IMG/VR virus record: IMGVR_UViG_3300048998_000202
Length of the DNA: 64,000 bases
From: a virus
Lineage: Duplodnaviria; Caudoviricetes
Direction: 5' to 3' (one strand)
Part shown: positions 1-64,000 of the stretch, one piece after another
Layout: each line of letters begins with the position of its first letter
How positions within the stretch are numbered: the first letter of the stretch is position 1
The notes under the pieces: model-generated
Database searches by the model: none
What the model was told of the DNA's origin: nothing
Seen by the model: the letters and a program-made list of their open reading frames with translations, nothing else
Made by a program: the position numbers and the translations under genes

Positions 1-613
1 AGTTCTTCCGGTACTGGTTGACGATGAAGGCGGCCGTGTTGGTCTGCCGGGCGATGGTCGCGATCTGCTTGGACATGCGGGTCAGAAGCTGCGCCGCCTT
101 GCCCATGGTGGACTCGGACGCAGTCTTGTCGTACAGGGCGTCCTCACGCTCCATGGCGCCCACCGAGTCGATGGCGGCCATGGAGAACAGGCCGGTCCGG
201 AGATCGTCCCGGAGCATGTCCGCGACCTCTTCAGCACTGTCCGGCTGCCTCCACAAGACCCGGGGGTCGTCGGGGTCCACCCCGTGGGCCAGGAAGCGCT
301 CCTCGGTGACGGTCTTCTCCACGTCCAGGTACACCACGCCCTGCTCCGGGTAGAGCTCCAAGGCGTTGTGCATGGCGATCAGCATCATCGAGGTCTTGCA
401 CGTGTTCGGCTGGCCGATGATCTGGTGGTAGCGGCCCCGGGCCCAGCCGCCTCCCAGGGCGAGATCCAGGCCCGTCACGCCGGAGGGGATGAAGTCGATC
501 GGGTGCCGGGTCTCCTTGCGGACGATGCGCTCGCCGTACTTCTTCTCCTGCGCCTTGCGGTACGTCGCCAAAGAGGCGGGGGGGGTGTAGGTCTTCTTGA
601 CCTTGGGGGGCAC
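1..613 (-). CDS. recA: RecA/UvsX-like recombinase (runs off the window edge; not in the ORF track)
   Basis: Manual translation from GTG at 613: IPSGVTGLDLALGGGWARGRYHQIIGQPNTCKT (Walker A-like), YLDVEKT, AAIDSVGAM (Walker B), FIVNQYR. Confidence 0.85.
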   Translation of the reverse strand, partial: MPPKVKKTYTPPASLATYRKAQEKKYGERIVRKETRHPIDFIPSGVTGLDLALGGGWARGRYHQIIGQPNTCKTSMMLIAMHNALELYPEQGVVYLDVEKTVTEERFLAHGVDPDDPRVLWRQPDSAEEVADMLRDDLRTGLFSMAAIDSVGAMEREDALYDKTASESTMGKAAQLLTRMSKQIATIARQTNTAAFIVNQYRKN

Positions 614-622
614 AGGATCTCC

Positions 623-1351
623 TCAGATTCGCATGACGGAGGTGTTGCGGACCTCGACGGAGTTGAGGCGCTTGGGGTCGGCGCTGTGGTTGATCTGCCG
701 GGGGAGATCGGTCTCCGGCATCTCGTGGCCCATAAGATCCAACAGCGCAAGCACATCGCCGCCGACCTCGATCAGCTTCTGGCTGACGTCGTAACCCTCC
801 TCGGATACGGCCAGGACGTAGCCCGTCTCCCAAACGACGTCCCACTCTCCGTGACGCAGGCCGTAGTGCAGGTAGATCGTCAGGATCTTCAGGTCGAGCT
901 GGATGACGTAGGTCTCGCCATCTCTACGGAGCGAGACCGTGTATTCCCCGTCGGCGCCACGCCGACGGGCTTCCCCCTTCTGGTGGGCCAGAGCCGTCCG
1001 TACGGCCGCAGGAGCACTCTCCGGATCCGTCTCGGGGAAGTCGGGCAACTCGATCTTCTCCGCCCCGTCGGTGAGCTTCTGGCGCCGTCCGAGTTTGAAG
1101 ACCTGGATGTAGTCGGCGTAGTCGTGGGCGAGCAGCTTCTGCTTGACCCCGTCGATGGTCAGGGTGGAGCCGCAGTGCTGCCACCGTCGGCCCTGAAGCC
1201 TGTAGTGGATCGTCATACGCACGTGTTCGTTCTCGTGGTCCAGCAGCAAGCCGTTGACGTACTTGTGCACGATCGGCTGTATTCCGGTGTCCTCGATCAG
1301 GCGATCGACCATCTTCTGGATGATCGGGGGGATGAAGATCTCATCATCCAT
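623..1351 (-). CDS. hypothetical protein
   Basis: 242 aa ORF with RBS (GGAGA), packed between dnaE and recA. Confidence 0.7.
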   Translation of the reverse strand: MDDEIFIPPIIQKMVDRLIEDTGIQPIVHKYVNGLLLDHENEHVRMTIHYRLQGRRWQHCGSTLTIDGVKQKLLAHDYADYIQVFKLGRRQKLTDGAEKIELPDFPETDPESAPAAVRTALAHQKGEARRRGADGEYTVSLRRDGETYVIQLDLKILTIYLHYGLRHGEWDVVWETGYVLAVSEEGYDVSQKLIEVGGDVLALLDLMGHEMPETDLPRQINHSADPKRLNSVEVRNTSVMRI

Positions 1352-4300
1352 GGATTCTCCTTGTGATCACTGGCAGGTATTCGCGAACGACCAGGCCCCG
1401 GTCGCCGTCCTGCTTTTCCAGGACGGCGAGGCAGAGCTGACCGGCGTGCAGGCCGGTCTGGATGTCGGTCCAGGTCTTGGGGAAGGCCACGGCCTCCACG
1501 GTGGAAACCTCGGTGTCGAACGACAGGAAGGCCATGTCCTCCTGAGAGGCCCGCGTCTTGGTCTTGCGTACGCCCATGAGGATCGCGGCCACGGTGTAGA
1601 ACCCCGGGCCTCCGGCCACGAGCCGTTCCGCGTCGGCGTAGTACTCCTTGCGGTCCTCCGCCGGGATCTTGTCGAAGGGGGTGCTGGACAAGAACACTCC
1701 GAGCAGCTCGTGCTCTATGGCACGCACGTCCTCGTCGGCGTACGGCTCACTGGCCGCGAGGTGGTCGACCGGGGCGGGTGCGGTGTGCTGGCGGCACGCC
1801 CTGGTGCACTTCTTCGGCAGGGCCTTCAACGGCAGCAGTTTGCCCGTTCGGGGGTTGACCGGCGGCTGCTCGGTGGTCCAGTCGAAGGTGCAGGAGTCGG
1901 GTGGAAGCTTCGCCCGCTCGGCCGCGTACTGCTTGTCGAAGGACTCCTCGTACGCCTTCCACTGCTCTTCGGACTCACCTTCCGTCCGGGGTCGGAAGAC
2001 GATCTCCTTAGGCGTGAAAGTGACCGAGTCGTCCTTGAAGACGCATCGGGTGTCCTCGCCGCTCTTGCGGCCCTCCAGGAGGGCCACCAGGCCCGCCCTG
2101 CGGGGCTCCAGGGAGTCCAGAGCTCCTATCCGCGCCAGAAGCATCTGTACGCCGGAGTTGGCCTTCGTGCCCTTCTGCGTGACGTACTCGTCGAACTGCC
2201 GGAAGTCGGCGTACATCTGGCCCGCGATCAGGTAGTCCACGGCGGTCTCGCCGATGCCCTTGATCGCGTCCAGCCCGTACCGGACCGCGAGCGGCTCAGC
2301 CTTGAATCCCTTGCCGGAGGCGTTGATGTCCGGGGGCAGGATCGTGTAGCCCGAGCGCCGGACCTCCTTGATGAACTCGGGAATGCGGTCCTTGTCGATC
2401 GTGGACAGAGCGGCCACGAAGAACTCGATCGGGTAGTGGATCTTCAGCCAGGCCGTCCAGTAGCTGATCATGCTGTAGCTGTAGGCGTGGGCCTTGTTGA
2501 AGCCGTACTTGGCGAACTCCGCGAGCTGATCCCACAGGTGCTGGGCGACCTCCCGGTCCATGCCGCCCCACTCGCGGGCTCGGTGCACGAACTCCTGGCC
2601 TGCCGGACCGATCTTCTCGATCTTCTTCTTGCCGAGGATCTTGCGGACCTCGTCGGCCTCGTCCGAGGTGTATCCGGCGAGCTGCATCAGCAGTTCCAGG
2701 ACGTGGTCCTGATAGATGGGGGCGCCCTGGGAGTCGCCCAGGATGGTCTCCATCCGGGGGTCGGCGTAGGTCACGGTCTCCAGCCCGGCCCGGCGCTGGA
2801 GGTAGGTCTCCGTCAGCCCCGACCGCATCGGGCCGGGCCGGACGATGGTGTTCATGTCGGCCAGTTCGGACATCGACTGGGGCTTCATCCGCAGAGCCAG
2901 CCGGGTCCCGGCCTTGGTCTCGATCTGGAACATGCCCAGGGTGTTGCCGTGGGAGATCTCTTCCCAGACGGTCGGGTCGGTGTACTCCTCGTCCCACCTG
3001 TAGATCTCGATGTCCACCTGACGGTTGTCCCGGATCAGGTCCACAGCCATCTGGACGGTGTCCAGGGTTCTGATCGTCAGGATGTCGAACTTGACCAGGC
3101 CCATAGCCTCTAGGGCGACCATGTCGAACTGGGAGACCATCTGGCCGCCCTCGCCGCCCATGAGCGGGAGCCATCCGGTCAGCGGCCGGTCGGTGGAGAT
3201 CACGACGCCTGCGGCGTGCTTGCCGTACGACTTCAGTCGGCCGACCAGTTTGTCCGCCATGGCGAAGAGCTCGGGGTATTTCTGGCGGTAGGGGTTGAGA
3301 TCCTCGCCGAACTGCACCCACAGGTCGTCCCAGGCCATGCCGAGTCCGGCCGTTCCTGCTTCCGCCCCTTCGATGATCTTCGAGACGGCGGCCAGGTCCT
3401 TGTGGATCTCCGCCTTACGGGCGGTCAGTCGCTCTTGCGCCGCATGGCTCCAGGACTCGGTCCCGAAAGAGAATCCGCCTTCGGCCGGTCCGTTCTGGAG
3501 AGCGTCCTGTTCGGGCTTGGTCAGTTCGCCCATCATGGCCCGGCCGAGGTTCTGCACGATGCCCTTGGACTTCAGTCGCAGATGGGTGCCGATCTGGATG
3601 ACGTAGTCGGCGCCGTACTTCTCGACGAGATAGCCGATCATCACGTCCTTCTTCGACGCGGGGAAGTCCACGTCGAAGTCGGGCAGGGAGGTGCGGCCCT
3701 CGGTCATGAAGCGTTCGAAAGGCAGCCGCGCCTCGATCGGGTCCACTTCGGTGATGTCGGAGAGGTAGGCCACCAGGGATCCGGCACCGGATCCCCGGCC
3801 GGGGCCGACGAGGATGCCGCCGTCCTTGGCGAAGCGGCAGTAGTCGGCCACCATCAGGAAGTAGCCCGTGAAGCCCTTGGTCTTGAGCAGCGCGAACTCC
3901 CGCTCGAAGCGGGCCATGTAGGAGTCCTGGTCCGGCTTGGAACTGATCTTGTCCCAGTTTTCGATGCACAGGTCCAGCAACCGTTCGACGTCCTTGTCCG
4001 CGCCGCCCTTCTTGGAGTAGACCGGCGCGGTGGGCTTGCCCCCGATCCGGGCGTCCGTCCGGGAGATCAGGTCCAGCGTGCTCTTGACGGCTTCGTCGGC
4101 GGCGTCGGCACCGAGGTAGGCCAGGCCCCGTCGGACGTCGGCCTCGGACTGCATGTACAGGTCCAGGTTGACCGAGAAGAGATCCCCCTCGTCCTCCTGG
4201 TCGTCGTCCTTGTTGATCTGGACGGCGATCCACGCCTGGTGGGCCGCGTGGTCGTCCTTGGTCGGGTAGTGGGAGTCCACGGTGGCCATGAGCGGCACGC

Positions 4301-5312
4301 CGAACTCCTTGCCCATGGTGACCAGGGCCCGGTTGACCTTTTCCTGCTCCGCCAGCGCGTTGGGCTGGATCTCCAGGTAGAACCGGTCGCCGAAGATGTC
4401 GAGCATCTTGCCGAGGTTGGCCCTGGCGCCCTCTTCGTCGTCCTTCAGGATCGGGACGCTCAGCGGGCCCCGCAGGCAGCCGGAGGCGGCCATGATGCCG
4501 TTGGAGTGCCGTCGCAGGGTGTCCCAGTCCATCCGGGGCTTGCCGTAGAAGCCGTCGCGAAAGGACTCCGTGGACATGGCCCAGAGGTTGTGCAGGCCCT
4601 CTTCATCCATGGCCCAGAGGATCAGGTGGTAGTAGTCGTTGAGGACCTTCTGGGCGGCCGTCAACGGCTTGCCCTTTTTGGTCGTCTCCCCCACCGGGGC
4701 TTCGATGTCGGACCCCCGCAGGCGCCGGTCGTTGACGAAGTACGCCTCGATACCGAAGACCGGCTTGATCCCGGCTTTGTCGCACTCGGTCTGGAGCTGG
4801 GGGTGCCCAGAGCAACGGCCGTGGTCGGTCAGGGCAAGTCCCTGCTGGCCGTCCTTGACGGCCTCGGCGACCAGTTCGGAGATCGTGGACAAGCCGTCCA
4901 GCGGGGAGTACTCGGCATGGGTGTGGCCGTGCACGAAGCCGGTCTGCACCGTGGTCTGCACCGTGATCAGCTTGCCAGGGGTGGCCTGATAGACCTCGGT
5001 GTAGGACGGGACGTGGTCGAAAAGCGCCCAAGTCCTTTCCGGCACCACGTAGTTGGGGCTTCGCTCCTCGCGCTGCTCAGCGAAGCGCTCGGAGGTGATG
5101 GCCCGGATTTTAAAATCTCCCGGGACGATGATGCCCGCTGCCCCGGCCGCCGTCGCGCGGGCCCACAGGGGCGCGTAGATCTCACGGTGGTGCTGTACCA
5201 GCAGCCAACGAATACCGTCTTCGTCGTCTTCGATCAAGCATGGAACAGGGTGTGTCCGCCCGTTCAACACGATCGTGACTCCGTCGCTGGCGTACGACTC
5301 GATAGTGCGCAT
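1344..5312 (-). CDS. dnaE: DNA polymerase III alpha subunit
   Basis: PHP motifs HGHTHAEYSPLDG, ALTDHG, GIEAY; GPGRGSGAGSLVAY, PDFDVDF, GKHAAGVVI, KFDIL, YGFNKAHA; C-terminal OB fold. Confidence 0.97.
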   Translation of the reverse strand: MRTIESYASDGVTIVLNGRTHPVPCLIEDDEDGIRWLLVQHHREIYAPLWARATAAGAAGIIVPGDFKIRAITSERFAEQREERSPNYVVPERTWALFDHVPSYTEVYQATPGKLITVQTTVQTGFVHGHTHAEYSPLDGLSTISELVAEAVKDGQQGLALTDHGRCSGHPQLQTECDKAGIKPVFGIEAYFVNDRRLRGSDIEAPVGETTKKGKPLTAAQKVLNDYYHLILWAMDEEGLHNLWAMSTESFRDGFYGKPRMDWDTLRRHSNGIMAASGCLRGPLSVPILKDDEEGARANLGKMLDIFGDRFYLEIQPNALAEQEKVNRALVTMGKEFGVPLMATVDSHYPTKDDHAAHQAWIAVQINKDDDQEDEGDLFSVNLDLYMQSEADVRRGLAYLGADAADEAVKSTLDLISRTDARIGGKPTAPVYSKKGGADKDVERLLDLCIENWDKISSKPDQDSYMARFEREFALLKTKGFTGYFLMVADYCRFAKDGGILVGPGRGSGAGSLVAYLSDITEVDPIEARLPFERFMTEGRTSLPDFDVDFPASKKDVMIGYLVEKYGADYVIQIGTHLRLKSKGIVQNLGRAMMGELTKPEQDALQNGPAEGGFSFGTESWSHAAQERLTARKAEIHKDLAAVSKIIEGAEAGTAGLGMAWDDLWVQFGEDLNPYRQKYPELFAMADKLVGRLKSYGKHAAGVVISTDRPLTGWLPLMGGEGGQMVSQFDMVALEAMGLVKFDILTIRTLDTVQMAVDLIRDNRQVDIEIYRWDEEYTDPTVWEEISHGNTLGMFQIETKAGTRLALRMKPQSMSELADMNTIVRPGPMRSGLTETYLQRRAGLETVTYADPRMETILGDSQGAPIYQDHVLELLMQLAGYTSDEADEVRKILGKKKIEKIGPAGQEFVHRAREWGGMDREVAQHLWDQLAEFAKYGFNKAHAYSYSMISYWTAWLKIHYPIEFFVAALSTIDKDRIPEFIKEVRRSGYTILPPDINASGKGFKAEPLAVRYGLDAIKGIGETAVDYLIAGQMYADFRQFDEYVTQKGTKANSGVQMLLARIGALDSLEPRRAGLVALLEGRKSGEDTRCVFKDDSVTFTPKEIVFRPRTEGESEEQWKAYEESFDKQYAAERAKLPPDSCTFDWTTEQPPVNPRTGKLLPLKALPKKCTRACRQHTAPAPVDHLAASEPYADEDVRAIEHELLGVFLSSTPFDKIPAEDRKEYYADAERLVAGGPGFYTVAAILMGVRKTKTRASQEDMAFLSFDTEVSTVEAVAFPKTWTDIQTGLHAGQLCLAVLEKQDGDRGLVVREYLPVITRRIHG

Positions 5313-5334
5313 GGGTCCCCCCTAGCACGATCAG

Positions 5335-5371
5335 GACGGCCGTCCATCCCACGATCGGGTGGACGGCCGTC
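5335..5371. terminator. GC-rich hairpin between ssb and dnaE
   Basis: GACGGCCGTCCATCC ... GGGTGGACGGCCGTC inverted repeat. Confidence 0.5.
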
Positions 5372-5386
5372 ACGGAGGTCGGGGGA

Positions 5387-6319
5387 TCAGTTCCCGGTGA
5401 TGCGGGCCTTCATGGCGGCCAGCCTCTCCGCGTCAGGCTTCTCGGCCTCCTGAGCAGCGCTGGAGGTGGCCGCCCGGTCCACCGGAGCGCCCCGCTTGAT
5501 CATGTGTTCGGCGTGGGTACGGCCGTCCTCCATCAGGAAGAAGCGATTCCAGTAGTCGTCGCTCGCGCGGTGGAGAATCTCCCGGTTGAGCACCAGACCG
5601 CCCGGCTTCCACGCCCGCATGGCCGTCAGGTACATCTCCCAGTGCTCGGATCCCGGCTGGATAGTCGGGTCCGGCTCCAGCGCGATCGGCTGGAAGATCA
5701 GGCCGTTCTTGCCGTTCGGGTTCTTGATCAGCTTCAGCCGGATGTCCCGGCCGCGCAGACTGCCGAGCGCCTCGCCGGTCGCCTTGACGGCGCTCATCAT
5801 CTTGAACATGGTCTCGCCGACCAGGACGATCGAGGGGAGCGTGACCGTCTCGCCCTCGATCACGTTGCCCTCGGCGTCGTAGAGGGGGGCCTGGATCTCC
5901 CGGTCGCGGTACCGCTTGCGACCGTTCTCGTTCAGGTACTCCTCACGCTCCACCGCGATGGTGTAGCGCACGTCCTCGGACTTGGAGCCCTTGCCGAACT
6001 TGCCCTCGAAGCCCGAGGTGTCGATGGCGCAGCCCTGCGGGAAGCGCTTGGCGAGTCCTCCGGCCCGGCAGGTAGCGGGCATCATGTCCGGCCACTTGCC
6101 CTCGTGGCCCTCCGGCTCCGGCTTCGTGGGGAAGAACCGGTGCGTGGGGACCTTGCGCCAGTCGGGAGACTCCTCCAGGAAACGGAGGAAAGAGACCGAG
6201 CCCTCGTCCTTCTGGTACCACCAGGGTTCCCGGCGGTACGCGGCGCCGCGCTCCTCTTCCTCATCACCACGCTCGATCAGGTCGTCGAGTTCGGCATCGT
6301 TGATCTGGTCTATCGTCAC
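5387..6319 (-). CDS. single-stranded DNA-binding protein (gp32-like), putative
   Basis: FLRFL...THRFF...TCR...GCAID pattern resembling gp32-type SSBs; next to the polymerase. Confidence 0.55.
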   Translation of the reverse strand: MTIDQINDAELDDLIERGDEEEERGAAYRREPWWYQKDEGSVSFLRFLEESPDWRKVPTHRFFPTKPEPEGHEGKWPDMMPATCRAGGLAKRFPQGCAIDTSGFEGKFGKGSKSEDVRYTIAVEREEYLNENGRKRYRDREIQAPLYDAEGNVIEGETVTLPSIVLVGETMFKMMSAVKATGEALGSLRGRDIRLKLIKNPNGKNGLIFQPIALEPDPTIQPGSEHWEMYLTAMRAWKPGGLVLNREILHRASDDYWNRFFLMEDGRTHAEHMIKRGAPVDRAATSSAAQEAEKPDAERLAAMKARITGN

Positions 6320-7191
6320 TGGATTCTGCTCTCTTCGGGGGATTTCGGGTGATGTGGGGAGAATATGAGGGAATGCTCAATTGCTTTTTCGGCAATCGAG
6401 AGATCTGGAGCGGTCGTCTCGGAGAAGAAGACCACCGGTTTGCCGTTTACGTCTTCCAGCATGAAGGGCCGGTCTGACAATGCGGTCATACCAATGGAGA
6501 GCCGAGGGGTCACCCCGCGCAGGGACGCTGCCGTGGAGAGGAGCTCCTGCCACTGCCGAAGACGGTTCTCACTGGGCGAGTAGCCCGTGGTCTTCCAGGC
6601 GTAGTAGGAGTACTTCCACGGTTCGTTCCCGAACTGCTCCTGATCCTTCCGGATGGGGCTGACGCTGTCAACCTCGTCTTCGTCGAAGACGACGTATCCC
6701 CACTCGTCCATGACCTCTTCAGCCGTCGCCCGCAGGCCGGACACCGCCCGGCGGCCCACCTCCTGATGGGCTCGGCGCTTCAAGTCCGCCTGGGTGTAGT
6801 CGTCCAAGAAGATCTCTCCGGCGGCCGTCTTGTCGTACGCCTCACGGGTCAGAGGGTTCAGGAGCTGCTTGAAGATGTACGTCAACCGAGGTGAGGACTG
6901 GCCGTCCTTGGACGTGTACGCCTCGGCCAGTTCCTTGCGAGTGGCCCGCCAATGCGCCCCCAGCTCACGGTAGTAGCCGTTGACGTCATGGCAGGCCAGC
7001 AAGGCCACGACCAACGCGGTGGAGGTGGACCAGACATCGGGCCCGATCCCCAGCCGGACCGGCGCCTTGGAGAAGCAGTATCGGGTGTCCGCATCACCGG
7101 GCAGCACAGGCGCCTCCTCGTGGACCATCGGCCGGAAGAGGTCGTACTGCCGGGTGATGTCGGACAAGTCCAGCGGGGGACGGGCGGCCAC
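6316..7191 (-). CDS. J-domain-like protein lacking HPD
   Basis: GYYRELGAHWRATRKELAEAY...IFKQLLNPLTREAYD follows the DnaJ helix pattern. Confidence 0.55.
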   Translation of the reverse strand: MAARPPLDLSDITRQYDLFRPMVHEEAPVLPGDADTRYCFSKAPVRLGIGPDVWSTSTALVVALLACHDVNGYYRELGAHWRATRKELAEAYTSKDGQSSPRLTYIFKQLLNPLTREAYDKTAAGEIFLDDYTQADLKRRAHQEVGRRAVSGLRATAEEVMDEWGYVVFDEDEVDSVSPIRKDQEQFGNEPWKYSYYAWKTTGYSPSENRLRQWQELLSTAASLRGVTPRLSIGMTALSDRPFMLEDVNGKPVVFFSETTAPDLSIAEKAIEHSLIFSPHHPKSPEESRIQ

Positions 7192-7346
7192 TACTCCTCC
7201 GGGTCCAGGACGGGCGGGCCGTCCTCGCGCTCGATCTCCAGGACGTCGTAGTCGTCCAGCGGGCGGGAGGCGATGGTCCGGATGGTCTCCGGGTCCCCCT
7301 CCGTGTCGACGACTATCCGGCCCTCGTTACTGCCGTACTTGCGCAT
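7191..7346 (-). CDS. small hypothetical protein
   Basis: GGAGG RBS before ATG at 7346; stop overlaps the next start. Confidence 0.6.
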   Translation of the reverse strand: MRKYGSNEGRIVVDTEGDPETIRTIASRPLDDYDVLEIEREDGPPVLDPEE

Positions 7347-7354
7347 GGGTCCTC

Positions 7355-8494
7355 CTAGAGGTTGCACGGGCCGCTGTGAGCCGTCTTCTCGCATTTGAAG
7401 CAGTAGAGCACCTTCGGGGGGTGCCAGGTGCTCCAGGGGACTGCTGCGGCCACCAACTCCGTTGCCACGTCAGTCGGAAGATCCCCGGCGTCCTGCTGCC
7501 ACGAGGAATCCACGATCTTCACCGGGACGTACTGGGCGATGACCTCGGCCATACCAAGTACTGCCTCTTCCCCCTGCGGTTTCTCCTTGGTCGGCTTCCT
7601 CTCCGGACGTCCCAGGACAGCGGTCCAACCGGCCCGATCGTTGTCCATCCAAAGAGTGACCTGCCCGTGTTTGACCAGACGTCGGAGCTGGAGGTCGGTG
7701 ACCTGCGCTCCGAAGGTGGCCTCCCAGTGCAACGGCGTCTGCTCGTGCCGCAGCACGGACATCATCGACTCGACCACGACCACATGCTCCTGCGGTGCGT
7801 AGTTGAAGATCGTGGAGTCCTTGGGGAAGTCCGGACTGGAGTGGTACTTCGGGGAGTTGGCGATCCCCGAGTGGATCAGCGGAGAGTCGTCCTGCACCTC
7901 CATCGAGCGCCACTCGAAGGGGAGTTTCCTCGTCTGCCAGCCGACCAACTTGCCCTGCCAGAAGTGCGGGAGGACCACCCGGTCGGTCTTGGGATCCCAA
8001 CCAAGCCTGAACTGCTGGTAGGTGTCCTCGCTGATGTGCCGATCTTCCAGCAGATACGGGTGGTTGAACCCCCACCCCTTCAGCATCTTCTCGGAGTACG
8101 TGGGGATGGGAGTGACCGTCGGCCGGGCGTAGATGGCGTCCAGGAACTTCAGCATCTCGGCGAGTTCCAGGACCTGACCGCCGAGCCCGGCGATCTGCTC
8201 CAGCCAGCGCCGGGCCTCCAGAGAGGTCTCTCCCCGGCAGGTGGCGATGAACCACAGGAGCCCACCGCTAGACCCACAACCCAGACAGTTGTAGGTGAGC
8301 TTGTTGTAGTTCAGTGATGCGGTGGGGTTCTGCTTCTGGTCGGTGTGCAGGTCAGGGGATACGAGACAGCCGTGCGTCATCTCGCCGGTCTTGTCGTTGA
8401 TCCTGTGGATCTGGGCCCCGAACTCCGCCAGCAGCTCCTGGCACATGGCCCGCTTACTGGCCCCGGGCAGGAGGGACGCCTCGAAGTAGCTCAC
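7355..8494 (-). CDS. dnaG: DNA primase (zinc finger plus TOPRIM)
   Basis: C..H...YNCLGCGSSG zinc finger, VVVVES and WMDNDRAG TOPRIM motifs, QDAGD; start set to the GTG overlapping the upstream stop. Confidence 0.85.
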   Translation of the reverse strand: MSYFEASLLPGASKRAMCQELLAEFGAQIHRINDKTGEMTHGCLVSPDLHTDQKQNPTASLNYNKLTYNCLGCGSSGGLLWFIATCRGETSLEARRWLEQIAGLGGQVLELAEMLKFLDAIYARPTVTPIPTYSEKMLKGWGFNHPYLLEDRHISEDTYQQFRLGWDPKTDRVVLPHFWQGKLVGWQTRKLPFEWRSMEVQDDSPLIHSGIANSPKYHSSPDFPKDSTIFNYAPQEHVVVVESMMSVLRHEQTPLHWEATFGAQVTDLQLRRLVKHGQVTLWMDNDRAGWTAVLGRPERKPTKEKPQGEEAVLGMAEVIAQYVPVKIVDSSWQQDAGDLPTDVATELVAAAVPWSTWHPPKVLYCFKCEKTAHSGPCNL

Positions 8495-8889
8495 TCCAGT
8501 CCCTCCACCGGAGGAGTGTCGGCGGTCTCGGTCGGCCAGCCGTAGCCGCACCGCAGGCACCGCAGGCACAGGTGCGCCGTGACGTCGTCGGTAAGGGTCC
8601 CTGCGAGCAACCACTCTCCGCAGGGGTACTGCCCCGCGCCGACGGTCACCAGGATGACGGGGTGGTAGACGGCGCGAATCCCGGTGGAGGAGCACTTCGG
8701 GCACAGGGTCTCGTGCTGGAAGGGCCGCAGGCCGAGTTCGACGCTGAGCAGGCTGTCCGGGGACTCCGGCTCGGAGGTCTCCTCGGTGACTCCTTCTCCG
8801 ACGAGGTGACACAGGCATCCGCAAGGGACGCAACCGCTGCACCTCTCGCAACGCTCGTGGTCGGGGTCCTCGCAATTCGTGGCGCTCAT
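8491..8889 (-). CDS. small Cys-rich zinc-binding protein
   Basis: Several CxxC motifs (CERC, CPKC, CLRC); ATGA coupling to the helicase gene. Confidence 0.6.
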   Translation of the reverse strand: MSATNCEDPDHERCERCSGCVPCGCLCHLVGEGVTEETSEPESPDSLLSVELGLRPFQHETLCPKCSSTGIRAVYHPVILVTVGAGQYPCGEWLLAGTLTDDVTAHLCLRCLRCGYGWPTETADTPPVEGLE

Positions 8890-10193
8890 ACTGCCGCTCC
8901 GATCTCGTCCAGGACGGCCACCTGGTTGATCCAGGGGCGCCACGCCACACGGTAGGAGCGGTTGCTCGATCCCCGACGGGTGGCCAGGGTCTGCCACTTG
9001 ATCATCTGAGCCCGGCGCTCGTCCTCGGAGGCGTAGAGGCTGAAGACCCAGTCTGCGGTGCGCTCAACCTCGGACCCTTCCGCGAGCATCCACATCTCCA
9101 GCAGGCCGTTCTTCTTGGCCTCCCGCATGCCCTCACGGTTGATCTGGTGGGCCAGCAGGCAGGACATCGGAGACCGGCCGCCGACGGCGTCCTTCAGGTC
9201 GTGCATGACGTCGGTGATCTTGTCAGGACCCCGCAGGGACCGGTGCGACGCCTCCATGAAGGTGAGCTGGTCGATCAGCAGGCTCTGCGTACCAACGCTG
9301 CGGGCATGCCGGGAGATCCACTGCACCGTACGGTTGCCGCGCTGGGGCTGCACGATCCGGATGAAGTTCTTCAGCTCCTCCCCTCGTTCGGCGATGAACG
9401 TCTGGACGCGGTCCACCTCCTCCAGGGTGCATTCACCGCGCCGGTAGAGGTCGTGGTCAACGGCCAGGTGAATGCACACCAACCGGTCGTAGGACATCCG
9501 GACGGAGTTCTCCAGCGTGTAGTAGGTCGCGACGCGCTCCCTTTTCCACTCCTGGAGCAGCACGTACGCCAGGGCTACCGACTTGCCGGTCTTGGGTCCG
9601 GCGGCCAATACGGCGAGCTCGGCTTCGTGGATGCCGTAGGTGTACTCGTCCACCTCGTCGATCCCGAAGGCCATTCCCCGGTGGGTCTGGGAGGTCTCGG
9701 CCCGGCGGTGGTACTCCGCCAGCGAACGCTGGAATCCGTCAACGCCCTCCACCTCCTGGGTCTTGTCCCGCAGGGAGAGCACCAGCTCATTGAGCTCGTG
9801 GACCTGCGCCTCCAGGATGTTGAGCCGGTTGGTGGTGGACGACTCATGCATGGCCGCAGCGGCGTCCTTCTCCCACTTCTGGAACTCGTACAGGGCGAAG
9901 TGGGCATGCAGGGCATCCACGGCCCACTCGACTTCGTCCAACTCGATGTCCGTCTCGGCGATCTCCACCTCGGAGTCCTCGATCACCTGACCCCAGGTCT
10001 CCAGGAGCGCTTCCCGGGAGGGAGCCTTGGACTGACCGGATTTGTCGAAGTAGTCGAGCGACCACTGGACCACGTCACGCATCAGGGGCGTGGGAATCGC
10101 CTTGAGGTTCAGGCCGATCTGGAAGACGCGCTCAAGGGCGTCCACGTCGGTCAGGGAGCTGTACAGGGTGTCTTCGGACCGGGAAGTGGTCAC
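8886..10193 (-). CDS. dnaB: replicative DNA helicase
   Basis: AAGPKTGKS Walker A, YYTLEN, LLIDQL, AHQINR, SEVERTADWV. Confidence 0.9.
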   Translation of the reverse strand: MTTSRSEDTLYSSLTDVDALERVFQIGLNLKAIPTPLMRDVVQWSLDYFDKSGQSKAPSREALLETWGQVIEDSEVEIAETDIELDEVEWAVDALHAHFALYEFQKWEKDAAAAMHESSTTNRLNILEAQVHELNELVLSLRDKTQEVEGVDGFQRSLAEYHRRAETSQTHRGMAFGIDEVDEYTYGIHEAELAVLAAGPKTGKSVALAYVLLQEWKRERVATYYTLENSVRMSYDRLVCIHLAVDHDLYRRGECTLEEVDRVQTFIAERGEELKNFIRIVQPQRGNRTVQWISRHARSVGTQSLLIDQLTFMEASHRSLRGPDKITDVMHDLKDAVGGRSPMSCLLAHQINREGMREAKKNGLLEMWMLAEGSEVERTADWVFSLYASEDERRAQMIKWQTLATRRGSSNRSYRVAWRPWINQVAVLDEIGAAV

Positions 10194-11038
10194 TTCATCA
10201 CCAACGGCCGGACCAAGCCCCGCAGGAGCTCGTCCTGGGTGCGTTCACGGGCCTTGGGACGCCAGTCCAGGCCAGAGGTCTCCACGAAGACACACGTCTC
10301 CGTCAGGAGGCTGGCCACGTACTGGTTGTAACCCGTGTCGAGCTGCTCGGGAGTGAGGTTGGTGGTCACGAGAGTGGGGGTGCTGGCGGCCGTACGGTGA
10401 CGGATGACGCGGTCCAGCAACCGGTCGATGAAGTCCACTCCCTTCTCGCCGGTCTCCTTGCCGAGGTCGTCGATGCACAGCACGCCGCAGTTCATGATCC
10501 GGCGTTCGAAGTGGTCCTTGTCGGCCTTGTCGCGCCAGCCGGAGGTGTACATCTCCACGATCGAATTCATCTGGGCGACGAAGACATCGTGGTGACGCTG
10601 CATCAGGCCCTTGGCGATCAGCATGAGCATCATGGTCTTGCCGGTGCCGGGATCGGGCGAGTGGAGGATCAGGTTCATGCCGCGCTCGGCGTAGGCGCCG
10701 GAGTGGTCCAGGTAGGTCATCGCCTCAAGCTGGGTCGCGTCCGGGACGTCCGTGGCGTCGATCCAGCCCAGGCGCTGGTAGCTCTTGCCGATGCCGTTGT
10801 TCAGCAGATAGCGGTGAATGATCCACTGGGCGGTGCAGTTGCACTCCCACTGCACGATGTCCGAACGCGAACTGTTCCACCACGGGAACATTCGGGCCCG
10901 GTCGGCCTTCGCCTCGAAGTGGCAGGTAATGCAGGACTGCTGAGGATCCGCCCACAGATCGGGGTGCTGCGCTTTCAGTCGCGCGGAATCGGGATCCTCC
11001 AGCAGCCATCGGGAGCTGGCGTCGGGCAGGCGATACAT
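10190..11038 (-). CDS. DnaC/IstB-like helicase loader ATPase
   Basis: CITC/CNC zinc motif, SPDPGTGKT, LCIDDLGKE, VTTNL. Confidence 0.85.
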   Translation of the reverse strand: MYRLPDASSRWLLEDPDSARLKAQHPDLWADPQQSCITCHFEAKADRARMFPWWNSSRSDIVQWECNCTAQWIIHRYLLNNGIGKSYQRLGWIDATDVPDATQLEAMTYLDHSGAYAERGMNLILHSPDPGTGKTMMLMLIAKGLMQRHHDVFVAQMNSIVEMYTSGWRDKADKDHFERRIMNCGVLCIDDLGKETGEKGVDFIDRLLDRVIRHRTAASTPTLVTTNLTPEQLDTGYNQYVASLLTETCVFVETSGLDWRPKARERTQDELLRGLVRPLVMK

Positions 11039-11084
11039 GGGACTCCTAGATCTCTTTAGGTCCGTGGCGGGTCGGACCGTAGAA

Positions 11085-11483
11085 CTACAGGCGGTTGGCG
11101 ATGACGTCCCCGAAGTACGGGTCACTCCCCTTGGCGAACCGAGACACCGAGATCGGGGTACGGCGCCACATGCCGCGCTGGTTCTCGAAGGCGAAGCGGG
11201 CGATGCCGACGGCCTTGTCTCCGTAGCGGGTCATGAAGCTCTTGAAGGTCGCTGACTCCTTGACCGCGTTGCGTACCTGGGGGCCGTGGTACATCACGAT
11301 CTGGCCCATCGCGTAGTCGCGCAGGTCCTCCCACGTCCAGTCCACGTCGGCCTTCATCAGATACGCGGCCCCGGCCACGGGGGTGATCCGGACGCTCTCC
11401 TGCACGACAGGGGTAGCCGGGGCCGTCTTGGCCACCGGCTTTTCTCCAGCAGCGGCCCTGCGGATGGCGTCGAAATCAATCAC
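11085..11483 (-). CDS. hypothetical protein
   Basis: GTG start coupled to the upstream stop; typical codon usage. Confidence 0.65.
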   Translation of the reverse strand: MIDFDAIRRAAAGEKPVAKTAPATPVVQESVRITPVAGAAYLMKADVDWTWEDLRDYAMGQIVMYHGPQVRNAVKESATFKSFMTRYGDKAVGIARFAFENQRGMWRRTPISVSRFAKGSDPYFGDVIANRL

Positions 11484-11896
11484 TGTTTCTGCTCCTGATC
11501 TGTCGGAACGGAACGGGCCAGACCGCACGTGACGCACCAGTTCCAGAACGCGCTGCCGATCTTCTGGATCTTCGCCCGGTCCACCTCATCTTCGTCCACC
11601 AGATAGTGGTCGGTGAAGGTGATCAGGGGACAGGTCTTGTGCACCAAGGTCATCTGGACGGGCTCATGGCCGTCGCTGGGTGTGGCTATCAGCCAGTGGA
11701 AGTCGTCCATGCCGACGACGTAGCCGTCCATGGGCACGAGAACCCCGGTACGGAACAGCAGCATTCGGCCGTCTACGGCCGCGCGGGCCATCTGTTTGTC
11801 CGACATCGCCGAACCGGACTTGCGACGCGCTCCCGGAAGATCGCGGAAGGTCGCGGGGTCATCGTTCAGGATGTGGCCTGTCGAGCTGACTTTCAC
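11480..11896 (-). CDS. hypothetical protein
   Basis: 3' part of the 432 aa ORF; GAGGGG RBS before GTG at 11896. Confidence 0.6.
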   Translation of the reverse strand: MKVSSTGHILNDDPATFRDLPGARRKSGSAMSDKQMARAAVDGRMLLFRTGVLVPMDGYVVGMDDFHWLIATPSDGHEPVQMTLVHKTCPLITFTDHYLVDEDEVDRAKIQKIGSAFWNWCVTCGLARSVPTDQEQKQ

Positions 11897-12060
11897 TGAA
11901 ACCCCCTCAGATTTTAAAATCCCGCCCCATCCTGATGTCGGCTCAGGAGGGGCGGGCAGCGCATCGTCTGCCTCTCCGTCTGGCGGACCGGGAGGGGGTC
12001 GAGACTCGTGGATCGTATCAAGCGACCGGCTTCGGCAACATGCCCTGACCACCTGAAACG

Positions 12061-12939
12061 CTATCCATCGACACTGCGTGAGTCGTCGTCCCAGAGCGTG
12101 GCCGTCCTGAGCCGCGCAGTCAATCCTTTCAACCGGTATCGGTCCAGAAAAGCAGACAACTCCGGGTAGAGGGCGGAGTTCAGGCGAGTTGGTGCGAAGT
12201 ACGGCGGAGCGGACAACTCCAGCCCCGGCAGTGGCAGTCGGAGGTTGACCAGGACCCGGTTGGTGAGGACCTGGGGGAGCATCTCCCGGACCCTGGGGTC
12301 CTCGATGGCCCGCAGGTCCCCATCGGCCTCCACGACGAGCTGTGCGGCCCGCACAGGCCCTATGCCAGGTACTCCGATGACGTTGTCCGAGACGTCTCCG
12401 GTAAGCGCCATGACAGACGGGAGGTCCCGAGGCCACACCCCAGTCTTGGCGTGGACCTTGGCCTTGTTCCACCGCTCCCCCGTGCTTCGCACGATCTCGC
12501 AGCGGTGTCCCTTGGCGGTGAACCCCGCGAGCTGGAGGAAGTCCTTGTCCTCGCTGACGATCACGGTGTCCTCGTCGGTGTCCTGCCAGTACTTGGCGAT
12601 CAGGTCGTCCGCCTCCACACCGGGCCGCTCGATGTGGAAGATGTTGGACACGGAGAGGAACTCCTTGACCAACCGGCGCTCCTGGGAGGCGCGGGAGTCC
12701 TCGACCTTCTCCCGGCGGTTGGCCTTGTACGACGGCGAGAACCGCAGCCGGTAGTCCGATCCCCCGCCGTCCCAGCACACCACCACCCGTTCCGGCCGCT
12801 CTTCCCGCAGATGCCGGGTCAGGGTGTTGGTAAAGACCACCAGGGCCGCTGTCGACTCTCCGTCAACCGTCATGGCCTCGTGCTGGGTGGCGAACCAACT
12901 GCGCATGAACAGGTTGTTGGCGTCGATCAGGAGGAGCAT
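12061..12939 (-). CDS. 5'-3' exonuclease / flap endonuclease (PolA N-terminal type)
   Basis: LLLIDANN, YKANR, GVEADDLI, SEDKDFLQ, GDVSDNVIGVPGIGPVRA. Confidence 0.92.
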   Translation of the reverse strand: MLLLIDANNLFMRSWFATQHEAMTVDGESTAALVVFTNTLTRHLREERPERVVVCWDGGGSDYRLRFSPSYKANRREKVEDSRASQERRLVKEFLSVSNIFHIERPGVEADDLIAKYWQDTDEDTVIVSEDKDFLQLAGFTAKGHRCEIVRSTGERWNKAKVHAKTGVWPRDLPSVMALTGDVSDNVIGVPGIGPVRAAQLVVEADGDLRAIEDPRVREMLPQVLTNRVLVNLRLPLPGLELSAPPYFAPTRLNSALYPELSAFLDRYRLKGLTARLRTATLWDDDSRSVDG

Positions 12940-13967
12940 CAGGACCTCCCCGACTCCATCTCGTGGAACGGGTGGGCGCCTCCCAGGGGAAAGTTGTCGG
13001 CGATCATCTCGCCCTGGGAACTCATCCGGTGCAGTTGGATACCGCGCTCGACCGCGTTGAGCTTCGCGTCCAGGTCGAGAAGGACGTACGACTTGCTGGA
13101 CTTACCAGAACCCCCCGAGGACCTGGAAGCCGACGGGTCGCAGTCCAGGCCGTACACGATGGTCCCCGTGGGCGGCAGGTAGTCACGGTAGGAGTAGTGC
13201 AGGTGCCCGTGGACGTAGACGTCCGGGATGACAGCGTCCACGACGGACTGGAGCCTCTCCTGGTTGGGCCAGCACTCCTCCAGGTCCTTGCGGTTCCAGT
13301 CGGGCCGGGCGTCCCGGGGCTTGTCGTGGGCCAGCATGACGTTCACCGGACCGCCCACCATGGCGTCCCGCATCTCCTGCTCTGAGATCTCCTCCTGGTG
13401 CCACCAGCTCCACTGGCGCTTCTCGACGAGATAGAGCTCTTTCGGAGTCAGCCGCATCTCCAGCCGCAGGCGCCTCTGGGCTCGCTCCAGGTTCGCCTCG
13501 TCATCCCAGACGCGGCCGTCCTTGTCGATCGAGTAGGCGCCTCCCAAGGACAGGAACTTCACACCGCTCCACGTCCAGCGGTGACCTCGGGGCGAGTAGA
13601 ACAAGCCCGGCTGGATCTCCAGGAAACCGTCAGCCGTCATCGGCTTGGTGGCCTCCCACTCGAACAGCAGGTCGTAGTTGTCGTGGTTGCCCGCCAGGAA
13701 CACCACCGGGCACTTGTACCGGTTGGCGAACTGGGAGACATGATCGGTGAACTTGCCGCCATCGAGGTGGTTCCAGATGCCGAAGTCGCCCAGGACGAAG
13801 ACGGCATCGGCGTCCCTGTCGCACGCCTCTGCCACCAGCGTCTTGACGTGGTTGGCGTCGCCGTGGGTGTCTCCGGCCAGCAGGATCTTGCGGGGTTGCT
13901 CTACGGCGTTGCTCTCGTACGTCACCGCGTCCGGCAAGCGCTCGGGCTTGGTGTATCTGTCGACCAT
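12939..13967 (-). CDS. calcineurin-like metallophosphoesterase
   Basis: GDTHG, LGDFG, GNHD, GGAYSID, HGHLH. Confidence 0.9.
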   Translation of the reverse strand: MVDRYTKPERLPDAVTYESNAVEQPRKILLAGDTHGDANHVKTLVAEACDRDADAVFVLGDFGIWNHLDGGKFTDHVSQFANRYKCPVVFLAGNHDNYDLLFEWEATKPMTADGFLEIQPGLFYSPRGHRWTWSGVKFLSLGGAYSIDKDGRVWDDEANLERAQRRLRLEMRLTPKELYLVEKRQWSWWHQEEISEQEMRDAMVGGPVNVMLAHDKPRDARPDWNRKDLEECWPNQERLQSVVDAVIPDVYVHGHLHYSYRDYLPPTGTIVYGLDCDPSASRSSGGSGKSSKSYVLLDLDAKLNAVERGIQLHRMSSQGEMIADNFPLGGAHPFHEMESGRS

Positions 13968-14428
13968 TACTCGTCCATTCCGGGTTCGCCGATGACGCGG
14001 TACAGCCGGGCTTCCAAGAGCACGAGCTGGATGACCACCGAGAGCTGCTCGCCGTCGATCGCGTTGTTCTGGACCAGCGCGTAGGCCATGCGCTCGATGT
14101 CGGCGAGGGTGTAGAAGCGGTTGCCCTTCTCCGTGCGCTTGGGCTCCAGCAGGAGTCCGTTGAGCACGAAGTAGCCCTGCGGGTAGTGGGGCTCGGCGGC
14201 CCGGTACCTCCAGCGCAGCCAGTCGCTGCCCTTGCCGAAGAACAGCTTGGCCGTCTCTTGCACGGTGTAGCTCGGCCGAGGCATCCCCGTACCGGACTTC
14301 GGGAACATCGTGTCCCACAGGTAGAAGGACAGGCCGATCTTCGGGTCCTCCTGCGGGGCGAGACCGAAGGACTCGATGTCGTCCAGGGTGAAGACCACCT
14401 GGTCTTGGCTTTCGGGGACGTTCTTCAT
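13967..14428 (-). CDS. MerR-like HTH DNA-binding protein
   Basis: YTVQETAKLF...WLRW...PKRTEKGNRFYTLADIE. Confidence 0.7.
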   Translation of the reverse strand: MKNVPESQDQVVFTLDDIESFGLAPQEDPKIGLSFYLWDTMFPKSGTGMPRPSYTVQETAKLFFGKGSDWLRWRYRAAEPHYPQGYFVLNGLLLEPKRTEKGNRFYTLADIERMAYALVQNNAIDGEQLSVVIQLVLLEARLYRVIGEPGMDE

Positions 14429-14444
14429 GGTTCCTCCTACGCAA

Positions 14445-14479
14445 GGGGCCGGGGTGGCCCAATGGGCTCCCCGGCCCCA
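14445..14479. terminator. hairpin between 14494-15231 and the MerR-like gene
   Basis: GGGGCCGGGG...CCCCGGCCCC inverted repeat. Confidence 0.45.
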
Positions 14480-14493
14480 GTGGGGTGCGACTA

Positions 14494-15231
14494 CTACTTC
14501 TTCTTGATGGCGCGCAGGTACAGCGCGCAGCCGTTCCGCCCCCGCTTGACGATCCTCGCCAACATGCTGGCGTCACCGGTCCGCAGGACGTACGCGCGGA
14601 TCTTCTCCGCGTCCGGGACCCGCCGGACCACCGTGACGGCCTTGTAGGTCTTCTCGTCGATCTCCCCGGCCTCGTACGCCCGGTCGATGGCGCCCAGGTC
14701 CCGGGACAACCGGCCCGAGGAGAACTGGTTGGAGAACTGCTTGGTGCTGCCCGGGATCACCGTGACCTGGGGCTCACCCTTGGCCGCCAGGATGTAGTGG
14801 CCCTTGGCGTCCCGCTCGGTCGCGGTGGCCACGAGGTTGCCGTTGAGGAAGACGTCCTTGGCGAACGCCAGACCCTTCTCCTCGGCGTCCACGTCCTGGT
14901 GGGTCCGGACGATCTCCTTGACCTGCTCCTCGCGCTTGCCGATGAGCTTGACGACCTCCTGGAGCGCCTCGTACTCGGCACCGATCGCGGCGACCTCGTC
15001 CTCGGTCAGGGCTCGCCGATCGACAACGATGGTCTTGTTGAACGTGGCCGACAGGGTCCGCAGCGCGTCGCGGATCTCCTTGGTCGCGGTCAGCGCCTCG
15101 GGCACCTCGGGGAATTCCTCGGGCGCGTTGTCCTGGGGTATGGCACCCAGGAGCTTCTCGGCGAGGTCCTCGATCGTGGCGTCCTTCAGCACGATGCGCT
15201 GGGTACGGGTGACGGGGACGAGCTGGGTCAC
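14494..15231 (-). CDS. hypothetical protein
   Basis: 245 aa ORF with GGAGG RBS. Confidence 0.7.
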   Translation of the reverse strand: MTQLVPVTRTQRIVLKDATIEDLAEKLLGAIPQDNAPEEFPEVPEALTATKEIRDALRTLSATFNKTIVVDRRALTEDEVAAIGAEYEALQEVVKLIGKREEQVKEIVRTHQDVDAEEKGLAFAKDVFLNGNLVATATERDAKGHYILAAKGEPQVTVIPGSTKQFSNQFSSGRLSRDLGAIDRAYEAGEIDEKTYKAVTVVRRVPDAEKIRAYVLRTGDASMLARIVKRGRNGCALYLRAIKKK

Positions 15232-15273
15232 AGTGACCTCCGGGTCGAGACGATCTCTGGCGTTACCGCCACT

Positions 15274-15291
15274 CTACAAGAATCCTTGGAG
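15274..15291. promoter_or_regulatory. operator-like site CTACAA-N6-TTGGAG
   Basis: Near-copy of the sites at 17769 and 57341; overlaps a TAGAGT -10 on the minus strand. Confidence 0.6.
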
Positions 15292-15316
15292 TATCGCTAC
15301 TCCCCCTGCATACAAG

Positions 15317-15452
15317 AAAGGATCCCCTCCCACAAGGAGAGGGGATCCATCCGGGTCTTCTAGAGACCCTCCCTGCCATGCCATGACCTGCCACACCCTG
15401 CCAAGCCCTACCGGGCCGAGCCCTGCCACACCTTGCGACCCTGACTCTATCA
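15317..15452 (-). ncRNA. GGY-NN repeat small-RNA cassette A
   Basis: TGATAGAGT, 12 pentamers (NN: GT AG TC CC AG TT AG GT AG AT AT AG), then hairpins. Confidence 0.8.
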
Positions 15453-15713
15453 AGACTTAGGCGGATCATCCGTCTCGGGATAGATCTGGTTGTGGACTTC
15501 CACATAGTGGGCCCCTTCCAGCAGCGAGGCGTTGCCCGGCTTCCACGACCAGAAGAAGCTGTCGTCCACCACGACCTTCACTCGCTGCCCCAGACCCCTC
15601 AGGTCTTCCAATCGCCAGACGTACTTCACCGAGGGGTCCCTGGGGTTGATCTCCCTCTCCCTGCACCAGTCCTCGAACTGGTGCAGGGAGTTGGTGAGAA
15701 CCAGGGTGATCAT
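15450..15713 (-). CDS. small hypothetical protein
   Basis: MITLVLTN...; ATG overlaps the DinG stop. Confidence 0.6.
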   Translation of the reverse strand: MITLVLTNSLHQFEDWCREREINPRDPSVKYVWRLEDLRGLGQRVKVVVDDSFFWSWKPGNASLLEGAHYVEVHNQIYPETDDPPKS

Positions 15714-17728
15714 CAGGCGGCCTGTCCGAAGGGGCGGCCCTCGAAGAACGCCTGCACGTCGGCGAGCTCGGTGGAGACCGGGAAGTCCGGCAGCGCGGTG
15801 ACGATGCCCCGGCCGTACGGGGTGCTGGTCAGACGAGAGTCCAGAACGGCCACCACACCCCGGTCGGTGGTGGTACGGATCAGGCGGCCGATGGCCTGCT
15901 CCAGAGACAGGGTCATCATCGGGATGGCCAGCGAGCTGAAGGGACGGCGTCCAGCCCGCTCCTCGGCCAGCGAGCGGGCCCGGTAGATCGGGTCGGACGG
16001 AACCGGGAACGGGAGCTTGTCGATGATCACCAGGCGACACGCATTGCCCGGGATGTCCACCCCGACGAAGAAGCTCTTCAAGGCGAACAACACGCTGTGC
16101 TCGTCCTCCCTGAAGATCCGGGCGAGCTGCTTGTTGCTCCGACCATCACCTTGCATCATCGTGGTCAGCCCCCGGTCGGCCAGGCGGTCCGCCAGGTCTT
16201 CGTACGCAGCCTCCATGGCCTTCCTGGAGGTGTAGAGCAGCAAGGCGCCACCCTGGGCCGCGTCGACCAGGGAGAGAGTCGTCTGAACCGCGTAGCCGCT
16301 CCAGGAGGCGTACTCCTTGGGCGAGGGCACCGCCGGTCCAGGGACGAACATGCCGCCCTGCTTCCGGAGATCGAAGGGGGTGCCGACGTCGACCGTCCCG
16401 GCGTCCCACAGGCCCAGGGTGCGCTTGATGTAGGTGAAGTCGCCGTTGCCCTGGCGGTCCTTGCCCGCCGAAAGAGTCGCGGACATCACGATCGAGGGGG
16501 TCTCGTCCCAGAGCATCTTCTTCAGGAAGGGGGCGACGTCCACGGGGGCGATCTTCAGGCGCCAGTAGTCGTTGTCCCGGACCTTGTAGCCCTCGACCCA
16601 GCGGACACGCTCGTGGTCCTCGGAGAGCAGCAGCTCCTCCAGGGTCTCCAAGGCGTTGCGGATCCGGGCCTGGAGCAGCTTGAGCTTGGCCTGCTGCCGG
16701 TCGTGGTCGACTTCGATCTTGATCCCGGTGAGGTCCAGGTAGACCGACTTCAGCAGGTCGCCCAGGTCCGCGAAGGGCTCGAAGTTCTCGGTGAACCAGC
16801 TCTGGGTCAGCGCGTTGCCGACCAGCTCGGACATCAGTCCGTCCATCCGGTTCATGATCAGCACGCAGGAGTCGACACGGTCGGTCAGGTCACCACCGTG
16901 TACGGCCGTGAAGGTCATCGCGTCCCGGATCAGCAGGGAGACGCCGCGCGGGGTGAAGTCCCGGCCGAGCGCGTTGGCCGCGTACTCCGGCAGCTCGTGG
17001 CCCTCGTCGAAGAGCACCACCCCACGGTCGCCGAGCATGGTGAGCGGCGGGGTGTTCTCTCCCCGGGTCTTCTCCTGTATCACCAGGTCGGTCATCAGCA
17101 TGGCCTGGTTGGTGACCACCAGGTCGGATTCCAGGCCCTTGCGCTTGGCCTTCTCTGCGTAGCAGATCTCCCCGAAGGGGCACTCGGACTTCCCCGGGCA
17201 CTCGGCGGAGGAGCTGGCCAGCTTGGACCAGGTGAAGTTGTCGATCTCGACGTCAAAGTGCTCGCGGTCGCCGGAGTGCTCCTCGTCGACCTTCAGCTCG
17301 GCCCGGACGGCCTCGGCGGTCTCGTCACGCTCCATGTCGTCGCTGTTCAGCTTGACCTGGCAGGCGTAGTTGGAGCGGCCCTTGACCAGGGCCCAGGTGA
17401 AGGGGATGCCGGACTTCTCGGCCAGGAAGGGCAGGTCCTTGGTGGCGTACTGCTCCTGAAGGGCCTTGGTGGCCGTGGCGACAATGATGCGCTGGCCCTT
17501 GTGCAGCGCCTGGATCAGCGCCGGGGTGACCCCACCCAGGGACTTGCCGGTACCGCAGCCCGCCTGGACGTACAGGGACTCGCCCTTGGCCAGGGCCTGC
17601 TCGATCGCGGAGGCCATCTTCTGCTGCGGCTCGCGGGGCTCGTAGCCCGGCAGGTGCTTCGCGAAGTTCACCTCGACGGCGGAGAAGCTGGCGGGTATGT
17701 CGCGGGTCTCGGTCGGGGTGACGGTCAC
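15713..17728 (-). CDS. dinG: DinG/YoaA-family helicase with Fe-S cysteines
   Basis: QAGCGTGKS, KGRSNYAC, CPGKSECPFGEIC, FDEGHEL, MSATL, IDKLPF, QAIGRLIR. Confidence 0.93.
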   Translation of the reverse strand: MTVTPTETRDIPASFSAVEVNFAKHLPGYEPREPQQKMASAIEQALAKGESLYVQAGCGTGKSLGGVTPALIQALHKGQRIIVATATKALQEQYATKDLPFLAEKSGIPFTWALVKGRSNYACQVKLNSDDMERDETAEAVRAELKVDEEHSGDREHFDVEIDNFTWSKLASSSAECPGKSECPFGEICYAEKAKRKGLESDLVVTNQAMLMTDLVIQEKTRGENTPPLTMLGDRGVVLFDEGHELPEYAANALGRDFTPRGVSLLIRDAMTFTAVHGGDLTDRVDSCVLIMNRMDGLMSELVGNALTQSWFTENFEPFADLGDLLKSVYLDLTGIKIEVDHDRQQAKLKLLQARIRNALETLEELLLSEDHERVRWVEGYKVRDNDYWRLKIAPVDVAPFLKKMLWDETPSIVMSATLSAGKDRQGNGDFTYIKRTLGLWDAGTVDVGTPFDLRKQGGMFVPGPAVPSPKEYASWSGYAVQTTLSLVDAAQGGALLLYTSRKAMEAAYEDLADRLADRGLTTMMQGDGRSNKQLARIFREDEHSVLFALKSFFVGVDIPGNACRLVIIDKLPFPVPSDPIYRARSLAEERAGRRPFSSLAIPMMTLSLEQAIGRLIRTTTDRGVVAVLDSRLTSTPYGRGIVTALPDFPVSTELADVQAFFEGRPFGQAA

Positions 17729-17768
17729 TTGTGCCCTCCTCGGATCTTCTCTGGCAGACGCCAGACTA

Positions 17769-17786
17769 CACCAACAATCCTTGGAG
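17769..17786. promoter_or_regulatory. operator-like site CACCAA-N6-TTGGAG in the dinG promoter
   Basis: 17/18 identical to the reverse complement of 57341-57358. Confidence 0.6.
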
Positions 17787-17857
17787 TGGGAAGAGAGATT
17801 TTAAAAAGCCTGAACCCCCCGGACCAGAGGTTCGGGGGGTTCTAGTTCAGGGGCCAC

Positions 17858-18997
17858 TTGCGTGTACGATCCCCCACAGGCCGAGGTGCTGGGACGGGAA
17901 TCCCAACCACCTCACAGGCCAGCCCCACATCGACGAAAGACGGGCCTGCGTTGAAGTTGTCTTCACACCGTAGCGGAAGCATCCCGACGAGTCACGTCGA
18001 TCAAGGTGTTGACGACGTCAATGCCGACCATCCGGTCTACGACATCACCCGCGCACTCGCCGACGCGGTGGTCTCCCCCGCCGAAGCCCGGGTCGCCCTG
18101 GCGCTGGTCCTCCACAGCCCTCAGGGGCTACGACAGATCGAGCTGACGTCCGGGGTCTGCGACGACTCGATCCTGAAGATCCTCCCCGAGGCCGGGGCCG
18201 GGACGACGCTGCTCTCCTGTTCCAACCGAGGGCAGTTCTCGTATGACGAGACCGAACGCCGGGCCATGTCCCTGCACGTCAGGCGTTACCGGACATCGGT
18301 CGAGCACCTCTGGTTCTTCTCTTCTACTACTGCTAAAGAAGTCCAGGAGATTAAGGATTCTAAAGATCCTAAGAATGTAGAACCCAGAGGTGCTCGACCG
18401 ATGTCCGGTGTGGAACTGAAGGCCCTGGACCCAGCCCTGGACCTCTGGAACAACCCCTCGGAGTACCACCGAGGAGCTGAGCGCTTCGGGGATGCTGGAT
18501 GGGTCCTGGCCATGGTGACGAGGATGAAAGCAACCCCGTTCACTCTGGACGAGCTGAGCAGAATCCTCCGTGTGGGTGAACGGCAGGTCCGCCGGATCAT
18601 CGACCGCCTGGCCGCCTCGGGCTACGCCTCCCGGGTCCGGGAGGGCCGCAGGGTCCAGGTCCTCGTGGACTTCTCGTACCTGACGACCGAGGAAGGCCAG
18701 AACGACTACCTGAAGACCAACCGTCGGGCGGCGAAGACCCGGATCCAGCAGCACGAGGGGAACGCGGTCAAACGCCTGGGAACCAAGATCGGCAGGGACG
18801 TCCGAGAGATGTGGGAGCGCCGCAAGACGGAGCTTCAGATGTTCCGAGACTGGGCCGAGATGAGTGGCAGCCGCTGCTGGGCGCCCCTGATCAAGATCTT
18901 GGAGCACAAGTCCCGGAAGGAAGATCGGAAAAACGGCCTGACCCGCTGGGAGGCCGAGGACCGGATCTACAACTACTTGAAGCCCCTGACGGAGTAA
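17858..18997 (+). CDS. HTH DNA-binding protein, possible replication initiator (start uncertain)
   Basis: FTLDELSRILRVGERQVRRIIDRLAASGY winged-HTH; internal AT-rich repeat tract. Confidence 0.55.
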   Translation: MRVRSPTGRGAGTGIPTTSQASPTSTKDGPALKLSSHRSGSIPTSHVDQGVDDVNADHPVYDITRALADAVVSPAEARVALALVLHSPQGLRQIELTSGVCDDSILKILPEAGAGTTLLSCSNRGQFSYDETERRAMSLHVRRYRTSVEHLWFFSSTTAKEVQEIKDSKDPKNVEPRGARPMSGVELKALDPALDLWNNPSEYHRGAERFGDAGWVLAMVTRMKATPFTLDELSRILRVGERQVRRIIDRLAASGYASRVREGRRVQVLVDFSYLTTEEGQNDYLKTNRRAAKTRIQQHEGNAVKRLGTKIGRDVREMWERRKTELQMFRDWAEMSGSRCWAPLIKILEHKSRKEDRKNGLTRWEAEDRIYNYLKPLTE

Positions 18998-19066
18998 GGT
19001 CCTGGACAAACAGAACGACCGCCCCACCTGTATGGGACGGTCGTACCGTGACACAAGGAGCATACC

Positions 19067-19963
19067 GTGACGATCGAGCGCAGGGCCTCGCCCTTCGACT
19101 CCATCCGGTACGTGGATCCGGACTTCGGCGAGTGCTGGTACGCCCGGGAACTGATGCCGCTGATGGGGTACTCCCTGTGGCGCCACTTCAACTCCGTCAT
19201 CGGCCGGGCCCGGACCTCCATGAGCAACGACGGCCACGACGTCCGGGAGCACTTCTGGCTGATCAAACGGCCTGCCGAGGTTAATGTCGACCGGTCGACA
19301 AAAACCTCTGACCAGGGAGGACGTCCCTCTGTCGACTTTCGACTGAGCCGCCACGCCTGCTACTTCATCGCCATGAACGGCGACCCGAAGAAAGAGCAGG
19401 TAGCGCTCGCGCAGGGCTACTTCGTCGGCCAGACGGTGAAGATGGAGCAGATCGAGAGGGCTATCCAGGCGCCCCCATCTCCTCCCGTGGCGCTTCCGCC
19501 GATGCCCAGTCACATCGAAGCCCTGCGGGGCTGGGCGGACGCCCTGGAGGGCCAGCAGAGGGCCGAGCAGGTCGCTCTGGAGGCCCAGCGCCTCGCGGAG
19601 GAACTGCGCCCCCCTGCGGAGGCGTGGAACGCCCTGGCGGCAGCCGGAGGGGACTGCTCGGTGGCCGAGGCCGCCGCGATCCTCAACCGGGATCCCGGCA
19701 TCGTCACCGGTCCGGCCCGGCTGTTCCGGTGGCTGCGTGAGATAGGCATCGTCTACCGGCGGCCCAACGATCAACTCGTGCCGTACTCCCAGCACCTGAC
19801 GCACGTACGGCTCCGGCCGACCAACGGGGGCGCCACCGAGGTCCGGATCACGCCGGACGGGCTGGTGTGGATTCAGCAGCGGATGCGTCAGGAGCAGCAG
19901 CGTCCGGCACTGACGATCGTGCCGGACCAGAAAGCCGATGTGGTTCCGATACGTAGGACCTGA
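19067..19963 (+). CDS. phage antirepressor (BRO/DinD-like N-terminus plus ANT/KilAC C-terminus)
   Basis: SPFDSIR, WYARELMPLMGY, LSRHACYFIAMNGDPKKEQVALAQGYF; SVAEAAAIL..RLFRWLR..VRITPDGL. Confidence 0.88.
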   Translation: MTIERRASPFDSIRYVDPDFGECWYARELMPLMGYSLWRHFNSVIGRARTSMSNDGHDVREHFWLIKRPAEVNVDRSTKTSDQGGRPSVDFRLSRHACYFIAMNGDPKKEQVALAQGYFVGQTVKMEQIERAIQAPPSPPVALPPMPSHIEALRGWADALEGQQRAEQVALEAQRLAEELRPPAEAWNALAAAGGDCSVAEAAAILNRDPGIVTGPARLFRWLREIGIVYRRPNDQLVPYSQHLTHVRLRPTNGGATEVRITPDGLVWIQQRMRQEQQRPALTIVPDQKADVVPIRRT

Positions 19964-20063
19964 TAGAGTCAAGTCTTGCAGGGCACGGTAGGGCTAGGCT
20001 AGGCAAGGCCCGGCGCGGCAGGGCACGGCATGGAAGGGCGTCATCCTTCGGGGTGGCGCCCTC
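19961..20063 (+). ncRNA. GGY-NN repeat small-RNA cassette B
   Basis: TGATAGAGTCAAGTCTTGC, 10 pentamers (NN: AC AG TA TA AA CC GC AG AC AT), hairpin AGGGCGTCATCC-TTC-GGGTGGCGCCCT. Confidence 0.85.
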
Positions 20064-20825
20064 AGTCGTTTGACCACAGACATGGCGAAGGCCCCCAGCT
20101 CCACGAGTTGCTGGGGGCCCTGCTGTGCCCGGATCGGGGCCGCCCAGGCGGACGGGCTATGCTCCGCGTTCGCTGCCTCTGCGCTTGACGACGCAGTACC
20201 GGCGTAACGAGGACTTCCCCTACGCCCTTGTTTTCCGGGCTGGCAAGAGGACGTAGCTCGCCATGGTCGGCTCGGATGTGCGTCCGAGGTGCCCGGTCAC
20301 GCCGTCGAGTTCTCCCAAGACGGCGCGGATCTATGGTGCCCCGTTCCGGCCACAGGAGGGGCGGGCCTGCCGTTCGGACGGTCTAACGAGACCGCACGGC
20401 CTGAGACACGCGAGACCGTGCTTCCCCTCAGGGGCCGACTTCCCGGAACTCGAAGGGGAACCCAGGTCATCGGCTGATCTCACGTGCGTCTTGGGTGCCC
20501 CCATATGGCCACAGGAGGGGACGAACCTGATGTGCGGGAAACGGAAGCAACCCTGGCCGTGTGTCCGACAACTGCGAAGAAGCGGACACCGTACGGGGAA
20601 GGCGATTTGCACGCCGACACGAACTCCCTAGGTGGGACATCGGGAGGTGACGCGGGCTCCGCCCCGAACTCCCACCGGGGTTTCACCCTCCCCGCTCGGG
20701 CGACCAGAGACTTCTTCAGCTCCTGGTCGCCGTCGCGCCGTGCATCCTACCGAGCTGATCCACGAACATCGGCTCGGGCTGACGAGAAAGACGCTACTCC
20801 AACGAATGCCGGAGTAGCAAGTCGA

Positions 20826-22385
20826 TCACGTCATCCCCTGAGTCAAGATCTCCCGCCGCATGGACGCCGTCAGGAACTCCTCGCCGGTTACCCCGTGGCC
20901 CAGCAGGGCGTCCGAGTGGCCGTTGCCCCGCAACATGCTGTACATCAGCGAGACCTCGACGGACTTCTGGACCAGCATGCTACGGATCGTCAACGACGGG
21001 CCCCCGGAGCCGATCCTGGAGGCCCGGTTGATCCGTTGGGTCCGCAGGCCGAATGTCGTGGCGAGATCGTATTCGACCACGTAGGACGCCTCGGGCAGGT
21101 TGATCCCCCGGGCAACCGCGTCTGAGGCGAGCAGGATCGCACCCCCCTGATGCTTTTTAAAATGATCGATGCCGTCCTCCTCGTCATGGGTGAAGACGGG
21201 GAGGTGTCGAGCCGTCAGAGCCGCACGCAGGTGTGGGATCACCGAGGGGCCGAAGAAGCTGAAGACCAGCACCTTGGCGTCCTGGCTCTTGACGATCGGC
21301 TCTACGTATTCCACGAGGCGATCGGTCTTCGCCGACGGCAACGCCCGGATGTAGTCCTCGCCGTACTCCTCCACGAGGGCTCTGGCGAGCTTGGACTTGC
21401 CCACGGTGGCTGAGTGGATGAGGGCCGCAGGGTGGGCACAGATCTGCCTCAGAGCGGTCATCTGGCCCGGGGCGTCCAGTTCCTCGACGAAGTCATAGAG
21501 CTTGCGCTGATCCCCCTCCAGATCGATCCACAAGGACTCCTCAGTCGTGGCCGGGAACTGGTCGATGACGTCAGCGTCGGTCTTGGACTTCGCCAGCACC
21601 ATCGGAGAGCACAGGTCGGCGAACTCCCCCATCCGGAAGTCGTGGTACCGGGCCCGGCCGTATACGTCCCTCCCCCGTACGAAGTACTTCTCGAACTCAC
21701 CTATGCGCGGCATCAATGCCGGTCGCAAGAGCCGCAGTTGGTTGAATGAGTCCTCCCAGTTCTTGCGGACCGGTGTCGCGGTCAGCATGACCACGGGGAT
21801 TTTAAAAACCTTCCGGAGAGTCTTGAGGACGTGTTCGTACGATCGATAGTTCATGGCCGATCGGTTGCTCAGCCGGTCGGCCTCGTCAAAGATGATCATG
21901 GGGTGTCGCGCATGATCGAAGATCCTGGTGAGCAGGTCACCAGAGGAGAGCTTCCGGCCTTTGCGGCCCGTCTTCTCGGCCTGAACCAGATCCGCTTTTC
22001 CGGTCTCGAACGTGGTGATGAGCACCTGCGGCAGACCGTCCCGGGCCAGCTTCCCCTTGCGGGATGGTCCGTGGTGGATCCGAACGTCCAGCTTGGTGAA
22101 CTCCTCGAAGTCTGCCTTCCACTCCTTGAGCTTCCCTCGCTCACAGACGAGCAGGACGAAGTCCATGACATCGTCCTCGAAGCCGAGTGTGGCCAGCCGC
22201 ATGGCAGCGTGGGACTTCCCCAAGCCGGTGTCCCAGACGAACATCCATCCCGGAATTCCGGACTGGATTCCTAGGTACGCCTGTGCGATGTCCTCGGCCT
22301 GGAACGGATACAGGCCGCGAGGACTGTAGTAGAGAGCCCCCTCCGGCCAGGAGCTGGAGGGGGCCTCAGTGACCGTGGCCGTCAC
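20826..22385 (-). CDS. SNF2-family helicase/ATPase
   Basis: WDTGLGKS, FDEAD, MLTATP, RGINL, QRINRASRIG. Confidence 0.9.
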   Translation of the reverse strand: MTATVTEAPSSSWPEGALYYSPRGLYPFQAEDIAQAYLGIQSGIPGWMFVWDTGLGKSHAAMRLATLGFEDDVMDFVLLVCERGKLKEWKADFEEFTKLDVRIHHGPSRKGKLARDGLPQVLITTFETGKADLVQAEKTGRKGRKLSSGDLLTRIFDHARHPMIIFDEADRLSNRSAMNYRSYEHVLKTLRKVFKIPVVMLTATPVRKNWEDSFNQLRLLRPALMPRIGEFEKYFVRGRDVYGRARYHDFRMGEFADLCSPMVLAKSKTDADVIDQFPATTEESLWIDLEGDQRKLYDFVEELDAPGQMTALRQICAHPAALIHSATVGKSKLARALVEEYGEDYIRALPSAKTDRLVEYVEPIVKSQDAKVLVFSFFGPSVIPHLRAALTARHLPVFTHDEEDGIDHFKKHQGGAILLASDAVARGINLPEASYVVEYDLATTFGLRTQRINRASRIGSGGPSLTIRSMLVQKSVEVSLMYSMLRGNGHSDALLGHGVTGEEFLTASMRREILTQGMT

Positions 22386-22672
22386 GCGGCCACCTGCTCG
22401 GGATCTATCACCAGGAACTCCCAGGAGACCTGGGCCAGACCGCTGGGCTCCATGAGTTTGAACGCCACCAGCTCATTGCCGCTGTACAGCTCCAAGGCGG
22501 GATGGGCCACATCCACAACCCCGTAGAACGTCACGTGGTCCTCGCCGATCACCCTTCGCGCGGGGGCCTCCCGGCCGCCGCACTTGATCGTCCAGGGACC
22601 GGAATCGTGCAGGGCGCGCTCGATCTGGCGAGCGCGCATCACGATCTGCGCGGTCATCATGTCGAGTGTCAC
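22382..22672 (-). CDS. hypothetical protein
   Basis: GGAGG RBS; GTGA coupling to the SNF2 gene. Confidence 0.6.
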   Translation of the reverse strand: MTLDMMTAQIVMRARQIERALHDSGPWTIKCGGREAPARRVIGEDHVTFYGVVDVAHPALELYSGNELVAFKLMEPSGLAQVSWEFLVIDPEQVAA

Positions 22673-22743
22673 GGGATCCTCCAGGAATTGTTCCTAGCAG
22701 GATATTAGCTACCCGGAGAAACCTCGTCTACGTGATCATCTGA

Positions 22744-24645
22744 TCAGAATCCGAACGGACTGACCTGGAAGGCCCAGGCGGATGTTCCGGACATGAGCCG
22801 GTAGCCATGCTTCACGCGAGCGTTGAAGGTGCTGTCAGTGAATGTGGCGACCGACGATCCGTTCACTCGGATCGTCACGCTGGTCCCGGAGCAATCCGCC
22901 TGCAACAGGTCTCCGGCGGCCGGTTTGGTGCTCAAGGTGGCCAGCGTCGATCCGATGGTGTTTCCGGCGACGGAGTACACCGCCGAGCGGCCCACCAGGA
23001 TGCCCGTGGGGACCGCTACAGGCTGCCCACTCACGATGGACTGGGCGAGATAGGACCGGACCATCAGGCCCGTGTACAGGTCGCTGTCGGGGTAGCTGGA
23101 GGTCGCCGCGCTGTATCCGAAGCGTCCCTGGACCGTGACGTCGGCTCGTCCGCACGAGTACAGGGCCGGAAGACCGTGGGTGGGGAAGGGGGCGAGGGCC
23201 GCGTTGAGCACCACCGTGTTGGAGGCCACGGTGAAGGCGTTGGCGGCCCGGTAGTCCGTGGAGGTGGGCGGGAGCTTCCACTGGAGGGCCTGACCGGTCT
23301 CGGCGAACTCCAGGGCGGTGCCGTTCGGGTGAGTGCCGGATTCGGTGAGTACCGGAGTGGCCACCGTGTAGATCAGACCGATCTTCGACAGGTAGGCCAG
23401 CAGGGACGTCAGCATGGTGTTGGAGACGTCGCCGGGATCAATGGCCACCTGAGGTCGGGTGGTCCCGGTGGCCCCGAAGAACCCCAGGGTGGTGGAGGTT
23501 CCGGAGTGGGTCCGGTGGCCGTTGACAATGACGTCGCCGACGACCTTCAAGGCGACCTGGGTGGCCAAAGTGCCGCCGATGTTGAGCAGCGAAGGGCTGA
23601 AGGCCGTGCTGTTGGTCCCGGCGGCCAGGGGGCCCACTCCCCCGAACCAGTCGGTGGCCGACACCACATCGCTGGGGTCTCCGGCCAGGGTCTTGTTGGC
23701 CCCAAGAGCGATGGGGATCTGGCTTCCGGCCCAGGGCAGCCCGTTCTGCTGGGCGATGTTGGCCACGCCGATGGTGGTGTGGTTGCTCCCGGCGGACGAG
23801 GTGGGGTGGTTGGCGCCGATCTTCAGTGCCCCGGAAGCTCCGATGACGTTGCCGGGCCCGACCACTGTGGATCCGTTCGGGACCGACATGGAGCCGGAGG
23901 GTCCGTTGAGAGAACCCACGACGGTCATGTCCCGGCCCTGCTTGGTCAGGTTGGCCGCGCCGAGCGTGGTGGAGTTGCCGGTGGCGTCACCGCTCTCCGA
24001 GGACAGCACCGTGGCGAAGTCGCCCGGTGTGCCGGTGGAGAGCTGGGCTGCGATCTGGCCCACGCCCAGGATGGTCGCTGAGGCGCCGTAGACGTCAGCC
24101 TGCTCGCCCAGGGCGGAAGATCCGGCGGAGTTCGCCGCCGCGTTCTCTCCCGCGTGGTAGCCCACCCAGGACTGGTAGGGGTTGAAGTCGGTGGGCGCCT
24201 CTCCGGTGAGGACGACCGAGCCCGCCGAATCGCCCACGTGCTGGTGGGTACCGACGGGATCGGTTACCCGGAAGACGGCCTCGCCGGGGAGCGATGACAT
24301 CAGAACGCCCTGGTAGACCGTGGTGTCAGCGTCCGTGATCATGATGGGGGCGTGGGTCTGGGCGATCTGGTCCGGGGGCGGCATGAGGTCCACGCCGTCC
24401 AGCACGATCCGAACGTTGTCGGAGACTTCCGCGATGATCTGCACCCGGGAGGGGACGTCCATCCAGACGTCGATCACGGCGGGGTCGACGAACAGCGGGA
24501 AGGCGATCGGGTTGCCGCCGGAGGACTGGACGAAGACGTCGACATCCAACGGGATGCCGGAGGCGTCGTTCAGCGTCACCAGGGCGTATGGGAAGACCGT
24601 CCCGGAGCTGTTGATCAGGGGCAGGTGCAGATGAGCACGGGTCAC
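22744..24645 (-). CDS. tail fibre-like virion protein
   Basis: GTG coupled to the upstream stop; N-terminus RAHLHLPL..paralogous to the two upstream genes; G/S/T-rich. Confidence 0.7.
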   Translation of the reverse strand: MTRAHLHLPLINSSGTVFPYALVTLNDASGIPLDVDVFVQSSGGNPIAFPLFVDPAVIDVWMDVPSRVQIIAEVSDNVRIVLDGVDLMPPPDQIAQTHAPIMITDADTTVYQGVLMSSLPGEAVFRVTDPVGTHQHVGDSAGSVVLTGEAPTDFNPYQSWVGYHAGENAAANSAGSSALGEQADVYGASATILGVGQIAAQLSTGTPGDFATVLSSESGDATGNSTTLGAANLTKQGRDMTVVGSLNGPSGSMSVPNGSTVVGPGNVIGASGALKIGANHPTSSAGSNHTTIGVANIAQQNGLPWAGSQIPIALGANKTLAGDPSDVVSATDWFGGVGPLAAGTNSTAFSPSLLNIGGTLATQVALKVVGDVIVNGHRTHSGTSTTLGFFGATGTTRPQVAIDPGDVSNTMLTSLLAYLSKIGLIYTVATPVLTESGTHPNGTALEFAETGQALQWKLPPTSTDYRAANAFTVASNTVVLNAALAPFPTHGLPALYSCGRADVTVQGRFGYSAATSSYPDSDLYTGLMVRSYLAQSIVSGQPVAVPTGILVGRSAVYSVAGNTIGSTLATLSTKPAAGDLLQADCSGTSVTIRVNGSSVATFTDSTFNARVKHGYRLMSGTSAWAFQVSPFGF

Positions 24646-27452
24646 TTGTACGTCACCGCCTGGCTGTACTGGTCGTAGACCCACAGGTAGTTGAAGTTGG
24701 CCGTACCGGTACCGCGTATTCCGAGACCGAATCGGTTGCTGGCCAGCAGGGCCGCCGTGGTGTCTGTCGCAGAGCCGGTCAGGTTGTTGTTGCGGTAGAC
24801 CTGGATCAGCCCGGTGGTGCCGTTGAGGGCCACCTGCATCCGGTCTCCCGCTGCGAAGTTCGAGCTGAGGGTGGCCAGGGTGGTCTGGGTACCTGCCAGG
24901 ACCCGGGTGATCTGCGAATTGTTGATGAAGTAGTAGTTGTTGGGGTCCACATACCGGCAGACGAGGCCCATGGATGTGGTGGGGGTGGTGCCCGTGGCCC
25001 ACTTCAGGTTCGCCACTTTGCCCAAGGTGTTGGTTCCGGACAGGACGTACGCGAGGGCGTAACCGCTGGCGGCCCCGGTGAGCTGGAGGTTGCCCGCCAC
25101 CGTTACGGTGGCTGCCGCTCCGACGCCGGAGAGTACGGGCCACCATGCCTCACTGGAAGGCGCATTGACGAGGGCCCCGGTGGTCTGGAAGGCGTCCCAC
25201 GTCTGCTGCGGAATGAAGTTGATGTTGTTGAACTTCGTCGTGGTCTGGCCGAGGTCGACCCCGACGTAAGTGCCGGAGGAATTCAGACTTCCGGTGGACC
25301 AGACGATCGGCATTCCCGAGAGGCCGTCGCTCCACATGACGTTGTTTCCGGAGCAGGACACGATGTGGAAATGGGTCGCACCGTCGAAGATGGTGGACCC
25401 GATCGTGGTGAGGTTCACCGGGGAACCGATAACGGTATAGGTGTCGGAATGCGCCGCAGCGGCCTTGACCGCGAAAGAAATCGTATTCGCGGCCTGGTCC
25501 AGGAGCAGGTATCCGGCCGCTGCCGCGTCTCCGGCATCTCCGGTGTGCCGTAGGGCGAGGCATGCCCTGTTACCGGTGCTGGTAAAGGTCAAGCCGATCT
25601 GATAACTCTGCTTGGTGGTCAGCATGTTCTTCAGCACGCCGATACCGGAGGCGAATCCCTTGTAGGCGTTGTGGTCGCTGCCGACGAACCACTGCGGGCC
25701 CGAGGGGTACGGAGTGTTGCTGGAGTAGGCCAGGGGGAGATAGCTGTAGGGCTGGTAGTCGAAGTCGGCTACGCCCAGCGATCCGTCACCCGGGTCTTGG
25801 TGGTAGAAAAAGTCGATCGGTCCGACCGGGCTCCGGAAGGGACTCGGCTGCTGGGTCGAGTTGTTGATGATCAGGCCCATGTTGGCCAGAGACTGGACGA
25901 GGGTGCGCAAAGTGACGTTGCCGTCGTCGGAACCGCTGACCGTCTGGATCGTATTTCCGGCAGAGCCGTAGAAACCGACTCTGGACGTCGGGGTGCCCAA
26001 AGAGGCGATGCCGTAGTTCTGGATGCCGCCGAGGACCGTGGCCAGGGCGCCGTCGTTGCCCAGCATGATCTGGTTCGCACTGGTGGTCGCCGAGTTCGCA
26101 CCGAGCGCGATCGAGTTGTTGTGGGAGGCACCCACTGAGGCGTTCAACCCCAGCGCGAGGGAGTTCGGGCCCAGCGCAGAGGCGTTCTGGCCGATGGCCA
26201 CCGCTGATCCGGCTGCCGCCCCGACCGTGGCACTCGATCCGACGGCCACCCCGTAGTCGGAGGACACGGTGGCGCTCTTGCCGACGGCCACAGCCTCCAG
26301 GCCGCCCGCGTTGGTGTTGTATCCGACGGCCGTCCACGCGGTGGCGGTACCGCTGCCGGTGGCGCCCGAACCGACCGCGAGGGAGTAGTCCGTGGGAGCG
26401 CTGGCGTTGTAGCCCGCCGCGAGGGCGCTGACGCCCACTGCGCTGGCGTTGTAGCCGAAGGCGGTGGCGTTGGTCCCTGACGCTGTGGCGGGCGCTCCTA
26501 CGGCCGTGGAGCCGGTCGCACCGGCCGTTGACCCGGTACCCAGGGCCACCGAATTGCTTCCCGTACCGCTGTGGCTGTGCGGAGGCACGTTGCCGCCGTA
26601 CAGGGCTACGTAGCCGGTCACCCAAATCTCGTGTGGGGTGGTGCCGTCGTACGAGGACTGGCCGGTGTAGGTCAGCAGTGAGTGCCAGGTCCCGGCGGCC
26701 AGGTCGAAGGAGTAGAAGCCCCAGTCCCGGTCCTGGGAGACGGTGGCCTGGGTGGTCTGCACCGAGGCGCCGTCCACGATCTTGACGGTGAAGGTCTCCG
26801 TCGGTGCGATGTCGCTCTTGATCCACATGGAGACGCGTCCGGCCTCCAGCAGGGTGAAGGTGGGGCCCGTGAGGGTCTCCAGTCCCCCGTTGGCCGACTG
26901 GGTCATCTTCAGGGAGTGGAGATAATTCGTCCCGGGTGGGATGGTCCCGGCGTCATAGGAGTGGGTCGCGCCCCCGCTCTGGACGAAGGTCCAGCCCACG
27001 GGGTCGGATCCGGTGGCGAAATTCTGAGAGGCGACGACGACGACCGGGGACAGGCCGGTACCCGACGGAGGATTGCCCCACTGGACCTGTCCAGCGGTGC
27101 TCGTGCTGAGCAGCACCTGGCCGGACACCGACGGGGAATTCACGATCTCCAGCGGGGAGTCCGTGGTGACGATCTGCTCCGGCGGGGGCTGGGCATCGAG
27201 GTAGACCAGGATGTTGTCCATCCCCTCGGCCTCGACCAGGATGGACACCCGCTGGGGAGTGTCCAGCCAGAAGTCGATCACGCCGTTGTCGGCAGTGAAG
27301 GGGTTCGCCAGTTCGTCGGTCCCGCTCGAACCGGCGTACAGCGATTGGCCGATCGGGATGGCGTAGTTCACCTCGCGTACCGTCACCGTCGCGCTGTAGA
27401 GCAGATCACCGCTGCGATTGGTGATGGGGCGGAACAGGTGTGCTCGGGCCAC
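24642..27452 (-). CDS. tail fibre-like protein with YadA-head (Hep/Hag-type) repeats
   Basis: About 14-residue repeats SVALG..S.A / ATAFGYNASA / SIALGANS. Confidence 0.75.
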   Translation of the reverse strand: MARAHLFRPITNRSGDLLYSATVTVREVNYAIPIGQSLYAGSSGTDELANPFTADNGVIDFWLDTPQRVSILVEAEGMDNILVYLDAQPPPEQIVTTDSPLEIVNSPSVSGQVLLSTSTAGQVQWGNPPSGTGLSPVVVVASQNFATGSDPVGWTFVQSGGATHSYDAGTIPPGTNYLHSLKMTQSANGGLETLTGPTFTLLEAGRVSMWIKSDIAPTETFTVKIVDGASVQTTQATVSQDRDWGFYSFDLAAGTWHSLLTYTGQSSYDGTTPHEIWVTGYVALYGGNVPPHSHSGTGSNSVALGTGSTAGATGSTAVGAPATASGTNATAFGYNASAVGVSALAAGYNASAPTDYSLAVGSGATGSGTATAWTAVGYNTNAGGLEAVAVGKSATVSSDYGVAVGSSATVGAAAGSAVAIGQNASALGPNSLALGLNASVGASHNNSIALGANSATTSANQIMLGNDGALATVLGGIQNYGIASLGTPTSRVGFYGSAGNTIQTVSGSDDGNVTLRTLVQSLANMGLIINNSTQQPSPFRSPVGPIDFFYHQDPGDGSLGVADFDYQPYSYLPLAYSSNTPYPSGPQWFVGSDHNAYKGFASGIGVLKNMLTTKQSYQIGLTFTSTGNRACLALRHTGDAGDAAAAGYLLLDQAANTISFAVKAAAAHSDTYTVIGSPVNLTTIGSTIFDGATHFHIVSCSGNNVMWSDGLSGMPIVWSTGSLNSSGTYVGVDLGQTTTKFNNINFIPQQTWDAFQTTGALVNAPSSEAWWPVLSGVGAAATVTVAGNLQLTGAASGYALAYVLSGTNTLGKVANLKWATGTTPTTSMGLVCRYVDPNNYYFINNSQITRVLAGTQTTLATLSSNFAAGDRMQVALNGTTGLIQVYRNNNLTGSATDTTAALLASNRFGLGIRGTGTANFNYLWVYDQYSQAVTYK

Positions 27453-27470
27453 GTCTTTCCTCCTCGGTCT

Positions 27471-27504
27471 TCACCCCTTCAGCGGACTGACCCGAGCAGC
27501 GACA
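27471..27504 (-). promoter_or_regulatory. candidate late promoter TGTC-N20-GAAGGGGTGA
   Basis: One of six copies with exact 20-nt spacing upstream of structural genes. Confidence 0.7.
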
Positions 27505-28281
27505 TCACGCCAGCTCTGTGTCCAGGCTCCCATCGGTATTGATCTTGAGCGTCCAGCGGATCCCGTCGGTGTCGCTGAGGACGATCCGGGAGCCCGCAGG
27601 GATCTCCACGATGTCCGTGGCGCTGCCCAGCATGATCTGGTTCGCGCTGGTGGTCGCCGCTCCGGGACCGATGGCGGTGGCGTGGGCGTACGTGGACACC
27701 GCGCCGTCGCCGAGGGCCACAGCGCTCAGGGCGGCCGTCTGAGCACCGTTCCCCACAGCGGTGGTCGCATCACCTACGGACTGTGCGTTGCGGCCTACCG
27801 AGACGCCCCCGACGCCCGAGGAGGACGCCCCCGAACCGAAGGCGACGGAGTAGTCCCCCAGGCTGTTGGTCGTAGGGCCCACAGCAGAGGAGCTGACCCC
27901 GCCGGAACTGGCCGACGAGCCGAGCGCCACCGAGGCGTCCCCCACCGATGTGGCCGAGACGCCGATCACCAGCGAGTTCAGCCCGGTACCGGTGTGCGGG
28001 GAATCCGACCCTGCGGCCAGGACGTCCATGTCCTCGTAGTACTGCATCGGCAGACCGCCCTGGACGATGCCGATCCGTACCCGCATCGGGTCGTCCAGAT
28101 AGAAGTCGATCTGGCCGGTGGCGGAGACGTACGGGTTGGTCAGGACGTTGTTGCCCACATCGGTGGAGTACACGACCGGGGTGATGGGCGTGGTCGTGGC
28201 CGCGTTGAAGAGCGTGATCTGGGCGTTGGGCAGGAGATTCCCCTGCTCGTCCGTGACGGGACGGGTGAAGTGGGCGCGCAC
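27505..28281 (-). CDS. short tail fibre-like protein with YadA-head repeats
   Basis: RAHFTRPV N-terminus; SVALG/AVALG repeats; TTSANQIMLG shared with 24642-27452. Confidence 0.72.
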   Translation of the reverse strand: MRAHFTRPVTDEQGNLLPNAQITLFNAATTTPITPVVYSTDVGNNVLTNPYVSATGQIDFYLDDPMRVRIGIVQGGLPMQYYEDMDVLAAGSDSPHTGTGLNSLVIGVSATSVGDASVALGSSASSGGVSSSAVGPTTNSLGDYSVAFGSGASSSGVGGVSVGRNAQSVGDATTAVGNGAQTAALSAVALGDGAVSTYAHATAIGPGAATTSANQIMLGSATDIVEIPAGSRIVLSDTDGIRWTLKINTDGSLDTELA

Positions 28282-28290
28282 GGGACCTCC

Positions 28291-31200
28291 TTAGTTACCG
28301 GTGTAGATGACGGACTGCGGCATGACGGACGCGTGGGTGGCCGCCGGGGACCCTTCGTCCACGCCGACGGGAACGGTGTCGGGAAGGAACGACCGCTGGG
28401 TGACGGGGGTCGGCTGGATGTTCTGCCGGATGGCCTGGCGGTAGATGTACCACCAGTCCTGAGGGATGACGTTGTGCCAAGCCTGGAACATCGGGTCGTC
28501 GGTGATGACCGGCGTCTGGTCCAGGGGGGTCAGTGAAGGACCGCCCCGCTGGACGGTGTACTTGCCGGGATTGCCGGGGGTGACGGAGTCGAACCAGGGT
28601 CGGACCTCGACCGCGCTGACGCTCAGGTCGGCCGCCGCTCCGGTCACCCGCCACACGATCGCGGCGCCCCCTCCCGCGATGGCCTCGTCTTCGGCCGGGA
28701 AGACGAAGACGCCGTTGGGGTCATTGCGGATGTCCCAGACGGGCCAGAAGGTCTGGCCTTCGTCCCGGCTGAACTCCCACATGATCGCGTCGTTGAAGAT
28801 GCTCAGGTTGTCGACGTACCAGACGTCGTGGGTGACCTCGTTCTGGAAGAGCTGCACAGTGACGTCGTGGACGTCCACGGTGACGTCGCCTTGGGCGATG
28901 TCGTTCCAGGTGCCGATGACCTCCAGGTCGTCCCACGTACCCAGTGCCTCGATGTCGGTCCAGAGCAGCGTTCCATCGGGGACTCCGCCGGATCCGATGT
29001 TGTACTCCACGAACCATTCAGTGATCTGACCGGCAGAGACCATGGCGGGTTCTTCAGCCAGGATCGAGCCGTCCCAGTTGACGAGCTGGAGGAACAGCGG
29101 AGACGACAGCGTCTGTGCGGCAAGCACCCGTACCGCCGCGTACAGCTTGCCGATCGGGGAGACCTCGACGGTCTGGAAGGACTGGATGCCGCCCAGGGCT
29201 GTCGCTGTGACGGTGCCCTCCAGGGTGTCCCAGGTCGGTACGTACGGATTGGGATCGGAGTCCTCGATCCCGTTCCAGGAGGCGAAGTCCTCCATCGACG
29301 ACCACGTCACGGGGGCCCCGGCGCGGTCGACTCGAACCAGCGATCCGACCTCGGTATCGAAGAACGGGTCGGGGGTGATCGTGGCGTCTCCCACCGGCCG
29401 CCAGAACTGGAGGGAGGTGTCGTCGAAATCCGAGTCCAGAAGGAGCTGCTTGGGGGGTGACTGGGTGGTGGCGAACTGAAGGGCCCGCACGGTCCGGAAC
29501 GACTTGTAGGGCTGAGAGGTCAGGGACAGCGGGATGTTGAGGGTCTGCGGGGTGAGGATCGTGTCCTCCCCCAGGGTCCAGTTGGGGATGGCCAGGTCGT
29601 AGACCAGGTTGCTGGCGTCGTGAAAGAGCTCCAGGTAGACGTCGGTGTCGTCGGCGATCTGGAGGTCGGACCGGTACATCTGGATCTGAGACAGGCCCAC
29701 GAAGTACGCCACACGGCTGGTCGCCGCCACGGTGACGTACTCGTAGTAGTGCTGACCGGTGGCCGACTGCCGGGGCATCGTCGGGCTGGGACTCTGCTGG
29801 GCGAAGTTCCAGTACGGCGCGGACAGGGCCATTCGTGCCGCGCCCTGGGGGTCGGTGACGAACTGGGCCTCGGTCGGCAGGTAGGTCGTGGTGGATCCCG
29901 CGTTGGTGTCCACTGAGGCGCTGCCCGAGGCTGTCAGTCGGTTCTGGTCGTCGTACCGGTTGACCGACGCCAGTCGGATATTCGATTGGACGCCTGAGCC
30001 ACCGGAGTTCGAGGACTGCGCCGTGGCCTTGGCGGCTGTCGGAACAGTGTCGGGGTTCTGCGCGAAAATCTTCGCGGTGGAGACCATGGGCGAGTCGGTC
30101 TCATACGGTTCGGCGATCAGGTTCGTAAATTCGAACTTGAAGAACCGGGCCTTGGTCGGATTGAAGTCGTAGAAGCCCTTTTTGAGCTGGTAGTCGCGAC
30201 CGATAGGAGTCCAGAGCAGGTCCTCGTAAACGACGCCGGGACCACCCAGGAATCCGTAAGGATTCAGGGACTGCGTATCTGCGGTCTGCTGCTGGGGGTC
30301 GTAGCGCAGCAGCATGTTGTCCGTGGTCTGGGGTCCCTGGGGGTACTCAGGGGTGACGACGAAATCGGAGTAGTCCGCCCAGTACTGGGTCATCGTGTCC
30401 AGGTCGTCCGGCGTGCCCTGTTTGATGTACAGCGACACCAGTCGGGCGTTGGCCGGTGTGGCGTCCTCGGCCTCTGCGGTCAAGGACCCACCGATGCGCA
30501 GCACTGCCGGAGGATTGGTCCCAGGAACGATCTCTCCGGATACGGCCGTGATGATCTGGTACGGCGGAGGAGGAGTTTCTTCCTCGGAGTTGTCTCCTGT
30601 GGTCTCCAGCGGGGTGTACATCATCAGGTTGGTGCCGTCGTAGGACAGAACGAACCGCAGCCGGGCGTTGTAGTCGAAAGGCAGGCCCGACCAGGTCAGC
30701 AGCATGGTGCCCAAAGACACCTGGAAGACCCCGGTGCTTACCGTGCCGGTGGGGTCTGCACCGAAGAAGACCTTCAGAACGCCGTCATCGTAAATCGCCA
30801 CCTCATCGGTGGAGGTGTACGGGAACTGCGGCTGTACGACCATGCCGATCTGGAACGGCTGTGTGGAGTCGAACTGGACCACCGTGTTGTCGATGTCCAG
30901 GAACGAGGCGCTGTTCGGGAAGAGGATCCCGTCAGGCGCGGGAACAGGCAGCACTGCGCCGTACGGCCGGGTGGCGGGGAAGGACAGCGGGGTCTGGGAT
31001 GCGGTGAAGACCGCTGGATTCGGGATTTGCAGGGAGTAGTAGATGTTCACCGTAGAGCCGGTGTACAGGGGCTCCAGGTAGAACTTCTCGATGACCTGGG
31101 GATTGCCGGACGAGTCCCGGACGTCGGCGTACAGGCACACCACAGCGGAGGCGAAAGGCTGAGGAGCGCACTTCCAGACGGCCCCGGTTCCGGCCAGCAG

Positions 31201-32583
31201 ATCCGTGGCCCGGTTTTCCCGGACGGTGTACTCGACGGAGGAACCGAGCAGATCTGCGGCGGAGGCAATCGTGGTCGACTCGGTGACCACGTCGTCGGAT
31301 CGGTTGACCACGGGGACATCGGTCCGGCTGGCCACCTGATAGCCGAGATTGAAGTCCTTGACGCCCAGGGAGTAGTCGACCGGCTGGTTCAGGGACGAGA
31401 CCGGGACGTTCTCCGAGGGCAGGCGCGCCATGACGATCCGGAACCGGGATGCGGTAACCGGAGAGATTTTAAAAAGATACTGAGTCCAGTGACCGGACCC
31501 GAAGTGCTGTGGATGCAGGTGGGTGTTGTCCGATACCCCCGAGGAAATCACCTGCGGTATGCAGTCCTGGATCGAGATGACCGCCGCCAGATTGTTCTGC
31601 TGGGCACAGGTCTGCCAGATCCCTCCGGCATCCATGTACTGCACCCATGCCCGCTGCGGGAAATGCGCCAGGGAGAAACCGATCTGGTTCACCCGCTGCA
31701 CGGTAGACAGCGACACCGCGAAGACTTCTCGGGTGGTGTCTCCGTTGGGTCGGGCGGGCGTGGAAAAGAACTGCTGGTTCGCGGACTCCTGCTGACTGGC
31801 GATCAGAGAGGTGTTGGCCGCCAGGGAGGTGTTCAGGGCGTCCAGAGGTGAGCCGTTGACGTACAGCTTGGCCAGCGTCGGCAGCCCGGTGTCGCCGGGC
31901 ATGCCGGACTGTCCCGAGTTCGCCGTGGGCGCCGTGGCCGCACCTCCACTACCGCTCGGAGGGGGCGCCACGATCGTGGACATGCCCTGGGCCACGGCGT
32001 TGGCGAAGGCGTAGAAGGCGTCGGTCTTGTTGATCCGGTTGGCCCGGGAGGTGTCGCCGTTGAGGAAGAATGACTGCCGCAGAGCCAAGGTGAGTTCGAG
32101 CTGTACCCCCATGCTGCGCAGGTTCTTCTGGGTGATGTTGGCCGGGTCGTTGCCGTCCAGCTCGGTGGAGGCAACCGAGGTGGTGAATCCCGCAGCGGTC
32201 AGCGCCGTGGCGATCTTGTCCCGCAGGACGGTGTCCGCACCACCCATGAAGACCTGCGGGGTACCCCCGGAGGCCCCGTGCCAGGAGATCGTGTACTGCG
32301 ACTCCCCCACGATCCGCAGCGCATTGGGCTCGTCGAAATGGGTGCTGGTCAGGTGCAGGACGGAGTTCCCTGAAGGCTTCTTGCCGTCGAAGGTGTAGTA
32401 GTTCACCCCCTGGAGGCCCGCCATGTAGTCGGCGATCTCGGTGGTGCCCGACTCGATACCGCCGCCGTGGATGGCGATGTGGACCAGCGGGTTGTAGATC
32501 CCCTCGCGGAAGGTGATCAGGTAGTCCGTGCCCAGGACCTGGTGCGCCGCCAGGTCAGCGTAGTTGGTGTAGGTATCGACCAT
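28291..32583 (-). CDS. large baseplate/tail protein with N-terminal poly-gamma-glutamate hydrolase-like domain
   Basis: IAIHGGGIESGTTEIA, LHLTSTHFDEP, ISWHG, GVQLELT motifs of the PghP family in the first ~200 aa. Confidence 0.75.
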   Translation of the reverse strand: MVDTYTNYADLAAHQVLGTDYLITFREGIYNPLVHIAIHGGGIESGTTEIADYMAGLQGVNYYTFDGKKPSGNSVLHLTSTHFDEPNALRIVGESQYTISWHGASGGTPQVFMGGADTVLRDKIATALTAAGFTTSVASTELDGNDPANITQKNLRSMGVQLELTLALRQSFFLNGDTSRANRINKTDAFYAFANAVAQGMSTIVAPPPSGSGGAATAPTANSGQSGMPGDTGLPTLAKLYVNGSPLDALNTSLAANTSLIASQQESANQQFFSTPARPNGDTTREVFAVSLSTVQRVNQIGFSLAHFPQRAWVQYMDAGGIWQTCAQQNNLAAVISIQDCIPQVISSGVSDNTHLHPQHFGSGHWTQYLFKISPVTASRFRIVMARLPSENVPVSSLNQPVDYSLGVKDFNLGYQVASRTDVPVVNRSDDVVTESTTIASAADLLGSSVEYTVRENRATDLLAGTGAVWKCAPQPFASAVVCLYADVRDSSGNPQVIEKFYLEPLYTGSTVNIYYSLQIPNPAVFTASQTPLSFPATRPYGAVLPVPAPDGILFPNSASFLDIDNTVVQFDSTQPFQIGMVVQPQFPYTSTDEVAIYDDGVLKVFFGADPTGTVSTGVFQVSLGTMLLTWSGLPFDYNARLRFVLSYDGTNLMMYTPLETTGDNSEEETPPPPYQIITAVSGEIVPGTNPPAVLRIGGSLTAEAEDATPANARLVSLYIKQGTPDDLDTMTQYWADYSDFVVTPEYPQGPQTTDNMLLRYDPQQQTADTQSLNPYGFLGGPGVVYEDLLWTPIGRDYQLKKGFYDFNPTKARFFKFEFTNLIAEPYETDSPMVSTAKIFAQNPDTVPTAAKATAQSSNSGGSGVQSNIRLASVNRYDDQNRLTASGSASVDTNAGSTTTYLPTEAQFVTDPQGAARMALSAPYWNFAQQSPSPTMPRQSATGQHYYEYVTVAATSRVAYFVGLSQIQMYRSDLQIADDTDVYLELFHDASNLVYDLAIPNWTLGEDTILTPQTLNIPLSLTSQPYKSFRTVRALQFATTQSPPKQLLLDSDFDDTSLQFWRPVGDATITPDPFFDTEVGSLVRVDRAGAPVTWSSMEDFASWNGIEDSDPNPYVPTWDTLEGTVTATALGGIQSFQTVEVSPIGKLYAAVRVLAAQTLSSPLFLQLVNWDGSILAEEPAMVSAGQITEWFVEYNIGSGGVPDGTLLWTDIEALGTWDDLEVIGTWNDIAQGDVTVDVHDVTVQLFQNEVTHDVWYVDNLSIFNDAIMWEFSRDEGQTFWPVWDIRNDPNGVFVFPAEDEAIAGGGAAIVWRVTGAAADLSVSAVEVRPWFDSVTPGNPGKYTVQRGGPSLTPLDQTPVITDDPMFQAWHNVIPQDWWYIYRQAIRQNIQPTPVTQRSFLPDTVPVGVDEGSPAATHASVMPQSVIYTGN

Positions 32584-32598
32584 CAGTGGGTTTCCTCG

Positions 32599-33945
32599 TC
32601 ACTCATGGACCGGTACCGCCTTGCGGTCCCCGGTGTAGGGATGGGCAACGAGAGCACCGTCGGACACTGCCTGGGCGGCCAGAGCGTGCTGAGCCCCGAG
32701 GATGCCCTTCTTGGCGGTGTAGAAGATCTCCGTGCCGTCCCGATACACCACGAACTGATCATCGGTCAGTGGAGAGGGTGTGCCGTCCTGGGGTGTTGCG
32801 AAGTCCAGCGTGTCCGATGCCGGGAAGGTGTACGACGTCACCGCAGAAAACTGGCTGTTATACGTCCAGGAGCTGCCCTGGGATCCTGTGAACGGCGGCC
32901 GGGGCAGCACTCGACGTGTCGCCGGGTCCACCCCCTGCATGGCCTGGATGGTCGAGACCGGGTACACCGTCGCGATGCCCCCGGTGATCGTGGCCTTCGG
33001 CTGCACCTTGGGAGTGATCTCCCAGTACTCGCTGTCGGCCTGGAGACCGGAGATTGGTTGAGCGACGTGGGGAGAACCCAGACCCGAGTCCACGGTGATG
33101 ATCGTCCCGGCCGGACGCAGCTTCTGGAGTACCCGCACCAAGGCGTTCTCGTCCCGGGCGTAGTCGCTGGCGTGGTCCGGCGAGCTGGAGTAATCCTTGC
33201 GCGGCCGGACGACGATCTCCGAGCGCGTGAGGGTGTTGGTACGGCCCACCTCGATCGTGCCCTCCACCCGGTTCCAGGTGTCGGACGCCGCGAAGCTCCC
33301 CCACGTCGGAAACAGTGACTCGACGTCACTCCAGGTGTTGGGGTCGGAGAGCACCAAAGACCCGTAAGAGTCCAGGAGCTGCCAGGACTCGTAGATGTCC
33401 ACCGGGGCCTGCACGAGAGCCTCAGCGACCTGCTGGAGCCCCGGGACGGTACCTCCCATGGCGATGGCCTTGGCCAGCTCGGCGATGCGCTCCCGGTAGG
33501 AGGCGTCGGCCGTCAGGATCGTGTCCCACTCGTCCGGAGTGGCCGTGTCGTCCATGGGGTTGATCGGCAACGCCTCCGACGGTTGCCGCAGAGCCCCGAA
33601 GATGGCGCCGTAGAAGCGGTCCAAATCGAAGAAGTTCGCCCCGGACAGGTCGTTTTCCAGGCGGGTGACCAGCGTGCGCTTGCGGAGCTGCCCAGCCCCA
33701 GAGTCGCCCAGAAGGACCTTCATCAGCCGCACCAGATAGCTGGAGTTGCGCAGGTCGTACAGGCTCTCGGGGAAGTTCTGGAGCTGCTGCATCGTCGGAG
33801 CGTCCGGCAGCAGCATGTTGGTGGCGCGCTGGACCCCCGACACCAACGGTCCGGCCGGATCGGACTGGAGGGGTATCAGGCCGGTGTTGGGCGCAGAGGA
33901 GACATCGAAGAACGAGGTGGTCTGGTTGAAAATCGGTGTCGTCAT
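32599..33945 (-). CDS. baseplate protein (follows baseplate J)
   Basis: Position; YRERI...GGTVPGL, LQKLRPAGT motifs typical of wedge proteins. Confidence 0.6.
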   Translation of the reverse strand: MTTPIFNQTTSFFDVSSAPNTGLIPLQSDPAGPLVSGVQRATNMLLPDAPTMQQLQNFPESLYDLRNSSYLVRLMKVLLGDSGAGQLRKRTLVTRLENDLSGANFFDLDRFYGAIFGALRQPSEALPINPMDDTATPDEWDTILTADASYRERIAELAKAIAMGGTVPGLQQVAEALVQAPVDIYESWQLLDSYGSLVLSDPNTWSDVESLFPTWGSFAASDTWNRVEGTIEVGRTNTLTRSEIVVRPRKDYSSSPDHASDYARDENALVRVLQKLRPAGTIITVDSGLGSPHVAQPISGLQADSEYWEITPKVQPKATITGGIATVYPVSTIQAMQGVDPATRRVLPRPPFTGSQGSSWTYNSQFSAVTSYTFPASDTLDFATPQDGTPSPLTDDQFVVYRDGTEIFYTAKKGILGAQHALAAQAVSDGALVAHPYTGDRKAVPVHE

Positions 33946-35771
33946 CAGTAGGCCCCCCAGGAATTCTGGGCACGCTGCTGGTACAGCGAAGCACCGAACT
34001 GCGGTATCTGGGAGTCGGTGAAGACCACGTCCTTGGGACGCCCGGTGGTGTCGACGTATGAGGTCAACACCGTGCCGGTGGTGGAGATCTGCTGGATCCC
34101 GACCTGGAAGCTGTTGGCGGCGCCGAAGGTGAATCCAGACCAGTCTGAGCCGTTGAGGAACCGAACGTTGTCCACGCCGGGCACGTTGTGCAGCACCTGA
34201 AGAGCGTCGGAGACCTGAACGATGGCGTTGATGCCCAGAGAGTTCAGCCAGCTCGCCAAGGCCGCATCCAGAGACTGGTTGACCTGGGGCGGATAGGCGA
34301 CCCGGTCATACATCACGGCCAAAGAGAACCTCAGCAGAACGGACTGGGCCTGGTGGGCCTGGGCATCGGTCCCGGCCAACCGCCAGGAGTCGATCTCCTT
34401 CTGAATCGACAGTGGCACCTCGTTGTAGGTGTAGGCACCATCAGATCCCACAGTGAAAACCGCGTTGTTGGCCGGGAGGTTGGCGGCGTTCCATTCCAGG
34501 CCGAAATTGCTCGACGGCGTCCAGCCGCTGGCGGTGTTGTCGTGGACGATCTGATAGGCGTACGTGATGCTGCCGACCACGGTGCCCAGAGGATTGGTCG
34601 GGGTGGCCAGTCCGTACGTGGTAGAGCCCACGACGATCGTCGGGGAGACGGTCAAGATCGGCCCGAAGGCCAGCGGGAGAAAGACGTTGCCGCTGACCGG
34701 ATGGCTGCCGTCCGGGCGCACGTAGTTGGCCAACGGGTAGGCCGAACTGCCGAAGATCTTGGCGTTCTGGAAGATCATCGACTGCTGGGCAGAAACCGCC
34801 CTGGACCCGGCACACCACACGTCGATGCGGTTGATGATGCCGGTGGAAGGATTGGACCGGCTCGCAATCGGCGTGTACTCGTACTCCAGGTCGGCGATGG
34901 TCCCGTTGGGGATAGCCGCGCTGTTGGTGACGGTGACGGTGGGCGGCAGCGTGGGCGTGAAGGTGTAGTCGTGCCCGGCGACGAAGACCACGCCGTTGTC
35001 GATGTCGGTGCCGAACGAGACGGGTGTACCGAACACGTACTTGGCGTCGTTCACCGTGCTGGTCGCCGTGCCGGAGGCCACCTGGATCTGCTCGCGTACG
35101 AGCTTGGTCGCGGTGACGACGTTGGCCGCGAAGCAGTCCGGGTCATTCAGGGCGATGCCCAGGAACATATCCTCGGTCCCCGCCATCGAGCGGAACACGG
35201 TCGCCTTCCAGCGGGCCCGCAGAGCAGAGTCCGTCTCCTGGTCCATGCCGCCCGAAGTGGCCGAGACGTTGATCGCAGCCGCCACCCCCTGGATGGGGGT
35301 GGAGAGGTTGTTGATCAAGTTCGGCCCGAGGTTGCCCGCAGGGCCCGCGTCCACCGCCTGGACGGGAACCGCCACCGACTGGATGCCGACATCCATGATG
35401 GCGCCGGTCACCGTCTGGAAGATCACCGGAGTGTCAGTGGAGGAGGTGATCTGGAAGTTGATGGGGATGAAGACGATCGAGTCGGTGTTGTCGACGCCCC
35501 GACTGAAGGTGACCGTTCCCGAAGCCCGTTTGGCCGGAAGCCGGGCGATACCGAAGAGCTGGCAGAACGAATCCAGGTCCGCATCGGTCTTGGAGTCGAT
35601 GTCGTAGGTGTAGGTCAGGAGCTGGTTGTCCACATAGGCGTCGGCAATGGATGCCGCCAGGGCGTCCATGATTTTGGCCATGGGGGTGCCGACCGAGGTA
35701 TCCAGCTCGGGCATCGAGGCCGCGAGGGCAGCCTTCATCTGAGAGGCGATATCCGCCTGGGTGGTCGCCAC
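33945..35771 (-). CDS. baseplate J-like protein
   Basis: LDSFCQLFGIARLPAKRASGTVTF, AVDAGPAGN, GGMDQETDSALRAR. Confidence 0.9.
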   Translation of the reverse strand: MATTQADIASQMKAALAASMPELDTSVGTPMAKIMDALAASIADAYVDNQLLTYTYDIDSKTDADLDSFCQLFGIARLPAKRASGTVTFSRGVDNTDSIVFIPINFQITSSTDTPVIFQTVTGAIMDVGIQSVAVPVQAVDAGPAGNLGPNLINNLSTPIQGVAAAINVSATSGGMDQETDSALRARWKATVFRSMAGTEDMFLGIALNDPDCFAANVVTATKLVREQIQVASGTATSTVNDAKYVFGTPVSFGTDIDNGVVFVAGHDYTFTPTLPPTVTVTNSAAIPNGTIADLEYEYTPIASRSNPSTGIINRIDVWCAGSRAVSAQQSMIFQNAKIFGSSAYPLANYVRPDGSHPVSGNVFLPLAFGPILTVSPTIVVGSTTYGLATPTNPLGTVVGSITYAYQIVHDNTASGWTPSSNFGLEWNAANLPANNAVFTVGSDGAYTYNEVPLSIQKEIDSWRLAGTDAQAHQAQSVLLRFSLAVMYDRVAYPPQVNQSLDAALASWLNSLGINAIVQVSDALQVLHNVPGVDNVRFLNGSDWSGFTFGAANSFQVGIQQISTTGTVLTSYVDTTGRPKDVVFTDSQIPQFGASLYQQRAQNSWGAY

Positions 35772-35772
35772 G

Positions 35773-36198
35773 TCAGCTCACCGTCCTGGAGATCTGCAAG
35801 GTCTGTCCGGCCATGGTCGTCAAGCTGATGACGACCACCACAGAGTCGTACAGCACCGAAACGTCAATGGAGTTCACGGTCTGAATGATCTCGGACGTGG
35901 TGATGGTGTGTTGCTGGTTGTTGACTGCGGCCGTGGCGAGCTGCTGCTGCTGGTTGGCCATGTACTGCTGAAGGATCCGGTTGACCTCTGCCTGCACGAG
36001 CATCGGGGTATCGGTGTCGATCGGCTCGCCCAGGTACTGCCCCAGAACGGAGCCCCATCCGGAGTGGTAGGGGTCCGCTCCGTAATCCTCTCCGAGTGCC
36101 AGGGCCAGATCCTGGCGGATCTTCGCCGCTCCGCTCTGCGTCTGCAATCCGCCGGGTCCCACCACCAGGTCGCCGCCGGACAAGGCCAAGGTCTCCAC
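35773..36198 (-). CDS. baseplate wedge / gp25-like protein
   Basis: GDLVV...KIRQDLALAL...YHSGWGSVL; directly upstream of baseplate J; GGAGG RBS. Confidence 0.7.
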   Translation of the reverse strand: METLALSGGDLVVGPGGLQTQSGAAKIRQDLALALGEDYGADPYHSGWGSVLGQYLGEPIDTDTPMLVQAEVNRILQQYMANQQQQLATAAVNNQQHTITTSEIIQTVNSIDVSVLYDSVVVVISLTTMAGQTLQISRTVS

Positions 36199-36208
36199 GG
36201 CCACCTCC

Positions 36209-36242
36209 TCACTACTTCCTCGGTTAGGAGGTGGAGCCGACA
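36209..36242 (-). promoter_or_regulatory. candidate late promoter variant TGTC-N20-GAAGTAGTGA
   Basis: Same spacing as the other five copies. Confidence 0.55.
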
Positions 36243-36938
36243 TCAGGCCACAGAGAACCGGCAGGAGATCGTGGCCGAAGTGACAGTGGCGTTGGGCATC
36301 GCCGTGAACTGGACCACCCCGGCGCTGGTGATCTCCATCGAATGGGCTGTCGTGCCGGAGATCTGGGAGAAGGGCTGCGTCTTCAGCGGCCGGTAGCCCG
36401 GAGGCAGTGTGAAGACGGGGGAGGTCCCGGCGGCGATGGTCGTGGTGGTCTTGACCGCTCCCTCGATCACGACGAAGCCGCCGTAGTCGAGCAGGTAGCG
36501 GGCGCTCTGGTAGGCGCCGGAGAAGTCGGCCCAAGGGGAGGTGTAGACCGCTGGGGCCCAGACCCCCACAGGGACCGTCTGGGAGGTCGTCTGATCGTCG
36601 ATCAGGCCGAGCCCCTCCAGCACCCCCAGCAAGGTCACGAAGGCCGAGGGAATGGCGTTCCTGGAGCCCGTGAAGACCGGGGCGCTGGTCGCGGTGATCC
36701 GGCATCGCAGTGCCCAGTGACCGAGGGACCGGTCGATGATCCAGCGATCTCCGACCTGCGGCCACGCGACAGAGTCCCGCTTGTCCAGACCGACCTGGAT
36801 GGACTCGGCGGTCTGGACGTCTGCCACCAGGCAGATGTTGGCGTCCGGGTGCAGCTCTTTGATGTCCACGAGCTTGAAGGCGAAGCCGATGCCGGACGAT
36901 CCACTGCCCTGCTGCTTGGCCAGAACGGACTGGTACAT
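36243..36938 (-). CDS. baseplate spike-like / tail protein
   Basis: WPQVGDRW OB-like motif; FTLPPGYRP C-terminal fibre-type domain. Confidence 0.55.
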   Translation of the reverse strand: MYQSVLAKQQGSGSSGIGFAFKLVDIKELHPDANICLVADVQTAESIQVGLDKRDSVAWPQVGDRWIIDRSLGHWALRCRITATSAPVFTGSRNAIPSAFVTLLGVLEGLGLIDDQTTSQTVPVGVWAPAVYTSPWADFSGAYQSARYLLDYGGFVVIEGAVKTTTTIAAGTSPVFTLPPGYRPLKTQPFSQISGTTAHSMEITSAGVVQFTAMPNATVTSATISCRFSVA

Positions 36939-36948
36939 GGTGCTCCGA

Positions 36949-39498
36949 TCAGCCGAGCAGGCCACCCGCGCGGGGCAGCCCGATGAGGACGTTGGCCGAA
37001 CTACCGGTGTCGTTGAGTTTGGCCGGGGCCGAGATGTTGATCGTGGTGGCGAAAGAGCCGCCGTCGCCCATCTGGAAGGTGTGGACGACCTGGTTGACGT
37101 ACGCCTGGAAGGAGAAGGCGGGAATCTGGATCAGCATCCCCGGATACAGCTCCGGCATGAAGGTCAGAGGAATGTCGGCGTCGTACTGGTAGGCCCACTG
37201 CCGCATGAAGAAATAGATGGCGGAGAAGAACTGGGCGCTGGGTCCGACCAGGTTGGGCAGTTGCTGGAAGTCTGGCCGAGCACCGAACCGCTGGTAGATG
37301 AACTTGGTGAAGGCCGACGCCTGGGCCGTGGTCGGCTCGACCTTGAACAGCGCGTACATCAGCGCGGGTATGTCGATCGAGGCGATACCCCGGGTGTAGC
37401 TGAGGCTCTGAGCGACGACCAGGGGATCCAGGGAGGAGCTCACCAGGGAGGAGACCTGACCGGTCGCCAGGTCCAGCGCGTTCTGCCCGGCGCCCCCTTG
37501 CGGGGTGGTGGCGGTGAACTGGTGGGTGACGAAGAAGCTGTCGTCCCAGTCGACGTTGAAGTCCTTGATCTCGATGGGCTCGACGACCATCTTGGCCGCT
37601 GTCCCCCATAGCCCGTAGTAGTCCGGGAACCAGGAGATCAGGTCACCATTGGGGGCCGAACTGAACGACCGCATTCCCGAGGCGAAGAGGTTTTTCAGGT
37701 ACGGCAGCAGGGGCTGGTCGTTCAGCAGACTCTTGATGCCGGTAAGGGACTGACTGAGAATGTAGTTCGGGTCGGACTGCTGGGAGGCCAGGGGCTGCCA
37801 GGCGGTATCTCCGAAAAGCTTATCGAATGGGTCATTCGGGTTATAGCCAGGCGTGTCGCTGTAGTTGTCGGTGTAGATCGAGGAAGTATCGGACGCGCTG
37901 GAGCCAGGGGTATCGGTCGTGAGACCGCCACTGGTTGACCCGTTCCCCTGGCCCAGCTTCCCGTAATTCACCCGTGGGATCAGGCCCCCTGCATCCCAGT
38001 AACTGGCCGAGGTGGGCGTAACCGAGGCGAAGGTCCCGGTGTGATGGGCGCCCACCGAATGGGTGCCGTCCCCGATGCTCATCTCGACGTGATGAGGAGG
38101 AGATCCCTTGAAGAGAAGCGCTCCCGGCGTCTTCAGGGCGGTCGCCACGCTGACCTTCGAGCATGCCGGGAGCTGCTCCTCCGAGGTCCGGGGGAAGTTG
38201 TACAGGCCGCCCAGAGCCCGCAGGATGACTGACTGGACGAAGGAGGAGCAGTCCAGTCCGGGCGGGGGGTTGGCGCCGATGATCGAGACCTGAGTGCCCC
38301 CATACTTCTGGGTATACGGGATGGACGGGTAGGTCGTCACCAGATCCTTAGCCACCTGGATGAGCTGCAAATTCGAGCAGGTTCCCGTGGCGTTGGCCCC
38401 CGAGACCCCGGAGGTGACGATGCTGTTGGTGCCGCCCGCCTTCTTCAGGTCGTTGACCATCTGGGTCGCGTCGTTCTGCCACTTGGCGTACGCCTGCGGA
38501 TAGGCCGATCGCTGCACCGCCTGCGCCGCTTGGGACATCGTCATCTTGTCCCGGCTCTTGACGTTGAACAGTGCGGTGAAGAACCGCTGTGAGGCGTAGA
38601 CGGGATCGAGGATCTGAGACTTGGTGCCCCACCCCTGGGAGGGGCGCTGCTGGAACAGGCCGACCGAGTCCCGGTCTCCATGGTCCAGGTTGTGCAGGGA
38701 CGACTCCTGCATGGCCGTCATCAGGGCGATCGTCTCGTCCCGGTCGGTGGCGCCCATGGTGCGGCCCGTGTTGTAGATCGTGGTTGCGTTCTGCTTCTGA
38801 TCGGTCGCGTTGAAGCCGCCGTAGTCACCGGTCAGTGCCGCCGAAGTGGTCTGTCCCCCGTTGGTCCCGACGGTCCCGGCACCGCCCAGGGACTGGAAGA
38901 ACTGCTGGGCGAGCTGATCGGACTCGGCGGCGCTCTTGTCGACGGACTCGGCGATCTTGTAGGCGATCTTGAACCAGTCATCGGGGATCTTGGCGATGTG
39001 GACCTTGCTCTCCGGCCAGCCCACGACGTTCTTCAAGATCGACAAAACGACATTGGTCATGCCGCCGTCCGAGGTCTGCCCCGTGCCGCTGGCCGCCGAC
39101 AAGGCGTCCATGATCATCTGCTGGGTGAAGGCCGACTCCGGGTCCCAGTACCAGTACTGAAGCCGCTTCAGCGAGCACGATGCCGTGAGTGAGACGTTGC
39201 GCGGCCATGCCGTCAGCAGTGGAACCCGGTTCAGATATCCGGTGAACACCCTGACCCAGGTCACCCGCTTCATCAGCACGGTGATCCGGTCGTTGGGCGT
39301 GAACACCTCGTCGTATTTTCTCCTCGGATTTATCAGAGAAAACTGGAAGTCGCTCACCCCGTCAACACGCCTCGTGAGCTGACCACTTACGAGGTCATCC
39401 GAGACATCGATCACCGTGGTCTTTGTGCTACCCGCGTTAAGATTGCCGCCCGTCTCCACCAGAACTTGCACCTGTGGGGCATATATGAAGCTAGGAAT
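36949..39498 (-). CDS. baseplate hub with lysozyme-like and NlpC/P60 cell-wall hydrolase domains
   Basis: ALMTAMQESSL..DRDSVGLFQQRPSQGWG..AQAVQRSAYP; GLDCSSFV..HHVEM; start may be ATT at 39498 (track gives GTG at 39471). Confidence 0.8.
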   Translation of the reverse strand: MPSFIYAPQVQVLVETGGNLNAGSTKTTVIDVSDDLVSGQLTRRVDGVSDFQFSLINPRRKYDEVFTPNDRITVLMKRVTWVRVFTGYLNRVPLLTAWPRNVSLTASCSLKRLQYWYWDPESAFTQQMIMDALSAASGTGQTSDGGMTNVVLSILKNVVGWPESKVHIAKIPDDWFKIAYKIAESVDKSAAESDQLAQQFFQSLGGAGTVGTNGGQTTSAALTGDYGGFNATDQKQNATTIYNTGRTMGATDRDETIALMTAMQESSLHNLDHGDRDSVGLFQQRPSQGWGTKSQILDPVYASQRFFTALFNVKSRDKMTMSQAAQAVQRSAYPQAYAKWQNDATQMVNDLKKAGGTNSIVTSGVSGANATGTCSNLQLIQVAKDLVTTYPSIPYTQKYGGTQVSIIGANPPPGLDCSSFVQSVILRALGGLYNFPRTSEEQLPACSKVSVATALKTPGALLFKGSPPHHVEMSIGDGTHSVGAHHTGTFASVTPTSASYWDAGGLIPRVNYGKLGQGNGSTSGGLTTDTPGSSASDTSSIYTDNYSDTPGYNPNDPFDKLFGDTAWQPLASQQSDPNYILSQSLTGIKSLLNDQPLLPYLKNLFASGMRSFSSAPNGDLISWFPDYYGLWGTAAKMVVEPIEIKDFNVDWDDSFFVTHQFTATTPQGGAGQNALDLATGQVSSLVSSSLDPLVVAQSLSYTRGIASIDIPALMYALFKVEPTTAQASAFTKFIYQRFGARPDFQQLPNLVGPSAQFFSAIYFFMRQWAYQYDADIPLTFMPELYPGMLIQIPAFSFQAYVNQVVHTFQMGDGGSFATTINISAPAKLNDTGSSANVLIGLPRAGGLLG

Positions 39499-39509
39499 GA
39501 CTGCCCCCT

Positions 39510-40196
39510 CTACTGCTGTGTGCCGTTGTTGATGGGATTGACCCCGGTGACCGGGTCGACGTCTCCGATATCAGAGCCGCCAGCGGTACCGCCGTTGACG
39601 ATGTTCTGGATGTCCTGGATCGAGGTGACCTTATCGAAGGCTCCCACGTCTGGGACCTGACTTCCTGAGAGCTGGATACCGCTGGGGTAGAAGTACTTGA
39701 TCTCCGGAGATGCGCTCACGCTCTGCGCGCTCATGGAGAAGTAGGAGATCCACCGGTAGTCGGTGGTGGACTGCCCCAGGCTCTGATCGACGTGGGTCTC
39801 GAAAGAAACTGTCGGGGTCCAGATCATCGAGCCGACGTGGTTTCCCCATTCGATGCCGTTCAGGGGCACCCCCCACCGGATGAATTTCCGGTTGGGCATC
39901 GTCACCAGCATGGTGGGGAAGTTGCTGACCGACAGCGAGGGGTCCAGGGCCCTGCTGACGTAGTCGCTGAGGAAGTTGCTGAACTGCACGCGCTCCTTGT
40001 AGCCCTTGATGATCACCGTCAGGGCGAACGGGATGGCGGTGACCTGGTGGGGGTAGTACGCCCGGCGTGTACGGGCCTGGGCCTCGTCGGATACGAGCTG
40101 GGAACCGTGGGCGACCTGGGAGGCCCGGACGGAGAACTTGTAGGTCTTCCCGCCGTACTGGTAGCTCAGGCTCGTGTTGAGTCCGCTGCGGGCCAT
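39510..40196 (-). CDS. tail/baseplate protein
   Basis: Position between tape measure and hub. Confidence 0.55.
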   Translation of the reverse strand: MARSGLNTSLSYQYGGKTYKFSVRASQVAHGSQLVSDEAQARTRRAYYPHQVTAIPFALTVIIKGYKERVQFSNFLSDYVSRALDPSLSVSNFPTMLVTMPNRKFIRWGVPLNGIEWGNHVGSMIWTPTVSFETHVDQSLGQSTTDYRWISYFSMSAQSVSASPEIKYFYPSGIQLSGSQVPDVGAFDKVTSIQDIQNIVNGGTAGGSDIGDVDPVTGVNPINNGTQQ

Positions 40197-40415
40197 CTAC
40201 AGCCCCTCGTCATAGTTGACGACCTGCTGCTTGGCCTGCACGGGGGCGTACGAGGGCGTGGCCATCTGCTGGTAGTCGGCCGTCGAGAGGTCGAAGAACA
40301 GTCCATTGGCGGTGAAGCAGAACCCGTCCATGGGGATCACGCCGGGGTTGTCGTCGCTCAGCGGCTGAGGAAGCGAGACCGGTACGTCGGCTCCCCAGTG
40401 CACAGGATCGGTCAT
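40197..40415 (-). CDS. small hypothetical virion protein
   Basis: ATGA-coupled ORF filling the operon gap. Confidence 0.55.
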   Translation of the reverse strand: MTDPVHWGADVPVSLPQPLSDDNPGVIPMDGFCFTANGLFFDLSTADYQQMATPSYAPVQAKQQVVNYDEGL

Positions 40416-41113
40416 GGGCTCCCCAGCGTGGTGTTCGGAGTGGCAGTCGGATTCGACTGCTGGAACTGAGAATTCCAGGATGCACTAGGTGTGGATCCAC
40501 CGTTGTAAGCGGTGAACTTCCACCCGATTCCCTGCGATATACGTCCGATATACGCGTCGATCGCAGCGGCCTTCGCCTTGTCCAGGACGCCGTTGGACGT
40601 CCCGGCCTTCACCAGGCTCGTCGACCCCTCCTGAACGGGGAAGAGCGTCAGCGTGTACCGGTAATTGGCGCGGCCCACCTTGTGGACGACACCGGCCGAC
40701 CCGTCGCCGTCCGAGTCGGTGATCGACTTGATGTAGCACTGGAACCGGATGCTCAGGGGCGAGTAGAGGAAGGTCACCGGCTGGATCGAGGTCGAGCCGA
40801 TGGCGGAACCCGGCGTGGAGGCCCCTTGGGCCGACACCTGCTGGATCTGTTGGATCTTCTGGAAGAACTGCTCCGCCAGCTTCCAGGAGACGCCCTTGTG
40901 GGATCCATCGGTGTCCCGACCCCGGGTGTGGTCTTCTCCGATGGACCCCTGCACGGTGAAATCCGAGATGGAGGTTCCCAGGAGCTGGATGACGGTTCCA
41001 CCGACCGTCTGGGTCACCGATGTGTGAACGGTGATGTTGTAGTCGATGGATTCCGGGTCTATCCGGAAAGTGATGGACGGCCCCTTGGAGAAGCCGAGCG
41101 ATGCCACTCCCAT
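40412..41113 (-). CDS. tail tube initiator-like protein
   Basis: FRIDPESI...QTVGG motif; directly after tape measure. Confidence 0.55.
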   Translation of the reverse strand: MGVASLGFSKGPSITFRIDPESIDYNITVHTSVTQTVGGTVIQLLGTSISDFTVQGSIGEDHTRGRDTDGSHKGVSWKLAEQFFQKIQQIQQVSAQGASTPGSAIGSTSIQPVTFLYSPLSIRFQCYIKSITDSDGDGSAGVVHKVGRANYRYTLTLFPVQEGSTSLVKAGTSNGVLDKAKAAAIDAYIGRISQGIGWKFTAYNGGSTPSASWNSQFQQSNPTATPNTTLGSP

Positions 41114-41117
41114 GCCG

Positions 41118-43676
41118 TCACCTACTCGCGTTGTAGTTGTAGGAGTTCAGCGGAGGAGCCGCCTCCCCGTTGGCCCCGGCGATACCGGTGGCCGAGGAGA
41201 TCTTCAGAAGCTGCTTGGCCGCGTCGGTCAAGTCCACGACGACCTGTCCGTTGGATCCGGTGCTCGTACCGGTGCCGAAGGTGGAGGCGTCGTCGGGGTT
41301 CTTCTTCTCCCAGTCGCTGAGGGACTGCCCGGTCTTTCCCGAAGACTTCGATGCCTCGGTGGTCCAGTCGGCCGAGGTGTTCACGCTGCCGGTGCCCAGA
41401 AGATCCTGGACCGTCTTGCCCTTCTCGTCGCCGGACACGAATTCCACCGACCCCGAAGACAGTTCGTTGGGGTGGTTCTTGATCGCGTCCGACAGGCTCA
41501 TGACCCGCTCGCCGGTAGAGGTGTGCACCAAGACCTTGGCCTTGTCCGGGTCGCTGACGCTCTGAAGCAGGTTTTCGAGCACCGGGTTGCGCTGACCGGA
41601 CTTCTGGTCGACGGACTTCTTGTACGCCTGGAGGGCCTTGCTGTCGCCCTTGTCTGTGCCGACGTCGCCGACAAGACCGGCGGTAGCGGCCTCCAGGAGA
41701 CTGCCGCCGATCTTCGCGGCGGTACTGGAGCCGGTGTCGACCTTTGTGCTGAAGTTCTGGTAGAGGCCGCTGCTGGAGTCCTTCGATGCCGTCTTGGCTG
41801 CCGACGACGACATCGGTGAGGTGCTGGAGGAGTTCTTCTGGGCGTTGGCCAGGTCCCCGTTGTTGCCCGCGATGAGGTTGAAGGCGTATCCCAGCGCCTC
41901 GGTGGGGTCGGAGGAGGTGACGATGCCGAAGGCCGAGAGCTGCTGCTGGATGACCGAGAGATTGTGATTGGGGAACGCCTGAAGGAAGGCGGGCACGATG
42001 CTCAGCGCCGAGTTCGGATCCAGCTTGCCACCGAGGCTTTTCGCCTTCGCGTTGACCCAGTCGATCTCGTCCTGGGTGAAGATCTGGCTCAGCAGGGCCA
42101 GGTTCTCCCCCGCGCGGGCCTGGGAGGCCGCCAGCGGGTTGGTGGTCTGCATGGCCGTGTACTGGTTGTAGGTCATCCCCGCGTTGGAGGAGGCCATGTA
42201 GGTGTACTGCTGAGACATCTGGCCGCTGAGGTCGATGCTCTCGTAACTGCGGCCCAGAGAAGTCTTGCCCATCTGGAGGTTCGCAGCAGTGGGGACGGAC
42301 CCGGCGCCGTAACCGGCCTGCAAGCCGGTCTGCATCAAACTCATGAGTTGGGAGCGGGCCATCTGGGCGTTGACGCCCGCGCTACCAGCCGTATCGGAGA
42401 TATCCTTGAGGGCCTTGTTCAGTTCGTTGAGGTTGACGGTGGAGTTCTTGGACGCCTTCTCCAAGGTGCTGAGCGATTCGTTGACCGAAGCGCCGTAGCT
42501 GGATTTGGCATGGTAGGCGAAGTCCAAAGCGTCCTGCCGACCACCCTGGGAGGAAAAGGCGTCGTCCACCCGGTTGTTGTATCCCAGCCGGGTGACGCCC
42601 TTGAATGCCGTACGCGCCTCGTCACCGCTGAAGATGGACTGCGCGCTGAGTGCGTACGCCTCCTCGTGGCCCCGCTCGGCGAATCCGCTGAAGTTCGAAC
42701 CGCCTTCGACGTTCTGGTAATAGGCGTTCTTGTCCCGCTGGTTCCGCATTTCCCCGATGCCACCAGTGACCAGGGAGGCCCCGGGAATGTTGCGGCCGAG
42801 CCACCCCATGACTCCGCCACCCCCGCCGCCACTGTGGCTTCCTCCACCGCCAGCGCCATAGCCGCCGACTCCCCCGCCGCCACCTCCGCCATGACCTCCT
42901 CCGCCACCCGGGCCAGCTCCCGCTGCACCGTAGGGCCCGTACGGGCCGTACGGGCCGAGGGGGGATCCGTTGCCGCCGAAATAGATGGGGTTGGGGGGCA
43001 TACCCGCCGGTCCCATGCCGTACGGGCCGGAGCCCAACTGGCCTCCGTTGCCGTTGCCCCCTCCGTTGCCTCCTCCACCGCCCTGGTTGCCACCGCCCTG
43101 CCCGGCCCTCCAGAACGGGGACCAGACCCCCAGGGCCGCCCTGCTGAGGGACTGGTGGACCTGCTGAGTGGTCTGGTTGCCCAGCGTGGAGAAGGTGGTG
43201 CCCCATCCGGCTGCCGTCATCGGGAAACGGGTGTGGGTCTGGATCAGGTTCTGAATCGTGGTCATGCCCGGAGTCGGGCCGCTGGGAGGAGCCGTGGAAG
43301 GCCCTCTGCCGGTCGTGGAGCCCGCCGGAGGCCCGGGAGGCAGCACGACGCCGGAGATGACGTTCTGGCCCCCCACGGGGGGCGTGACGATGCCCTGACC
43401 GGAGACGCTCCATGCGCCTGCGCCGCCCATGCTCTGGTTGGTGGTCTGCCCGGCCTGGAAGCCGCCTCCGAGGTTCTGCCGGGCCTGGGCCGCCTGGGCC
43501 GCCACCCCGGGACCGGTGGCGAAGGTCTGCGCCATGTGCAGGGACTGCTGGGCGGAACTGCGCAGGTCGTTGAGTACCCGCTGTTGGGCGGCCTGTCCCC
43601 GGATGAACAGTTCGAAGAAGCGCCCCAGGTCCAGGTTGTCCCCGCTGACGCCGGAATCCGGCTCTCCGTTGGCCAT
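41118..43676 (-). CDS. tape measure protein
   Basis: Long A/G/Q/S-rich ORF after the chaperone genes. Confidence 0.75.
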   Translation of the reverse strand: MANGEPDSGVSGDNLDLGRFFELFIRGQAAQQRVLNDLRSSAQQSLHMAQTFATGPGVAAQAAQARQNLGGGFQAGQTTNQSMGGAGAWSVSGQGIVTPPVGGQNVISGVVLPPGPPAGSTTGRGPSTAPPSGPTPGMTTIQNLIQTHTRFPMTAAGWGTTFSTLGNQTTQQVHQSLSRAALGVWSPFWRAGQGGGNQGGGGGNGGGNGNGGQLGSGPYGMGPAGMPPNPIYFGGNGSPLGPYGPYGPYGAAGAGPGGGGGHGGGGGGGVGGYGAGGGGSHSGGGGGGVMGWLGRNIPGASLVTGGIGEMRNQRDKNAYYQNVEGGSNFSGFAERGHEEAYALSAQSIFSGDEARTAFKGVTRLGYNNRVDDAFSSQGGRQDALDFAYHAKSSYGASVNESLSTLEKASKNSTVNLNELNKALKDISDTAGSAGVNAQMARSQLMSLMQTGLQAGYGAGSVPTAANLQMGKTSLGRSYESIDLSGQMSQQYTYMASSNAGMTYNQYTAMQTTNPLAASQARAGENLALLSQIFTQDEIDWVNAKAKSLGGKLDPNSALSIVPAFLQAFPNHNLSVIQQQLSAFGIVTSSDPTEALGYAFNLIAGNNGDLANAQKNSSSTSPMSSSAAKTASKDSSSGLYQNFSTKVDTGSSTAAKIGGSLLEAATAGLVGDVGTDKGDSKALQAYKKSVDQKSGQRNPVLENLLQSVSDPDKAKVLVHTSTGERVMSLSDAIKNHPNELSSGSVEFVSGDEKGKTVQDLLGTGSVNTSADWTTEASKSSGKTGQSLSDWEKKNPDDASTFGTGTSTGSNGQVVVDLTDAAKQLLKISSATGIAGANGEAAPPLNSYNYNASR

Positions 43677-44188
43677 TACAGCCACTCCCTGTCCTGCTCG
43701 ATGTCGGCACGGGCGATCTCACGCGGGGCGGAGAGCATGGTCGACGTCTCCGGAGGATCGGGAGGACCCGTCAGGCCAGAGACCGTCACCGTGTTGTCGG
43801 CCAGCATCCGCTGGAGGATCTCCAGCTCGTCTTCGGCCGGAACTCCGAACTGCACGTCGCTGTAGTCCAGGTCGGTGTCTGCGTCATTGACGGCGGTCCC
43901 CTCAGGCACCTCTGAGGACGAGAAGTAGTCCCGGAAGACGATCTTCTCTTCGTACCCACCACTGGCGACGAGAGACCCTCGCACCACCGCGTCCAACAGC
44001 GCCGTATGCCGGGCTTCCCGCTGGCCCTGGCGCTGCATGGCGGCCAAACCGTCGGCGTAGGTGAGATAGGACAGCCCGAGTACGGCGACCTCCGAGAGGT
44101 TGTCGCCGGTCAGTAGCCCCCGGGCCTGAGCCAGTCTCAGATGTCGCTCGACGAAAGGTTCGAGTCCTCGGGGGCCGATGCTTTTCCC
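43676..44188 (-). CDS. tail assembly chaperone, frameshifted extension (gpGT-like)
   Basis: The -1 frame is open from the slippery site G GGA AAA (44188-44182) to the stop at 43676. Confidence 0.75.
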   Translation of the reverse strand, partial: GKSIGPRGLEPFVERHLRLAQARGLLTGDNLSEVAVLGLSYLTYADGLAAMQRQGQREARHTALLDAVVRGSLVASGGYEEKIVFRDYFSSSEVPEGTAVNDADTDLDYSDVQFGVPAEDELEILQRMLADNTVTVSGLTGPPDPPETSTMLSAPREIARADIEQDREWL

Positions 44189-44670
44189 ATGGCGTCAAGC
44201 ACCCTCATCGCCAGGTCCTCAAGGATCAGGTAGCGGTTGAAGACCACGTCGATGGTGGACGAGTACCAGTTGTCCTTGACGTAATCGAAGCGCTGGCGCC
44301 CCCATTCGTGGGCACGCTTGGTTTCGCCGATGGGTATCGGGAGATCGTCCCCGTCCACTCCCGTGATGCACATGCCGACCATGGCGTTGGCGTAGGCGCG
44401 GTCCGCACCCATCGTCTCGATGTAGGGCTTGATGATCGTGGCGACAGCCAGCTTCTCACCATCCCGCAGGGTCCGGATGTCGAAGGAGTGCCCGAGCCAG
44501 TCGAAGTTGTCCGCGAGCGCGCCCAGGTACAGCAGTCCCTTGAAGGGCTCCGCGTGCTTGGCGTCGAACGTCGGCAGAACGTTGCCCTCCGCATCACGGA
44601 GGGTGTCCGGTTCATCCTCCGAAGGGACCCCGAGTGTCGTCGGATCGTAGGACTTTGGTCCCGAATTCAT
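44137..44670 (-). CDS. tail assembly chaperone (gpG-like)
   Basis: Between tube and tape measure; ends ...AMGK with a GGGAAAA heptamer. Confidence 0.8.
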   Translation of the reverse strand: MNSGPKSYDPTTLGVPSEDEPDTLRDAEGNVLPTFDAKHAEPFKGLLYLGALADNFDWLGHSFDIRTLRDGEKLAVATIIKPYIETMGADRAYANAMVGMCITGVDGDDLPIPIGETKRAHEWGRQRFDYVKDNWYSSTIDVVFNRYLILEDLAMRVLDAMGKASAPEDSNLSSSDI

Positions 44671-44705
44671 TTCACTCCCCGCATTTCCATGGTAACCATC
44701 CGCTT

Positions 44706-45179
44706 ATGACCAAGACTGCGAGCTCCTTCATCCGGGGGGACGACGAGGCCCGCTTCTGGTCCCACGTGGACCGGCGCGGCCCTGAGGAGTGCTGGCCCTG
44801 GACGGCGGGCACCGATCGGTGGGGATACGGCCAGTTCCGCGTGGAGGGACGTATCTGGCCCGCCCACCGCTGGGGCTACCACCACTTCGTCAAGCCCGTC
44901 CCGGACCATCTGACCATCGACCATGTAAAGGCATGGGGCTGCACCATAAGGCACTGCACCAACTTCCTGGCCCATATGGAAGTCGTCCCCGGCGACGTGA
45001 ATGTCATAAGGGGAAACGGCGTGTGCGCGATCAACGCGCGGAAGACGCACTGCAAACGCGGTCATCCGTTTTCCCCTTCCAACACCTTGATCCGCACCGA
45101 TGGGAGCCGGTACTGCCGTACCTGCAAATCCTTGCGTGAGCAGGGGCGCCTGGATCCCCTGCGCTTCGCCTCCTGCTGA
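44706..45179 (+). CDS. free-standing HNH homing endonuclease
   Basis: RFWSHVD..ECWPWT..GYGQF..AHR..TIDH..C..CTN..H..N; KTHCKRGH; opposite strand inside the tail operon. Confidence 0.88.
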   Translation: MTKTASSFIRGDDEARFWSHVDRRGPEECWPWTAGTDRWGYGQFRVEGRIWPAHRWGYHHFVKPVPDHLTIDHVKAWGCTIRHCTNFLAHMEVVPGDVNVIRGNGVCAINARKTHCKRGHPFSPSNTLIRTDGSRYCRTCKSLREQGRLDPLRFASC

Positions 45180-45183
45180 AGGG

Positions 45184-45690
45184 CTACTGGTTGAGGGCGC
45201 TCGTGTGGGTGTAGGCCACAGTGATGCCCTTGGTGACCGCCAGGCTGCCCACCGTGATGGTGTCGCCGTCGTTGATGTCCACGACGGTGCAGTTGTGGTA
45301 GTTCTTGCCGCGCCACGCCCCGGGGTTGTTCGTGGTTCCCGGAGGCTTGATCACCGTCTGGCAGGTGACGTAGTTCGGGTCGTTGGCCAGAGCAGCGAAG
45401 ATATCCACGATGTTCTTGGATCCGGCCAGACCCGAGAGCTGCTCCCACACGAAGGCGTTCCACAGTTCACGGATGGTCAGCATCAGGGTGCCGCCCTGGA
45501 GGACGCGGGAGGTCGCGATCTCCACGGGATGGGTGGCACCCAGGGGGTGGATGAACTGATAGGGCTGGCCGAGGTCGCTGAAGGCGCGTTGGCCGGAGTC
45601 CTCGACCCCCTCGCAGAAGGCGATGGCCTTCCCCTTGTAGAAGAACGTCGTGTAGCCACTTCCGACTACACGCACCTTCGTCTGAGGCAT
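45184..45690 (-). CDS. tail tube protein
   Basis: 168 aa directly downstream of the sheath. Confidence 0.78.
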   Translation of the reverse strand: MPQTKVRVVGSGYTTFFYKGKAIAFCEGVEDSGQRAFSDLGQPYQFIHPLGATHPVEIATSRVLQGGTLMLTIRELWNAFVWEQLSGLAGSKNIVDIFAALANDPNYVTCQTVIKPPGTTNNPGAWRGKNYHNCTVVDINDGDTITVGSLAVTKGITVAYTHTSALNQ

Positions 45691-45716
45691 TTTAAAATCT
45701 CCTAGTCAGCCGGAGG

Positions 45717-47276
45717 TCACGGAGTAGTCGTCGTGTCACTGGTGTCGGTGAGCGTCCCCGACGTCAGATCGATGGCGAACGTGACGGTGATGTAGTTCGC
45801 CGGGATCGCGGGCTCGTAGGAGAACTGGGCCTCGATGATCGAGGGATCCCCCTGCGGAGTGGCCTGCTGGCGAACCGCGACGTTGCCGTAACTGAGGATC
45901 ACGTTGTTGCTGATGGCGGTCTCCAGGATCCCCGTGAGGGCCCCCTTGACCTTGGTCGTCATGTCGGCGTCGATCGGCTGGCCGATGAGCCCGGCCGACT
46001 CCATGCCGGTCTGCACCAACTGGAAAAGGACGTCACCGATCCGGACCAGCGAGATCTCCCGGCTGGTCAGATCCGACATGTCCGTGGTGACCCCGTGCCG
46101 GATCTGGAGGACACCGCTCTGGGTCTGCTCCAGGACGGCCACACCAGCACTGGACAGCGAGTCCTTGAACACCCGAGTCTGCTGCTGGGCCAGGACGGCG
46201 GGCAGGCCGTTGAATCCGGTGACCGAGACGTGGGTCAGCCCGCGTTCGACATCTCCTCCGGCCAGGCGCCCGGCCATGGCCGCAGCCAGGTAGTAGCCGG
46301 AGACCGTGGTGGTCTGGGCCAGCAAGGAGTTGTAGAAGGAAAGCTGGTTGGGGTAGGCCAGCACGGTGCGCTTGGAGTGGATCGTGGTGGCCAGGACATC
46401 GAACCCCCGGGTGACCACGTCGTAGTTCGTCTCCACACCGACGAAGGCCATCCGGCCGAAGCCGTCGGCCGAAGCGTTCACACAGTGCGTGTTGACGTCC
46501 TGGACCAGAGCCAGGACGGCGTCTGCGCTGTGCGCGTTGGCCGCATCCCCTCCGTCCTCCGGAGACCCGTCCACGAACAGGGGGACGATCAGCGACGCCT
46601 CGTACCTCGCCTGAAGCTTGGCGTACGCCGCGAGGAACTGGTCCTTGATCGTGCCATCGGCCGGATTGGTGGCCAGCGCGAGCACCGTGGAGGCGCCATT
46701 GGCCATGGCCATCTGGGCGGCCAGGGTCAGCGCACAGATCACCTGGGAGGTGTTCGGGTTGGTTGGGGCCGAGGCCGTCAGGGCCGAGCCGTACGTCGCC
46801 GAGATCTGGCTGGGGTCGGTGAACTTCTGCGGGCTGTAGTAGTTCGTGTCGGCATAGCTGTAGGTCACGTAGACCACGGCGCCGTCGGTCAGGCCGTTCG
46901 GGGAGGGCCCTGACGGGGTTCCTGTGGTGCCCAGGCGGTGGATGTAGGTCACGGCGTTGGCCGCTCCCCCACCGCCGGAGGTGTCGACCACGAAGGTGTA
47001 GTCGGTGCCGTAGACCATGGTCGCCCCGGCGACGTTCTTCACCACGGGGGCGCCGATGGCCGGGGGGCCGGTGACTGCGGTGACGAAGATGCCCCGCTTG
47101 GACAGTGCCGTGTTCGAGTTCCAGTAGACCTGGACCACATCGGTGCTGGTTTGGTAACCCTGTGCCGGACCGACCACCGTCACGATGCCCGTGGGGACGG
47201 TGGTCGGTGTCACCACCGGTAGGGACGTGTCCTGCACGTACACGCCAGGCGGTACGTACGAAGTGAAGTCCGGCAT
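45717..47276 (-). CDS. tail sheath protein
   Basis: YVPPGVYVQD N-terminus; IRHGVTT..REISLVR; SYEPAIPANYITVTF C-terminus. Confidence 0.9.
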   Translation of the reverse strand: MPDFTSYVPPGVYVQDTSLPVVTPTTVPTGIVTVVGPAQGYQTSTDVVQVYWNSNTALSKRGIFVTAVTGPPAIGAPVVKNVAGATMVYGTDYTFVVDTSGGGGAANAVTYIHRLGTTGTPSGPSPNGLTDGAVVYVTYSYADTNYYSPQKFTDPSQISATYGSALTASAPTNPNTSQVICALTLAAQMAMANGASTVLALATNPADGTIKDQFLAAYAKLQARYEASLIVPLFVDGSPEDGGDAANAHSADAVLALVQDVNTHCVNASADGFGRMAFVGVETNYDVVTRGFDVLATTIHSKRTVLAYPNQLSFYNSLLAQTTTVSGYYLAAAMAGRLAGGDVERGLTHVSVTGFNGLPAVLAQQQTRVFKDSLSSAGVAVLEQTQSGVLQIRHGVTTDMSDLTSREISLVRIGDVLFQLVQTGMESAGLIGQPIDADMTTKVKGALTGILETAISNNVILSYGNVAVRQQATPQGDPSIIEAQFSYEPAIPANYITVTFAIDLTSGTLTDTSDTTTTP

Positions 47277-47309
47277 TACATACCCTCCGGGACCGGTTAG
47301 ATCGCGCTT

Positions 47310-47343
47310 CCACCCCTTCCGAGGAGCGGGGTCCGAGAGGACA
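47310..47343 (-). promoter_or_regulatory. candidate late promoter TGTC-N20-GAAGGGGTGG
   Basis: Upstream of the sheath gene. Confidence 0.7.
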
Positions 47344-47349
47344 GGAGGG

Positions 47350-48012
47350 TCAGTGCCACTCGGAGAACTGGCCTCCGGTGAGGTCCACTCCGTCTACCGG
47401 GGTGTACGTGAGCTCTCCCGGCAGCTCTTCTACGGGGATCATCACGATCTTGGAGAGGTTGATCAAAGTGCCTGCCGCCGGATCCGGGACGAACTCTCCG
47501 ATGATCTCCAGATTCAGGGACTTCTCGTACATGATCTCGTCGGTGCCCCAGGGGGTACCGGGAGCGGCCCCGTTGCCGCGCCCTTCGATCTTGTCCGTGT
47601 TGAGGGTCGCGGCGATCAGATCGTTGGAGGCGATGGTGTTCTTGAAGCGGCCGACGATGCCGTCTTCATTGCTGAAGGCCACCACTCGCACCAGCTCGTC
47701 ATAGAGCCGGTCTCGCTCCAGTGACGTCATGGCCACCGCCGTGAGGGAGACGTAGCCCTGAAACCGCCAGCGGGTGAAGGGGGCGACCGGAGTGGTGTCG
47801 TCGTTGGGATTGACGTACTCCAGGTGCCCGATGCCCGCACGCAGCAGTGGTTGGGTGTCCTCGAAGTCGATCCAGACCGAGGGGTAGTCCTGCTCGGCGA
47901 CCGGGTATTCCAGACCGATACGGATCCCCCGGAACTCCGGTACCGGATAGGACTCGTCGAAGGTCAGCGTGAGGGCCTCGTCCAAGAGGGTTTTCAGCGG
48001 GGCGACGTACAT
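47350..48012 (-). CDS. tail completion/terminator protein, putative
   Basis: Position upstream of the sheath; EYP...YPSV motif. Confidence 0.6.
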   Translation of the reverse strand: MYVAPLKTLLDEALTLTFDESYPVPEFRGIRIGLEYPVAEQDYPSVWIDFEDTQPLLRAGIGHLEYVNPNDDTTPVAPFTRWRFQGYVSLTAVAMTSLERDRLYDELVRVVAFSNEDGIVGRFKNTIASNDLIAATLNTDKIEGRGNGAAPGTPWGTDEIMYEKSLNLEIIGEFVPDPAAGTLINLSKIVMIPVEELPGELTYTPVDGVDLTGGQFSEWH

Positions 48013-48016
48013 GGGA

Positions 48017-48724
48017 TCAGCTCACCTTCAGCCGGGACCGCCAGGTGCCGTCGGCCAGATAGACACGGGTGGGGAGAATGCCGTTCCACTGTGCGGCCAA
48101 AGTGACCGCATTATTCAAGAACAGCCGGGGTTCGATACCCGGGTGCCGCCAGCGCACGCCGACGTTCCCCCGGGAGATCTGGCCGCCCTGTTTCCCGTTC
48201 CTGGTCCAGGGGGCTGATGCTTCCCGGTTGGCGATCCGGCCCGGGGCACCGGGGTAGGACGCGGGCTTGTCGGAGATGACGACGCGGTTGCCCTGCCGGT
48301 CCTTGCCGTACTTGGTGATCCGCTGGCCGATGTTGGCCACCTTGCGGAAGATCAGCACCTGCGTCTTGCCGGACATGGTGACCCGGACCTTGGCCTTGGG
48401 GTTCTTCGCCCGCTCCTGGCCAGTGGGGTCGTTGATCCACATGGGAATGGTCTTACCGGCGAGATTCCTCATGGTGAAGGGACGAATTCCGTGGTCCTGA
48501 AAGAACACATAGGAGTCGGCCCACCAAATTCCGAAATACCCTTTTCCGTAGATCGGCTGGAGCCGGGCTGCGCTGGAACCGGACATCTTCGGCATTTTTC
48601 TACGGCATTCCCGTACGGCTGCAAGCGCGCACGATCGGGCCCGGCCCGGCGTCATCTTGGGGACGACCATGATGATTCGGTCCGGATTTTCCGCGATTCT
48701 CAGTTCGGCCGTTTCCAAAAGCAA
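48017..48724 (-). CDS. basic neck/virion morphogenesis protein
   Basis: FQDHGIRPF and WRHPGIEPRLFL resemble HK97 gp10-like motifs. Confidence 0.55.
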   Translation of the reverse strand: MLLETAELRIAENPDRIIMVVPKMTPGRARSCALAAVRECRRKMPKMSGSSAARLQPIYGKGYFGIWWADSYVFFQDHGIRPFTMRNLAGKTIPMWINDPTGQERAKNPKAKVRVTMSGKTQVLIFRKVANIGQRITKYGKDRQGNRVVISDKPASYPGAPGRIANREASAPWTRNGKQGGQISRGNVGVRWRHPGIEPRLFLNNAVTLAAQWNGILPTRVYLADGTWRSRLKVS

Positions 48725-48753
48725 TATTATCGCCCACCCAAGTAGGTCAGTCC

Positions 48754-49509
48754 TCAGTCCAGGCCCGAGTCGTGATGCTCGTTCCAGTCGTCCTCGTCCT
48801 CGTAGTTGTCCGAGTCGTCGTGTCCGAGGTCCTCTTCGCCCACCACGGAGAAGCCGTGCTTGGACCGCATGTCATCGTCGAAATTGCCCCGCAGATTGCC
48901 GTGCTCGTCGCGAGCGGGGTCCTTCTCTACTGGTCCCCTGGGCTCAACCTGATAGACGTGGGGACGCACGCCATCATGCATTTCGGCTGCACGATCGGCG
49001 TAGTGCTCAGCCCACTTCCGGCTGGTGGCGTAGGCATAGCCGGGCTCATGGATACCGCCGTTGTTGCCGAAGGTCCCCCTGGTCCCGTGGTTGGGGTGGA
49101 TGTGCTCCAGGTCTGCTTCGGTGCTGCCGTGGTAGTACATCGGGGCGGTGCCGGACTCGTTCGAGGACTGGTCGTGGATGTGCACCGGCACCTCGCCGTG
49201 CCCGGCGTCGCGCAGGGCGTGCAGCAGGTGCTCGTGGTGGTCGTTCGGGTGGTCCGGGTGGGCCTCGGTCCCGCGCGAGTGCGTGTAGAGGTTCTCTCCG
49301 TTGTCGGTGACGTTGATCCCGAGCTGGCCGTGTCGTTTCGGGTTGTAGCCGTGCTGCTTGATCGAGCTGGCCAGCTCGTCGATGTGCTTGCCGTTCAGCT
49401 CGTACCGGCTCTTGTCCCCCTCCATGTCCCCGGGGTGGATGTGCTCCTCGGAGTCCTGGGGAGCCCAGGAGGCCGTACGGACCATGGCAGTACGCCAGAG
49501 AAGGCTCAT
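48754..49509 (-). CDS. degenerate ParB-like domain plus Arr-type ADP-ribosyltransferase domain
   Basis: YYHGS...YAYATS...VYQVEPRGPVEKDP...MRSKHGFSVVGE parallels the Arr ART pattern. Confidence 0.65.
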   Translation of the reverse strand: MSLLWRTAMVRTASWAPQDSEEHIHPGDMEGDKSRYELNGKHIDELASSIKQHGYNPKRHGQLGINVTDNGENLYTHSRGTEAHPDHPNDHHEHLLHALRDAGHGEVPVHIHDQSSNESGTAPMYYHGSTEADLEHIHPNHGTRGTFGNNGGIHEPGYAYATSRKWAEHYADRAAEMHDGVRPHVYQVEPRGPVEKDPARDEHGNLRGNFDDDMRSKHGFSVVGEEDLGHDDSDNYEDEDDWNEHHDSGLD

Positions 49510-50270
49510 CAGTGGTAGTCCCCGTAGTGCTCGTAGTCCTCGTGGTCGGGCATGAGACCCTCGGAGTCGGGCAGGCCGCCGTGCTTGTCGGCGTTGAAGT
49601 GCCAGGCGTCGATGTGGTGGTCACCGCGCTGGAGGGCGGCTCCGACCCGGTGGTGGCCTTCGATGGTGTGCAGGCGTCCCCCGTGGGTGACCATCAGAGG
49701 CGCCTCGTCCCCCAGGTACCGGCCGCTGCCGTTGTCGTTGTGGGTGGGGGCGCTGGGATGAAACTTGTACTTGTCCAGGTGGTTCTGGGAGACGTGGCTC
49801 TGGGTGGCGTAGACCGGCTGGCTCTTGATGTCCACCGGCTCATGGGTGGCGTGCTGGTGCCAGAAGGACTTGTTGGTGCCGTGGTTGCCCACGAAGTCCA
49901 TCAACTCGTCATCCTCGTGGTCCGGAGTGCTCTCCTGCCGGGACTTGCGCTTCTTCTCGTCGATGGCGTTGTCGTACGCCTCGTTGTGCCGGTCCTGGTA
50001 CTCCTCCGGGTACTCCCCGTGTTCCTCGTTGTGGGCCTCCTCCTCCGGCGTGGGCTCTGGCCGGGTGCTGTCGTGGAGGTCCTCGTCGAAGCCGTCATTC
50101 TCCTCGTCATCGTCCTCGTCGTGTCCATAGTCCTCGGCTCGCTCCGGAGACATGTCCACGTATCCGGCGAACCCGGCGTTACGAACGGAGTGCACGACGG
50201 GATGGTGCTCACCGTTCTCGGTGTGCCACGCCATGGCCTCCCGTTGAACCCGAGCAAAGAGCAAGCTCAT
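49509..50270 (-). CDS. acidic His-rich protein with ParB/Srx-like domain
   Basis: VYATQSHVS...PLMV..GRLHTIEGHHRVGAA. Confidence 0.65.
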   Translation of the reverse strand: MSLLFARVQREAMAWHTENGEHHPVVHSVRNAGFAGYVDMSPERAEDYGHDEDDDEENDGFDEDLHDSTRPEPTPEEEAHNEEHGEYPEEYQDRHNEAYDNAIDEKKRKSRQESTPDHEDDELMDFVGNHGTNKSFWHQHATHEPVDIKSQPVYATQSHVSQNHLDKYKFHPSAPTHNDNGSGRYLGDEAPLMVTHGGRLHTIEGHHRVGAALQRGDHHIDAWHFNADKHGGLPDSEGLMPDHEDYEHYGDYH

Positions 50271-50282
50271 TTTAAAATCTTT

Positions 50283-50990
50283 CTAAGCGAGGTCGTCAAC
50301 GGGGATGAGTGGAGAGCGGATGATTTCGTAGGCGGAGAATGACACCGGCTCGGTCACGGAGACGCTGAGGATCTGGACAAGATCATCGGCGTTCGGGGGG
50401 ATCAGGTACGCCACGGTGCTGTAGTCCTCCAGCGACGCCCTGGCGTGGTTGTATCCCACGGCCATGGAGCGCTGGTAGGGGGTGGCGAAGCCGGTGCGGA
50501 GGGTGATGCGCTCGGGCACCCGCAGGAAGAACCGGTGTCCGGTGGAGCGGAAGCAGTAGTCCCCCGTACGGACGCGGAAGTCGGGCGTGGATTCCATGTC
50601 CAGGTCGTCACTGGAGACCACACCACGCGCCTGGTACTTCATGTCCTCGTCGGTGTCGCCGAAGATCGCCGGGCGCACGATGATCGCCTTGAATCCGCCC
50701 TCGAAGGTCGTCCCGAAGCAGTCGGGGCATTTGTTGCGTTCGCCCTGCTGGTACGCCTGCGAGAAGCGGTTGTAGCAGACCGAGCAGCGCGCCACGAGGC
50801 CGTTCTGGAAGTCCTCCAGGTGCCACATGAGCGTGAACATCGTCCACTCACCCACCGTGTACAGGGCCTGGAGGTGCCGCTGGCGCTCCTGGTCCACCGC
50901 CCAGCGCTGCGGCTGGCGGATGTAGTAGGGCTGGAGGGTTGCGCGACTGTGCGGCACCATCCCGTTCGGCTGAGGGATCCCCAGGGGCAT
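50283..50990 (-). CDS. head-tail connector/neck protein, putative
   Basis: CSVC...CPDCFGTTFEGGF motif; position. Confidence 0.55.
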   Translation of the reverse strand: MPLGIPQPNGMVPHSRATLQPYYIRQPQRWAVDQERQRHLQALYTVGEWTMFTLMWHLEDFQNGLVARCSVCYNRFSQAYQQGERNKCPDCFGTTFEGGFKAIIVRPAIFGDTDEDMKYQARGVVSSDDLDMESTPDFRVRTGDYCFRSTGHRFFLRVPERITLRTGFATPYQRSMAVGYNHARASLEDYSTVAYLIPPNADDLVQILSVSVTEPVSFSAYEIIRSPLIPVDDLA

Positions 50991-50998
50991 GGTGTCTC

Positions 50999-51220
50999 CT
51001 ACTCGACCGGACGCAAGGTGACCTGGGACGGAGTCACTTCGAGCTGCATTCCGTATCGGGCGAGCACCTCGGAGATCTCCTGAGAACAGGCGACCATGCG
51101 CTGCTGCTGCTCTTCGGCGAGGAGCTGGCGAGCCGCCGTCAGTGCGTCGCCTTCGACGGCGGATGCCGAAGGCGACCCTTCCTCCAGGTGGTTGCTGTGC
51201 ATTCCGTCCTCCGGGGTCAT
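50999..51220 (-). CDS. small hypothetical protein
   Basis: ATGA-coupled to the fibre gene. Confidence 0.55.
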   Translation of the reverse strand: MTPEDGMHSNHLEEGSPSASAVEGDALTAARQLLAEEQQQRMVACSQEISEVLARYGMQLEVTPSQVTLRPVE

Positions 51221-53970
51221 GCGATCTTCGTGACGCGCAGCCACGAGTTGGCGAACAAGGTGGTGGCTGTGGCGCTGGACGTGGCCTGGGCCCAGCGCAG
51301 GGTCAGACTCCCGGCGGTGCTCCCGACCGTCAGCAGCCCTCGGGGAAGGGCGACGGCCTTGACTCCGGCTCCGGAGGCTCCCACTGTGTCCTCGACCCCG
51401 AGAGGCTGCCGGGCGAGTTTGATGCTGCCGGTGCCGCCGGTCTGACTGGCCGAGGCCCCGTTGACGGTCCAGTCCATGAGGGCGCCGGTCGGACCGGTGA
51501 AGGTGACGCGCAGGTCTCCTGCGGTGTCGCCGTCGTAGAGCAGGAAGGCGTCCATGAGGTAGATGCCGTTGGCGGCGACTGATACGACAAGTTGGTCATC
51601 GTCCTGGACGGTGATGCTGCTCGTCACCGTCTCGTCTGCGGTCTTGCGGACGACTGTGATTGGCTGCTGTCCGTGGGCAAGGTCGTAGTCCGTGCCGTCG
51701 GAGCCCTTCCAGCGGGGCAGGCCGGACGAGGAGTACATGACGCCGCCGCCGGTAGGGGTTCCTGCCGGAGGGGTCGTGGCGTCGGCCATGCCCAGGACCC
51801 CGATGCCGCCGCCCAGTGAGGTGGTGTTCAGGCGCAGTGCGGTGGTGGCCTGGAGGGCCCCGTCGGTCTTGAGGACAGCGACGTTGGAGCGGTAGAGGTT
51901 GGTGTCCCGGGTGGCCGCCCCGGTGCCCCACTCCTGCTTGCCGTCCACGTACGTGACGTGCCGGGTGGTGGTGTCCCCCGACACCTGGCCCTGCCAGGAG
52001 CGGGCCGTGGTGTCCGTACCCGTCACCATGGCCCCCTGGCCGCCGGTAGCGGTCGGCAGGATCGTCAGGGCTATACCGCTGGCGCGGGTGAGGGACAGGC
52101 CGCCAGCGGTGCCTGAGGAGCCTCCGATGGACACCAGGCCCGTGGAGCGGGTCACGGCGATCGGGGCGTCCAGGAGGGTGCCTGCATCGTCGTAGCGCAG
52201 GATCTGGAGGTCGGTGCCGGTGTCACCGCCAGCTTCGGTGGTGTTGTTGGCCCGCAGGATCCAGCGGCGGCCCGTGGTGCCCATGTCGCTAGAGATCGAC
52301 AACTGGAGGTCCTTGTGGACCGTGTTGTTGCCGCCGACACGCAGGGCGGTGTTCTGGCCCGCGTAGGTCCCGGTGGCCATGTTCTGGGCCCGGACCGAGA
52401 AGTCCGCCAAGTTGGTGCGGATGTTGGTGTAGTCGATACCGATCGCCACGTTGTCGATCGCGTGGGCGCCGTCCACGGCCTGATTGATGAACGGCACCTC
52501 CAAGCGGCCCTGGAGGGCGCCTGTGGAGTCCGCGATCTCCAGTTCCCAGTGCCCGTGTACCGAACCGTGGTCGTTCGCCTCGTAGTGCGCGCCCGTCCAC
52601 ACCACGGGCTTCCAGCCGATGCCGCTCGACATCGGATTCCGGGTGGCCGGGTCGTAGCCGCCCTTCTTCGTGGAGGTCTGGACGGGAAGGTAGAACGCCA
52701 GCATGGTCTTGGCGTCGCTGCGCATGGCGAAGTTGCGAATGGTCTCGCCGAAGGAGCTGAAGTTGGCCCGCTGATACGAGTACAGATTCAGGCGGCCCGT
52801 GGTGTCGGTGCCGGTGCCGTCGTCGTCGCCTCCGGTGTAGGTGGAGGGGATGCTGACGGAGTCCACGGCCCCGGTGCTGCCGATGGGGTATCCCGACACG
52901 GCTCCGAAGCGGTTGAGGACGAGCTGTCCTGCAACCGTGCCACCGGCAAGCGGCAAGTAGGTGCTGGCGGCATTCGCCCGATCCCCATGAGGATCACTGG
53001 CGGCCACATGCGAGGCCACCACGGCCGCCGGGGCGTCTCCGGCAGCCACGGTGGTGGAGGACGTCCCCACATTCTTGGTGGCAGCGCCCCCCAGACCCAG
53101 GCTGGTACGCGCTGTCGCGGCATCATCGAGGTCGGAGAGGTTCGAGTCGGCCTGGAGAGCGCCCGTGATGCGGGAGTCGTCTCCGGCCGCGATCTGGTTG
53201 GTGGAGGTACCGACGTTGCGGGTGGAGGAGTTACCGAGGCCGAGGTTGGTGCGTGCGGTAGGGGCGTCGAGGTCAGAGAGGTTCGCGGACTTCTGAGCGG
53301 CTCCGGTGATGCGGGCGTCCCCGCCGTCGGCCACGGTGCCGCTCGTGGTGCCCACGTTGCGCAGGGCTGCCGCGCCCAGCCCGAGGTTGATGCGGGAGGC
53401 GCCCGCGTCGTCGAGGTCGGAGAGGTTGTTCTCGACCAGCAGGCGACCGGATTCGACATCCGTGACCCGACTGGCCAGCGTGGCTCCGGAAGAGGCCGAA
53501 TAGGCACCTACGTCGCTTGAGGTCAGCGTCACCGGACCGGTCTTGGTGTTGACCGATGTCACTGCGGAGGAGGGCGCCGGAGGGAGTTGGCCCGAGGGCA
53601 CCTTGCCGTCACTCCCGAGCGAGGCCACGCCGTTGGCTGCGCCCTTCGCGCTGACCGGAACGTAGGAGCCGCTCAGCGACTGCACGATCTGGCCGGTCTG
53701 GGCGTACAGGGTGGTGAGGGCCCCGGCGCTGTTCCTGGCGTAGACCTGGGTGAGGCCGTCAGGGCCGAGGAACTGCGGGATCAGGCAGTCCGAACCGATG
53801 TCCAGAGTGGAGCCGATGGGAGTGCCGTTGGGCGCCTGGATGCTGGCGAGGGTAGTCCCGGCCGAGTCGGTGTAGATGGTGACCGTGTCGCCCTGGGGGC
53901 TGTACAGGGGTGTTCCGGGCGTACCGTACCGAAAGACCAGGCGGTCCTGGGGGAACAGCCAGCGCGTCAA
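51217..53970 (-). CDS. tail fibre/appendage protein
   Basis: KGAANGVASLGSDGKVP, VTSVNTKTG, three NLSDL..ARTNLGLG repeats, DTNLYRS. Confidence 0.8.
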   Translation of the reverse strand: MTRWLFPQDRLVFRYGTPGTPLYSPQGDTVTIYTDSAGTTLASIQAPNGTPIGSTLDIGSDCLIPQFLGPDGLTQVYARNSAGALTTLYAQTGQIVQSLSGSYVPVSAKGAANGVASLGSDGKVPSGQLPPAPSSAVTSVNTKTGPVTLTSSDVGAYSASSGATLASRVTDVESGRLLVENNLSDLDDAGASRINLGLGAAALRNVGTTSGTVADGGDARITGAAQKSANLSDLDAPTARTNLGLGNSSTRNVGTSTNQIAAGDDSRITGALQADSNLSDLDDAATARTSLGLGGAATKNVGTSSTTVAAGDAPAAVVASHVAASDPHGDRANAASTYLPLAGGTVAGQLVLNRFGAVSGYPIGSTGAVDSVSIPSTYTGGDDDGTGTDTTGRLNLYSYQRANFSSFGETIRNFAMRSDAKTMLAFYLPVQTSTKKGGYDPATRNPMSSGIGWKPVVWTGAHYEANDHGSVHGHWELEIADSTGALQGRLEVPFINQAVDGAHAIDNVAIGIDYTNIRTNLADFSVRAQNMATGTYAGQNTALRVGGNNTVHKDLQLSISSDMGTTGRRWILRANNTTEAGGDTGTDLQILRYDDAGTLLDAPIAVTRSTGLVSIGGSSGTAGGLSLTRASGIALTILPTATGGQGAMVTGTDTTARSWQGQVSGDTTTRHVTYVDGKQEWGTGAATRDTNLYRSNVAVLKTDGALQATTALRLNTTSLGGGIGVLGMADATTPPAGTPTGGGVMYSSSGLPRWKGSDGTDYDLAHGQQPITVVRKTADETVTSSITVQDDDQLVVSVAANGIYLMDAFLLYDGDTAGDLRVTFTGPTGALMDWTVNGASASQTGGTGSIKLARQPLGVEDTVGASGAGVKAVALPRGLLTVGSTAGSLTLRWAQATSSATATTLFANSWLRVTKIA

Positions 53971-54004
53971 CTCTGCCTCCAGCAGTCGGCCCGGGAAGGG
54001 GTTC

Positions 54005-54038
54005 TCACCCCTTCTTCGGACTCAGGAGATCCAGGACA
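54005..54038 (-). promoter_or_regulatory. candidate late promoter TGTC-N20-GAAGGGGTGA
   Basis: Upstream of the fibre gene, right after the cassette C hairpin. Confidence 0.7.
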
Positions 54039-54041
54039 TGG

Positions 54042-54151
54042 CTGAGGGCGCCACCCCGAAGGATGACGCCCTCCCCTGCCGCGCCGCGCCTCGCCCTGCC
54101 ATGCCGAGCCTAGCCGTGCCGTGCCGCGCCGTGCAAAACCTGACTCTATCA
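54042..54151 (-). ncRNA. GGY-NN repeat small-RNA cassette C
   Basis: TGATAGAGT, 11 GGC-NN pentamers (GC AC AC TA TC AT AG GA GC GC AG), hairpin nearly identical to cassette B. Confidence 0.85.
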
Positions 54152-54159
54152 GGTCCTGG

Positions 54160-55923
54160 TCAGCGGACGACCCAGTTGCCCGCAGGGGTCGGTAGGTACT
54201 CCTTGGCGCTCCACTGGGTGCTGATGGCGACCGGGGTGGTGCCGTTGATGGTCTGGCTGGAAGTGGTGGCGATGTTGACCGCGTTGGCGGAGGCGTCGGT
54301 CTTGACCACCACGATGTTCTTGTTGCGTCCGACGGCTGTCGGCAACGTGACGGTGTGAGCGGCGGCCGTGCAGTTGACGAGAATCATCTCGTCGAACGAA
54401 CTCACCGCGTAGTCGGCCGCGACCGAGATCGCCGGGTAGGACCGCTGGCCGTCGATGATGTCGAATCCGACGGGGTTGTCCAGGGCCAGGTTGGCCGAGG
54501 TGTACAGCCCCATGATCGCCACCTCGCCCCGGGTGGCGATCAGACCCTGACCGGAATTGTTGTCGCCGAACTTGGGCGTGCCCTCGGTGTCGATCTTCAG
54601 GTAAATGAAGGGGCCGATCCCTCCGGCGCCCTGGCCGAGGATGTAGACCAGGTAGCTACAGCTCTCGATCGACAGCATCGTGGCCACGATGGCGTGGGAG
54701 GACCCCGCCGACCCGTAGTAGCCGCCGACCGGGCAGAAGGCTGCCCAGCAGTACAGGATCCGCATGGCATAGATGTCGGAGTGCTCGGTCACGAAAAATC
54801 CGTAGGTGTATCCCCCGTGACAGGTCACGTTGCGGATCAGGCAACTGTCGTTGTTGCCCGAGGAGGGGAAGAGCACGCCGATCGACAGGCCCGAGGAGAA
54901 AGAGCCGAAGGCCGTGTAGTCGCCGCCCGTGACCGATCCGGCGGTGCCGTAGGCGAAGTCGCTCAAGGTGGCGTTGGCGACGCCGGACAGGTCCAAGGCC
55001 GACATGGTCAGGCCGCTGGCACTGTGAGCGGTCAGGATGGACATGTTGCGGAAGTTCACGGCGAGGTTGGTGTAAAGCAGGGCGGAGGTGCCGTAACCAC
55101 TGGGCTGGGACGGGCCGCCGATGACCGCCGAGTTGCCGTTGTCGTTGATGCTGTTGATCTGTGCAGCGGGCGAAGCATGCACCAGGAACGACACCAGGGT
55201 GGCGCCGCCGGTCTGCGGGACGAGTTGGAGCCAGTGCTGGACGGAGGAGCCGTCGACCGGGCCCTCGAAGGTGAGGGTCAGCTTGTTCCCGGCGACCGGC
55301 AGTACCGGCAACGTGAGCTGACTATTGCCCTTACTGGAGCCTCCGGTGCGCAGGGCACCACCGATGCCGTAGAACCGCCCCTGAGCCGCCGGTATCTGGA
55401 CGATGGCGTTATAGCTGTGCGCCAGACCGTAGGCCACCGCCGCGTCGATGGCGGCCTGGAACGCCACGGTGTCGTCGGTTGCCCACAAGACCATCGCACC
55501 CGAGATCGAGGTGGAGGCGTTGGCGCTGAGGACCGCGTGTCCGGAGTTGGTGACGCTCTGGATGAGGGCGATATGACAGGTGGCGGCAGCAGTCCCCGCG
55601 CCCTTGACCATGACGAGCTTGCCCGCGTCCCCGGGGACGAACTTCAAGCTAGTGGCGCAGGCCAGGATGGGTGAGCCCGACGTCATGGCGCCGTCGGTGA
55701 CGATCTGCCCGTCTCCTTTGGCGCCGTAGGCCGTGGGGTCGAACACCCCTGGCGCGGCTCCTCCGATCTGGGAGAACGAGGAGAACAGCGCCGCTGCGGC
55801 CGTGGGACTCAGGGCCAGGTACTGATCATCGGTAAGGGTGTAGGGCAAGCCACCCTGGGCAACGATGCCGCCGGGCAGCATGACATCGACCAGACCGGGC
55901 TTGAGCGTGACGCTGTACGGCAC
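54160..55923 (-). CDS. beta-helix tailspike / polysaccharide depolymerase-like protein
   Basis: YGAKGDG...DDTVAFQAAIDAA pectate-lyase-3-type opening. Confidence 0.72.
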   Translation of the reverse strand: MPYSVTLKPGLVDVMLPGGIVAQGGLPYTLTDDQYLALSPTAAAALFSSFSQIGGAAPGVFDPTAYGAKGDGQIVTDGAMTSGSPILACATSLKFVPGDAGKLVMVKGAGTAAATCHIALIQSVTNSGHAVLSANASTSISGAMVLWATDDTVAFQAAIDAAVAYGLAHSYNAIVQIPAAQGRFYGIGGALRTGGSSKGNSQLTLPVLPVAGNKLTLTFEGPVDGSSVQHWLQLVPQTGGATLVSFLVHASPAAQINSINDNGNSAVIGGPSQPSGYGTSALLYTNLAVNFRNMSILTAHSASGLTMSALDLSGVANATLSDFAYGTAGSVTGGDYTAFGSFSSGLSIGVLFPSSGNNDSCLIRNVTCHGGYTYGFFVTEHSDIYAMRILYCWAAFCPVGGYYGSAGSSHAIVATMLSIESCSYLVYILGQGAGGIGPFIYLKIDTEGTPKFGDNNSGQGLIATRGEVAIMGLYTSANLALDNPVGFDIIDGQRSYPAISVAADYAVSSFDEMILVNCTAAAHTVTLPTAVGRNKNIVVVKTDASANAVNIATTSSQTINGTTPVAISTQWSAKEYLPTPAGNWVVR

Positions 55924-55944
55924 AGGTCCTCCAGGGGTGCGTCT

Positions 55945-55978
55945 TCACCCCTTCCCGGGCCTGAACCGGGTCTGGACA
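55945..55978 (-). promoter_or_regulatory. candidate late promoter TGTC-N20-GAAGGGGTGA
   Basis: Upstream of the tailspike gene. Confidence 0.7.
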
Positions 55979-55982
55979 TGAC

Positions 55983-56086
55983 GAAGGCCCGCTCCCCACG
56001 GGCGGGCCTTCGTGCACACTCATCAGGATTTTAAAATCCTGTCTCCTGCTGCTGCGCTGCTCCACGCTGCGGAGCGGACTCTATCA
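55983..56086 (-). ncRNA. non-repeat small-RNA cassette F
   Basis: Same TGATAGAGT head and GAAGG...CCTTC terminal hairpin; body has hairpins rather than pentamers. Confidence 0.5.
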
Positions 56087-56674
56087 GGACGTGGGGGTCT
56101 GCGACCGCTCGGTCAGCATCTGCTGGAGACGGTTCAGGGCCTGCTCCTGCTTCTCGACCTTGTCCGCCAGTTCGGCAGTGGTCTCCTTGGTCTCCCGGCG
56201 GACGGCCTGGGTCTCCTTGCGGGCGGCCTTCAGCCCCTCCTCCAGCCGATCCTGCCGCCGCGACAGACGCCGGGTGATGTCCGAGACGGCCTGGAGAGCC
56301 CCGGCCTGAGCGTCGTACACCTGCCCCTGCTGCGGAGTCAGCTCGTTGCGGTCGGCCTTGGTCAGAAGATCTATGGCCGTACGGATCCGGCGGTTGGCCT
56401 TCTTGGTCTGGTACCGGGCCGCGCCCCCGTGCTCGGAGGCGTGCATGACGCGGTAGCCCACTTCCCGCTCGTTGGTCAGAGCCCGCTGGTGCTTGTCCAG
56501 CAGCTCCTTCTCCGCACGTCTCACCGGGCTGCGGTCGAGCCGGATGTTGATTCCGGCCCACTCCGAGAGCTCCTCGTACGTGACGACGGTGTCCGGATCG
56601 AGGTCGCGCAGACCCTCATAGATCAGGACCCAACGGGCGACGTCGCCCTTGGGCTCGAACGGCTTGGTGCCCAT
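56084..56674 (-). CDS. partner protein of the RAMP-like gene (wHTH-like N-terminus, coiled-coil C-terminus)
   Basis: VVTYEELSEWAG..VRRAEKEL..NEREVGYRV; heptad-rich C-terminus; co-oriented, 44 nt downstream. Confidence 0.65.
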   Translation of the reverse strand: MGTKPFEPKGDVARWVLIYEGLRDLDPDTVVTYEELSEWAGINIRLDRSPVRRAEKELLDKHQRALTNEREVGYRVMHASEHGGAARYQTKKANRRIRTAIDLLTKADRNELTPQQGQVYDAQAGALQAVSDITRRLSRRQDRLEEGLKAARKETQAVRRETKETTAELADKVEKQEQALNRLQQMLTERSQTPTS

Positions 56675-56718
56675 TCGTTCGTTCTCCTTGTTGTCGGTGC
56701 TGCTGATACTGGCGGAAA

Positions 56719-57297
56719 TCAGCCCTGGATCTGGGTGACCTCGACGTCGAACCGCCCGAACCGGGGACGGTAGTCACCCAGTCCGATCATCTGGCCCGCC
56801 TTCTCGGCGATGCTGGTGATCTGGTCCAGGTCGAGCTGGCCGTCGTCCACGATCAGGTCGGCCTCCAGCGCCCACTGCGGGAACTTGGGCCGGGTGCGCA
56901 TGACGCGCGAGGTGGTGACCCCCACGGAGAGCCGGGAGACGAAGTTCTTGTCCTTCCACAGTCCCTCGACCGTACGGGATCCGCTGTAGCCCAGGGGGTG
57001 GATCTCGTTGACGACGACGACACCTCGCTCGACGGCCGGGCCCTGCCGGGTCATCTTGGCCGCCTTGATCAGGCAGGCGTGGATGTTGGCGCCGGGGATG
57101 TACGGACCGGTCTCCTCGTCGAAGTACAGGCCGCCCTCGAACTCGATGCGGGCCATCTCCTCGTGGTCGGACTCGGTCTTGATGCGCTTGCCGGAGACCT
57201 TTTTGAGCTGCTTGGTGATGGTCGCCAGCGGGTCGGACAGTTGCGCGTTGTGCATCAGCAGCGACGTGGTTCCGATGATGGTCAGGCGGACCTGCAT
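56719..57297 (-). CDS. RAMP/Cas7(Csm3)-like RNA-binding protein, candidate effector of the GGY-NN RNAs
   Basis: N-terminal strand VRLTIIGTTSLLMH, PYIPGANIHACL (cf. Csm3 PYIPGSSLKG), Gly-rich loop GLGDYRPRFGRF; RBS before ATG at 57297. Confidence 0.75.
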   Translation of the reverse strand: MQVRLTIIGTTSLLMHNAQLSDPLATITKQLKKVSGKRIKTESDHEEMARIEFEGGLYFDEETGPYIPGANIHACLIKAAKMTRQGPAVERGVVVVNEIHPLGYSGSRTVEGLWKDKNFVSRLSVGVTTSRVMRTRPKFPQWALEADLIVDDGQLDLDQITSIAEKAGQMIGLGDYRPRFGRFDVEVTQIQG

Positions 57298-57334
57298 GAG
57301 TTCTCCCTGGTGTCGGTACTCTCTGGCGCCACCG

Positions 57335-57364
57335 AACATACTCCAAGGATTGTTGGAGTGTCAA
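57335..57364 (-). promoter_or_regulatory. sigma70-type promoter TTGACA-N18-TATGTT with a palindromic operator as spacer
   Basis: Spacer is CTCCAA-CAATCC-TTGGAG. Confidence 0.7.
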
Positions 57365-57370
57365 CGGGGC

Positions 57371-57874
57371 AAAACGAAGGGCCCGGGATCCGAAGATCCC
57401 GGGCCCTTCTCCATGCCTCGCCGTGTCGAGCCTTGCCATGCCGGGCCATGCCCGACCAAGCCGTGCCACGCAAGACTTGACTCTGTCAGTTCCACCACGA
57501 TCTGTCAAACGACGAAGGGGACCACCCGGAGGTGATCCCCTTCTCCCTGCCGTGCCTTACCCGGCCCTGCCTAGCCATGCCACACCGCACCACGCCCCGC
57601 AGGTCTTGACGTTATCAAGACCCTTCGGAGCCGTCAATGACGAAGGGGCCCTCCGTAGAGGACCCCTTCTCCTATGCCAAACCTAGCCATACCCTACCCT
57701 GCCACGCCAAACCTAGCCAAGCCATGCCCTGCAAGACTTGACTCTGTCAGCTCCTACGGCATCTGTCAACGACGGAGGGGCCCCACCGTAGTGGAGCCCC
57801 TCTCCCATGCCCGGCCTTACCCAGCCCTGCCTTGCCTCACCTCGGCCAGCCGTACCGAGACCTTGACTGTATCA
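57371..57874 (-). ncRNA. array D: four tandem GGY-NN small-RNA cassettes (D1 57874-57774, D2 57769-57642, D3 57637-57514, D4 57508-57371)
   Basis: Each has a TGA-extended -10 (D2-D4 with TTGACR 17 nt upstream), 10-11 pentamers and a GC hairpin. Confidence 0.88.
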
Positions 57875-57877
57875 GGA

Positions 57878-58747
57878 TCAGTAGAACCGGGACCAGTACC
57901 GGGGCCGCGCCGCCACCGAGCCCGCCATGCGGGTAGGCCCGTACCTGCCGTAGACGCCGCCCGAGATCAGGACGGCCGGGCGTCCGAGACCCATCTGGCT
58001 GATCTTGAAGACATCGAGCTGGGACTTGGCGGCCTGCTCCTCCTCCATGAGGACGTCCCGCCAGCGCTGGACGTAGTCCCGGCGGTCCAGTCGGGAGACG
58101 TTGCCGGAGCCCTGGAACATGGGCTGCTCGGTGTAGGAGCGGATCAGGTGCTTGAGGGTCTCGATCCAGGTCATGGCCTCCAGCAGCGGGCCCCACTGGG
58201 GATAGGGGAACTGCGCTCCCCCGTCGCCGTCCACGGTGAAGGTCTGGAAGGGCTGCGCGATGGTGTTCATGCGCCCGAGCGCGATGCGCATCAGTTCGGC
58301 GATCCGGCCCCGGCCGAACTTCGACTGGACGTAGGTCGTCAGGTTGGGGCCGCCACCTGGGGAGTCGATGGTGTCGGCGATGCGGACCATGACGCGCTCG
58401 ATGATGTCTTTCATCGGGACCACCAGGCCGTCGTACGACGGGGCGGCCGGGCCGATCTCGATGCCGGACTCGTAGTACTCCTGCTGACCGGTCAGCAGGT
58501 ATGTCCAGGCCAGGGTGTAGGAGCCCGGGACGGAGGTCTCCACGCTGTTGAAGGTCGCCGAGTAGTCGCCGGTCGCGTTGTGGGTGGCCAGCCGGGAGAA
58601 GATCTCGTTGCCGGTGTTCTCGGAGACCATGGTGAGGGTGACCCCGGCGTCGGCATCTATCGGGACCTGGTTCTGGAGGATCTTCAGTCCCACCACGTCC
58701 ACGGCGTACTGCGATACGTACTGCCGATCGTTCCAGTACAAGGCCAT
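57878..58747 (-). CDS. head-tail adaptor protein, putative
   Basis: Position in the head module. Confidence 0.55.
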   Translation of the reverse strand: MALYWNDRQYVSQYAVDVVGLKILQNQVPIDADAGVTLTMVSENTGNEIFSRLATHNATGDYSATFNSVETSVPGSYTLAWTYLLTGQQEYYESGIEIGPAAPSYDGLVVPMKDIIERVMVRIADTIDSPGGGPNLTTYVQSKFGRGRIAELMRIALGRMNTIAQPFQTFTVDGDGGAQFPYPQWGPLLEAMTWIETLKHLIRSYTEQPMFQGSGNVSRLDRRDYVQRWRDVLMEEEQAAKSQLDVFKISQMGLGRPAVLISGGVYGRYGPTRMAGSVAARPRYWSRFY

Positions 58748-58756
58748 GGTCGAGTC

Positions 58757-59410
58757 CTAGCGGTCGGTCGCGTTGACGAACATGGCCAGGATGCGGCTGG
58801 TGCTCAGCGTCATGGAAGAGCCGGTGGGCGAAGCGGTGATCTGGATGCCGACCGAGTGGGAGCCCGCGCTGATGTTGCGTACGCCCAGGACCGGGATGGT
58901 CGTGGACCAGTGACCGGTGCCGAAGGTGGAGTTGTCGGGCCAGTTGGTCAGGACGTACTCCGCCATGGTGGCGTCGAAGGCCGACACCGCGCCGTCGATC
59001 AGGATGCGGTTGGTACCGCCGATGAAGCCCCGGGTGGGCAGGCTGAACTCGTTGGTACCGATGCACAGCAGGCTACCGGGCCGGTTCACGGTGAAAGTAC
59101 CGATGGTGTAGCTGACGACGGTGTTGTGGTTGATGGTGGCGTTGGGCCGCAGAGCGCCCCACCACACGGCCGGGCCGTAGAGCATCTCGCGCCAGGTGGT
59201 GCCGTTCCACATCAGGGTACGGCGGGTGTCCGTCTCGATGATCTGCATGCCCGTCTGGCCCGCACCCCAGGACGGCCGGGTGGTGGACGTGCATATCCAG
59301 TCGCCCGTGTGCTGGTCCAGGATGTTGAAGTTCTGGACGAAGTCGGTCCGCAGGAACGGGTCCGACCCGTCGGGGATCTTGATCCCCATGTGCTGGCTGG
59401 TGGTGGACAT
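58757..59410 (-). CDS. virion structural protein
   Basis: CTSTTRPS..GMQIIETDT motif seen in actinophage minor structural proteins. Confidence 0.55.
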   Translation of the reverse strand: MSTTSQHMGIKIPDGSDPFLRTDFVQNFNILDQHTGDWICTSTTRPSWGAGQTGMQIIETDTRRTLMWNGTTWREMLYGPAVWWGALRPNATINHNTVVSYTIGTFTVNRPGSLLCIGTNEFSLPTRGFIGGTNRILIDGAVSAFDATMAEYVLTNWPDNSTFGTGHWSTTIPVLGVRNISAGSHSVGIQITASPTGSSMTLSTSRILAMFVNATDR

Positions 59411-59437
59411 CCGCTCCCGATCCTCTCGTGGTGACCT

Positions 59438-59471
59438 TCACCCCTTCCGGGGCGACCTGCGGTAGCCGACA
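59438..59471 (-). promoter_or_regulatory. candidate late promoter TGTC-N20-GAAGGGGTGA
   Basis: Upstream of 58757-59410. Confidence 0.7.
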
Positions 59472-59503
59472 GGACCGGTCGGGGCGACTACCAATAGATG
59501 TGC

Positions 59504-59540
59504 GAGGAGCCCCGTACGTCAGGTTCGTACGGGGCTCCTC
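59504..59540. terminator. hairpin downstream of the FN3 gene
   Basis: GAGGAGCCCCGTACG...CGTACGGGGCTCCTC. Confidence 0.6.
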
Positions 59541-59550
59541 ACGTCCGACA

Positions 59551-60936
59551 TCAGGAAACGGTGACGTTGCCCGACGCGGCGGAGGTGGTCGTGGAGACCG
59601 ATCCCTGGGCCCCCACGGTGGCGGTGTCCACATGGCCGGTGGTCAGCGCGGTGAAGTCGTTGCTCAAGACGTTGCCCGCCACGGTGTGGACGGTGGTGTC
59701 CTGGCCTCCCAGGGTGACGATGTAGTTGATCGGGGCGCCCGAGGACGGTGCGGACCACACGACGTGGATGGTGCCCGCCGACGGGCTGGTGACCGTCGGG
59801 GCCGCCGGGGCGGTGGGCTTGCCGAAGGCCGCCGAGGCACTGGAGGTGGCGTTGGCGACCGCGCCGTTGGAAGTGACCGTGGCCGTGATGGCGGTGGCGC
59901 TGGCGACTCCGGTGAAGGTGGTCGTCAGAGTCCCGGCGGCCACGGTCTTGGTCTGGCCGGACGACAGGGTCACCGTGTAGCTGAGCACGGTGCCGCCGGA
60001 CGTCGGGGCGACCCAGGTGGCCACCACGCCGCCCACGGTGGCGTTGCCGGACAGGACGACGCTCGTGGGGGCGCCGGGGCGACCCTGGAGGCCGGAGCCC
60101 GACTTGATGGTGCCGTCGGCGCCGTAGATGGGGTTCTGGGCCCAGTAGGGGTCCAGGCCGCCGGGCTTGCCGACGTCCGGCTCATCCGGGTTGTACGGCG
60201 TCACGGAGGCCGAGGCGGTGCCCAGCGGGCCGTTGCCGTTGCGGTTCCGGGCCAGCACCTGGAAGGTGTACGCCTGGTCGGGGACCAGGTTCTGGACGGT
60301 GACGGTGGTGACGCCCCGGCCGGTGTAGGTGGTGCCGCCGGTCGAGCCGACCACCACGTATCCCAGGACGGGCGCGGTGGCATGCGGGTCGGCCACGGTG
60401 GCCCACGTGACGCTCGCCGTACGGGCTCCGGCGGCCACGGTGGGGGTACCGGCGGGGGCGACCGGTACGAGGGCGCTGACGGGCCCGATGGCACCGATGT
60501 TGCCCGACTCCAGGGTGCCGCTGAGGTTCTGGGCGTAGTCGGTGCGCACCGATCCGTCGGAGATCGGGGTGTCGGTCCGAGTGGTGTCGGCGCCTCCTGC
60601 GGCGCCCACGAGGCCGACGGTGAGGGTCGGGGCCCGGTACGCCTGGGTGACTCCGGAGGTCTGGGGCCAGCCGATCATGCCGGTCTCGACGGTGCCCGCC
60701 AGCAGAGGCGGAGGGGTCGGGGTGTACGGGCCGTTGGTGGCGTTGGTCGCTGAGGTGTCCGGAGTGCCGGTCAGCGTGCCACCGGTCTGGACGTTGCTGC
60801 CGCCGCCGCCAGCGCCGGAGTTGGCGGTGTCGGTGTTGGACGCGCGGTCTTGGGTTCCACGGGGGGCAGCACCGGCATTTCCGGTCACACCCTCGGTGTC
60901 GATCTCCTGACCCGAGTATCCGGGCGGTGTGGTCAT
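59551..60936 (-). CDS. fibronectin type III-domain virion protein
   Basis: ASVTW..VLGYVV..NLVPDQAYTFQVLARNRNGNG plus two further FN3-like repeats. Confidence 0.8.
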   Translation of the reverse strand: MTTPPGYSGQEIDTEGVTGNAGAAPRGTQDRASNTDTANSGAGGGGSNVQTGGTLTGTPDTSATNATNGPYTPTPPPLLAGTVETGMIGWPQTSGVTQAYRAPTLTVGLVGAAGGADTTRTDTPISDGSVRTDYAQNLSGTLESGNIGAIGPVSALVPVAPAGTPTVAAGARTASVTWATVADPHATAPVLGYVVVGSTGGTTYTGRGVTTVTVQNLVPDQAYTFQVLARNRNGNGPLGTASASVTPYNPDEPDVGKPGGLDPYWAQNPIYGADGTIKSGSGLQGRPGAPTSVVLSGNATVGGVVATWVAPTSGGTVLSYTVTLSSGQTKTVAAGTLTTTFTGVASATAITATVTSNGAVANATSSASAAFGKPTAPAAPTVTSPSAGTIHVVWSAPSSGAPINYIVTLGGQDTTVHTVAGNVLSNDFTALTTGHVDTATVGAQGSVSTTTSAASGNVTVS

Positions 60937-60964
60937 GGTGCTGCTCCCTCGGGGACTCGGTGTA

Positions 60965-61585
60965 CTACTGCTTTGCGGCGGTGGAGGACGAGGTGGTCTT
61001 CTTCGCTGCGGTCTTCTTGGCGGGAGTCGCTTCGCGGCGCTCCTGGCCCTTCTGGGCGGCTACGGCCTCGTCCTGCGGGTTGGAGGCCCCGGCGATGACC
61101 TGCTGCCCGTAGGACTCGCTCTGGCCGCTGTCAGGGACCTGGGTGATTCCGGCGTCCACTCCGCTGGCGTCCCCCGCCACGTTGGGACTGCGGGGAGCGT
61201 CCGGGGCCGCCCCGGTGTCGTTCCCCGGCGCGATGATGTTCCCGCCGTGCTCGGGGACGCCGCCGTTTTCGACGGTCTGCTGCGGGAGGTTCTGGGCGAC
61301 GGCGGTGGCCTCCTCGTGCTTGAGCAGGCCGCGCACCTCCTCCACGATGTCGGCGGTGCGCTCGCGCACGACGGCCTCCACCTTGGCCACGACCCGTTCC
61401 ACATCACCGAAGATGCGAGTGGTGCCGGACACGCGCTCGTTGTGGCCGCCGCCGGTACCGGAGGTCTCCAGGGTGCCGGTCATGGCCGTAGGGTCCGGGA
61501 TGTGATCGACGGATTCCTGGTAGCCAGTGGCCGCCGGGGAGTCCTCCGGGATCTCGGAGTTCTGGTTCTCAGGCTGTTCTGTCAT
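60965..61585 (-). CDS. hypothetical low-complexity protein
   Basis: ORF with PAKKTAAKKT tail. Confidence 0.6.
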   Translation of the reverse strand: MTEQPENQNSEIPEDSPAATGYQESVDHIPDPTAMTGTLETSGTGGGHNERVSGTTRIFGDVERVVAKVEAVVRERTADIVEEVRGLLKHEEATAVAQNLPQQTVENGGVPEHGGNIIAPGNDTGAAPDAPRSPNVAGDASGVDAGITQVPDSGQSESYGQQVIAGASNPQDEAVAAQKGQERREATPAKKTAAKKTTSSSTAAKQ

Positions 61586-61598
61586 GTGTCGCCCCTTC

Positions 61599-62135
61599 TC
61601 AGTCGCGCTCGCGGTTGCCGATGTTCACTCGGACCCACTTGGTCTTGGCCTGCTCGCCCGTGGTGTCCACCTCCGGCACGTACTGAAGCGCGAGCCCCTT
61701 GTGGCGGGGGCACAGCGGGGGGATGTCCTTCAGCAGCTTCTCGGAGATGGCCACGGCTTCTTCACAGGTACCGATGCCCCGCGAATCCGGGCCGACGCAG
61801 AACGCGCTGACGGTGTCCCGGCTGGTCGGCTTCTCGATCGTTGCCTGGATGTTCTCCTTGGCCCCGTCCTGACGCCGACGGAAGGCGTCCACCTGACGGC
61901 TCAGAGCCTCGACCACCTCGGGGTCGGACTCCTCGTCCATCAGCTCCACGACGCCACGGGCCAGGGCGCGCTTGAACGCGACCGACTCCAGGACGGCTTC
62001 GGGGATGTACTGGATGTCGTCTCCGGAGGGGTCGCCGCTGGCGGCCCACTCCACGGAGTGGGTCCCCTTGACGTCCGAGGCGAGGACGGTGACGCCGTCC
62101 ATCAGGTTGCGGGCAACGATCGAGCCGACAGGCAT
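61599..62135 (-). CDS. hypothetical protein downstream of the capsid gene
   Basis: 178 aa ORF with C..C..CPRH motif. Confidence 0.65.
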   Translation of the reverse strand: MPVGSIVARNLMDGVTVLASDVKGTHSVEWAASGDPSGDDIQYIPEAVLESVAFKRALARGVVELMDEESDPEVVEALSRQVDAFRRRQDGAKENIQATIEKPTSRDTVSAFCVGPDSRGIGTCEEAVAISEKLLKDIPPLCPRHKGLALQYVPEVDTTGEQAKTKWVRVNIGNRERD

Positions 62136-62196
62136 GAGGGTCTCCGTTCGTGAAGGTCTTCTCGTCCTTTACGCGGAGTCGTCACGGGTCCAACAG

Positions 62197-62237
62197 GAAA
62201 GGCCCCGGCCCGGGGGTACCGGGGCCAGGGCCTTTCG
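62197..62237. terminator. hairpin
   Basis: GAAAGGCCC...GGGCCTTTC. Confidence 0.5.
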
Positions 62238-62358
62238 TGGACGATCGGCGCCACGACTCAGGTCCGTGGGGGACGGAAGGAATCGGCGCCGCCTCGTGCA
62301 CGGGGAGCGTGGCACGGTGGGGTAGACGCTGTCAAGGCGAATGTGTTCCACTGGAGAG

Positions 62359-62598
62359 ATGGAAGATCAGCACACGATGCAGACAGACACCCCCACCGAC
62401 GACCTGAAGCTGTACGGGATCTCCGAGCTGGCGGATCGCTGGAAGGTCTCTAAGCAGCGGGCTGACGAGATCGCCTCCAAGCGCCTCCCACAGCCCCTCA
62501 CGCTCAAGATGGGCCGCATCTGGACAGAACTCCAGGTGGAGAACTTCGAGAGAGGGTGGGTCCGTAAGACGGGGCGTCACATCGTCCCCAGGACTTGA
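62359..62598 (+). CDS. small AlpA/excisionase-like HTH protein heading array E
   Basis: LYGISELADRWKVSKQRADEI..LPQP..GRIW...VE; GGAGA RBS before ATG at 62359. Confidence 0.75.
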   Translation: MEDQHTMQTDTPTDDLKLYGISELADRWKVSKQRADEIASKRLPQPLTLKMGRIWTELQVENFERGWVRKTGRHIVPRT

Positions 62599-63362
62599 TA
62601 TCGTCAGGGGTTACTGGGCTCGGCAGGGCTAGGTAGGGCAGGACTGGGCACGGCATGGGAGGGGCTTCCTACGGGGAGCCCCTCAGCCGTTGACAGGCGC
62701 TCTTGGGAGTGACAGAGTCAGGTCTTGCAGGACCACACGTGGGCGTGTGGAGAAGGGGCGCTTCTTCCAGGAGGCGCCCCTTCGTCGTTTGACAGACCGG
62801 CACGGGGGTGACAAAGTCAGGTCTTGCATGATGGGAAGGACACACGGTTGGTTTCTGAGGCCGGAACCGTGTGGATGCGATCGGCCCTCAAGGCCGTGGA
62901 CGCGTCCGAAGGCCCCCTCTGAAGATTCCTGGAGGGGGCCTTCGTTCGTTTGACCGGACGACATTAGGGCTGACAGGGTCAGTTCTTACAGGGCACCGTC
63001 TGGTTGGGCACGGTAAGGCATGGTGGGGTAAGGCACGGCTGGGCAGGGGAGGGCGACCATCTTCGGATGGTCGCCCTCAGCCGTTTGACAGGTGCGGGTG
63101 GAGCTGACAGAGTCAAGTCTTGCAGGGCCGGGCCCGGTAGGGCGTGGTTTGGCGTGGTGTGGTTGGGCAACGCATGGCATGGCATGGCAGGGGAAAGGCC
63201 CCAGGATTTTAAAATCCTGGGGCCTTTCGTTACGCCCTGAAGGAACTGATAGAGTCATGGTCTCGGCAGGCCGAGGCTAGGTAAGGCACGGCGGGGCAAG
63301 GCACCGCCCGGTAGGGCAAGGCATGGGGAAGGCCCCCTCGGATTCTCCCGAGGGGGCCTTCC
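62596..63362 (+). ncRNA. array E: six tandem cassettes (E1 62596-62684, E2 62690-62783, E3 62789-62943, E4 62950-63078, E5 63085-63228, E6 63247-63362); E2 and E3 lack pentamers
   Basis: Repeating promoter-like head, 8-13 GGY-NN pentamers and GC hairpin. Confidence 0.88.
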
Positions 63363-63387
63363 GTTGTCCTGAAGCGACTACTCTCCG

Positions 63388-64000
63388 TCACGCCTTGGTG
63401 ATCGTCGCGATGCCCCTGGGGTTCAAAATGGACATATTGACCATTTCGTCAAATACCCATCCCTTCCAGAAGGCTTCGACCATGTGGTTCTCTTCCACGT
63501 CCAAACTGTACAGAACGGGGAAAACGCCCAAGAAGTTGGGCTCCGGGGTGAGGAAGACCTTGCCCTGCGGGACGATGATCGACCGCTGGATCTGGAACTC
63601 GCCGAACGAGGTGATGGTCTCGCCCGCGACGACCCGGTCCTTGAAGGCCCAGCCCGTCTGGTTGATGTCCCACCGGTACAGGTCCCGGAAGTCGAACGGG
63701 TTGATCAGGATCCGCGCCGACTGGAGCTCGTGCATGTCCGTCATGGCGACGGCCGAGTACAGCGAGCCCGGCGTCAGGTAGCCCGACGCCTCGGTGATGT
63801 TGTGGTTCGGGGTGACCGTGTGGTCCGGGCGGGTGGCGTAGTCCGTCAGCGCCGCCTGGAGCAGTACGAGCAGCCGGGTGTCCTCCTGCTTGAGGATCGC
63901 CTGCTTGGTCTCGTCCTGGGCCTGCTCGACTGCGTTGATACGCAGGTAGAACAGGTCCTCCTTGCGGATCGCGGGGCGCGAGGCGATACGGAAGAACCGC
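63388..64000 (-). CDS. major capsid protein (5' end outside the window)
   Basis: Open frame to the window edge: FRIASRPAIRKEDL..NAVEQAQDETKQAILKQED..IVPQGKVF..GWVFDEMVNMSILNPRGIA, an HK97-fold capsid pattern. Confidence 0.85.
   Translation of the reverse strand, partial: RFFRIASRPAIRKEDLFYLRINAVEQAQDETKQAILKQEDTRLLVLLQAALTDYATRPDHTVTPNHNITEASGYLTPGSLYSAVAMTDMHELQSARILINPFDFRDLYRWDINQTGWAFKDRVVAGETITSFGEFQIQRSIIVPQGKVFLTPEPNFLGVFPVLYSLDVEENHMVEAFWKGWVFDEMVNMSILNPRGIATITKA

What the first reader, a model, noticed from the sequence alone, without database searches (positions are those of the whole stretch)
15317..63362. Dinucleotide usage across all 11 guides looks like antisense codon positions 1-2
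By hand count of 119 units, AG is about 22 (CTN, Leu), AT about 18 (Ile/Met) and AC about 14 (Val). CT occurs once (AGN codons) and CA never (TGN, Cys/Trp). This is the bias expected if guides are phased to codons of GC-rich genes. Decoded peptides: A L[IM][IM]LTL[KN]LG[DE]LT; B [IM]VLAG[FL]YYLV; C LAASL[IM][DE]YVVA; D1 [IM]R[FL][HQ]L[FL]SS[HQ]V; D2 [IM][KN]Y[IM]LLT[KN]Y[KN][IM]; D4 [IM]SV[DE][FL][IM]G[IM]R[KN]V; E1 [IM]V[HQ]LLYL[DE]; E4 L[HQ]V[FL]P[IM][FL]V[HQ][SR]V; E5 L[IM][IM][IM][FL][HQ]TT[KN]TLGR. The last pentamer is always GGC-AT or GGC-AG, so it is probably a fixed 3' handle, which inflates those two counts. Inference: synonymous wobble mutations would give targets no escape.
Basis: partly seen in the sequence, partly recalled or inferred. 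Interest (0 to 1): 0.8.

Follow-up and report, generated by a model that had tools for sequence, protein, structure and literature searches.

The report
VIPR guide RNAs reading codons

Summary
The window has 11 tracts of about 10-13 NN-GGY pentamers. My counts are AG 20, AC 13-14 and AT 12 (18 with the terminal units), CT 1 and CA 0. Every tract ends in a fixed A[T/G]-GGR unit.

The tracts are vrRNA genes of a VIPR system. A Vipr protein gene (56722-57297, minus strand) lies beside tracts D1-D4. It matches the solved SUSP1 Vipr (E 3.7e-35) and keeps its tested RNA- and DNA-contact residues.

The codon reading is supported by targets, not only by composition:
- Across 12 related phage sequences, matches of at least 85% numbered 42 with a one-base skip, 4 with no skip and 7 with a two-base skip.
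- Every credible hit puts the skipped base on codon position 3.
- Seven of eight independent guide-target pairs in this clade are antisense.
- E6 spells a capsid peptide at 21-23 of 24 bases in most relatives, but only 19 of 24 in the phage's own gene. All five own-gene mismatches fall in Leu or Ser codons.
- D3 spells RLYMTATP, a motif of Type ISP restriction and Streptomyces HA-domain helicases. D2 spells ILLTNYKML of DruE-like helicases.

The skip rule and wobble-proof targeting are in the 2026 preprints. This scan has also reported VIPR loci, a recoded self target and a helicase-motif guide on other DNA. This locus is a new member of a known kind.

The parts
56722..57297 (-). vipr gene, 192 aa; the RAMP protein that polymerises on the guide RNA
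   Evidence: Matches phrog_4652 at E 9.7e-59 and PDB 36pp_D, the SUSP1 Vipr protein, at E 3.7e-35. H16, K32, R38, K81, R136, D175, Y176 and R177 align to SUSP1 H17, K33, R39, K82, R138, D177, W178 and R179. The AF2 model has pLDDT 96.7.
56087..56674 (-). Candidate vap (accessory) gene, 196 aa, immediately downstream of vipr
   Evidence: In synteny with the gene that follows vipr in other phages. It is 24% identical (E 1e-6) to Gordonia phage MakoManhole gp77, annotated as a DNA binding protein. Also matches phrog_5926. The match to the Felixounavirus counterpart is not significant.
57375..57880 (-). Four tandem vrRNA genes D1-D4, directly upstream of vipr. Arrays lie at 57804-57863, 57676-57735, 57544-57603 and 57410-57474.
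   Evidence: D3 spells RLYMTATP. D2 spells ILLTNYKML.
15317..15462 (-). vrRNA gene A (array 15365-15439)
   Evidence: No target found.
19955..20070 (+). vrRNA gene B (array 19975-20039)
   Evidence: No target found.
54035..54158 (-). vrRNA gene C (array 54068-54142)
   Evidence: No target found.
62584..62690 (+). vrRNA gene E1 (array 62615-62664)
   Evidence: Only borderline hits of 14 of 16, and these lie outside ORFs.
62950..63235 (+). vrRNA genes E4 (array 63000-63054) and E5 (array 63119-63193)
   Evidence: No target found.
63235..63362 (+). vrRNA gene E6 (array 63258-63327), whose guide is aimed at the major capsid gene of related phages
   Evidence: Matches 23 of 24 bases in G3, G4, G5, G7 and G10, 22 in G1 and G2, and 21 in G11. 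The skip falls on the wobble base and the reading is antisense.
63499..63534 (-). The phage's own capsid-gene copy of the E6 target, recoded
   Evidence: Same peptide, FLGVFPVLYSLD, but only 19 of 24 guide-read bases match. All five mismatches lie in three Leu codons and one Ser codon.
16215..16240 (-). Site in the DinG/XPD-like helicase gene targeted by a guide of relative G1
   Evidence: G1 guide at 149188 matches 17 of 18 bases (null maximum 14), with the skip on the wobble base and antisense. G1's own copy matches 14 of 18.
53933..53961 (-). Site near the start of the 917-aa tail-fibre-like gene, targeted by a guide of relative G8
   Evidence: G8 guide at 7999 matches 18 of 20 here and 19 of 20 in G3 and G4.
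63692..63720 (-). Second capsid-gene site, targeted by a guide of relative G8
   Evidence: G8 guide at 740 matches 18 of 20, peptide SARILINPFD.
62690..62950 (+). Two cassettes (E2, E3) with the same 5' box and a GC hairpin but no pentamer tract
   Evidence: Their function is unknown.

Best explanation
The 11 tracts are genes for VIPR guide RNAs (vrRNAs) of a novel actinobacterial myophage.

Anatomy: each gene has a conserved 5' box (CTGAYAGAGTCARGTCTTGCA, often with TTGACA 17 nt upstream), 8-13 NN-GGY units, a fixed A[T/G]-GGR unit and a GC-rich hairpin.

Mechanism, by homology to the solved SUSP1 system: one Vipr protomer binds each repeat. It buries the GGY and presents the NN bases, and these pair with two DNA bases while every third target base is flipped out.

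In this clade the skipped base is the codon's wobble base. The guide usually pairs with the coding strand, so a guide recognises a conserved peptide whatever the third-position changes.

Targets found are the capsid, helicase, tail-fibre and vipr genes of sister phages. For D3 and D2 they are conserved motifs of SF2 helicase genes found in Streptomyces and other bacteria.

The phage's own copy of a target escapes by using the other codon family at Leu, Ser or Arg.

Shown here: the anatomy, Vipr homology, the skip rule, the frame, the strand tendency and the self/non-self codon pattern. Inferred from the preprints and not tested here: transcription, RNP formation and silencing.
For: - Vipr homology.
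- In IMG/VR, 81 of about 120 loci carrying seven GGCNN in a row also carry a Vipr homologue beside the arrays.
- Preprints describe the same RNA, protein and rule.
- Skip rule reproduced in this clade: 42 hits at or above 85% with skip 1, against 4 (skip 0) and 7 (skip 2). With 443 queries over 1.87 Mb at 90% the figures are 65, 9 and 10, though low-complexity guides inflate the skip-1 count.
- All credible hits have the skip on codon position 3.
- About 117 of 120 exact genome hits to the 8-unit core of D3 lie in long ORFs, in frame and antisense, and spell RLYMTATP.
- The first nine units of D2 match exactly in DruE-like genes of 2 of 301 Streptomyces genomes, with 0 control hits.
- Seven of eight independent pairs in the clade are antisense (one-sided binomial p = 0.035).
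- The antisense over sense log-likelihood for the window's guides totals +41 bits.
- E6 and G1-149188 show own-gene recoding only at Leu, Ser and Arg codons. The clade uses TTR for 5% of Leu and AGY for 25% of Ser. By that usage the window's four opposite-family codons have a chance probability of about 6e-4.
Against: - Targets were found for only 3 of the window's 11 guides. A, B, C, D1, D4, E1, E4 and E5 have none in about 2 Mb of phage DNA, and the D4 metagenome hits look random.
- The composition fit of the antisense model is barely better than uniform.
- The excess of A at N1 (50%) is larger than any proteome average predicts. It needs an added assumption, enrichment for hydrophobic core motifs.
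- One clade pair (G6 to G3) and two pairs from other loci are sense.
- Guide G8-740 matches its own capsid gene at 17 of 20, as well as it matches several relatives, so self-avoidance is not universal.
- G8 and G9 share the window's resistant capsid codons without a known E6-like guide.
- The consensus promoter and terminator scan did not call the box or most hairpins.
- No expression data are available.
Confidence: 0.9

Rival explanations
1. The guides are VIPR vrRNAs and are codon-phased, but they have no real strand preference. The antisense excess seen here is a sampling effect, or comes from a few shared targets.
For: The preprint reports natural targets on both strands. In 2645 units from GC-rich VIPR loci the best mixture is 50:50 sense to antisense. 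Genome G7 has a net log-likelihood of -12 bits, favouring sense. Per-guide likelihoods give the right sign for only 5 of 7 known pairs.
Against: Seven of eight independent clade pairs, and all three window guides with targets, are antisense. The window total is +41 bits and G1 is +23 bits for antisense. AG, the commonest unit at 17%, would mean AGN codons under a sense reading, and these make up about 2.4% of codons here.
Confidence: 0.3
2. The NN bias comes from constraints on the RNA or on Vipr binding, such as a preferred purine after GGY or avoidance of C and of self-pairing. It does not come from what the guides read.
For: N1 is purine-rich and C-poor in all 123 VIPR loci examined, whatever their GC content (A 0.30-0.38, C 0.07-0.16). 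An independent-site model fits the window better than any codon model.
Against: A 50:50 mix of sense and antisense codon positions 1-2 roughly reproduces the general N1 and N2 frequencies, on my own estimate of codon-position base frequencies rather than a tool result, and fits better than uniform. Folding energies of the 11 guide tracts do not differ from dinucleotide shuffles (z -1.6 to +0.5). Real targets match base for base.
Confidence: 0.1
3. The tracts are protein-sponge or scaffold RNAs that wrap a ring protein, as the trp leader wraps TRAP (11 triplets with 2-nt spacers), and carry no sequence information in NN.
For: About 11 triplets at 5-nt spacing resemble a TRAP site. This was my first working idea.
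Against: There is no TRAP-like gene. The associated protein is a RAMP that has been solved as a helical filament on this kind of RNA. The NN bases match targets far above null.
Confidence: 0.01

Closest known systems
Type II VIPR systems of Escherichia phage SUSP1 and a Pseudomonas fulva prophage (bioRxiv 10.64898/2026.04.26.720920, 10.64898/2026.04.26.720927 and 10.64898/2026.10.15.759431)
   Same: A Vipr RAMP protein with the same contact residues. A small gene follows it that may encode a DNA-binding protein. The vrRNAs have 9-16 GGY/NN repeats ending in an AUGGG-like unit plus a structured 3' tail. The one-base skip rule holds, the skip falls on the wobble base, and the targets lie in rival mobile elements, vipr genes among them.
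   Different: The host range is actinobacterial and the phage is a roughly 155-160 kb myophage clade with only about 29% sheath identity to any isolated phage. Seven of the 11 guide genes are scattered over at least 48 kb, each with its own promoter-like box and a plain GC hairpin rather than the SUSP1 pseudoknot tail. The guides show a strong antisense tendency. Related phages target each other's structural and replication genes. The phage's own targets are recoded at six-fold codons. Two guides match helicase genes of bacterial defence types.
Class 1 CRISPR-Cas Cas7 backbone with crRNA
   Same: A RAMP fold with a G-rich loop and a thumb. One protomer binds per RNA repeat, and the thumb breaks the guide-target duplex at regular intervals.
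   Different: There are no CRISPR repeats, no adaptation genes and no nuclease. The period is 5 nt on the guide against 3 nt on the target, not 6 against 6. The system is encoded by a phage.
TRAP with the trp leader RNA (Bacillus)
   Same: About 11 conserved triplets separated by 2-nt spacers.
   Different: The protein family is unrelated. In TRAP sites the spacers carry no information, whereas here they specify the target.

Membership tests
VIPR system | A Vipr protein (stand-alone RAMP) is encoded at the locus | tested here: met
   (E 3.7e-35 to PDB 36pp_D). The functionally tested residues are conserved. AF2 pLDDT is 96.7.
VIPR system | vrRNAs made of 9-16 tandem GGY/NN repeats, with GGY conserved and NN hypervariable | tested here: met
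   The 11 arrays have 8-13 guide units. Only D3 has orthologues in relatives; the other guides are unique to this phage.
VIPR system | A conserved structured 3' tail caps the repeat tract | tested here: inconclusive
   Every tract is followed by A[T/G]-GGR and a GC-rich hairpin. The sequence differs from the SUSP1 pseudoknot tail, and no covariation test was run.
VIPR system | An accessory vap gene lies next to vipr | tested here: inconclusive
   A syntenic 196-aa gene has weak similarity to the gene after vipr in MakoManhole (E 1e-6). It has no significant match to the Felixounavirus counterpart and no Pfam family.
VIPR system | Targets follow the one-nucleotide skip rule | tested here: met
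   42 hits with skip 1, against 4 and 7 with skips 0 and 2. E6 matches 23 of 24, against a shuffled-guide maximum of 19 on G1.
VIPR system | The skipped base aligns with the codon wobble position in coding targets | tested here: met
   True of all credible hits, of about 117 of 120 D3 core hits and of both D2 hits.
VIPR system | vrRNAs are expressed, bind Vipr and silence transcription | not testable with these tools
No wet-lab data exist.
CRISPR-Cas | A repeat-spacer array together with cas adaptation and effector genes | tested here: not met
   There are no direct-repeat/spacer arrays. PADLOC finds no Cas hits for the three array-adjacent proteins scanned.

The most novel reading that the evidence does not exclude
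In this actinophage clade VIPR is used in a way the preprints do not describe.
- Guides pair almost always with the coding strand.
- Each phage recodes its own copy of a targeted gene at six-fold degenerate Leu, Ser and Arg codons. These are the only synonymous escape the gapped code leaves, so they serve as a self/non-self mark.
- The guides next to vipr (D2, and D3 which is conserved in four phages) are aimed at host defence-type helicase genes (DruE-like, Type ISP or TtrA-like). That would make VIPR a counter-defence tool as well as a weapon against rival phages.

This scan's own notes on other genomes report the second and third ideas as well.
Probability: 0.3. Interest if true: 0.65.

Novelty: new member of a known kind. 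Interest (0 to 1): 0.4.

Why it matters
This locus gives an independent check, in a distant host group and by sequence alone, of the central claims of the 2026 VIPR preprints: the one-base skip, the wobble alignment and phage-against-phage targets.

It also supplies a natural set of about ten related 150-160 kb phage genomes that aim guides at each other's capsid, helicase, tail-fibre and vipr genes. This set makes two questions directly testable:
- How a gapped guide tells self from non-self when the peptide is identical. Codon-family switching at Leu, Ser and Arg is the candidate answer.
- Whether VIPR has a strand preference.

The D2 and D3 matches raise the further possibility that phages silence host defence helicase genes.

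Tried and rejected
- **TRAP-like ring-protein sponge** was my first idea. I dropped it once the adjacent protein proved to be Vipr and the NN bases matched targets.
- **G-quadruplex and DNA-level repeat ideas** were considered and dropped for the same reason.
- **Known RNA and phage matches:** Rfam at gathering thresholds gave no family, there are no tRNAs, and blastn of the D cluster against isolated phages gave no match.
- **Self-targeting:** no window guide has an above-null one-skip match in the window except E6, at 19 of 24.
- **Guides without targets:** A, B, C, D1, D4, E1, E4 and E5 gave no nucleotide or peptide-level target in the 12 clade sequences or in 120 other VIPR loci.
- **D3:** the exact 10-unit pattern had no hit in one genome per species, so I used the 8-unit core instead.
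- **D4:** the 9-unit core gave 14 metagenome hits of mixed GC, mostly in short ORFs, about the number expected by chance. I did not count them as targets.
- **Promoter and terminator scan:** the consensus scan did not call the conserved box, because its -10 is (C/T)AGAGT, or most hairpins, which lack a T run. Transcription units are therefore inferred.
- **Folding:** energies of the guide tracts do not differ from shuffles.
- I rebuilt the guides from the loci instead.
Full report
**Observation**

A scan for period-5 GGC-like triplets finds exactly 11 strong arrays in the window. They lie at 15365-15439, 54068-54142 and 57410-57863 (four arrays) on the minus strand, and at 19975-20039 and 62615-63327 (four arrays) on the plus strand.

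Oriented as RNA, each array has the same layout:
- a conserved box, CTGAYAGAGTCARGTCTTGCA, found 18 times against 4.5 expected by chance, often with TTGACA 17 nt upstream;
- 8-13 NN-GGY units;
- a unit A[T/G]-GGR;
- a GC-rich hairpin followed by a TTCGTCGTT-like tail.

Counts are AG 20, AC 13-14, AT 12 (18 with the terminal units), AA 11-12, CT 1 and CA 0 inside guides. The terminal unit is a fixed handle. In the E6 alignments neither it nor the leader unit follows the target.

**What it is**

The window is part of a novel actinobacterial myophage. It has 65% GC, a DnaE-type polymerase, a DnaB-like helicase and a tail sheath only about 29% identical to those of Mycobacterium, Rhodococcus and Gordonia myophages.

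Searching IMG/VR for seven GGCNN units in a row gave at least 120 loci with GC from 37 to 76%. Clustering ORFs around them showed one roughly 190-aa protein next to the arrays in 81 loci. The window's own copy lies at 56722-57297, directly downstream of D1-D4.

That protein is phrog_4652 (E 9.7e-59). It matches one solved structure, PDB 36pp "SUSP1 Vipr protein" (E 1.9e-46 with a profile, 3.7e-35 alone). Its AF2 model is confident, with pLDDT 96.7.

Three 2026 preprints describe the system: Viral Interference Programmable Repeat, or VIPR.
- Vipr is a stand-alone RAMP that forms a filament on vrRNAs made of 9-16 GGY/NN repeats plus a 3' tail.
- It buries GGY and presents NN, which pairs with double-stranded DNA while every third target base is skipped.
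- Natural targets lie in coding sequences with the skip "overwhelmingly" on the wobble base, on both strands.
- The outcome is transcriptional silencing of rival satellites, prophages and other VIPR systems.

The residues those papers test (H17, K33, R39, K82, R138, D177, W178, R179) align to H16, K32, R38, K81, R136, D175, Y176 and R177 in the window protein. The next gene (56087-56674) is a weak relative of the gene that follows vipr in Gordonia phage MakoManhole.

**Composition test**

I built codon models from 38 GC3-supported genes of the window and scored the 117 guide units.

| Model | Log-likelihood (bits) |
|---|---|
| Antisense positions 1-2 | -463.6 |
| Sense positions 1-2 | -502.9 |
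| The four phases containing a wobble base | -526 to -637 |
| Uniform | -468.0 |
| Fitted independent-site | -437.3 |

The units clearly avoid wobble-like composition and favour antisense over sense. The codon model does not, however, explain the main feature, A at N1 in 50% of units.

In 2645 units from GC-rich VIPR loci, sense and antisense 1-2 fit equally well (-4.03 bits per unit). Other phases fit much worse (-4.6 to -4.8), and the best mixture is 50:50. Folding energies of the 11 tracts do not differ from shuffles.

**Target test with nulls**

I fetched two complete relatives with guides, G1 (159.7 kb, 20 guides) and G7 (154 kb, 12 guides). I also fetched a complete relative with no vipr and no guides, G3 (156 kb), and seven fragments.

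- All guides against all 12 sequences gave 42 hits at or above 85% NN match with a one-base skip, against 4 with no skip and 7 with a two-base skip.
- Every hit of a guide of at least 8 units that lies in a GC3-supported ORF has all its skipped bases on codon position 3.

Independent guide-target pairs in the clade:

| Guide | Target | Match | Strand |
|---|---|---|---|
| Window E6 | Capsid gene of relatives | 21-23 of 24 | Antisense |
| G1-149188 | Window helicase gene, 16215-16240 | 17 of 18 (null maximum 14) | Antisense |
| G8-740 | Capsid gene, including window 63692-63720 | 17-18 of 20 | Antisense |
| G8-7999 | Tail-fibre-like gene, including window 53933-53961 | 18-19 of 20 | Antisense |
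| G2-6559 | LLMHNAR motif of the vipr genes of G8 and G9 | 16 of 18 | Antisense |
| G6-26780 | A 626-aa gene of G3 | 17 of 18 | Sense |

**D3 and D2**

The exact 10-unit pattern of D3 found nothing in one genome per prokaryote species.

Its 8-unit core is shared with guides of G1, G10 and G8.

These genes are of two kinds:
- Type ISP restriction-modification enzymes (Mrr_cat_2, ResIII, ISP_coupler, N6_Mtase and Type_ISP_C domains in a Mycobacterium MAG);
- Streptomyces helicases with HA domains, several of them near contig or replicon ends.

The best full-guide matches to D3 are Streptomyces genes, at 19 of 20 and 18 of 20.

D2 was searched in 301 Streptomyces genomes with up to three mismatches. 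It hit two genomes and the reversed control hit none. In both, the first nine units match exactly, in frame and antisense, spelling ILLTNYKML in genes whose best PADLOC match is DruE (E 7e-51).

Counting D3 and D2, seven of eight independent clade pairs are antisense (one-sided p = 0.035). Two pairs from other VIPR loci are sense. D4's metagenome hits look random, and eight window guides remain without a target.

**Self and non-self**

All 11 sequences that contain the site encode the same capsid peptide, FLGVFPVLYSLD.

- E6 matches five relatives at 23 of 24 bases, but the window's own gene at only 19 of 24.
- The five mismatches sit in three Leu codons (TTG where the guide reads CT, twice; CTG where it reads TT) and in the Ser codon (AGT where it reads TC).
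- The clade uses TTR for 5% of Leu codons and AGY for 25% of Ser codons. By that usage, being in the opposite family at all four sites has a chance probability of about 6e-4.
- G1-149188 shows the same thing. The window has TCC AGG and matches 17 of 18; G1's own copy has AGC CGC and matches 14 of 18; the peptide is LLYTSRKAM in both.

The pattern is not universal. G8-740 matches its own gene as well as it matches several relatives. G8 and G9 share the window's resistant capsid codons.

**Verdict**

The codon-phased, wobble-skipping reading is correct and can be shown here with real targets.

Both the rule and its "no escape by wobble mutation" rationale are already in the 2026 preprints. This scan's own notes also report VIPR loci, a recoded self target and a helicase-motif guide in other genomes.

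Three points go beyond what I could find in those texts:
- the antisense tendency in this clade;
- synonymous escape through six-fold degenerate codons;
- guide matches to defence-type helicase genes.

All three rest on few cases and no experiment.

Noticed in passing
window 62690-62950: Two cassettes (E2, E3) sit between E1 and E4. They have the same 5' box and a GC hairpin but no pentamer tract. They could be decayed guides or a different small RNA using the same expression signals.
   Followed up: no
L128 1640-1760 and 2880-3150 (Gordonia phage MakoManhole): Here the vrRNA tracts are separated by tRNA-like minihelices: an acceptor-type stem enclosing a GGTTCGACTCC T-arm. This suggests processing by tRNA-maturation enzymes rather than by own promoters and terminators.
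   Followed up: no
L046 5690-6010; L087 1960-3550; L008 640-1200: Other VIPR loci use other separators between guides: a short GGCACCGCAGGC unit, a one-base phase slip (GGCAGGC) across about 32 consecutive guides, or a 60-nt hairpin handle.
   Followed up: partly
G3 = IMGVR_UViG_3300003316_000301 (L147-L154): This complete 156-kb relative has no vipr gene and no guide arrays. Guides of the window (E6, 23 of 24), G6 and G8 all hit it, so it looks like an unarmed target lineage.
   Followed up: partly
window 63258-63534 and 15365-16240; G1 148283-149237: Guide genes tend to lie within about 1 kb of the phage's own, recoded copy of the gene they target. E6 lies beside the capsid gene and G1-149188 beside the helicase gene. 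Window guide A occupies the same position as G1-149188 but carries a different guide.
   Followed up: partly
window 28294-32583: The 1430-aa tail protein begins with a poly-gamma-glutamate hydrolase domain (PF05908, E 3e-58), which hints at a host with a polyglutamate capsule or wall polymer.
   Followed up: no
window 56020-56045 and 63200-63225: The same palindromic loop sequence (CAGGATTTTAAAATCCTG) occurs in two terminator-like hairpins about 7 kb apart.
   Followed up: no
L127 2500-2930 and 4060-4310 (Escherichia phage VpaE1): Felixounavirus records carry NN-GGT guide tracts in stretches left unannotated on both sides of the vipr gene and the gene after it.
   Followed up: partly

What the first reader, a model, noticed from the sequence alone, without database searches (positions are those of the whole stretch)
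19955..54157. Solo guide cassettes are dispersed to gene ends; B and C share flanks but have different payloads
B (19961, +) and C (54151, -) share GGACCTGATAGAGTCA upstream and AGGGCGTCATCCTTCGG(G)GTGGCGCCCTCAG downstream, yet their NN strings are unrelated. In A, B, F and E1 the TGA of the head motif is the stop codon of the preceding gene; in C and D1 it lies 8 and 3 nt after a stop. Inference: cassettes are copied or moved as units to neutral gene ends, and payloads are rewritten by an unknown acquisition mechanism.
Basis: partly seen in the sequence, partly recalled or inferred. Interest (0 to 1): 0.7.

Follow-up and report, generated by a model that had tools for sequence, protein, structure and literature searches.

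The report
Scattered VIPR guide-RNA genes, reshuffled modules
B and C are stand-alone guide-RNA genes of a phage VIPR silencing system (a kind described in 2026); each sits directly behind a gene's stop codon, and related phages show these sites empty or holding a different guide, so the guides turn over as modules with no sign of a special rewriting machine.

Summary
B (19955-20076, +) and C (54039-54157, -) share a 17-nt head, AGGACCTGATAGAGTCA, and 33 of 34 tail bases. Their NN strings match only at chance level (10/22, p=0.79). The stop-codon claims hold, but F has no GGY-NN tract and is not a guide.

The cassettes are vrRNA genes of a VIPR system, described in 2026 bioRxiv preprints. ORF 56719-57339 matches the solved SUSP1 Vipr protein (E=3e-35).

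The head motif is probably a phage promoter (TGn + TAGAGT). The same motif also precedes a protein gene and non-guide RNAs.

In related phages:
- A complete VIPR-null sister has every cassette site empty. At site C the gap is precise: TGACC|TGTCC.
- VIPR-positive sisters hold cassettes at the same A, B and C sites, with unrelated guides and often different tails.
- Five cassettes in four phages share the B/C tail but carry five unrelated guides.
- The one conserved guide (D3) has three different heads and tails.

So head, guide and tail reassort. Guides at orthologous positions have diverged faster than synonymous sites. Recombination of modules explains this, and nothing supports a dedicated payload-acquisition mechanism.

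No target was found for A, B or C.

This scan noted the same dispersal earlier on another genome (e1-5735403).

The parts
19955..20076 (+). Cassette B, a solo vrRNA gene. Head/promoter 19955-19971, with TGA 19961-19963 serving as the stop of the Ant gene. Leader 19972-19981. Ten GGY-NN units 19982-20031 (NN: AC AG TA TA AA CC GC AG AC AT). Tail hairpin 20032-20066. Relic -35-like TTGACC at 20070-20075.
54039..54157 (-). Cassette C, a solo vrRNA gene between two tail-fibre genes. Head 54157-54141. Leader 54140-54131. Eleven GGY-NN units 54130-54076 (NN: GC AC AC TA TC AT AG GA GC GC AG). Tail hairpin 54075-54042. This 119-nt stretch is exactly what is missing from the empty site TGACC|TGTCC in the VIPR-null sister.
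15313..15458 (-). Cassette A, a solo vrRNA gene. Head TGA 15452-15450 is the stop of the 87-aa gene 15450-15713. Repeat tract 15373-15432. It is followed by a terminator hairpin; the VIPR-null sister has a (different-sequence) terminator hairpin at the same position.
19067..19963 (+). Ant/KilAC + Bro-N antirepressor gene. Its last two codons and stop (AGG ACC TGA) are cassette head sequence.
54160..55923 (-). Upstream tail-fibre-region gene. Its own stop is at 54162-54160, 2 nt before cassette C begins.
56719..57339 (-). vipr gene, a homologue of the SUSP1 Vipr protein.
56084..56674 (-). Candidate vap partner gene. It is absent, together with vipr, from the VIPR-null sister.
57400..57879 (-). 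D array of four vrRNA genes upstream of vipr. Each internal unit has TTGACA-N17-(C/T)AGAGT ahead of it.
62591..63345 (+). E array: four vrRNA genes (E1, E4, E5, E6) and two units with the same head and tail but no GGY-NN tract (E2, E3).
55975..56087 (-). F: head motif + GGATTTTAAAATCC palindrome + hairpin. It is not a guide, and it is conserved in the VIPR-null sister too.

Best explanation
B and C, like A, are stand-alone vrRNA (guide RNA) genes of the phage's VIPR system. Each is a self-contained module of about 120 nt: (1) a phage promoter, TGn + TAGAGT, whose TG(A) can double as the stop codon of the gene in front; (2) a short leader; (3) 10-11 GGY-NN pentamers, whose NN pairs read a DNA target with one base skipped per unit; and (4) a GC hairpin tail. 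The Vipr protein encoded at 56719-57339 would load these RNAs in trans and silence matching DNA. The modules derive from array units and were inserted directly behind stop codons. Once occupied, a site is inherited, while its content is replaced. Head, guide and tail reassort by recombination between cassettes, within a genome and between co-infecting relatives, using the conserved promoter/leader, GGY scaffold, 3'-terminal units and tails as homology. B and C share flanks because they belong to one widespread tail-allele family, not because a guide was rewritten in place. Shown here: the anatomy, Vipr homology, empty and occupied sites, and the mosaic of heads, guides and tails. Inferred: promoter activity, expression, loading by Vipr, and recombination as the process.
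For: Identity.
- GGY-NN tracts of 7-13 units occur at 11 places in the window.
- ORF 56719-57339 matches PDB 36pp_D 'SUSP1 Vipr protein' (E=3.3e-35) and Felixounavirus proteins at 36% identity.
- The architecture fits the published definition in 10.64898/2026.04.26.720920.
- The 1-nt-skip rule works in this clade. Guide E6 hits the neighbouring gene of three sisters at 21-22/24. The G002 A-site guide hits the window's helicase at 18/20, wobble-aligned, above every shuffle.

Promoter.
- Array units have TTGACA-N17-(C/T)AGAGT.
- The same head precedes a protein-coding ORF in G002 and non-guide RNAs (F, E2, E3), and occurs at 8 or more non-guide sites in G002.

Sites.
- G001 is complete and collinear. 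It lacks vipr and vap, has no GGY-NN tract, and has sites A-E empty.
- Site C is a clean 119-nt indel.
- G002 has cassettes at the orthologous A, B and C sites. L053 has one at B. G405 has one at C.

Reassortment.
- The B/C tail (at least 94% over 36 nt) occurs in five cassettes of four phages with five unrelated guides.
- The only conserved guide (D3; 16-18 of 18-20) carries three different heads and tails.
- The orthologous B and C cassettes of G002 have other tails (72-75% identity).

Rate.
- Pooled guide similarity at eight orthologous positions is at chance (16.8 against 19.2 +/- 2.5). It is well below the 32.9 +/- 5.2 expected if NN had drifted like 4-fold sites, which are 56-64% identical (P<0.003).
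Against:
- The simple sigma-70 and terminator scans call nothing at B or C. The solos lack a -35 box and the hairpins lack a U tract.
- No target was found for A, B or C, so their function as guides rests on anatomy.
- All available relatives are distant (about 75% amino-acid identity), so recombination is inferred from mosaic patterns and no recombinant junction between near-identical genomes was seen.
- The neutral-drift comparison depends on an estimated saturation level. With a lower retention (f=0.20) it is only marginal (P=0.045).
- B in the window and in L053 may share part of a guide by descent (8 of 12 NN by my hand alignment, anchored on the tail; the scripted best register gives 9/16, p=0.11).
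Confidence: 0.6

Rival explanations
1. Duplication followed by point mutation. C (or B) arose as a copy of another cassette. The NN positions then diverged by ordinary substitutions and unit gains or losses under arms-race selection. Promoter, GGY scaffold and hairpin stayed the same because they are functionally constrained. No exchange of modules is needed.
For: Neutral sites between the available phages are heavily diverged (4-fold identity 0.56-0.64), so old duplicates could have randomised NN. GGY positions and hairpins are obviously constrained. B in the window and in L053 share 8 of 12 NN in the six units next to the tail (my hand alignment), which fits descent with mutation.
Against: The tail sequence is not constrained to one allele, since other cassettes use quite different stems. 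Yet this allele is 94-100% identical in five cassettes of four phages, including both G-U pairs and the loop. The conserved D3 guide sits on three different tails and heads. Orthologous sites carry different tail alleles. These mosaics need exchange, not only mutation.
Confidence: 0.22
2. One reading: a dedicated, still unknown acquisition mechanism rewrites the NN payload inside fixed flanks, by analogy with CRISPR adaptation.
For: Five unrelated guides sit on one identical tail. Guides turn over faster than synonymous sites. The published papers do not say how new vrRNAs arise.
Against: No candidate enzyme was noticed near the loci; the locus is vipr plus one small partner gene, and no systematic search for one was made. 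A target would have to be interleaved with GGY every two bases, which no simple copying step does. Tails and heads change too, so the unit of change is not the payload alone. Recombination explains every pattern seen.
Confidence: 0.08
3. B and C are not guides. They could be protein-titrating or decoy RNAs, for example a TRAP- or CsrA-like sponge or G-quadruplex formers, or decaying remnants without function.
For: This was my first reading before the literature search: 11 triplets spaced by 2 nt resemble a TRAP binding site. No target was found for B or C. Published satellite solos act as decoys that redirect Vipr.
Against: A Vipr homologue is encoded in the same genome. Sister cassettes of identical build have significant, wobble-aligned targets. 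The GGY scaffold of B and C is intact apart from the unit that starts each tail (GGA in B, GGG in C). Their sites are retained in several phages.
Confidence: 0.04

Closest known systems
Type II VIPR system of Escherichia phage SUSP1 and the Pseudomonas fulva prophage (Vipr + vap + vrRNAs; bioRxiv 10.64898/2026.04.26.720920)
   Same: Vipr homologue (E=3e-35 to the solved SUSP1 protein). Guide RNAs built from 9-16 GGY-NN pentamers followed by a structured tail. Separate ~100-nt units arranged in arrays next to vipr. 1-nt-skip, wobble-aligned targets in rival phages.
   Different: Here each unit has its own promoter, which often overlaps the stop codon of the gene in front. Tails are variable plain hairpins rather than one conserved pseudoknot. 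Three of the window's eleven guides lie 2.6-41 kb from vipr. In the sister G002, by my count, about ten of some 21 guides lie outside the two arrays.
Solo / orphan vrRNAs of F5 satellites and VIPR-null SUSP1-like phages (bioRxiv 10.64898/2026.10.15.759431)
   Same: Single vrRNA genes that are not adjacent to vipr and act in trans. B and A lie more than 20 kb from vipr, which meets that paper's working definition of 'solo'.
   Different: Published solos sit in elements that lack Vipr, or at the scar of a vipr-vap deletion, and they hijack or target someone else's Vipr. Here the solos belong to a VIPR-positive genome, occupy many conserved intergenic sites, and the VIPR-null relative has none.
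Free-standing homing endonuclease genes of T-even phages (localised marker exclusion) - resemblance only, from general knowledge
   Same: In two cases checked here (E6 and the G002 A-site guide), the weapon lies within 1 kb of the phage's own resistant allele of the gene it attacks in relatives.
   Different: Recognition is RNA-guided and, in type II, predicted to silence rather than cut. The pattern is not seen for A, B or C of this window.
CRISPR arrays
   Same: Variable guide segments are embedded in conserved repeat and flank sequence, with turnover between relatives.
   Different: No Cas1/Cas2 genes were noticed (not searched systematically) and no contiguous spacers. Guides are dispersed as separate transcription units, and there is no evidence of templated acquisition.

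Membership tests
VIPR system (Vipr + vrRNA) | A Vipr (minimal RAMP) protein is encoded in the genome | tested here: met
   ORF 56719-57339 matches PDB 36pp_D 'SUSP1 Vipr protein' (E=3.3e-35, residues 18-202 of 206). tblastn hits in 131 phage records, including Felixounaviruses at 36% identity. phrog_4652, E=1e-58.
VIPR system (Vipr + vrRNA) | The RNA consists of 9-16 tandem pentamers with conserved GGY and variable NN | tested here: met
   B has 10 units and C has 11 (A has 12). GGY is intact apart from the unit that starts each tail, and NN is variable.
VIPR system (Vipr + vrRNA) | A structured 3' tail follows the repeat tract | tested here: met
   13-bp stem with a UUCG loop in both B and C. 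It differs from the SUSP1 pseudoknot tail and varies between cassettes.
VIPR system (Vipr + vrRNA) | NN strings match natural DNA targets under the 1-nt-skip rule, with skips at codon wobble positions | tested here: inconclusive
   Met for sister cassettes: E6 at 21-22/24, and the G002 A-site guide at 18/20, wobble-aligned. For A, B and C no match exceeds shuffled or control patterns in five phage genomes (A, B, C), in IMG/VR with 9 exact units (B, C), in GTDB genomes with 9 exact units (B), or in 401 (B) and 151 (C) Streptomyces genomes.
VIPR system (Vipr + vrRNA) | The RNA is expressed as a ~100-nt transcript and bound by Vipr | not testable with these tools
The phage is uncultured.
VIPR system (Vipr + vrRNA) | An accessory vap gene lies next to vipr | tested here: inconclusive
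   ORF 56084-56674 lies directly downstream of vipr, is co-conserved with it in G002, G405 and G406, and is co-absent in G001. It has only a weak PHROG hit and no Pfam domain. Its fold was not examined here.
Solo vrRNA (as defined in 10.64898/2026.10.15.759431) | [quoted passage not shown] | tested here: met
   B is about 36.6 kb and A about 41 kb from vipr, so both meet it. C is only about 2.6 kb away and is 'solo' only in the sense of not being part of an array (coordinates; definition).

The most novel reading that the evidence does not exclude
The scattering has a logic. A solo guide is placed beside the phage's own recoded, resistant copy of the gene that it silences in rival phages. Guide and antidote allele are then inherited together in recombinants, an RNA-guided counterpart of homing-endonuclease marker exclusion or a toxin-antidote drive. 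Two cases were verified here. E6 lies next to a gene whose motif NFLGVFPVLYSL it matches in all sisters. The G002 A-site guide lies next to the helicase gene, and G002's own copy encodes the same LLLYTSRKA but with Ser and Arg taken from the other codon family. An earlier scan note reports a third case, inside the protease gene. If this is general, B and C should target rival Ant and fibre-region alleles that have not yet been sampled.
Probability: 0.25. Interest if true: 0.75.

Novelty: new variant of a known kind. Interest (0 to 1): 0.5.

Why it matters
VIPR was described only in 2026, and the papers read here do not say how new guides arise or where vrRNA genes can sit. This phage clade offers a natural series: one VIPR-null genome with all sites empty; several VIPR-positive genomes with the same sites filled by different guides; vipr-vap itself at three different loci; and clear reassortment of promoter, guide and tail. 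That makes guide turnover directly testable with population metagenomes. It suggests that annotation pipelines which look only next to vipr miss many guides. It also gives an example of self/non-self discrimination by Ser/Arg codon-family swaps. For B and C themselves the result is modest: they are ordinary members of this system with unknown targets.

Tried and rejected
- First idea: a TRAP/CsrA-like protein sponge or G-quadruplex RNA, because of the 3+2 periodicity. Dropped after earlier scan notes led to the VIPR papers and the Vipr homology was confirmed.
- Rfam (gathering thresholds) and tRNA scans of the window: nothing.
- megablast of the B region against GenBank phages: no match.
- Simple sigma-70 and terminator scans at B and C: nothing called.
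- Targets in phage genomes. NNx scans of the window, G001, G002, G405, G406 and other loci gave nothing above shuffles for A, B or C, at either DNA or peptide level.
- Targets in IMG/VR (9 exact units). B gave one hit, in a 40% GC phage, which I judged to be chance. C gave none.
- Targets in GTDB genomes (9 exact units of B). Seven hits, in line with chance. One is wobble-aligned in a Streptomyces ORF that reads LVLAGFYYLVA. However, 401 Streptomyces genomes at up to 3 mismatches gave 4 hits against 3 for the reversed control.
- Targets of C in 151 Streptomyces genomes at up to 2 mismatches: 1 hit against 1 control.
- A weak resemblance of C's decoded peptide to the KilAC motif YSMxEAA in Ant homologues (6/11) was not borne out.
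- Test for a self allele near A, B or C: not unusual.
- A strict in-register comparison of orthologous guides was discarded, because gains and losses of units shift the register and even the conserved D3 group failed it. It was replaced by a best-offset simulation.
So the contigs encoding the Ant homologues (at most 76% identical to the window's), including P0006 and P0007 (30 contigs each, candidate near-identical strain sets), could not be fetched.
- Mycobacterium phage LittleE (cultured, Vipr 47% identical) has vrRNAs only next to vipr within +/-20 kb, so dispersal is not universal.
Full report
**What is there**

B and C are as described. Each has four parts:
- a head, AGGACC-TGATAGAGTCA;
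- a 10-nt leader;
- a run of GGY-NN pentamers (10 in B, 11 in C);
- a tail that folds into a 13-bp stem with a UUCG loop.

A scan for pentamer runs finds 11 such tracts in the window:
- the solos A (15373-15432, -), B and C;
- four in array D (57400-57879, -);
- four in array E (62591-63345, +).

Three further units carry the same head and a hairpin tail but no pentamers: F, E2 and E3. The shared 16-mer has 10 matches at up to 3 mismatches against 0.5 expected, all at these units. Rfam and tRNA scans find nothing.

**What it is**

My first reading was a protein-wrapping RNA. Earlier notes of this scan pointed to the VIPR system, which I checked in the papers. In VIPR, a small RAMP protein (Vipr) binds vrRNAs made of 9-16 GGY-NN pentamers plus a tail. 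The NN pairs read double-stranded DNA with one skipped base per unit, usually the codon wobble position, and binding represses transcription.

Here ORF 56719-57339 matches the solved 'SUSP1 Vipr protein' (36pp_D, E=3.3e-35). It also matches proteins of Felixounaviruses (36%), Gordonia phages (up to 55%) and Mycobacterium phage LittleE (47%). The cassettes are therefore vrRNA genes. B and A lie about 36.6 kb and 41 kb from vipr, which meets the published working definition of 'solo'. C lies about 2.6 kb away.

**The head motif is probably a promoter**

- Inside arrays, every unit is preceded by TTGACA-N17-(C/T)AGAGT, and the TTGACA sits in the 3' flank of the previous unit's tail.
- The solos lack a -35 box but have TG one base ahead of TAGAGT, an extended -10 layout. 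The actinobacterial -10 consensus TAGRRT is from general knowledge.
- In the sister phage G002 the same head precedes a protein-coding ORF with CxxC motifs. It also occurs at eight or more sites without pentamers.
- F is conserved even in the VIPR-null sister.

So the TGA that ends the preceding gene in A, B, E1 and F is the TG(A) of a promoter element packed against the gene. By my rough count (3 of 5 first-or-solo guides in the window, about 5 of 12 in G002, not formally tested), in-frame use is not clearly above the 1-in-3 chance rate. The real regularity is that cassettes begin 0-20 nt from the upstream stop codon. The simple sigma-70 and terminator scanner calls nothing at B or C, so promoter activity remains an inference.

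**Relatives**

Searches with neighbouring proteins and with the tail sequence gave the following.

| Handle | Size and status | Similarity to the window | VIPR |
|---|---|---|---|
| G001 | 156 kb, complete, collinear | about 63% aa identity | none |
| G002 | 160 kb, complete, collinear | about 75% aa identity | present |
| G406 | 154 kb, complete | Vipr 66% identical | present |
| G405 | 28-kb fragment | Vipr 65% identical | present |
| L053 | 5.8-kb metagenome contig | 76-81% nt identity | covers the B site only |

G001 has no vipr, no vap and no pentamer tract, and sites A to E are all empty.

*Site C*
- The empty form in G001 is TGACC|TGTCC (also in L007, from an 86-kb contig identical to G001 over the stretch shown).
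- The window carries a 119-nt cassette exactly between these two words.
- G002 carries a different cassette, about 100 nt, at the same place.
- G405 carries a third, with the same right-hand junction.

*Site B*
- It is occupied in the window, L053 and G002.
- The last codons of the Ant gene (AGG ACC TGA, AGG CCC TGA, AAG TCC TGA) are cassette head sequence.
- In G001 the gene ends differently.

*Site A*
- It is occupied in the window and G002, between the stop codon and a terminator hairpin.
- G001 has a terminator hairpin of different sequence at that position, without a cassette.

*Other observations*
- G002 has some 21 cassettes, and by my count about ten of them lie outside the two arrays.
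- The vipr-vap pair sits at three different loci in the four VIPR-positive phages.
- In LittleE the vrRNAs lie only beside vipr, within the 20 kb examined on each side, so dispersal is a trait of this clade.

**Guides, heads and tails reassort**

I compared the NN strings of 38 cassettes all-against-all. Only one guide is conserved: D3 of the window, G002_107724 and G405_2719 match at 16-18 of 18-20 positions. That one guide carries three different heads and three different tails.

Every other pair is at chance. B against C is 10/22 (p=0.79), and the orthologous-site pairs for A, B and C are no better.

Conversely, the B/C tail is 94-100% identical over 36 nt in five cassettes: window B, window C, L053 at site B, and one array unit each in G002 and G405. 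These five carry five unrelated guides of 7 to 11 units. The B- and C-site cassettes of G002 have other tails (72-75% identity).

B also keeps TCGTTTGACC after its tail. That is the -35 junction of an array, but no unit follows it, so B looks like a copy of an array-internal unit. C stops a few bases earlier.

**Is the turnover more than drift?**

Four-fold degenerate sites in flanking genes are 56-64% identical between the window and L053 or G002. That leaves about a third of neutral positions unchanged by descent.

I simulated NN strings drifting at that rate. The simulation predicts a pooled best-offset similarity of 32.9 +/- 5.2 for eight orthologous positions. The observed value is 16.8, and chance gives 19.2 +/- 2.5 (P<0.003; P=0.045 if retention is only 0.20).

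Guides have therefore turned over faster than synonymous sites, while one tail allele stayed unchanged, including its two G-U pairs. The single pair B(window)-B(L053) could still share ancestry: 8 of 12 NN match in the six units next to the tail (my hand alignment), and the scripted best register gives 9/16 (p=0.11).

**Mechanism**

The patterns are: the same tail with different guides; the same guide with different tails; different tails at the same site; and precise empty sites. They are what recombination between modular cassettes would produce. Homology for such exchange is available in the promoter/leader, the GGY scaffold, the near-constant 3' units (GGCAT GGCAG GGAGA) and the tails.

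A dedicated writer of NN strings is not needed, and no candidate gene for one was noticed near the loci (I made no systematic search). How a wholly new guide first arises remains open, and the papers are silent on it.

**What the guides do**

Under the skip rule, two cassettes of this clade have clear targets.
- E6 matches the neighbouring gene of G001 and G406 at 22/24, and of G002 at 21/24. The window's own copy scores 18/24.
- The G002 A-site guide matches the window's DinG-like helicase at 16215-16243 at 18/20, wobble-aligned. Both phages encode LLLYTSRKA there. G002 uses AGC and CGC where the window uses TCC and AGG, so its own copy scores 15/20.

In both cases the guide lies within 1 kb of the phage's own resistant allele.

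For A, B and C of the window I found no target. I searched five phage genomes at DNA and peptide level, IMG/VR, GTDB genomes, and 401 and 151 Streptomyces genomes. All results were at control level.

**Limits**

- There are no expression data.
- The tool that could have fetched contigs for the Ant homologues, including possible near-identical strain sets (P0006, P0007), was closed.
- All comparisons therefore span about 25-40% protein divergence.

**Verdict**

The cassettes belong to a known, very recent kind (VIPR vrRNAs). The notion of movable units at gene ends is supported. The proposed payload-rewriting mechanism is not supported.

The same dispersal was noted earlier by this scan on another genome.

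Noticed in passing
window 16215-16243 (+), inside the helicase gene 15713-17728 (-): This phage's DinG-like helicase is a predicted target of the A-site solo guide of sister phage G002 (18/20, wobble-aligned, peptide LLLYTSRKA). G002's own copy keeps the same peptide but uses the other Ser and Arg codon families (AGC/CGC instead of TCC/AGG).
   Followed up: yes
window 55975-56087 (-); also the E5 tail at about 63200-63216: The palindrome GGATTTTAAAATCC follows the head motif in element F, upstream of the fibre genes. It is conserved in G002 and in the VIPR-null G001. Near-copies sit in the loops of several vrRNA tails in the window, G002, G405 and G406. It may be a protein-binding site.
   Followed up: partly
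window 62710-62960 (+), units E2 and E3: Two array units have the normal head, leader and hairpin tail but carry unrelated sequence instead of GGY-NN pentamers. The promoter-terminator module can therefore hold other payloads.
   Followed up: no
G002 about 108 kb; G405 1.5-2.6 kb; G406 56-58 kb: The vipr-vap gene pair sits at three different genomic positions in four related phages and is cleanly absent from a fifth. The whole system is mobile within this clade.
   Followed up: partly
G406 56856-58126 and 151052-151382: In G406 the vrRNA units follow one another, separated only by hairpins and without the TGAYAGAGTCA head. This looks like long processed arrays rather than separate transcription units.
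   Followed up: no
L051 (G405) 1110-1183 (+): A tRNA-His gene lies on the opposite strand between two units of a vrRNA array.
   Followed up: partly
L088 (Mycobacterium phage LittleE) 19687-21458: This cultured mycobacteriophage has five vrRNA tracts flanking its vipr-vap genes. Their tails contain GGTTCGAGTCC, which resembles a tRNA T-arm, although ARAGORN calls no tRNA. Two tracts overlap the annotated CDS gp35, which may be a mis-call. The phage could serve as an experimental model.
   Followed up: partly
window 20085-20820: The gene-free stretch after cassette B has blocks conserved in G002, L053 and even the VIPR-null G001, for example the hairpin around CTCCACGAGTTG and the CTTGTTTTCCGGGCTGGCAAGAGGAC block. 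This fits a conserved non-coding RNA that is independent of VIPR.
   Followed up: partly

What the first reader, a model, noticed from the sequence alone, without database searches (positions are those of the whole stretch)
56084..57874. Candidate phage RNA-guided system: RAMP/Cas7-like protein, partner gene and GGY-NN small-RNA array
Seen: four tandem cassettes (promoter-like head, 10-11 pentamers of near-constant GGC/GGT plus a variable dinucleotide, hairpin) lie directly upstream of a 192 aa gene and a co-oriented 196 aa gene. Seven more pentamer cassettes lie elsewhere in the window. Knowledge: the protein has RAMP hallmarks (first beta strand, YIPG helix, C-terminal Gly loop GLGDYRPRFGRF), and Cas7 proteins polymerise along guide RNA with a fixed periodicity. 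Inference: one subunit binds each GGY-NN unit and displays NN for target pairing. No cas1/cas2, nuclease or CRISPR repeats are present in the window. From memory, this resembles recently reported phage 'VIPR' GGY/NN systems; I cannot verify that here, so novelty needs a literature check.
Basis: partly seen in the sequence, partly recalled or inferred. Interest (0 to 1): 0.97.

Follow-up and report, generated by a model that had tools for sequence, protein, structure and literature searches.

The report
Actinophage VIPR RNA-guided silencing system
This is a real but already described kind of phage RNA-guided DNA-silencing system (VIPR: a Cas7-like protein, a DNA-binding partner and GGY-NN guide RNAs), here in a large soil actinophage whose guides appear aimed at a Streptomyces defence helicase, a chromosome-end helicase and the capsid gene of rival phages.

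Summary

- **Vipr protein.** The 192-aa protein (56719-57297, minus strand) is a full-length sequence homologue of the solved SUSP1 Vipr protein (PDB 36pp, E 3.7e-35). It keeps the GGY-binding residues, and its model's best fold matches are Csm3/Cas7.
- **Accessory protein.** The 196-aa neighbour falls in the same PHROG (5926) as the accessory gene beside vipr in Felixounavirus, LittleE and MakoManhole.
- **Guide cassettes.** Four vrRNA cassettes sit upstream, each with a promoter, a variable leader unit, 10-11 GGY-NN units and a GC-rich hairpin. Seven more lie elsewhere in the window.
- **Co-occurrence.** In 32 of 39 genomic loci with Vipr homologues, same-strand GGY-NN arrays lie within about 1.3 kb; shuffled controls gave none.
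- **Literature.** VIPR was described in 2026 bioRxiv preprints, so this is a new member of a known kind.
- **New here: predicted targets under the published 1-nt-skip rule.**
  - The 57674 guide matches DruE-like (Druantia) helicase genes in 16 of 151 Streptomyces genomes (control 0).
  - The 57547 guide matches motif III of a TtrA-like helicase in 28 of 101 genomes (control 0).
  - The 63265 guide matches the major head gene of relatives at 21/22, but the phage's own copy at only 17/22.

The scan had already noted these guide decodings on this genome; I tested them here.

The parts
56719..57297 (-). vipr: 192-aa Vipr (stand-alone RAMP/Cas7-like) protein
   Evidence: phmmer against PDB 36pp_D 'SUSP1 Vipr protein' gives E 3.7e-35 over residues 4-188; the family profile gives E 1.7e-55. 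AF2 pLDDT 95.9. Foldseek top hits are Csm3/Cas7. phrog_4652, E 1e-58.
56084..56674 (-). vap: 196-aa Vap1-like accessory protein (N-terminal winged-helix-like domain plus a long helical region)
   Evidence: phrog_5926, E 9e-6. The same PHROG holds the vipr-adjacent genes of phage wV8 (7e-76), LittleE gp33 (6.5e-43) and MakoManhole gp77 (2.8e-12). BLASTP to LittleE gp33 gives 3e-13. AF2 pLDDT 83. Only weak fold hits, all winged-helix regulators.
57335..57364 (-). promoter-like site of the vipr-vap operon (TTGACA, 18 nt, TATGTT)
   Evidence: 10 of 12 consensus matches, the only site found in 56000-58000.
57762..57874 (-). vrRNA cassette A1: head box 57864-57874, leader GTCTC 57857-57861, 10 GGY-NN units 57807-57856, tail hairpin 57762-57806
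   Evidence: No target found in 61 Streptomyces genomes.
57629..57769 (-). vrRNA cassette A2: -35 box at 57764-57769, head box 57739-57749, leader TGCAG 57729-57733, 11 units 57674-57728, tail hairpin 57629-57673
   Evidence: The guide read as codon positions 1-2 gives ILLTNYKML. It matches DruE-like helicase genes in 16 of 151 Streptomyces genomes, control 0.
57502..57617 (-). vrRNA cassette A3: leader TGCGG 57597-57601, 10 units 57547-57596, tail hairpin 57502-57546
   Evidence: The guide reads LVFRLYMTATP (SF2 motif III). It matches ResIII/DEAD/HA helicase genes in 28 of 101 Streptomyces genomes, control 0.
57368..57508 (-). vrRNA cassette A4: -35 box at 57503-57508, head box 57478-57488, leader TGCGT 57468-57472, 11 units 57413-57467, tail hairpin 57368-57412
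   Evidence: No target found.
55960..56086 (-). cassette-like element just downstream of vap: head box TGATAGAGTCC, a GCAGC-type pentamer run without GGY, then a hairpin
   Evidence: Read by eye only; its function was not tested. It may be a degenerate vrRNA and/or the operon terminator.
15373..15452 (-). dispersed vrRNA gene (12 units plus leader CGCAA)
19961..20076 (+). dispersed vrRNA gene (10 units plus leader TGCAG; tail of the GGAAGGGCG hairpin type)
54031..54151 (-). dispersed vrRNA gene (11 units plus leader TGCAC)
62596..63370 (+). second tandem locus of six cassettes. Four have GGY-NN guides (62617-62656, 62992-63046, 63126-63190, 63265-63324). Two are atypical (62690-62788 and 62789-62948).
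63500..63537 (+). the phage's own copy of the site matched by the 63265-63324 guide, inside the major head gene (64000 down to 63388, minus strand)
   Evidence: phrog_2522, E 1e-65. Own copy 17/22 against 21/22 in the VIPR-null relative G174.

Best explanation
This is a VIPR (Viral Interference Programmable Repeat) system of the SUSP1-like, type II kind, carried by a lytic-looking actinobacterial myophage of about 153 kb.

Inferred mechanism, taken from the SUSP1 work:
- Each cassette is transcribed from its own sigma-70-like promoter into a vrRNA of about 100 nt and ends at its hairpin.
- Vipr protomers polymerise along the vrRNA, one per GGY-NN unit. They bury GGY and present NN.
- The filament binds double-stranded DNA whose sequence matches the NN dinucleotides with one skipped base between them. 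This forms an R-loop triplex that blocks transcription.
- The winged-helix-like Vap enhances the effect.

Shown here:
- Homology of both proteins to their VIPR counterparts.
- Conservation of the GGY-contact residues.
- The cassette anatomy.
- Co-occurrence of Vipr homologues with GGY-NN arrays.
- Hypervariable NN positions between near-identical phages.
- Matches above control, with skipped bases at codon wobble positions, for three guides.

Those matches predict three targets: a DruE-like defence helicase and a TtrA-like helicase of Streptomyces, and the major head gene of related phages.

Not shown: transcription, RNP assembly, DNA binding and silencing.
For: **Vipr**
- phmmer against PDB 36pp_D (SUSP1 Vipr) gives E 3.7e-35 over the full length; the profile gives 1.7e-55.
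- From the alignment, the SUSP1 residues named in 10.64898/2026.04.26.720927 map as follows: H17, R138, D177, W178, R179, K33, R39, K82, G87 correspond to H16, R136, D175, Y176, R177, K32, R38, K81, G86 here.
- H16, R136, R177 and G86 are invariant, and D175 nearly invariant, in 37 homologues.
- The fold matches Csm3/Cas7.

**Vap**
- It shares phrog_5926 with the vipr-adjacent genes of a Felixounavirus, LittleE and MakoManhole and aligns with LittleE gp33 at E 3e-13.

**vrRNAs**
- 11 arrays, 91 pattern matches against 0.9 expected.
- Shared head box and hairpin tails.

**Co-occurrence**
- 32 of 39 genome loci with Vipr homologues carry same-strand arrays; shuffles gave 0.
- Arrays also flank vipr in MakoManhole, LittleE, wV8, L006 and L005.
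- A complete relative, G175, has vipr, vap and 20 arrays. The complete relative G174 has none of the three.

**Guide turnover**
- In L048 (Vipr 96% identical) the promoters and tails are about 95-100% identical, while the NN positions differ and one cassette is absent.

**Targets**
- Guide A2: 16 of 151 genomes at no more than 1 mismatch in 18, control 0. All 6 sites checked lie in DruE-like genes.
- Guide A3: 28 of 101 genomes at no more than 2 mismatches in 20, control 0.
- The 63265 guide: 21/22 in the G174 major head gene, against a shuffle maximum of 17.
- Guide A1, with a pattern of equal information content, gave 0 hits in 61 genomes, which serves as a negative control.
Against:
- Targets were sought for 7 guides of the window. 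Beyond the scans of relatives and fetched loci, A1, A2, A3 and A4 were tested against Streptomyces genomes (A4 also against viral contigs), and the 62992 and 63265 guides against viral contigs only. Four of the seven (A1, A4, 62992, and none of the solos tested against Streptomyces) gave nothing.
- The host is inferred, not known.
- The A2 match covers only the nine 5' units. The three 3' units do not fit the Streptomyces DruE genes seen, giving 82-86% overall.
- The best A3 site still has one mismatch.
- Silencing a host defence gene after infection would not remove protein already made. The DruE and TtrA matches may therefore reflect targets on mobile elements rather than counter-defence.
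- W178 is Y here, the Y3-pocket residues E71/M72 are A70/N71, and K88 is P87.
- The tail looks like a plain hairpin, whereas the SUSP1 clade has a pseudoknot.
Confidence: 0.93

Rival explanations
1. A minimal CRISPR-like effector in which the Cas7-like protein and pentamer RNAs bind or cleave RNA, as in type III complexes, rather than silencing DNA.
For: The best solved fold matches other than Vipr are Csm3/Cas7 subunits of RNA-targeting type III and VII complexes. The cryo-EM preprint notes that the filament can also pair with ssRNA.
Against: Sequence homology is to SUSP1 Vipr, for which dsDNA binding and transcriptional repression on either strand were shown. No CRISPR repeats or other cas genes were found. 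ssRNA gave mostly incomplete filaments in the structures. The predicted target sites lie in the sense orientation for some genes and antisense for others, as expected for DNA targeting.
Confidence: 0.03
2. The system is VIPR, but all its natural targets are competing mobile elements (phages, satellites, plasmids). The matches to DruE-like and TtrA-like genes then arise because such genes ride on those elements, not because the phage silences host defence.
For: Published natural targets are satellites, prophages and rival VIPR loci. The 63265 guide fits the capsid gene of relatives. Both helicase families are patchily distributed: 28% and 11% of the genomes sampled. TtrA sits at the ends of linear plasmids as well as chromosomes (PMC8743542). 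Transcriptional silencing cannot remove defence protein already made.
Against: The one DruE-like hit whose flanks were read lies next to a type IIG methylase-like gene and a UvrD/GajB-like gene, a defence-island-like setting. No phage or plasmid hallmark was examined around the hits, so this rival is open rather than contradicted.
Confidence: 0.35
3. The GGY-NN arrays are ordinary G-rich repeats or terminator/regulatory elements unrelated to the neighbouring protein.
For: Each cassette ends in a terminator-like hairpin, and some lie between convergent genes.
Against: Arrays occur on the same strand within about 1.3 kb of Vipr homologues in 32 of 39 unrelated genomes, against 0 in shuffles. They are absent together with vipr and vap from the complete relative G174. 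GGY is conserved while NN varies between near-identical phages.
Confidence: 0.01

Closest known systems
Type II VIPR of Escherichia phage SUSP1 (Felixounavirus) and the Pseudomonas fulva prophage (bioRxiv 10.64898/2026.04.26.720920, .720927; PDB 36pp)
   Same: - Homologous Vipr, about 36% identical to Vipr of SUSP1-family (Felixounavirus) phages (phmmer E 3.7e-35 to SUSP1 Vipr), with the G1/G2 contact residues kept.
- A homologous accessory gene immediately downstream.
- vrRNAs of 10-13 GGY-NN units plus a structured 3' tail, flanking the operon on the same strand.
- Phage-borne, with no CRISPR array.
- Predicted targets follow the 1-nt-skip rule, with the skipped base on the codon wobble position.
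   Different: - High-GC actinophage host range.
- Four vrRNAs upstream of vipr, whereas SUSP1 has one upstream and three downstream.
- At least 11 vrRNA genes in 64 kb, and 20 in the complete relative G175, scattered through replication and structural modules.
- Every cassette has its own promoter-like box and a plain 12-16 bp GC hairpin. A pseudoknot was not seen, but it was not excluded either.
- The leader unit has TGC or similar instead of GGY.
- Two guides fit host-type helicase genes rather than satellites or prophages.
Solo / orphan vrRNAs of F5 satellites and VIPR-null Enterobacteriaceae phages (bioRxiv 10.64898/2026.10.15.759431)
   Same: vrRNA genes located away from vipr, and wobble-aligned guides against conserved coding sequence of relatives.
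   Different: Here the dispersed vrRNAs sit in a VIPR-positive genome. The relative-directed guide fits the major head gene rather than vipr or vrRNA loci.
Cas7/Csm3 backbone subunits of class 1 CRISPR-Cas effectors
   Same: RRM/RAMP core, glycine-rich loop and thumb, and polymerisation along a guide with a fixed period (fold match; mechanism).
   Different: No repeat-spacer array and no Cas5, Cas6, Cas10 or large subunit. The period is 5 nt, with three bases buried and two displayed. Sequence identity is only about 10-15%.
Phage-encoded CRISPR-Cas of Vibrio phage ICP1 against the PLE satellite (from my own knowledge)
   Same: A phage-borne RNA-guided system turned against elements resident in the host.
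   Different: ICP1 uses a full type I-F system that degrades DNA and acquires spacers. VIPR type II has no nuclease and no known adaptation machinery.

Membership tests
VIPR system | Vipr protein: a minimal RAMP (RRM core, G-loop, thumb) homologous to described Vipr proteins | tested here: met
   E 3.7e-35 to PDB 36pp_D SUSP1 Vipr over the full length. AF2 pLDDT 95.9, with Csm3/Cas7 as the top fold matches.
VIPR system | Residues that read GGY (SUSP1 H17, R138, D177, W178, R179) and contact DNA (K33, R39, K82) | tested here: met
   They correspond to H16, R136, D175, Y176 (W to Y), R177, K32, R38 and K81 in the alignment. Most are invariant in 37 homologues. The Y3-pocket residues E71/M72 differ (A70/N71).
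VIPR system | vrRNA genes: 9-16 tandem GGY/NN (YNNGG) units next to vipr on the same strand | tested here: met
   Four arrays of 10-11 units directly upstream. 91 matches against 0.9 expected.
VIPR system | Conserved structured 3' tail after the repeat tract | tested here: met
   All 11 tails fold into 12-16 bp GC hairpins, z from -2.8 to -7.2. The stems differ in sequence but stay paired. A pseudoknot like SUSP1's was not assessed, and alignment-based covariation failed.
VIPR system | NN hypervariable while GGY and flanks are conserved among relatives | tested here: met
   Comparison of the window with L048 (Vipr 96% identical): heads and tails nearly identical, NN different.
VIPR system | Accessory vap gene adjacent to vipr | tested here: met
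   The 196-aa gene lies 44 nt downstream. phrog_5926 is shared with the vipr neighbours of wV8, LittleE and MakoManhole. That wV8 gp094 equals SUSP1 vap1 is inferred from synteny in the same genus and was not read from the SUSP1 record.
VIPR system | Targets obey the 1-nt-skip (NNx) code | tested here: met
   Three guides give matches far above reversed-pattern or shuffled controls, all with the skipped base on the codon wobble position. Eight guides have no identified target.
VIPR system | vrRNAs are expressed and co-purify with Vipr; the RNP binds dsDNA and represses transcription | not testable with these tools
VIPR type II (SUSP1 / P. fulva type) | Placement in the type II clade of the published Vipr tree, with a DNA-binding vap1 | tested here: inconclusive
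   The nearest characterised protein is the type II SUSP1 Vipr, and Vap shares the PHROG of Felixounavirus vap. The published tree and type table (their data S4) were not available.
CRISPR-Cas class 1 effector | CRISPR repeat-spacer array plus Cas5, Cas6 and large-subunit genes | tested here: not met
   No Rfam CRISPR-DR or other family in the window. The neighbouring genes are phage structural and replication genes. Only the fold is shared.

The most novel reading that the evidence does not exclude
In this clade of roughly 155-kb soil actinophages, VIPR has grown to about 20 independently transcribed guides per genome. It is used not only against rival phages but also as an RNA-guided counter-defence. 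Guide A2 would silence Druantia-type DruE helicase genes and guide A3 a telomere-proximal TtrA-like helicase of Streptomyces. Both do so by reading invariant helicase motifs through codon positions 1-2. A third guide would hit the major head gene of relatives, while the phage's own copy escapes through synonymous Leu/Ser six-fold codon switches. The four held papers that mention VIPR contain none of the host-defence terms I searched in them.
Probability: 0.35. Interest if true: 0.8.

Novelty: new member of a known kind. Interest (0 to 1): 0.5.

Why it matters
VIPR was described only in 2026, and experimental work so far is on Escherichia and Pseudomonas systems. This locus extends it to a large, well-populated clade of high-GC soil phages: 318 major-head-protein relatives in IMG/VR, including both VIPR-positive and VIPR-null complete genomes. 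That gives a natural system for competition experiments.

The guides can be read as short peptides because the code skips wobble bases. Two of them spell conserved helicase motifs of host-type genes, one of which belongs to the Druantia defence family. If that holds, it would show that phages use programmable RNA-guided silencing against bacterial immunity, not only against other mobile elements.

The capsid-directed guide and the recoded self copy offer a concrete case of how self is told from non-self without a PAM.

Tried and rejected
- **Related phage by DNA:** megablast of 54000-60000 against 50,697 phage records found nothing.
- **Genome access:** no whole genome is held for the window, and locus L005 could not serve as a genome handle.
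- **Relative search:** the broad Vipr alignment had no stretch conserved enough for the search for related loci. A narrower alignment worked.
- **Tail covariation:** RNAalifold on a MAFFT alignment gave no structure, because the stems of different lengths were misaligned. I rely on the single-sequence folds instead.
- **Self-targets:** none of the guides matches the window above shuffled-guide levels under skips of 0, 1 or 2. The skip-3 hits are the arrays themselves.
- **Guide A4:** one 3-mismatch hit in 171 Streptomyces genomes, which is chance level. Nothing in five complete relatives and no exact hit in IMG/VR.
- **The 62992 guide:** no exact hit in IMG/VR.
- **Guide A1:** nothing in 61 Streptomyces genomes.
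- **Other guides against relatives:** of the 45 guides scanned (from the window, L047, L048 and G175), only the 63265 guide and its L047 orthologue hit G174, G175 or the window above the null.
- **Low-GC IMG/VR hits of the 63265 guide:** the first nine units hit at least 120 contigs of 38-61% GC, ten of them at 24/24. There the forward reading SDYKTGKTPRK appears to be the coding sense. I set these aside as probably irrelevant to a 65% GC actinophage. The cause may be the abundance of the nuclease-type DYKTGK motif, which I recall from memory. They were not followed up.
- **Vap fold search:** no significant PDB match, only weak winged-helix regulators.
- **NCBIfam and Pfam:** neither has a model for Vipr or Vap.
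Full report
**Observation.** The minus strand of 57300-57874 carries four tandem cassettes directly upstream of a 192-aa ORF (56719-57297) and a co-oriented 196-aa ORF (56084-56674). Each cassette has four parts:
- a head box TGAYAGAGTCA, which has 13 copies in the window against 1.4 expected;
- a 5-nt leader;
- 10 or 11 pentamers of GGC/GGT plus two free bases;
- a GC-rich hairpin.

Two of the four cassettes have TTGACA exactly 17 nt upstream of the head box. A five-unit GGYNN pattern gives 91 matches against 0.9 expected. A unit-by-unit scan finds the same four arrays plus seven more: 15373, 19982 and 54076, and four within 62596-63370.

**The protein.** Pfam and NCBIfam have no model for the 192-aa protein, and PHROGs places it in phrog_4652, of unknown function. 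A database search finds over 200 homologues of about 190 aa, all unnamed.
- With 37 of these as an alignment, AlphaFold2 gives a model with pLDDT 95.9.
- The model's best solved fold matches are Csm3/Cas7 subunits of type III and VII CRISPR complexes (E about 2e-5, TM about 0.5).
- A plain sequence search of the PDB hits one entry, 36pp 'SUSP1 Vipr protein', at E 3.7e-35 over residues 4-188. The family profile gives 1.7e-55.
- In that alignment, the residues that the cryo-EM preprint names as reading G1 and G2 (H17, D177, R138, W178), stacking on Y3 (R179) and holding the DNA strands (K33, R39, K82) correspond to H16, D175, R136, Y176, R177, K32, R38 and K81. Most are invariant in the family.

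The protein is therefore a Vipr.

**The partner.** The 196-aa protein matches phrog_5926 (E 9e-6).
- The gene immediately downstream of vipr in Felixounavirus wV8 (the genus of SUSP1), in mycobacteriophage LittleE and in Gordonia phage MakoManhole belongs to the same PHROG (E 7e-76, 6.5e-43 and 2.8e-12).
- LittleE gp33 aligns with the window's protein over its full length (E 3e-13).
- Its AF2 model (pLDDT 83) has an N-terminal helix-strand-helix-helix-hairpin unit followed by two long helices. Fold matches are weak, but all are winged-helix regulators.

This fits the published description of type II Vap proteins as winged-helix-like DNA binders.

**Literature.** VIPR is described in bioRxiv 10.64898/2026.04.26.720920. 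It comprises Vipr plus Vap plus vrRNAs of 9-16 GGY/NN repeats and a structured tail. Recognition of dsDNA follows a 1-nt-skip rule and leads to transcriptional repression. Seven types are defined.
- The structures are in 10.64898/2026.04.26.720927.
- Biology in E. coli, including solo vrRNAs and wobble-aligned targeting, is in 10.64898/2026.10.15.759431.
- A fourth preprint recovers VIPR arrays from a language model.

**Co-occurrence and context.** The window is part of a phage with a tail sheath, baseplate, DnaE-type polymerase, DnaB and a major head protein. Its contig is 153.5 kb.
- Of 39 loci in species-representative genomes that encode a Vipr relative, 32 have GGY-NN arrays. All lie on the vipr strand and nearly all within about 1.3 kb. 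Shuffled loci gave none.
- The same holds in MakoManhole, LittleE, wV8 and two further loci.
- The major head protein has 318 relatives in IMG/VR.
- Two complete relatives were read in full. G175 (159.7 kb, terminal repeats) has vipr (71% identical), vap and 20 arrays spread over the genome. G174 (156.0 kb) has no vipr, no vap and no array.

**Guide turnover.** In L048, whose Vipr is 96% identical, the promoters and hairpin tails of the orthologous cassettes are almost identical. The NN positions differ and one cassette is missing. The leader unit (TGCNN, GTCTC and similar) also varies in its last two bases, so it probably acts as the first guide unit.

**Targets.** I applied the published NN-x-NN rule.

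*Self and relatives.* No guide matches the window itself above shuffled-guide levels.

*The 63265-63324 guide.*
- It matches the major head gene of relatives at 21/22 in G174 and 20/22 in G175, against a shuffle maximum of 17.
- It matches at 20-22 of 24 in most of 80 clade members.
- The skipped bases fall on wobble positions of the peptide NFLGVFPVLYSL(D).
- The window's own copy, only about 130 nt from the cassette, encodes the identical peptide but matches at 17/22.
- Its own copy mismatches the guide at all four six-fold-degenerate codons of the site. Three of them (TTG to CTG, TCA to AGT, CTT to TTG) also differ from L048. Of the four such family switches between the window and L048 across the 40 six-fold codons of the fragment, three fall within the site (hypergeometric P 0.0016).
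- A caveat: L047 carries the same guide and its own copy still matches at 19/22, and one relative without that guide has the same 'escaped' allele.

*Guide A3 (57547-57601).*
- It reads LVFRLYMTATP.
- Its pattern hits 28 of 101 Streptomyces genomes at no more than 2 mismatches in 20, with no hit for the reversed control.
- The site is motif III of helicases of about 700-880 aa with ResIII, DEAD, Helicase_C and HA domains. Many lie 1-2 kb from contig ends.
- This fits ttrA, the inward-facing helicase gene at the ends of Streptomyces linear replicons (PMC8743542). Orthology to ttrA is inferred, not shown.

*Guide A2 (57674-57733).*
- It reads ILLTNYKML over its nine 5' units.
- That pattern hits 16 of 151 genomes at no more than 1 mismatch in 18, control 0. 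One of the 16, G133, is an unpublished genome, so the count is 15 of 150 without it.
- All six sites examined lie in DruE-like helicase genes (PADLOC DruE3, E 1e-46 to 2e-89).
- The one locus read further sits between a type IIG methylase-like gene and a UvrD/GajB-like gene.

*Guides without targets.* Guides A1 and A4 gave nothing. This also shows that patterns of this information content do not hit by chance.

**Reading.** Membership of VIPR is secure. Function is inferred by homology: RNA-guided binding of dsDNA and transcriptional block. The target predictions are computational. The relative-directed capsid guide fits the published picture of inter-phage conflict. The two host-type helicase targets are outside what the held VIPR papers report: searches of the first and third preprints for Druantia, anti-defence, counter-defence, restriction and similar host-defence terms found nothing relevant (one unrelated use of 'restriction'), and no held paper combines VIPR terms with Druantia or anti-defence. 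They suggest counter-defence, but they are equally compatible with targets carried on plasmids or other mobile elements. Transcriptional silencing would also not remove defence protein already made.

**Earlier notes of this scan** had already proposed the capsid decoding and the two helicase decodings. I used them as leads for A2 and A3 and tested all three here. The capsid match I had found independently.

Noticed in passing
window 62690-62788 (+) and 62789-62948 (+): Two cassettes in the second tandem locus have the usual promoter box, leader and hairpin tail but no GGY-NN tract. One has an 18-nt body, the other an unrelated body of about 85 nt. They may be decayed vrRNAs or other small RNAs that use the same expression cassette.
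   Followed up: no
window 55960-56086 (-): Immediately after the vap stop codon there is a head box (TGATAGAGTCC), a run of GCAGC-like pentamers lacking GGY, an AT-rich palindrome (CAGGATTTTAAAATCCTG) that also forms the loop region of the 63126 cassette tail, and a hairpin.
   Followed up: no
IMG/VR loci L049-L168: The first nine units of the 63265 guide match at least 120 low-GC (38-61%) viral contigs exactly, ten of them at 24/24. In those contigs the forward reading SDYKTGKTPRK, not the capsid reading, appears to be the coding sense. This may be a coincidence caused by an abundant nuclease motif, or a second target class.
   Followed up: partly
G174 (IMG/VR record behind L171) versus G175 (behind L181): Closely related complete phage genomes of about 156-160 kb differ in having the whole VIPR apparatus (vipr, vap, 20 vrRNA genes) or none of it. 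They form a natural VIPR-positive / VIPR-null pair.
   Followed up: partly
L048:6338-6387 versus window 57547-57601: The orthologous guide in a 96%-identical relative keeps the seven units that spell (L)YMTATP but differs in the rest and is shorter by two units (a 10-nt gap in the alignment). This suggests guides evolve by unit insertions and deletions while tracking variants of the same helicase motif.
   Followed up: no
L005:11106-11213 (Streptomyces sp. prophage): A single, partly degenerate vrRNA (5 of 13 units have GTC or TGC instead of GGY) lies downstream of vap. Its tail has the same GGGAGGGCG-hairpin-CGCCCTCAG form as three of the window's tails.
   Followed up: no
window 62341-62598 (+): An 85-aa ORF with no PHROG match ends at the start of the second vrRNA locus, and a counterpart ORF precedes the equivalent locus in L048. 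It may be a small regulator of that array.
   Followed up: no
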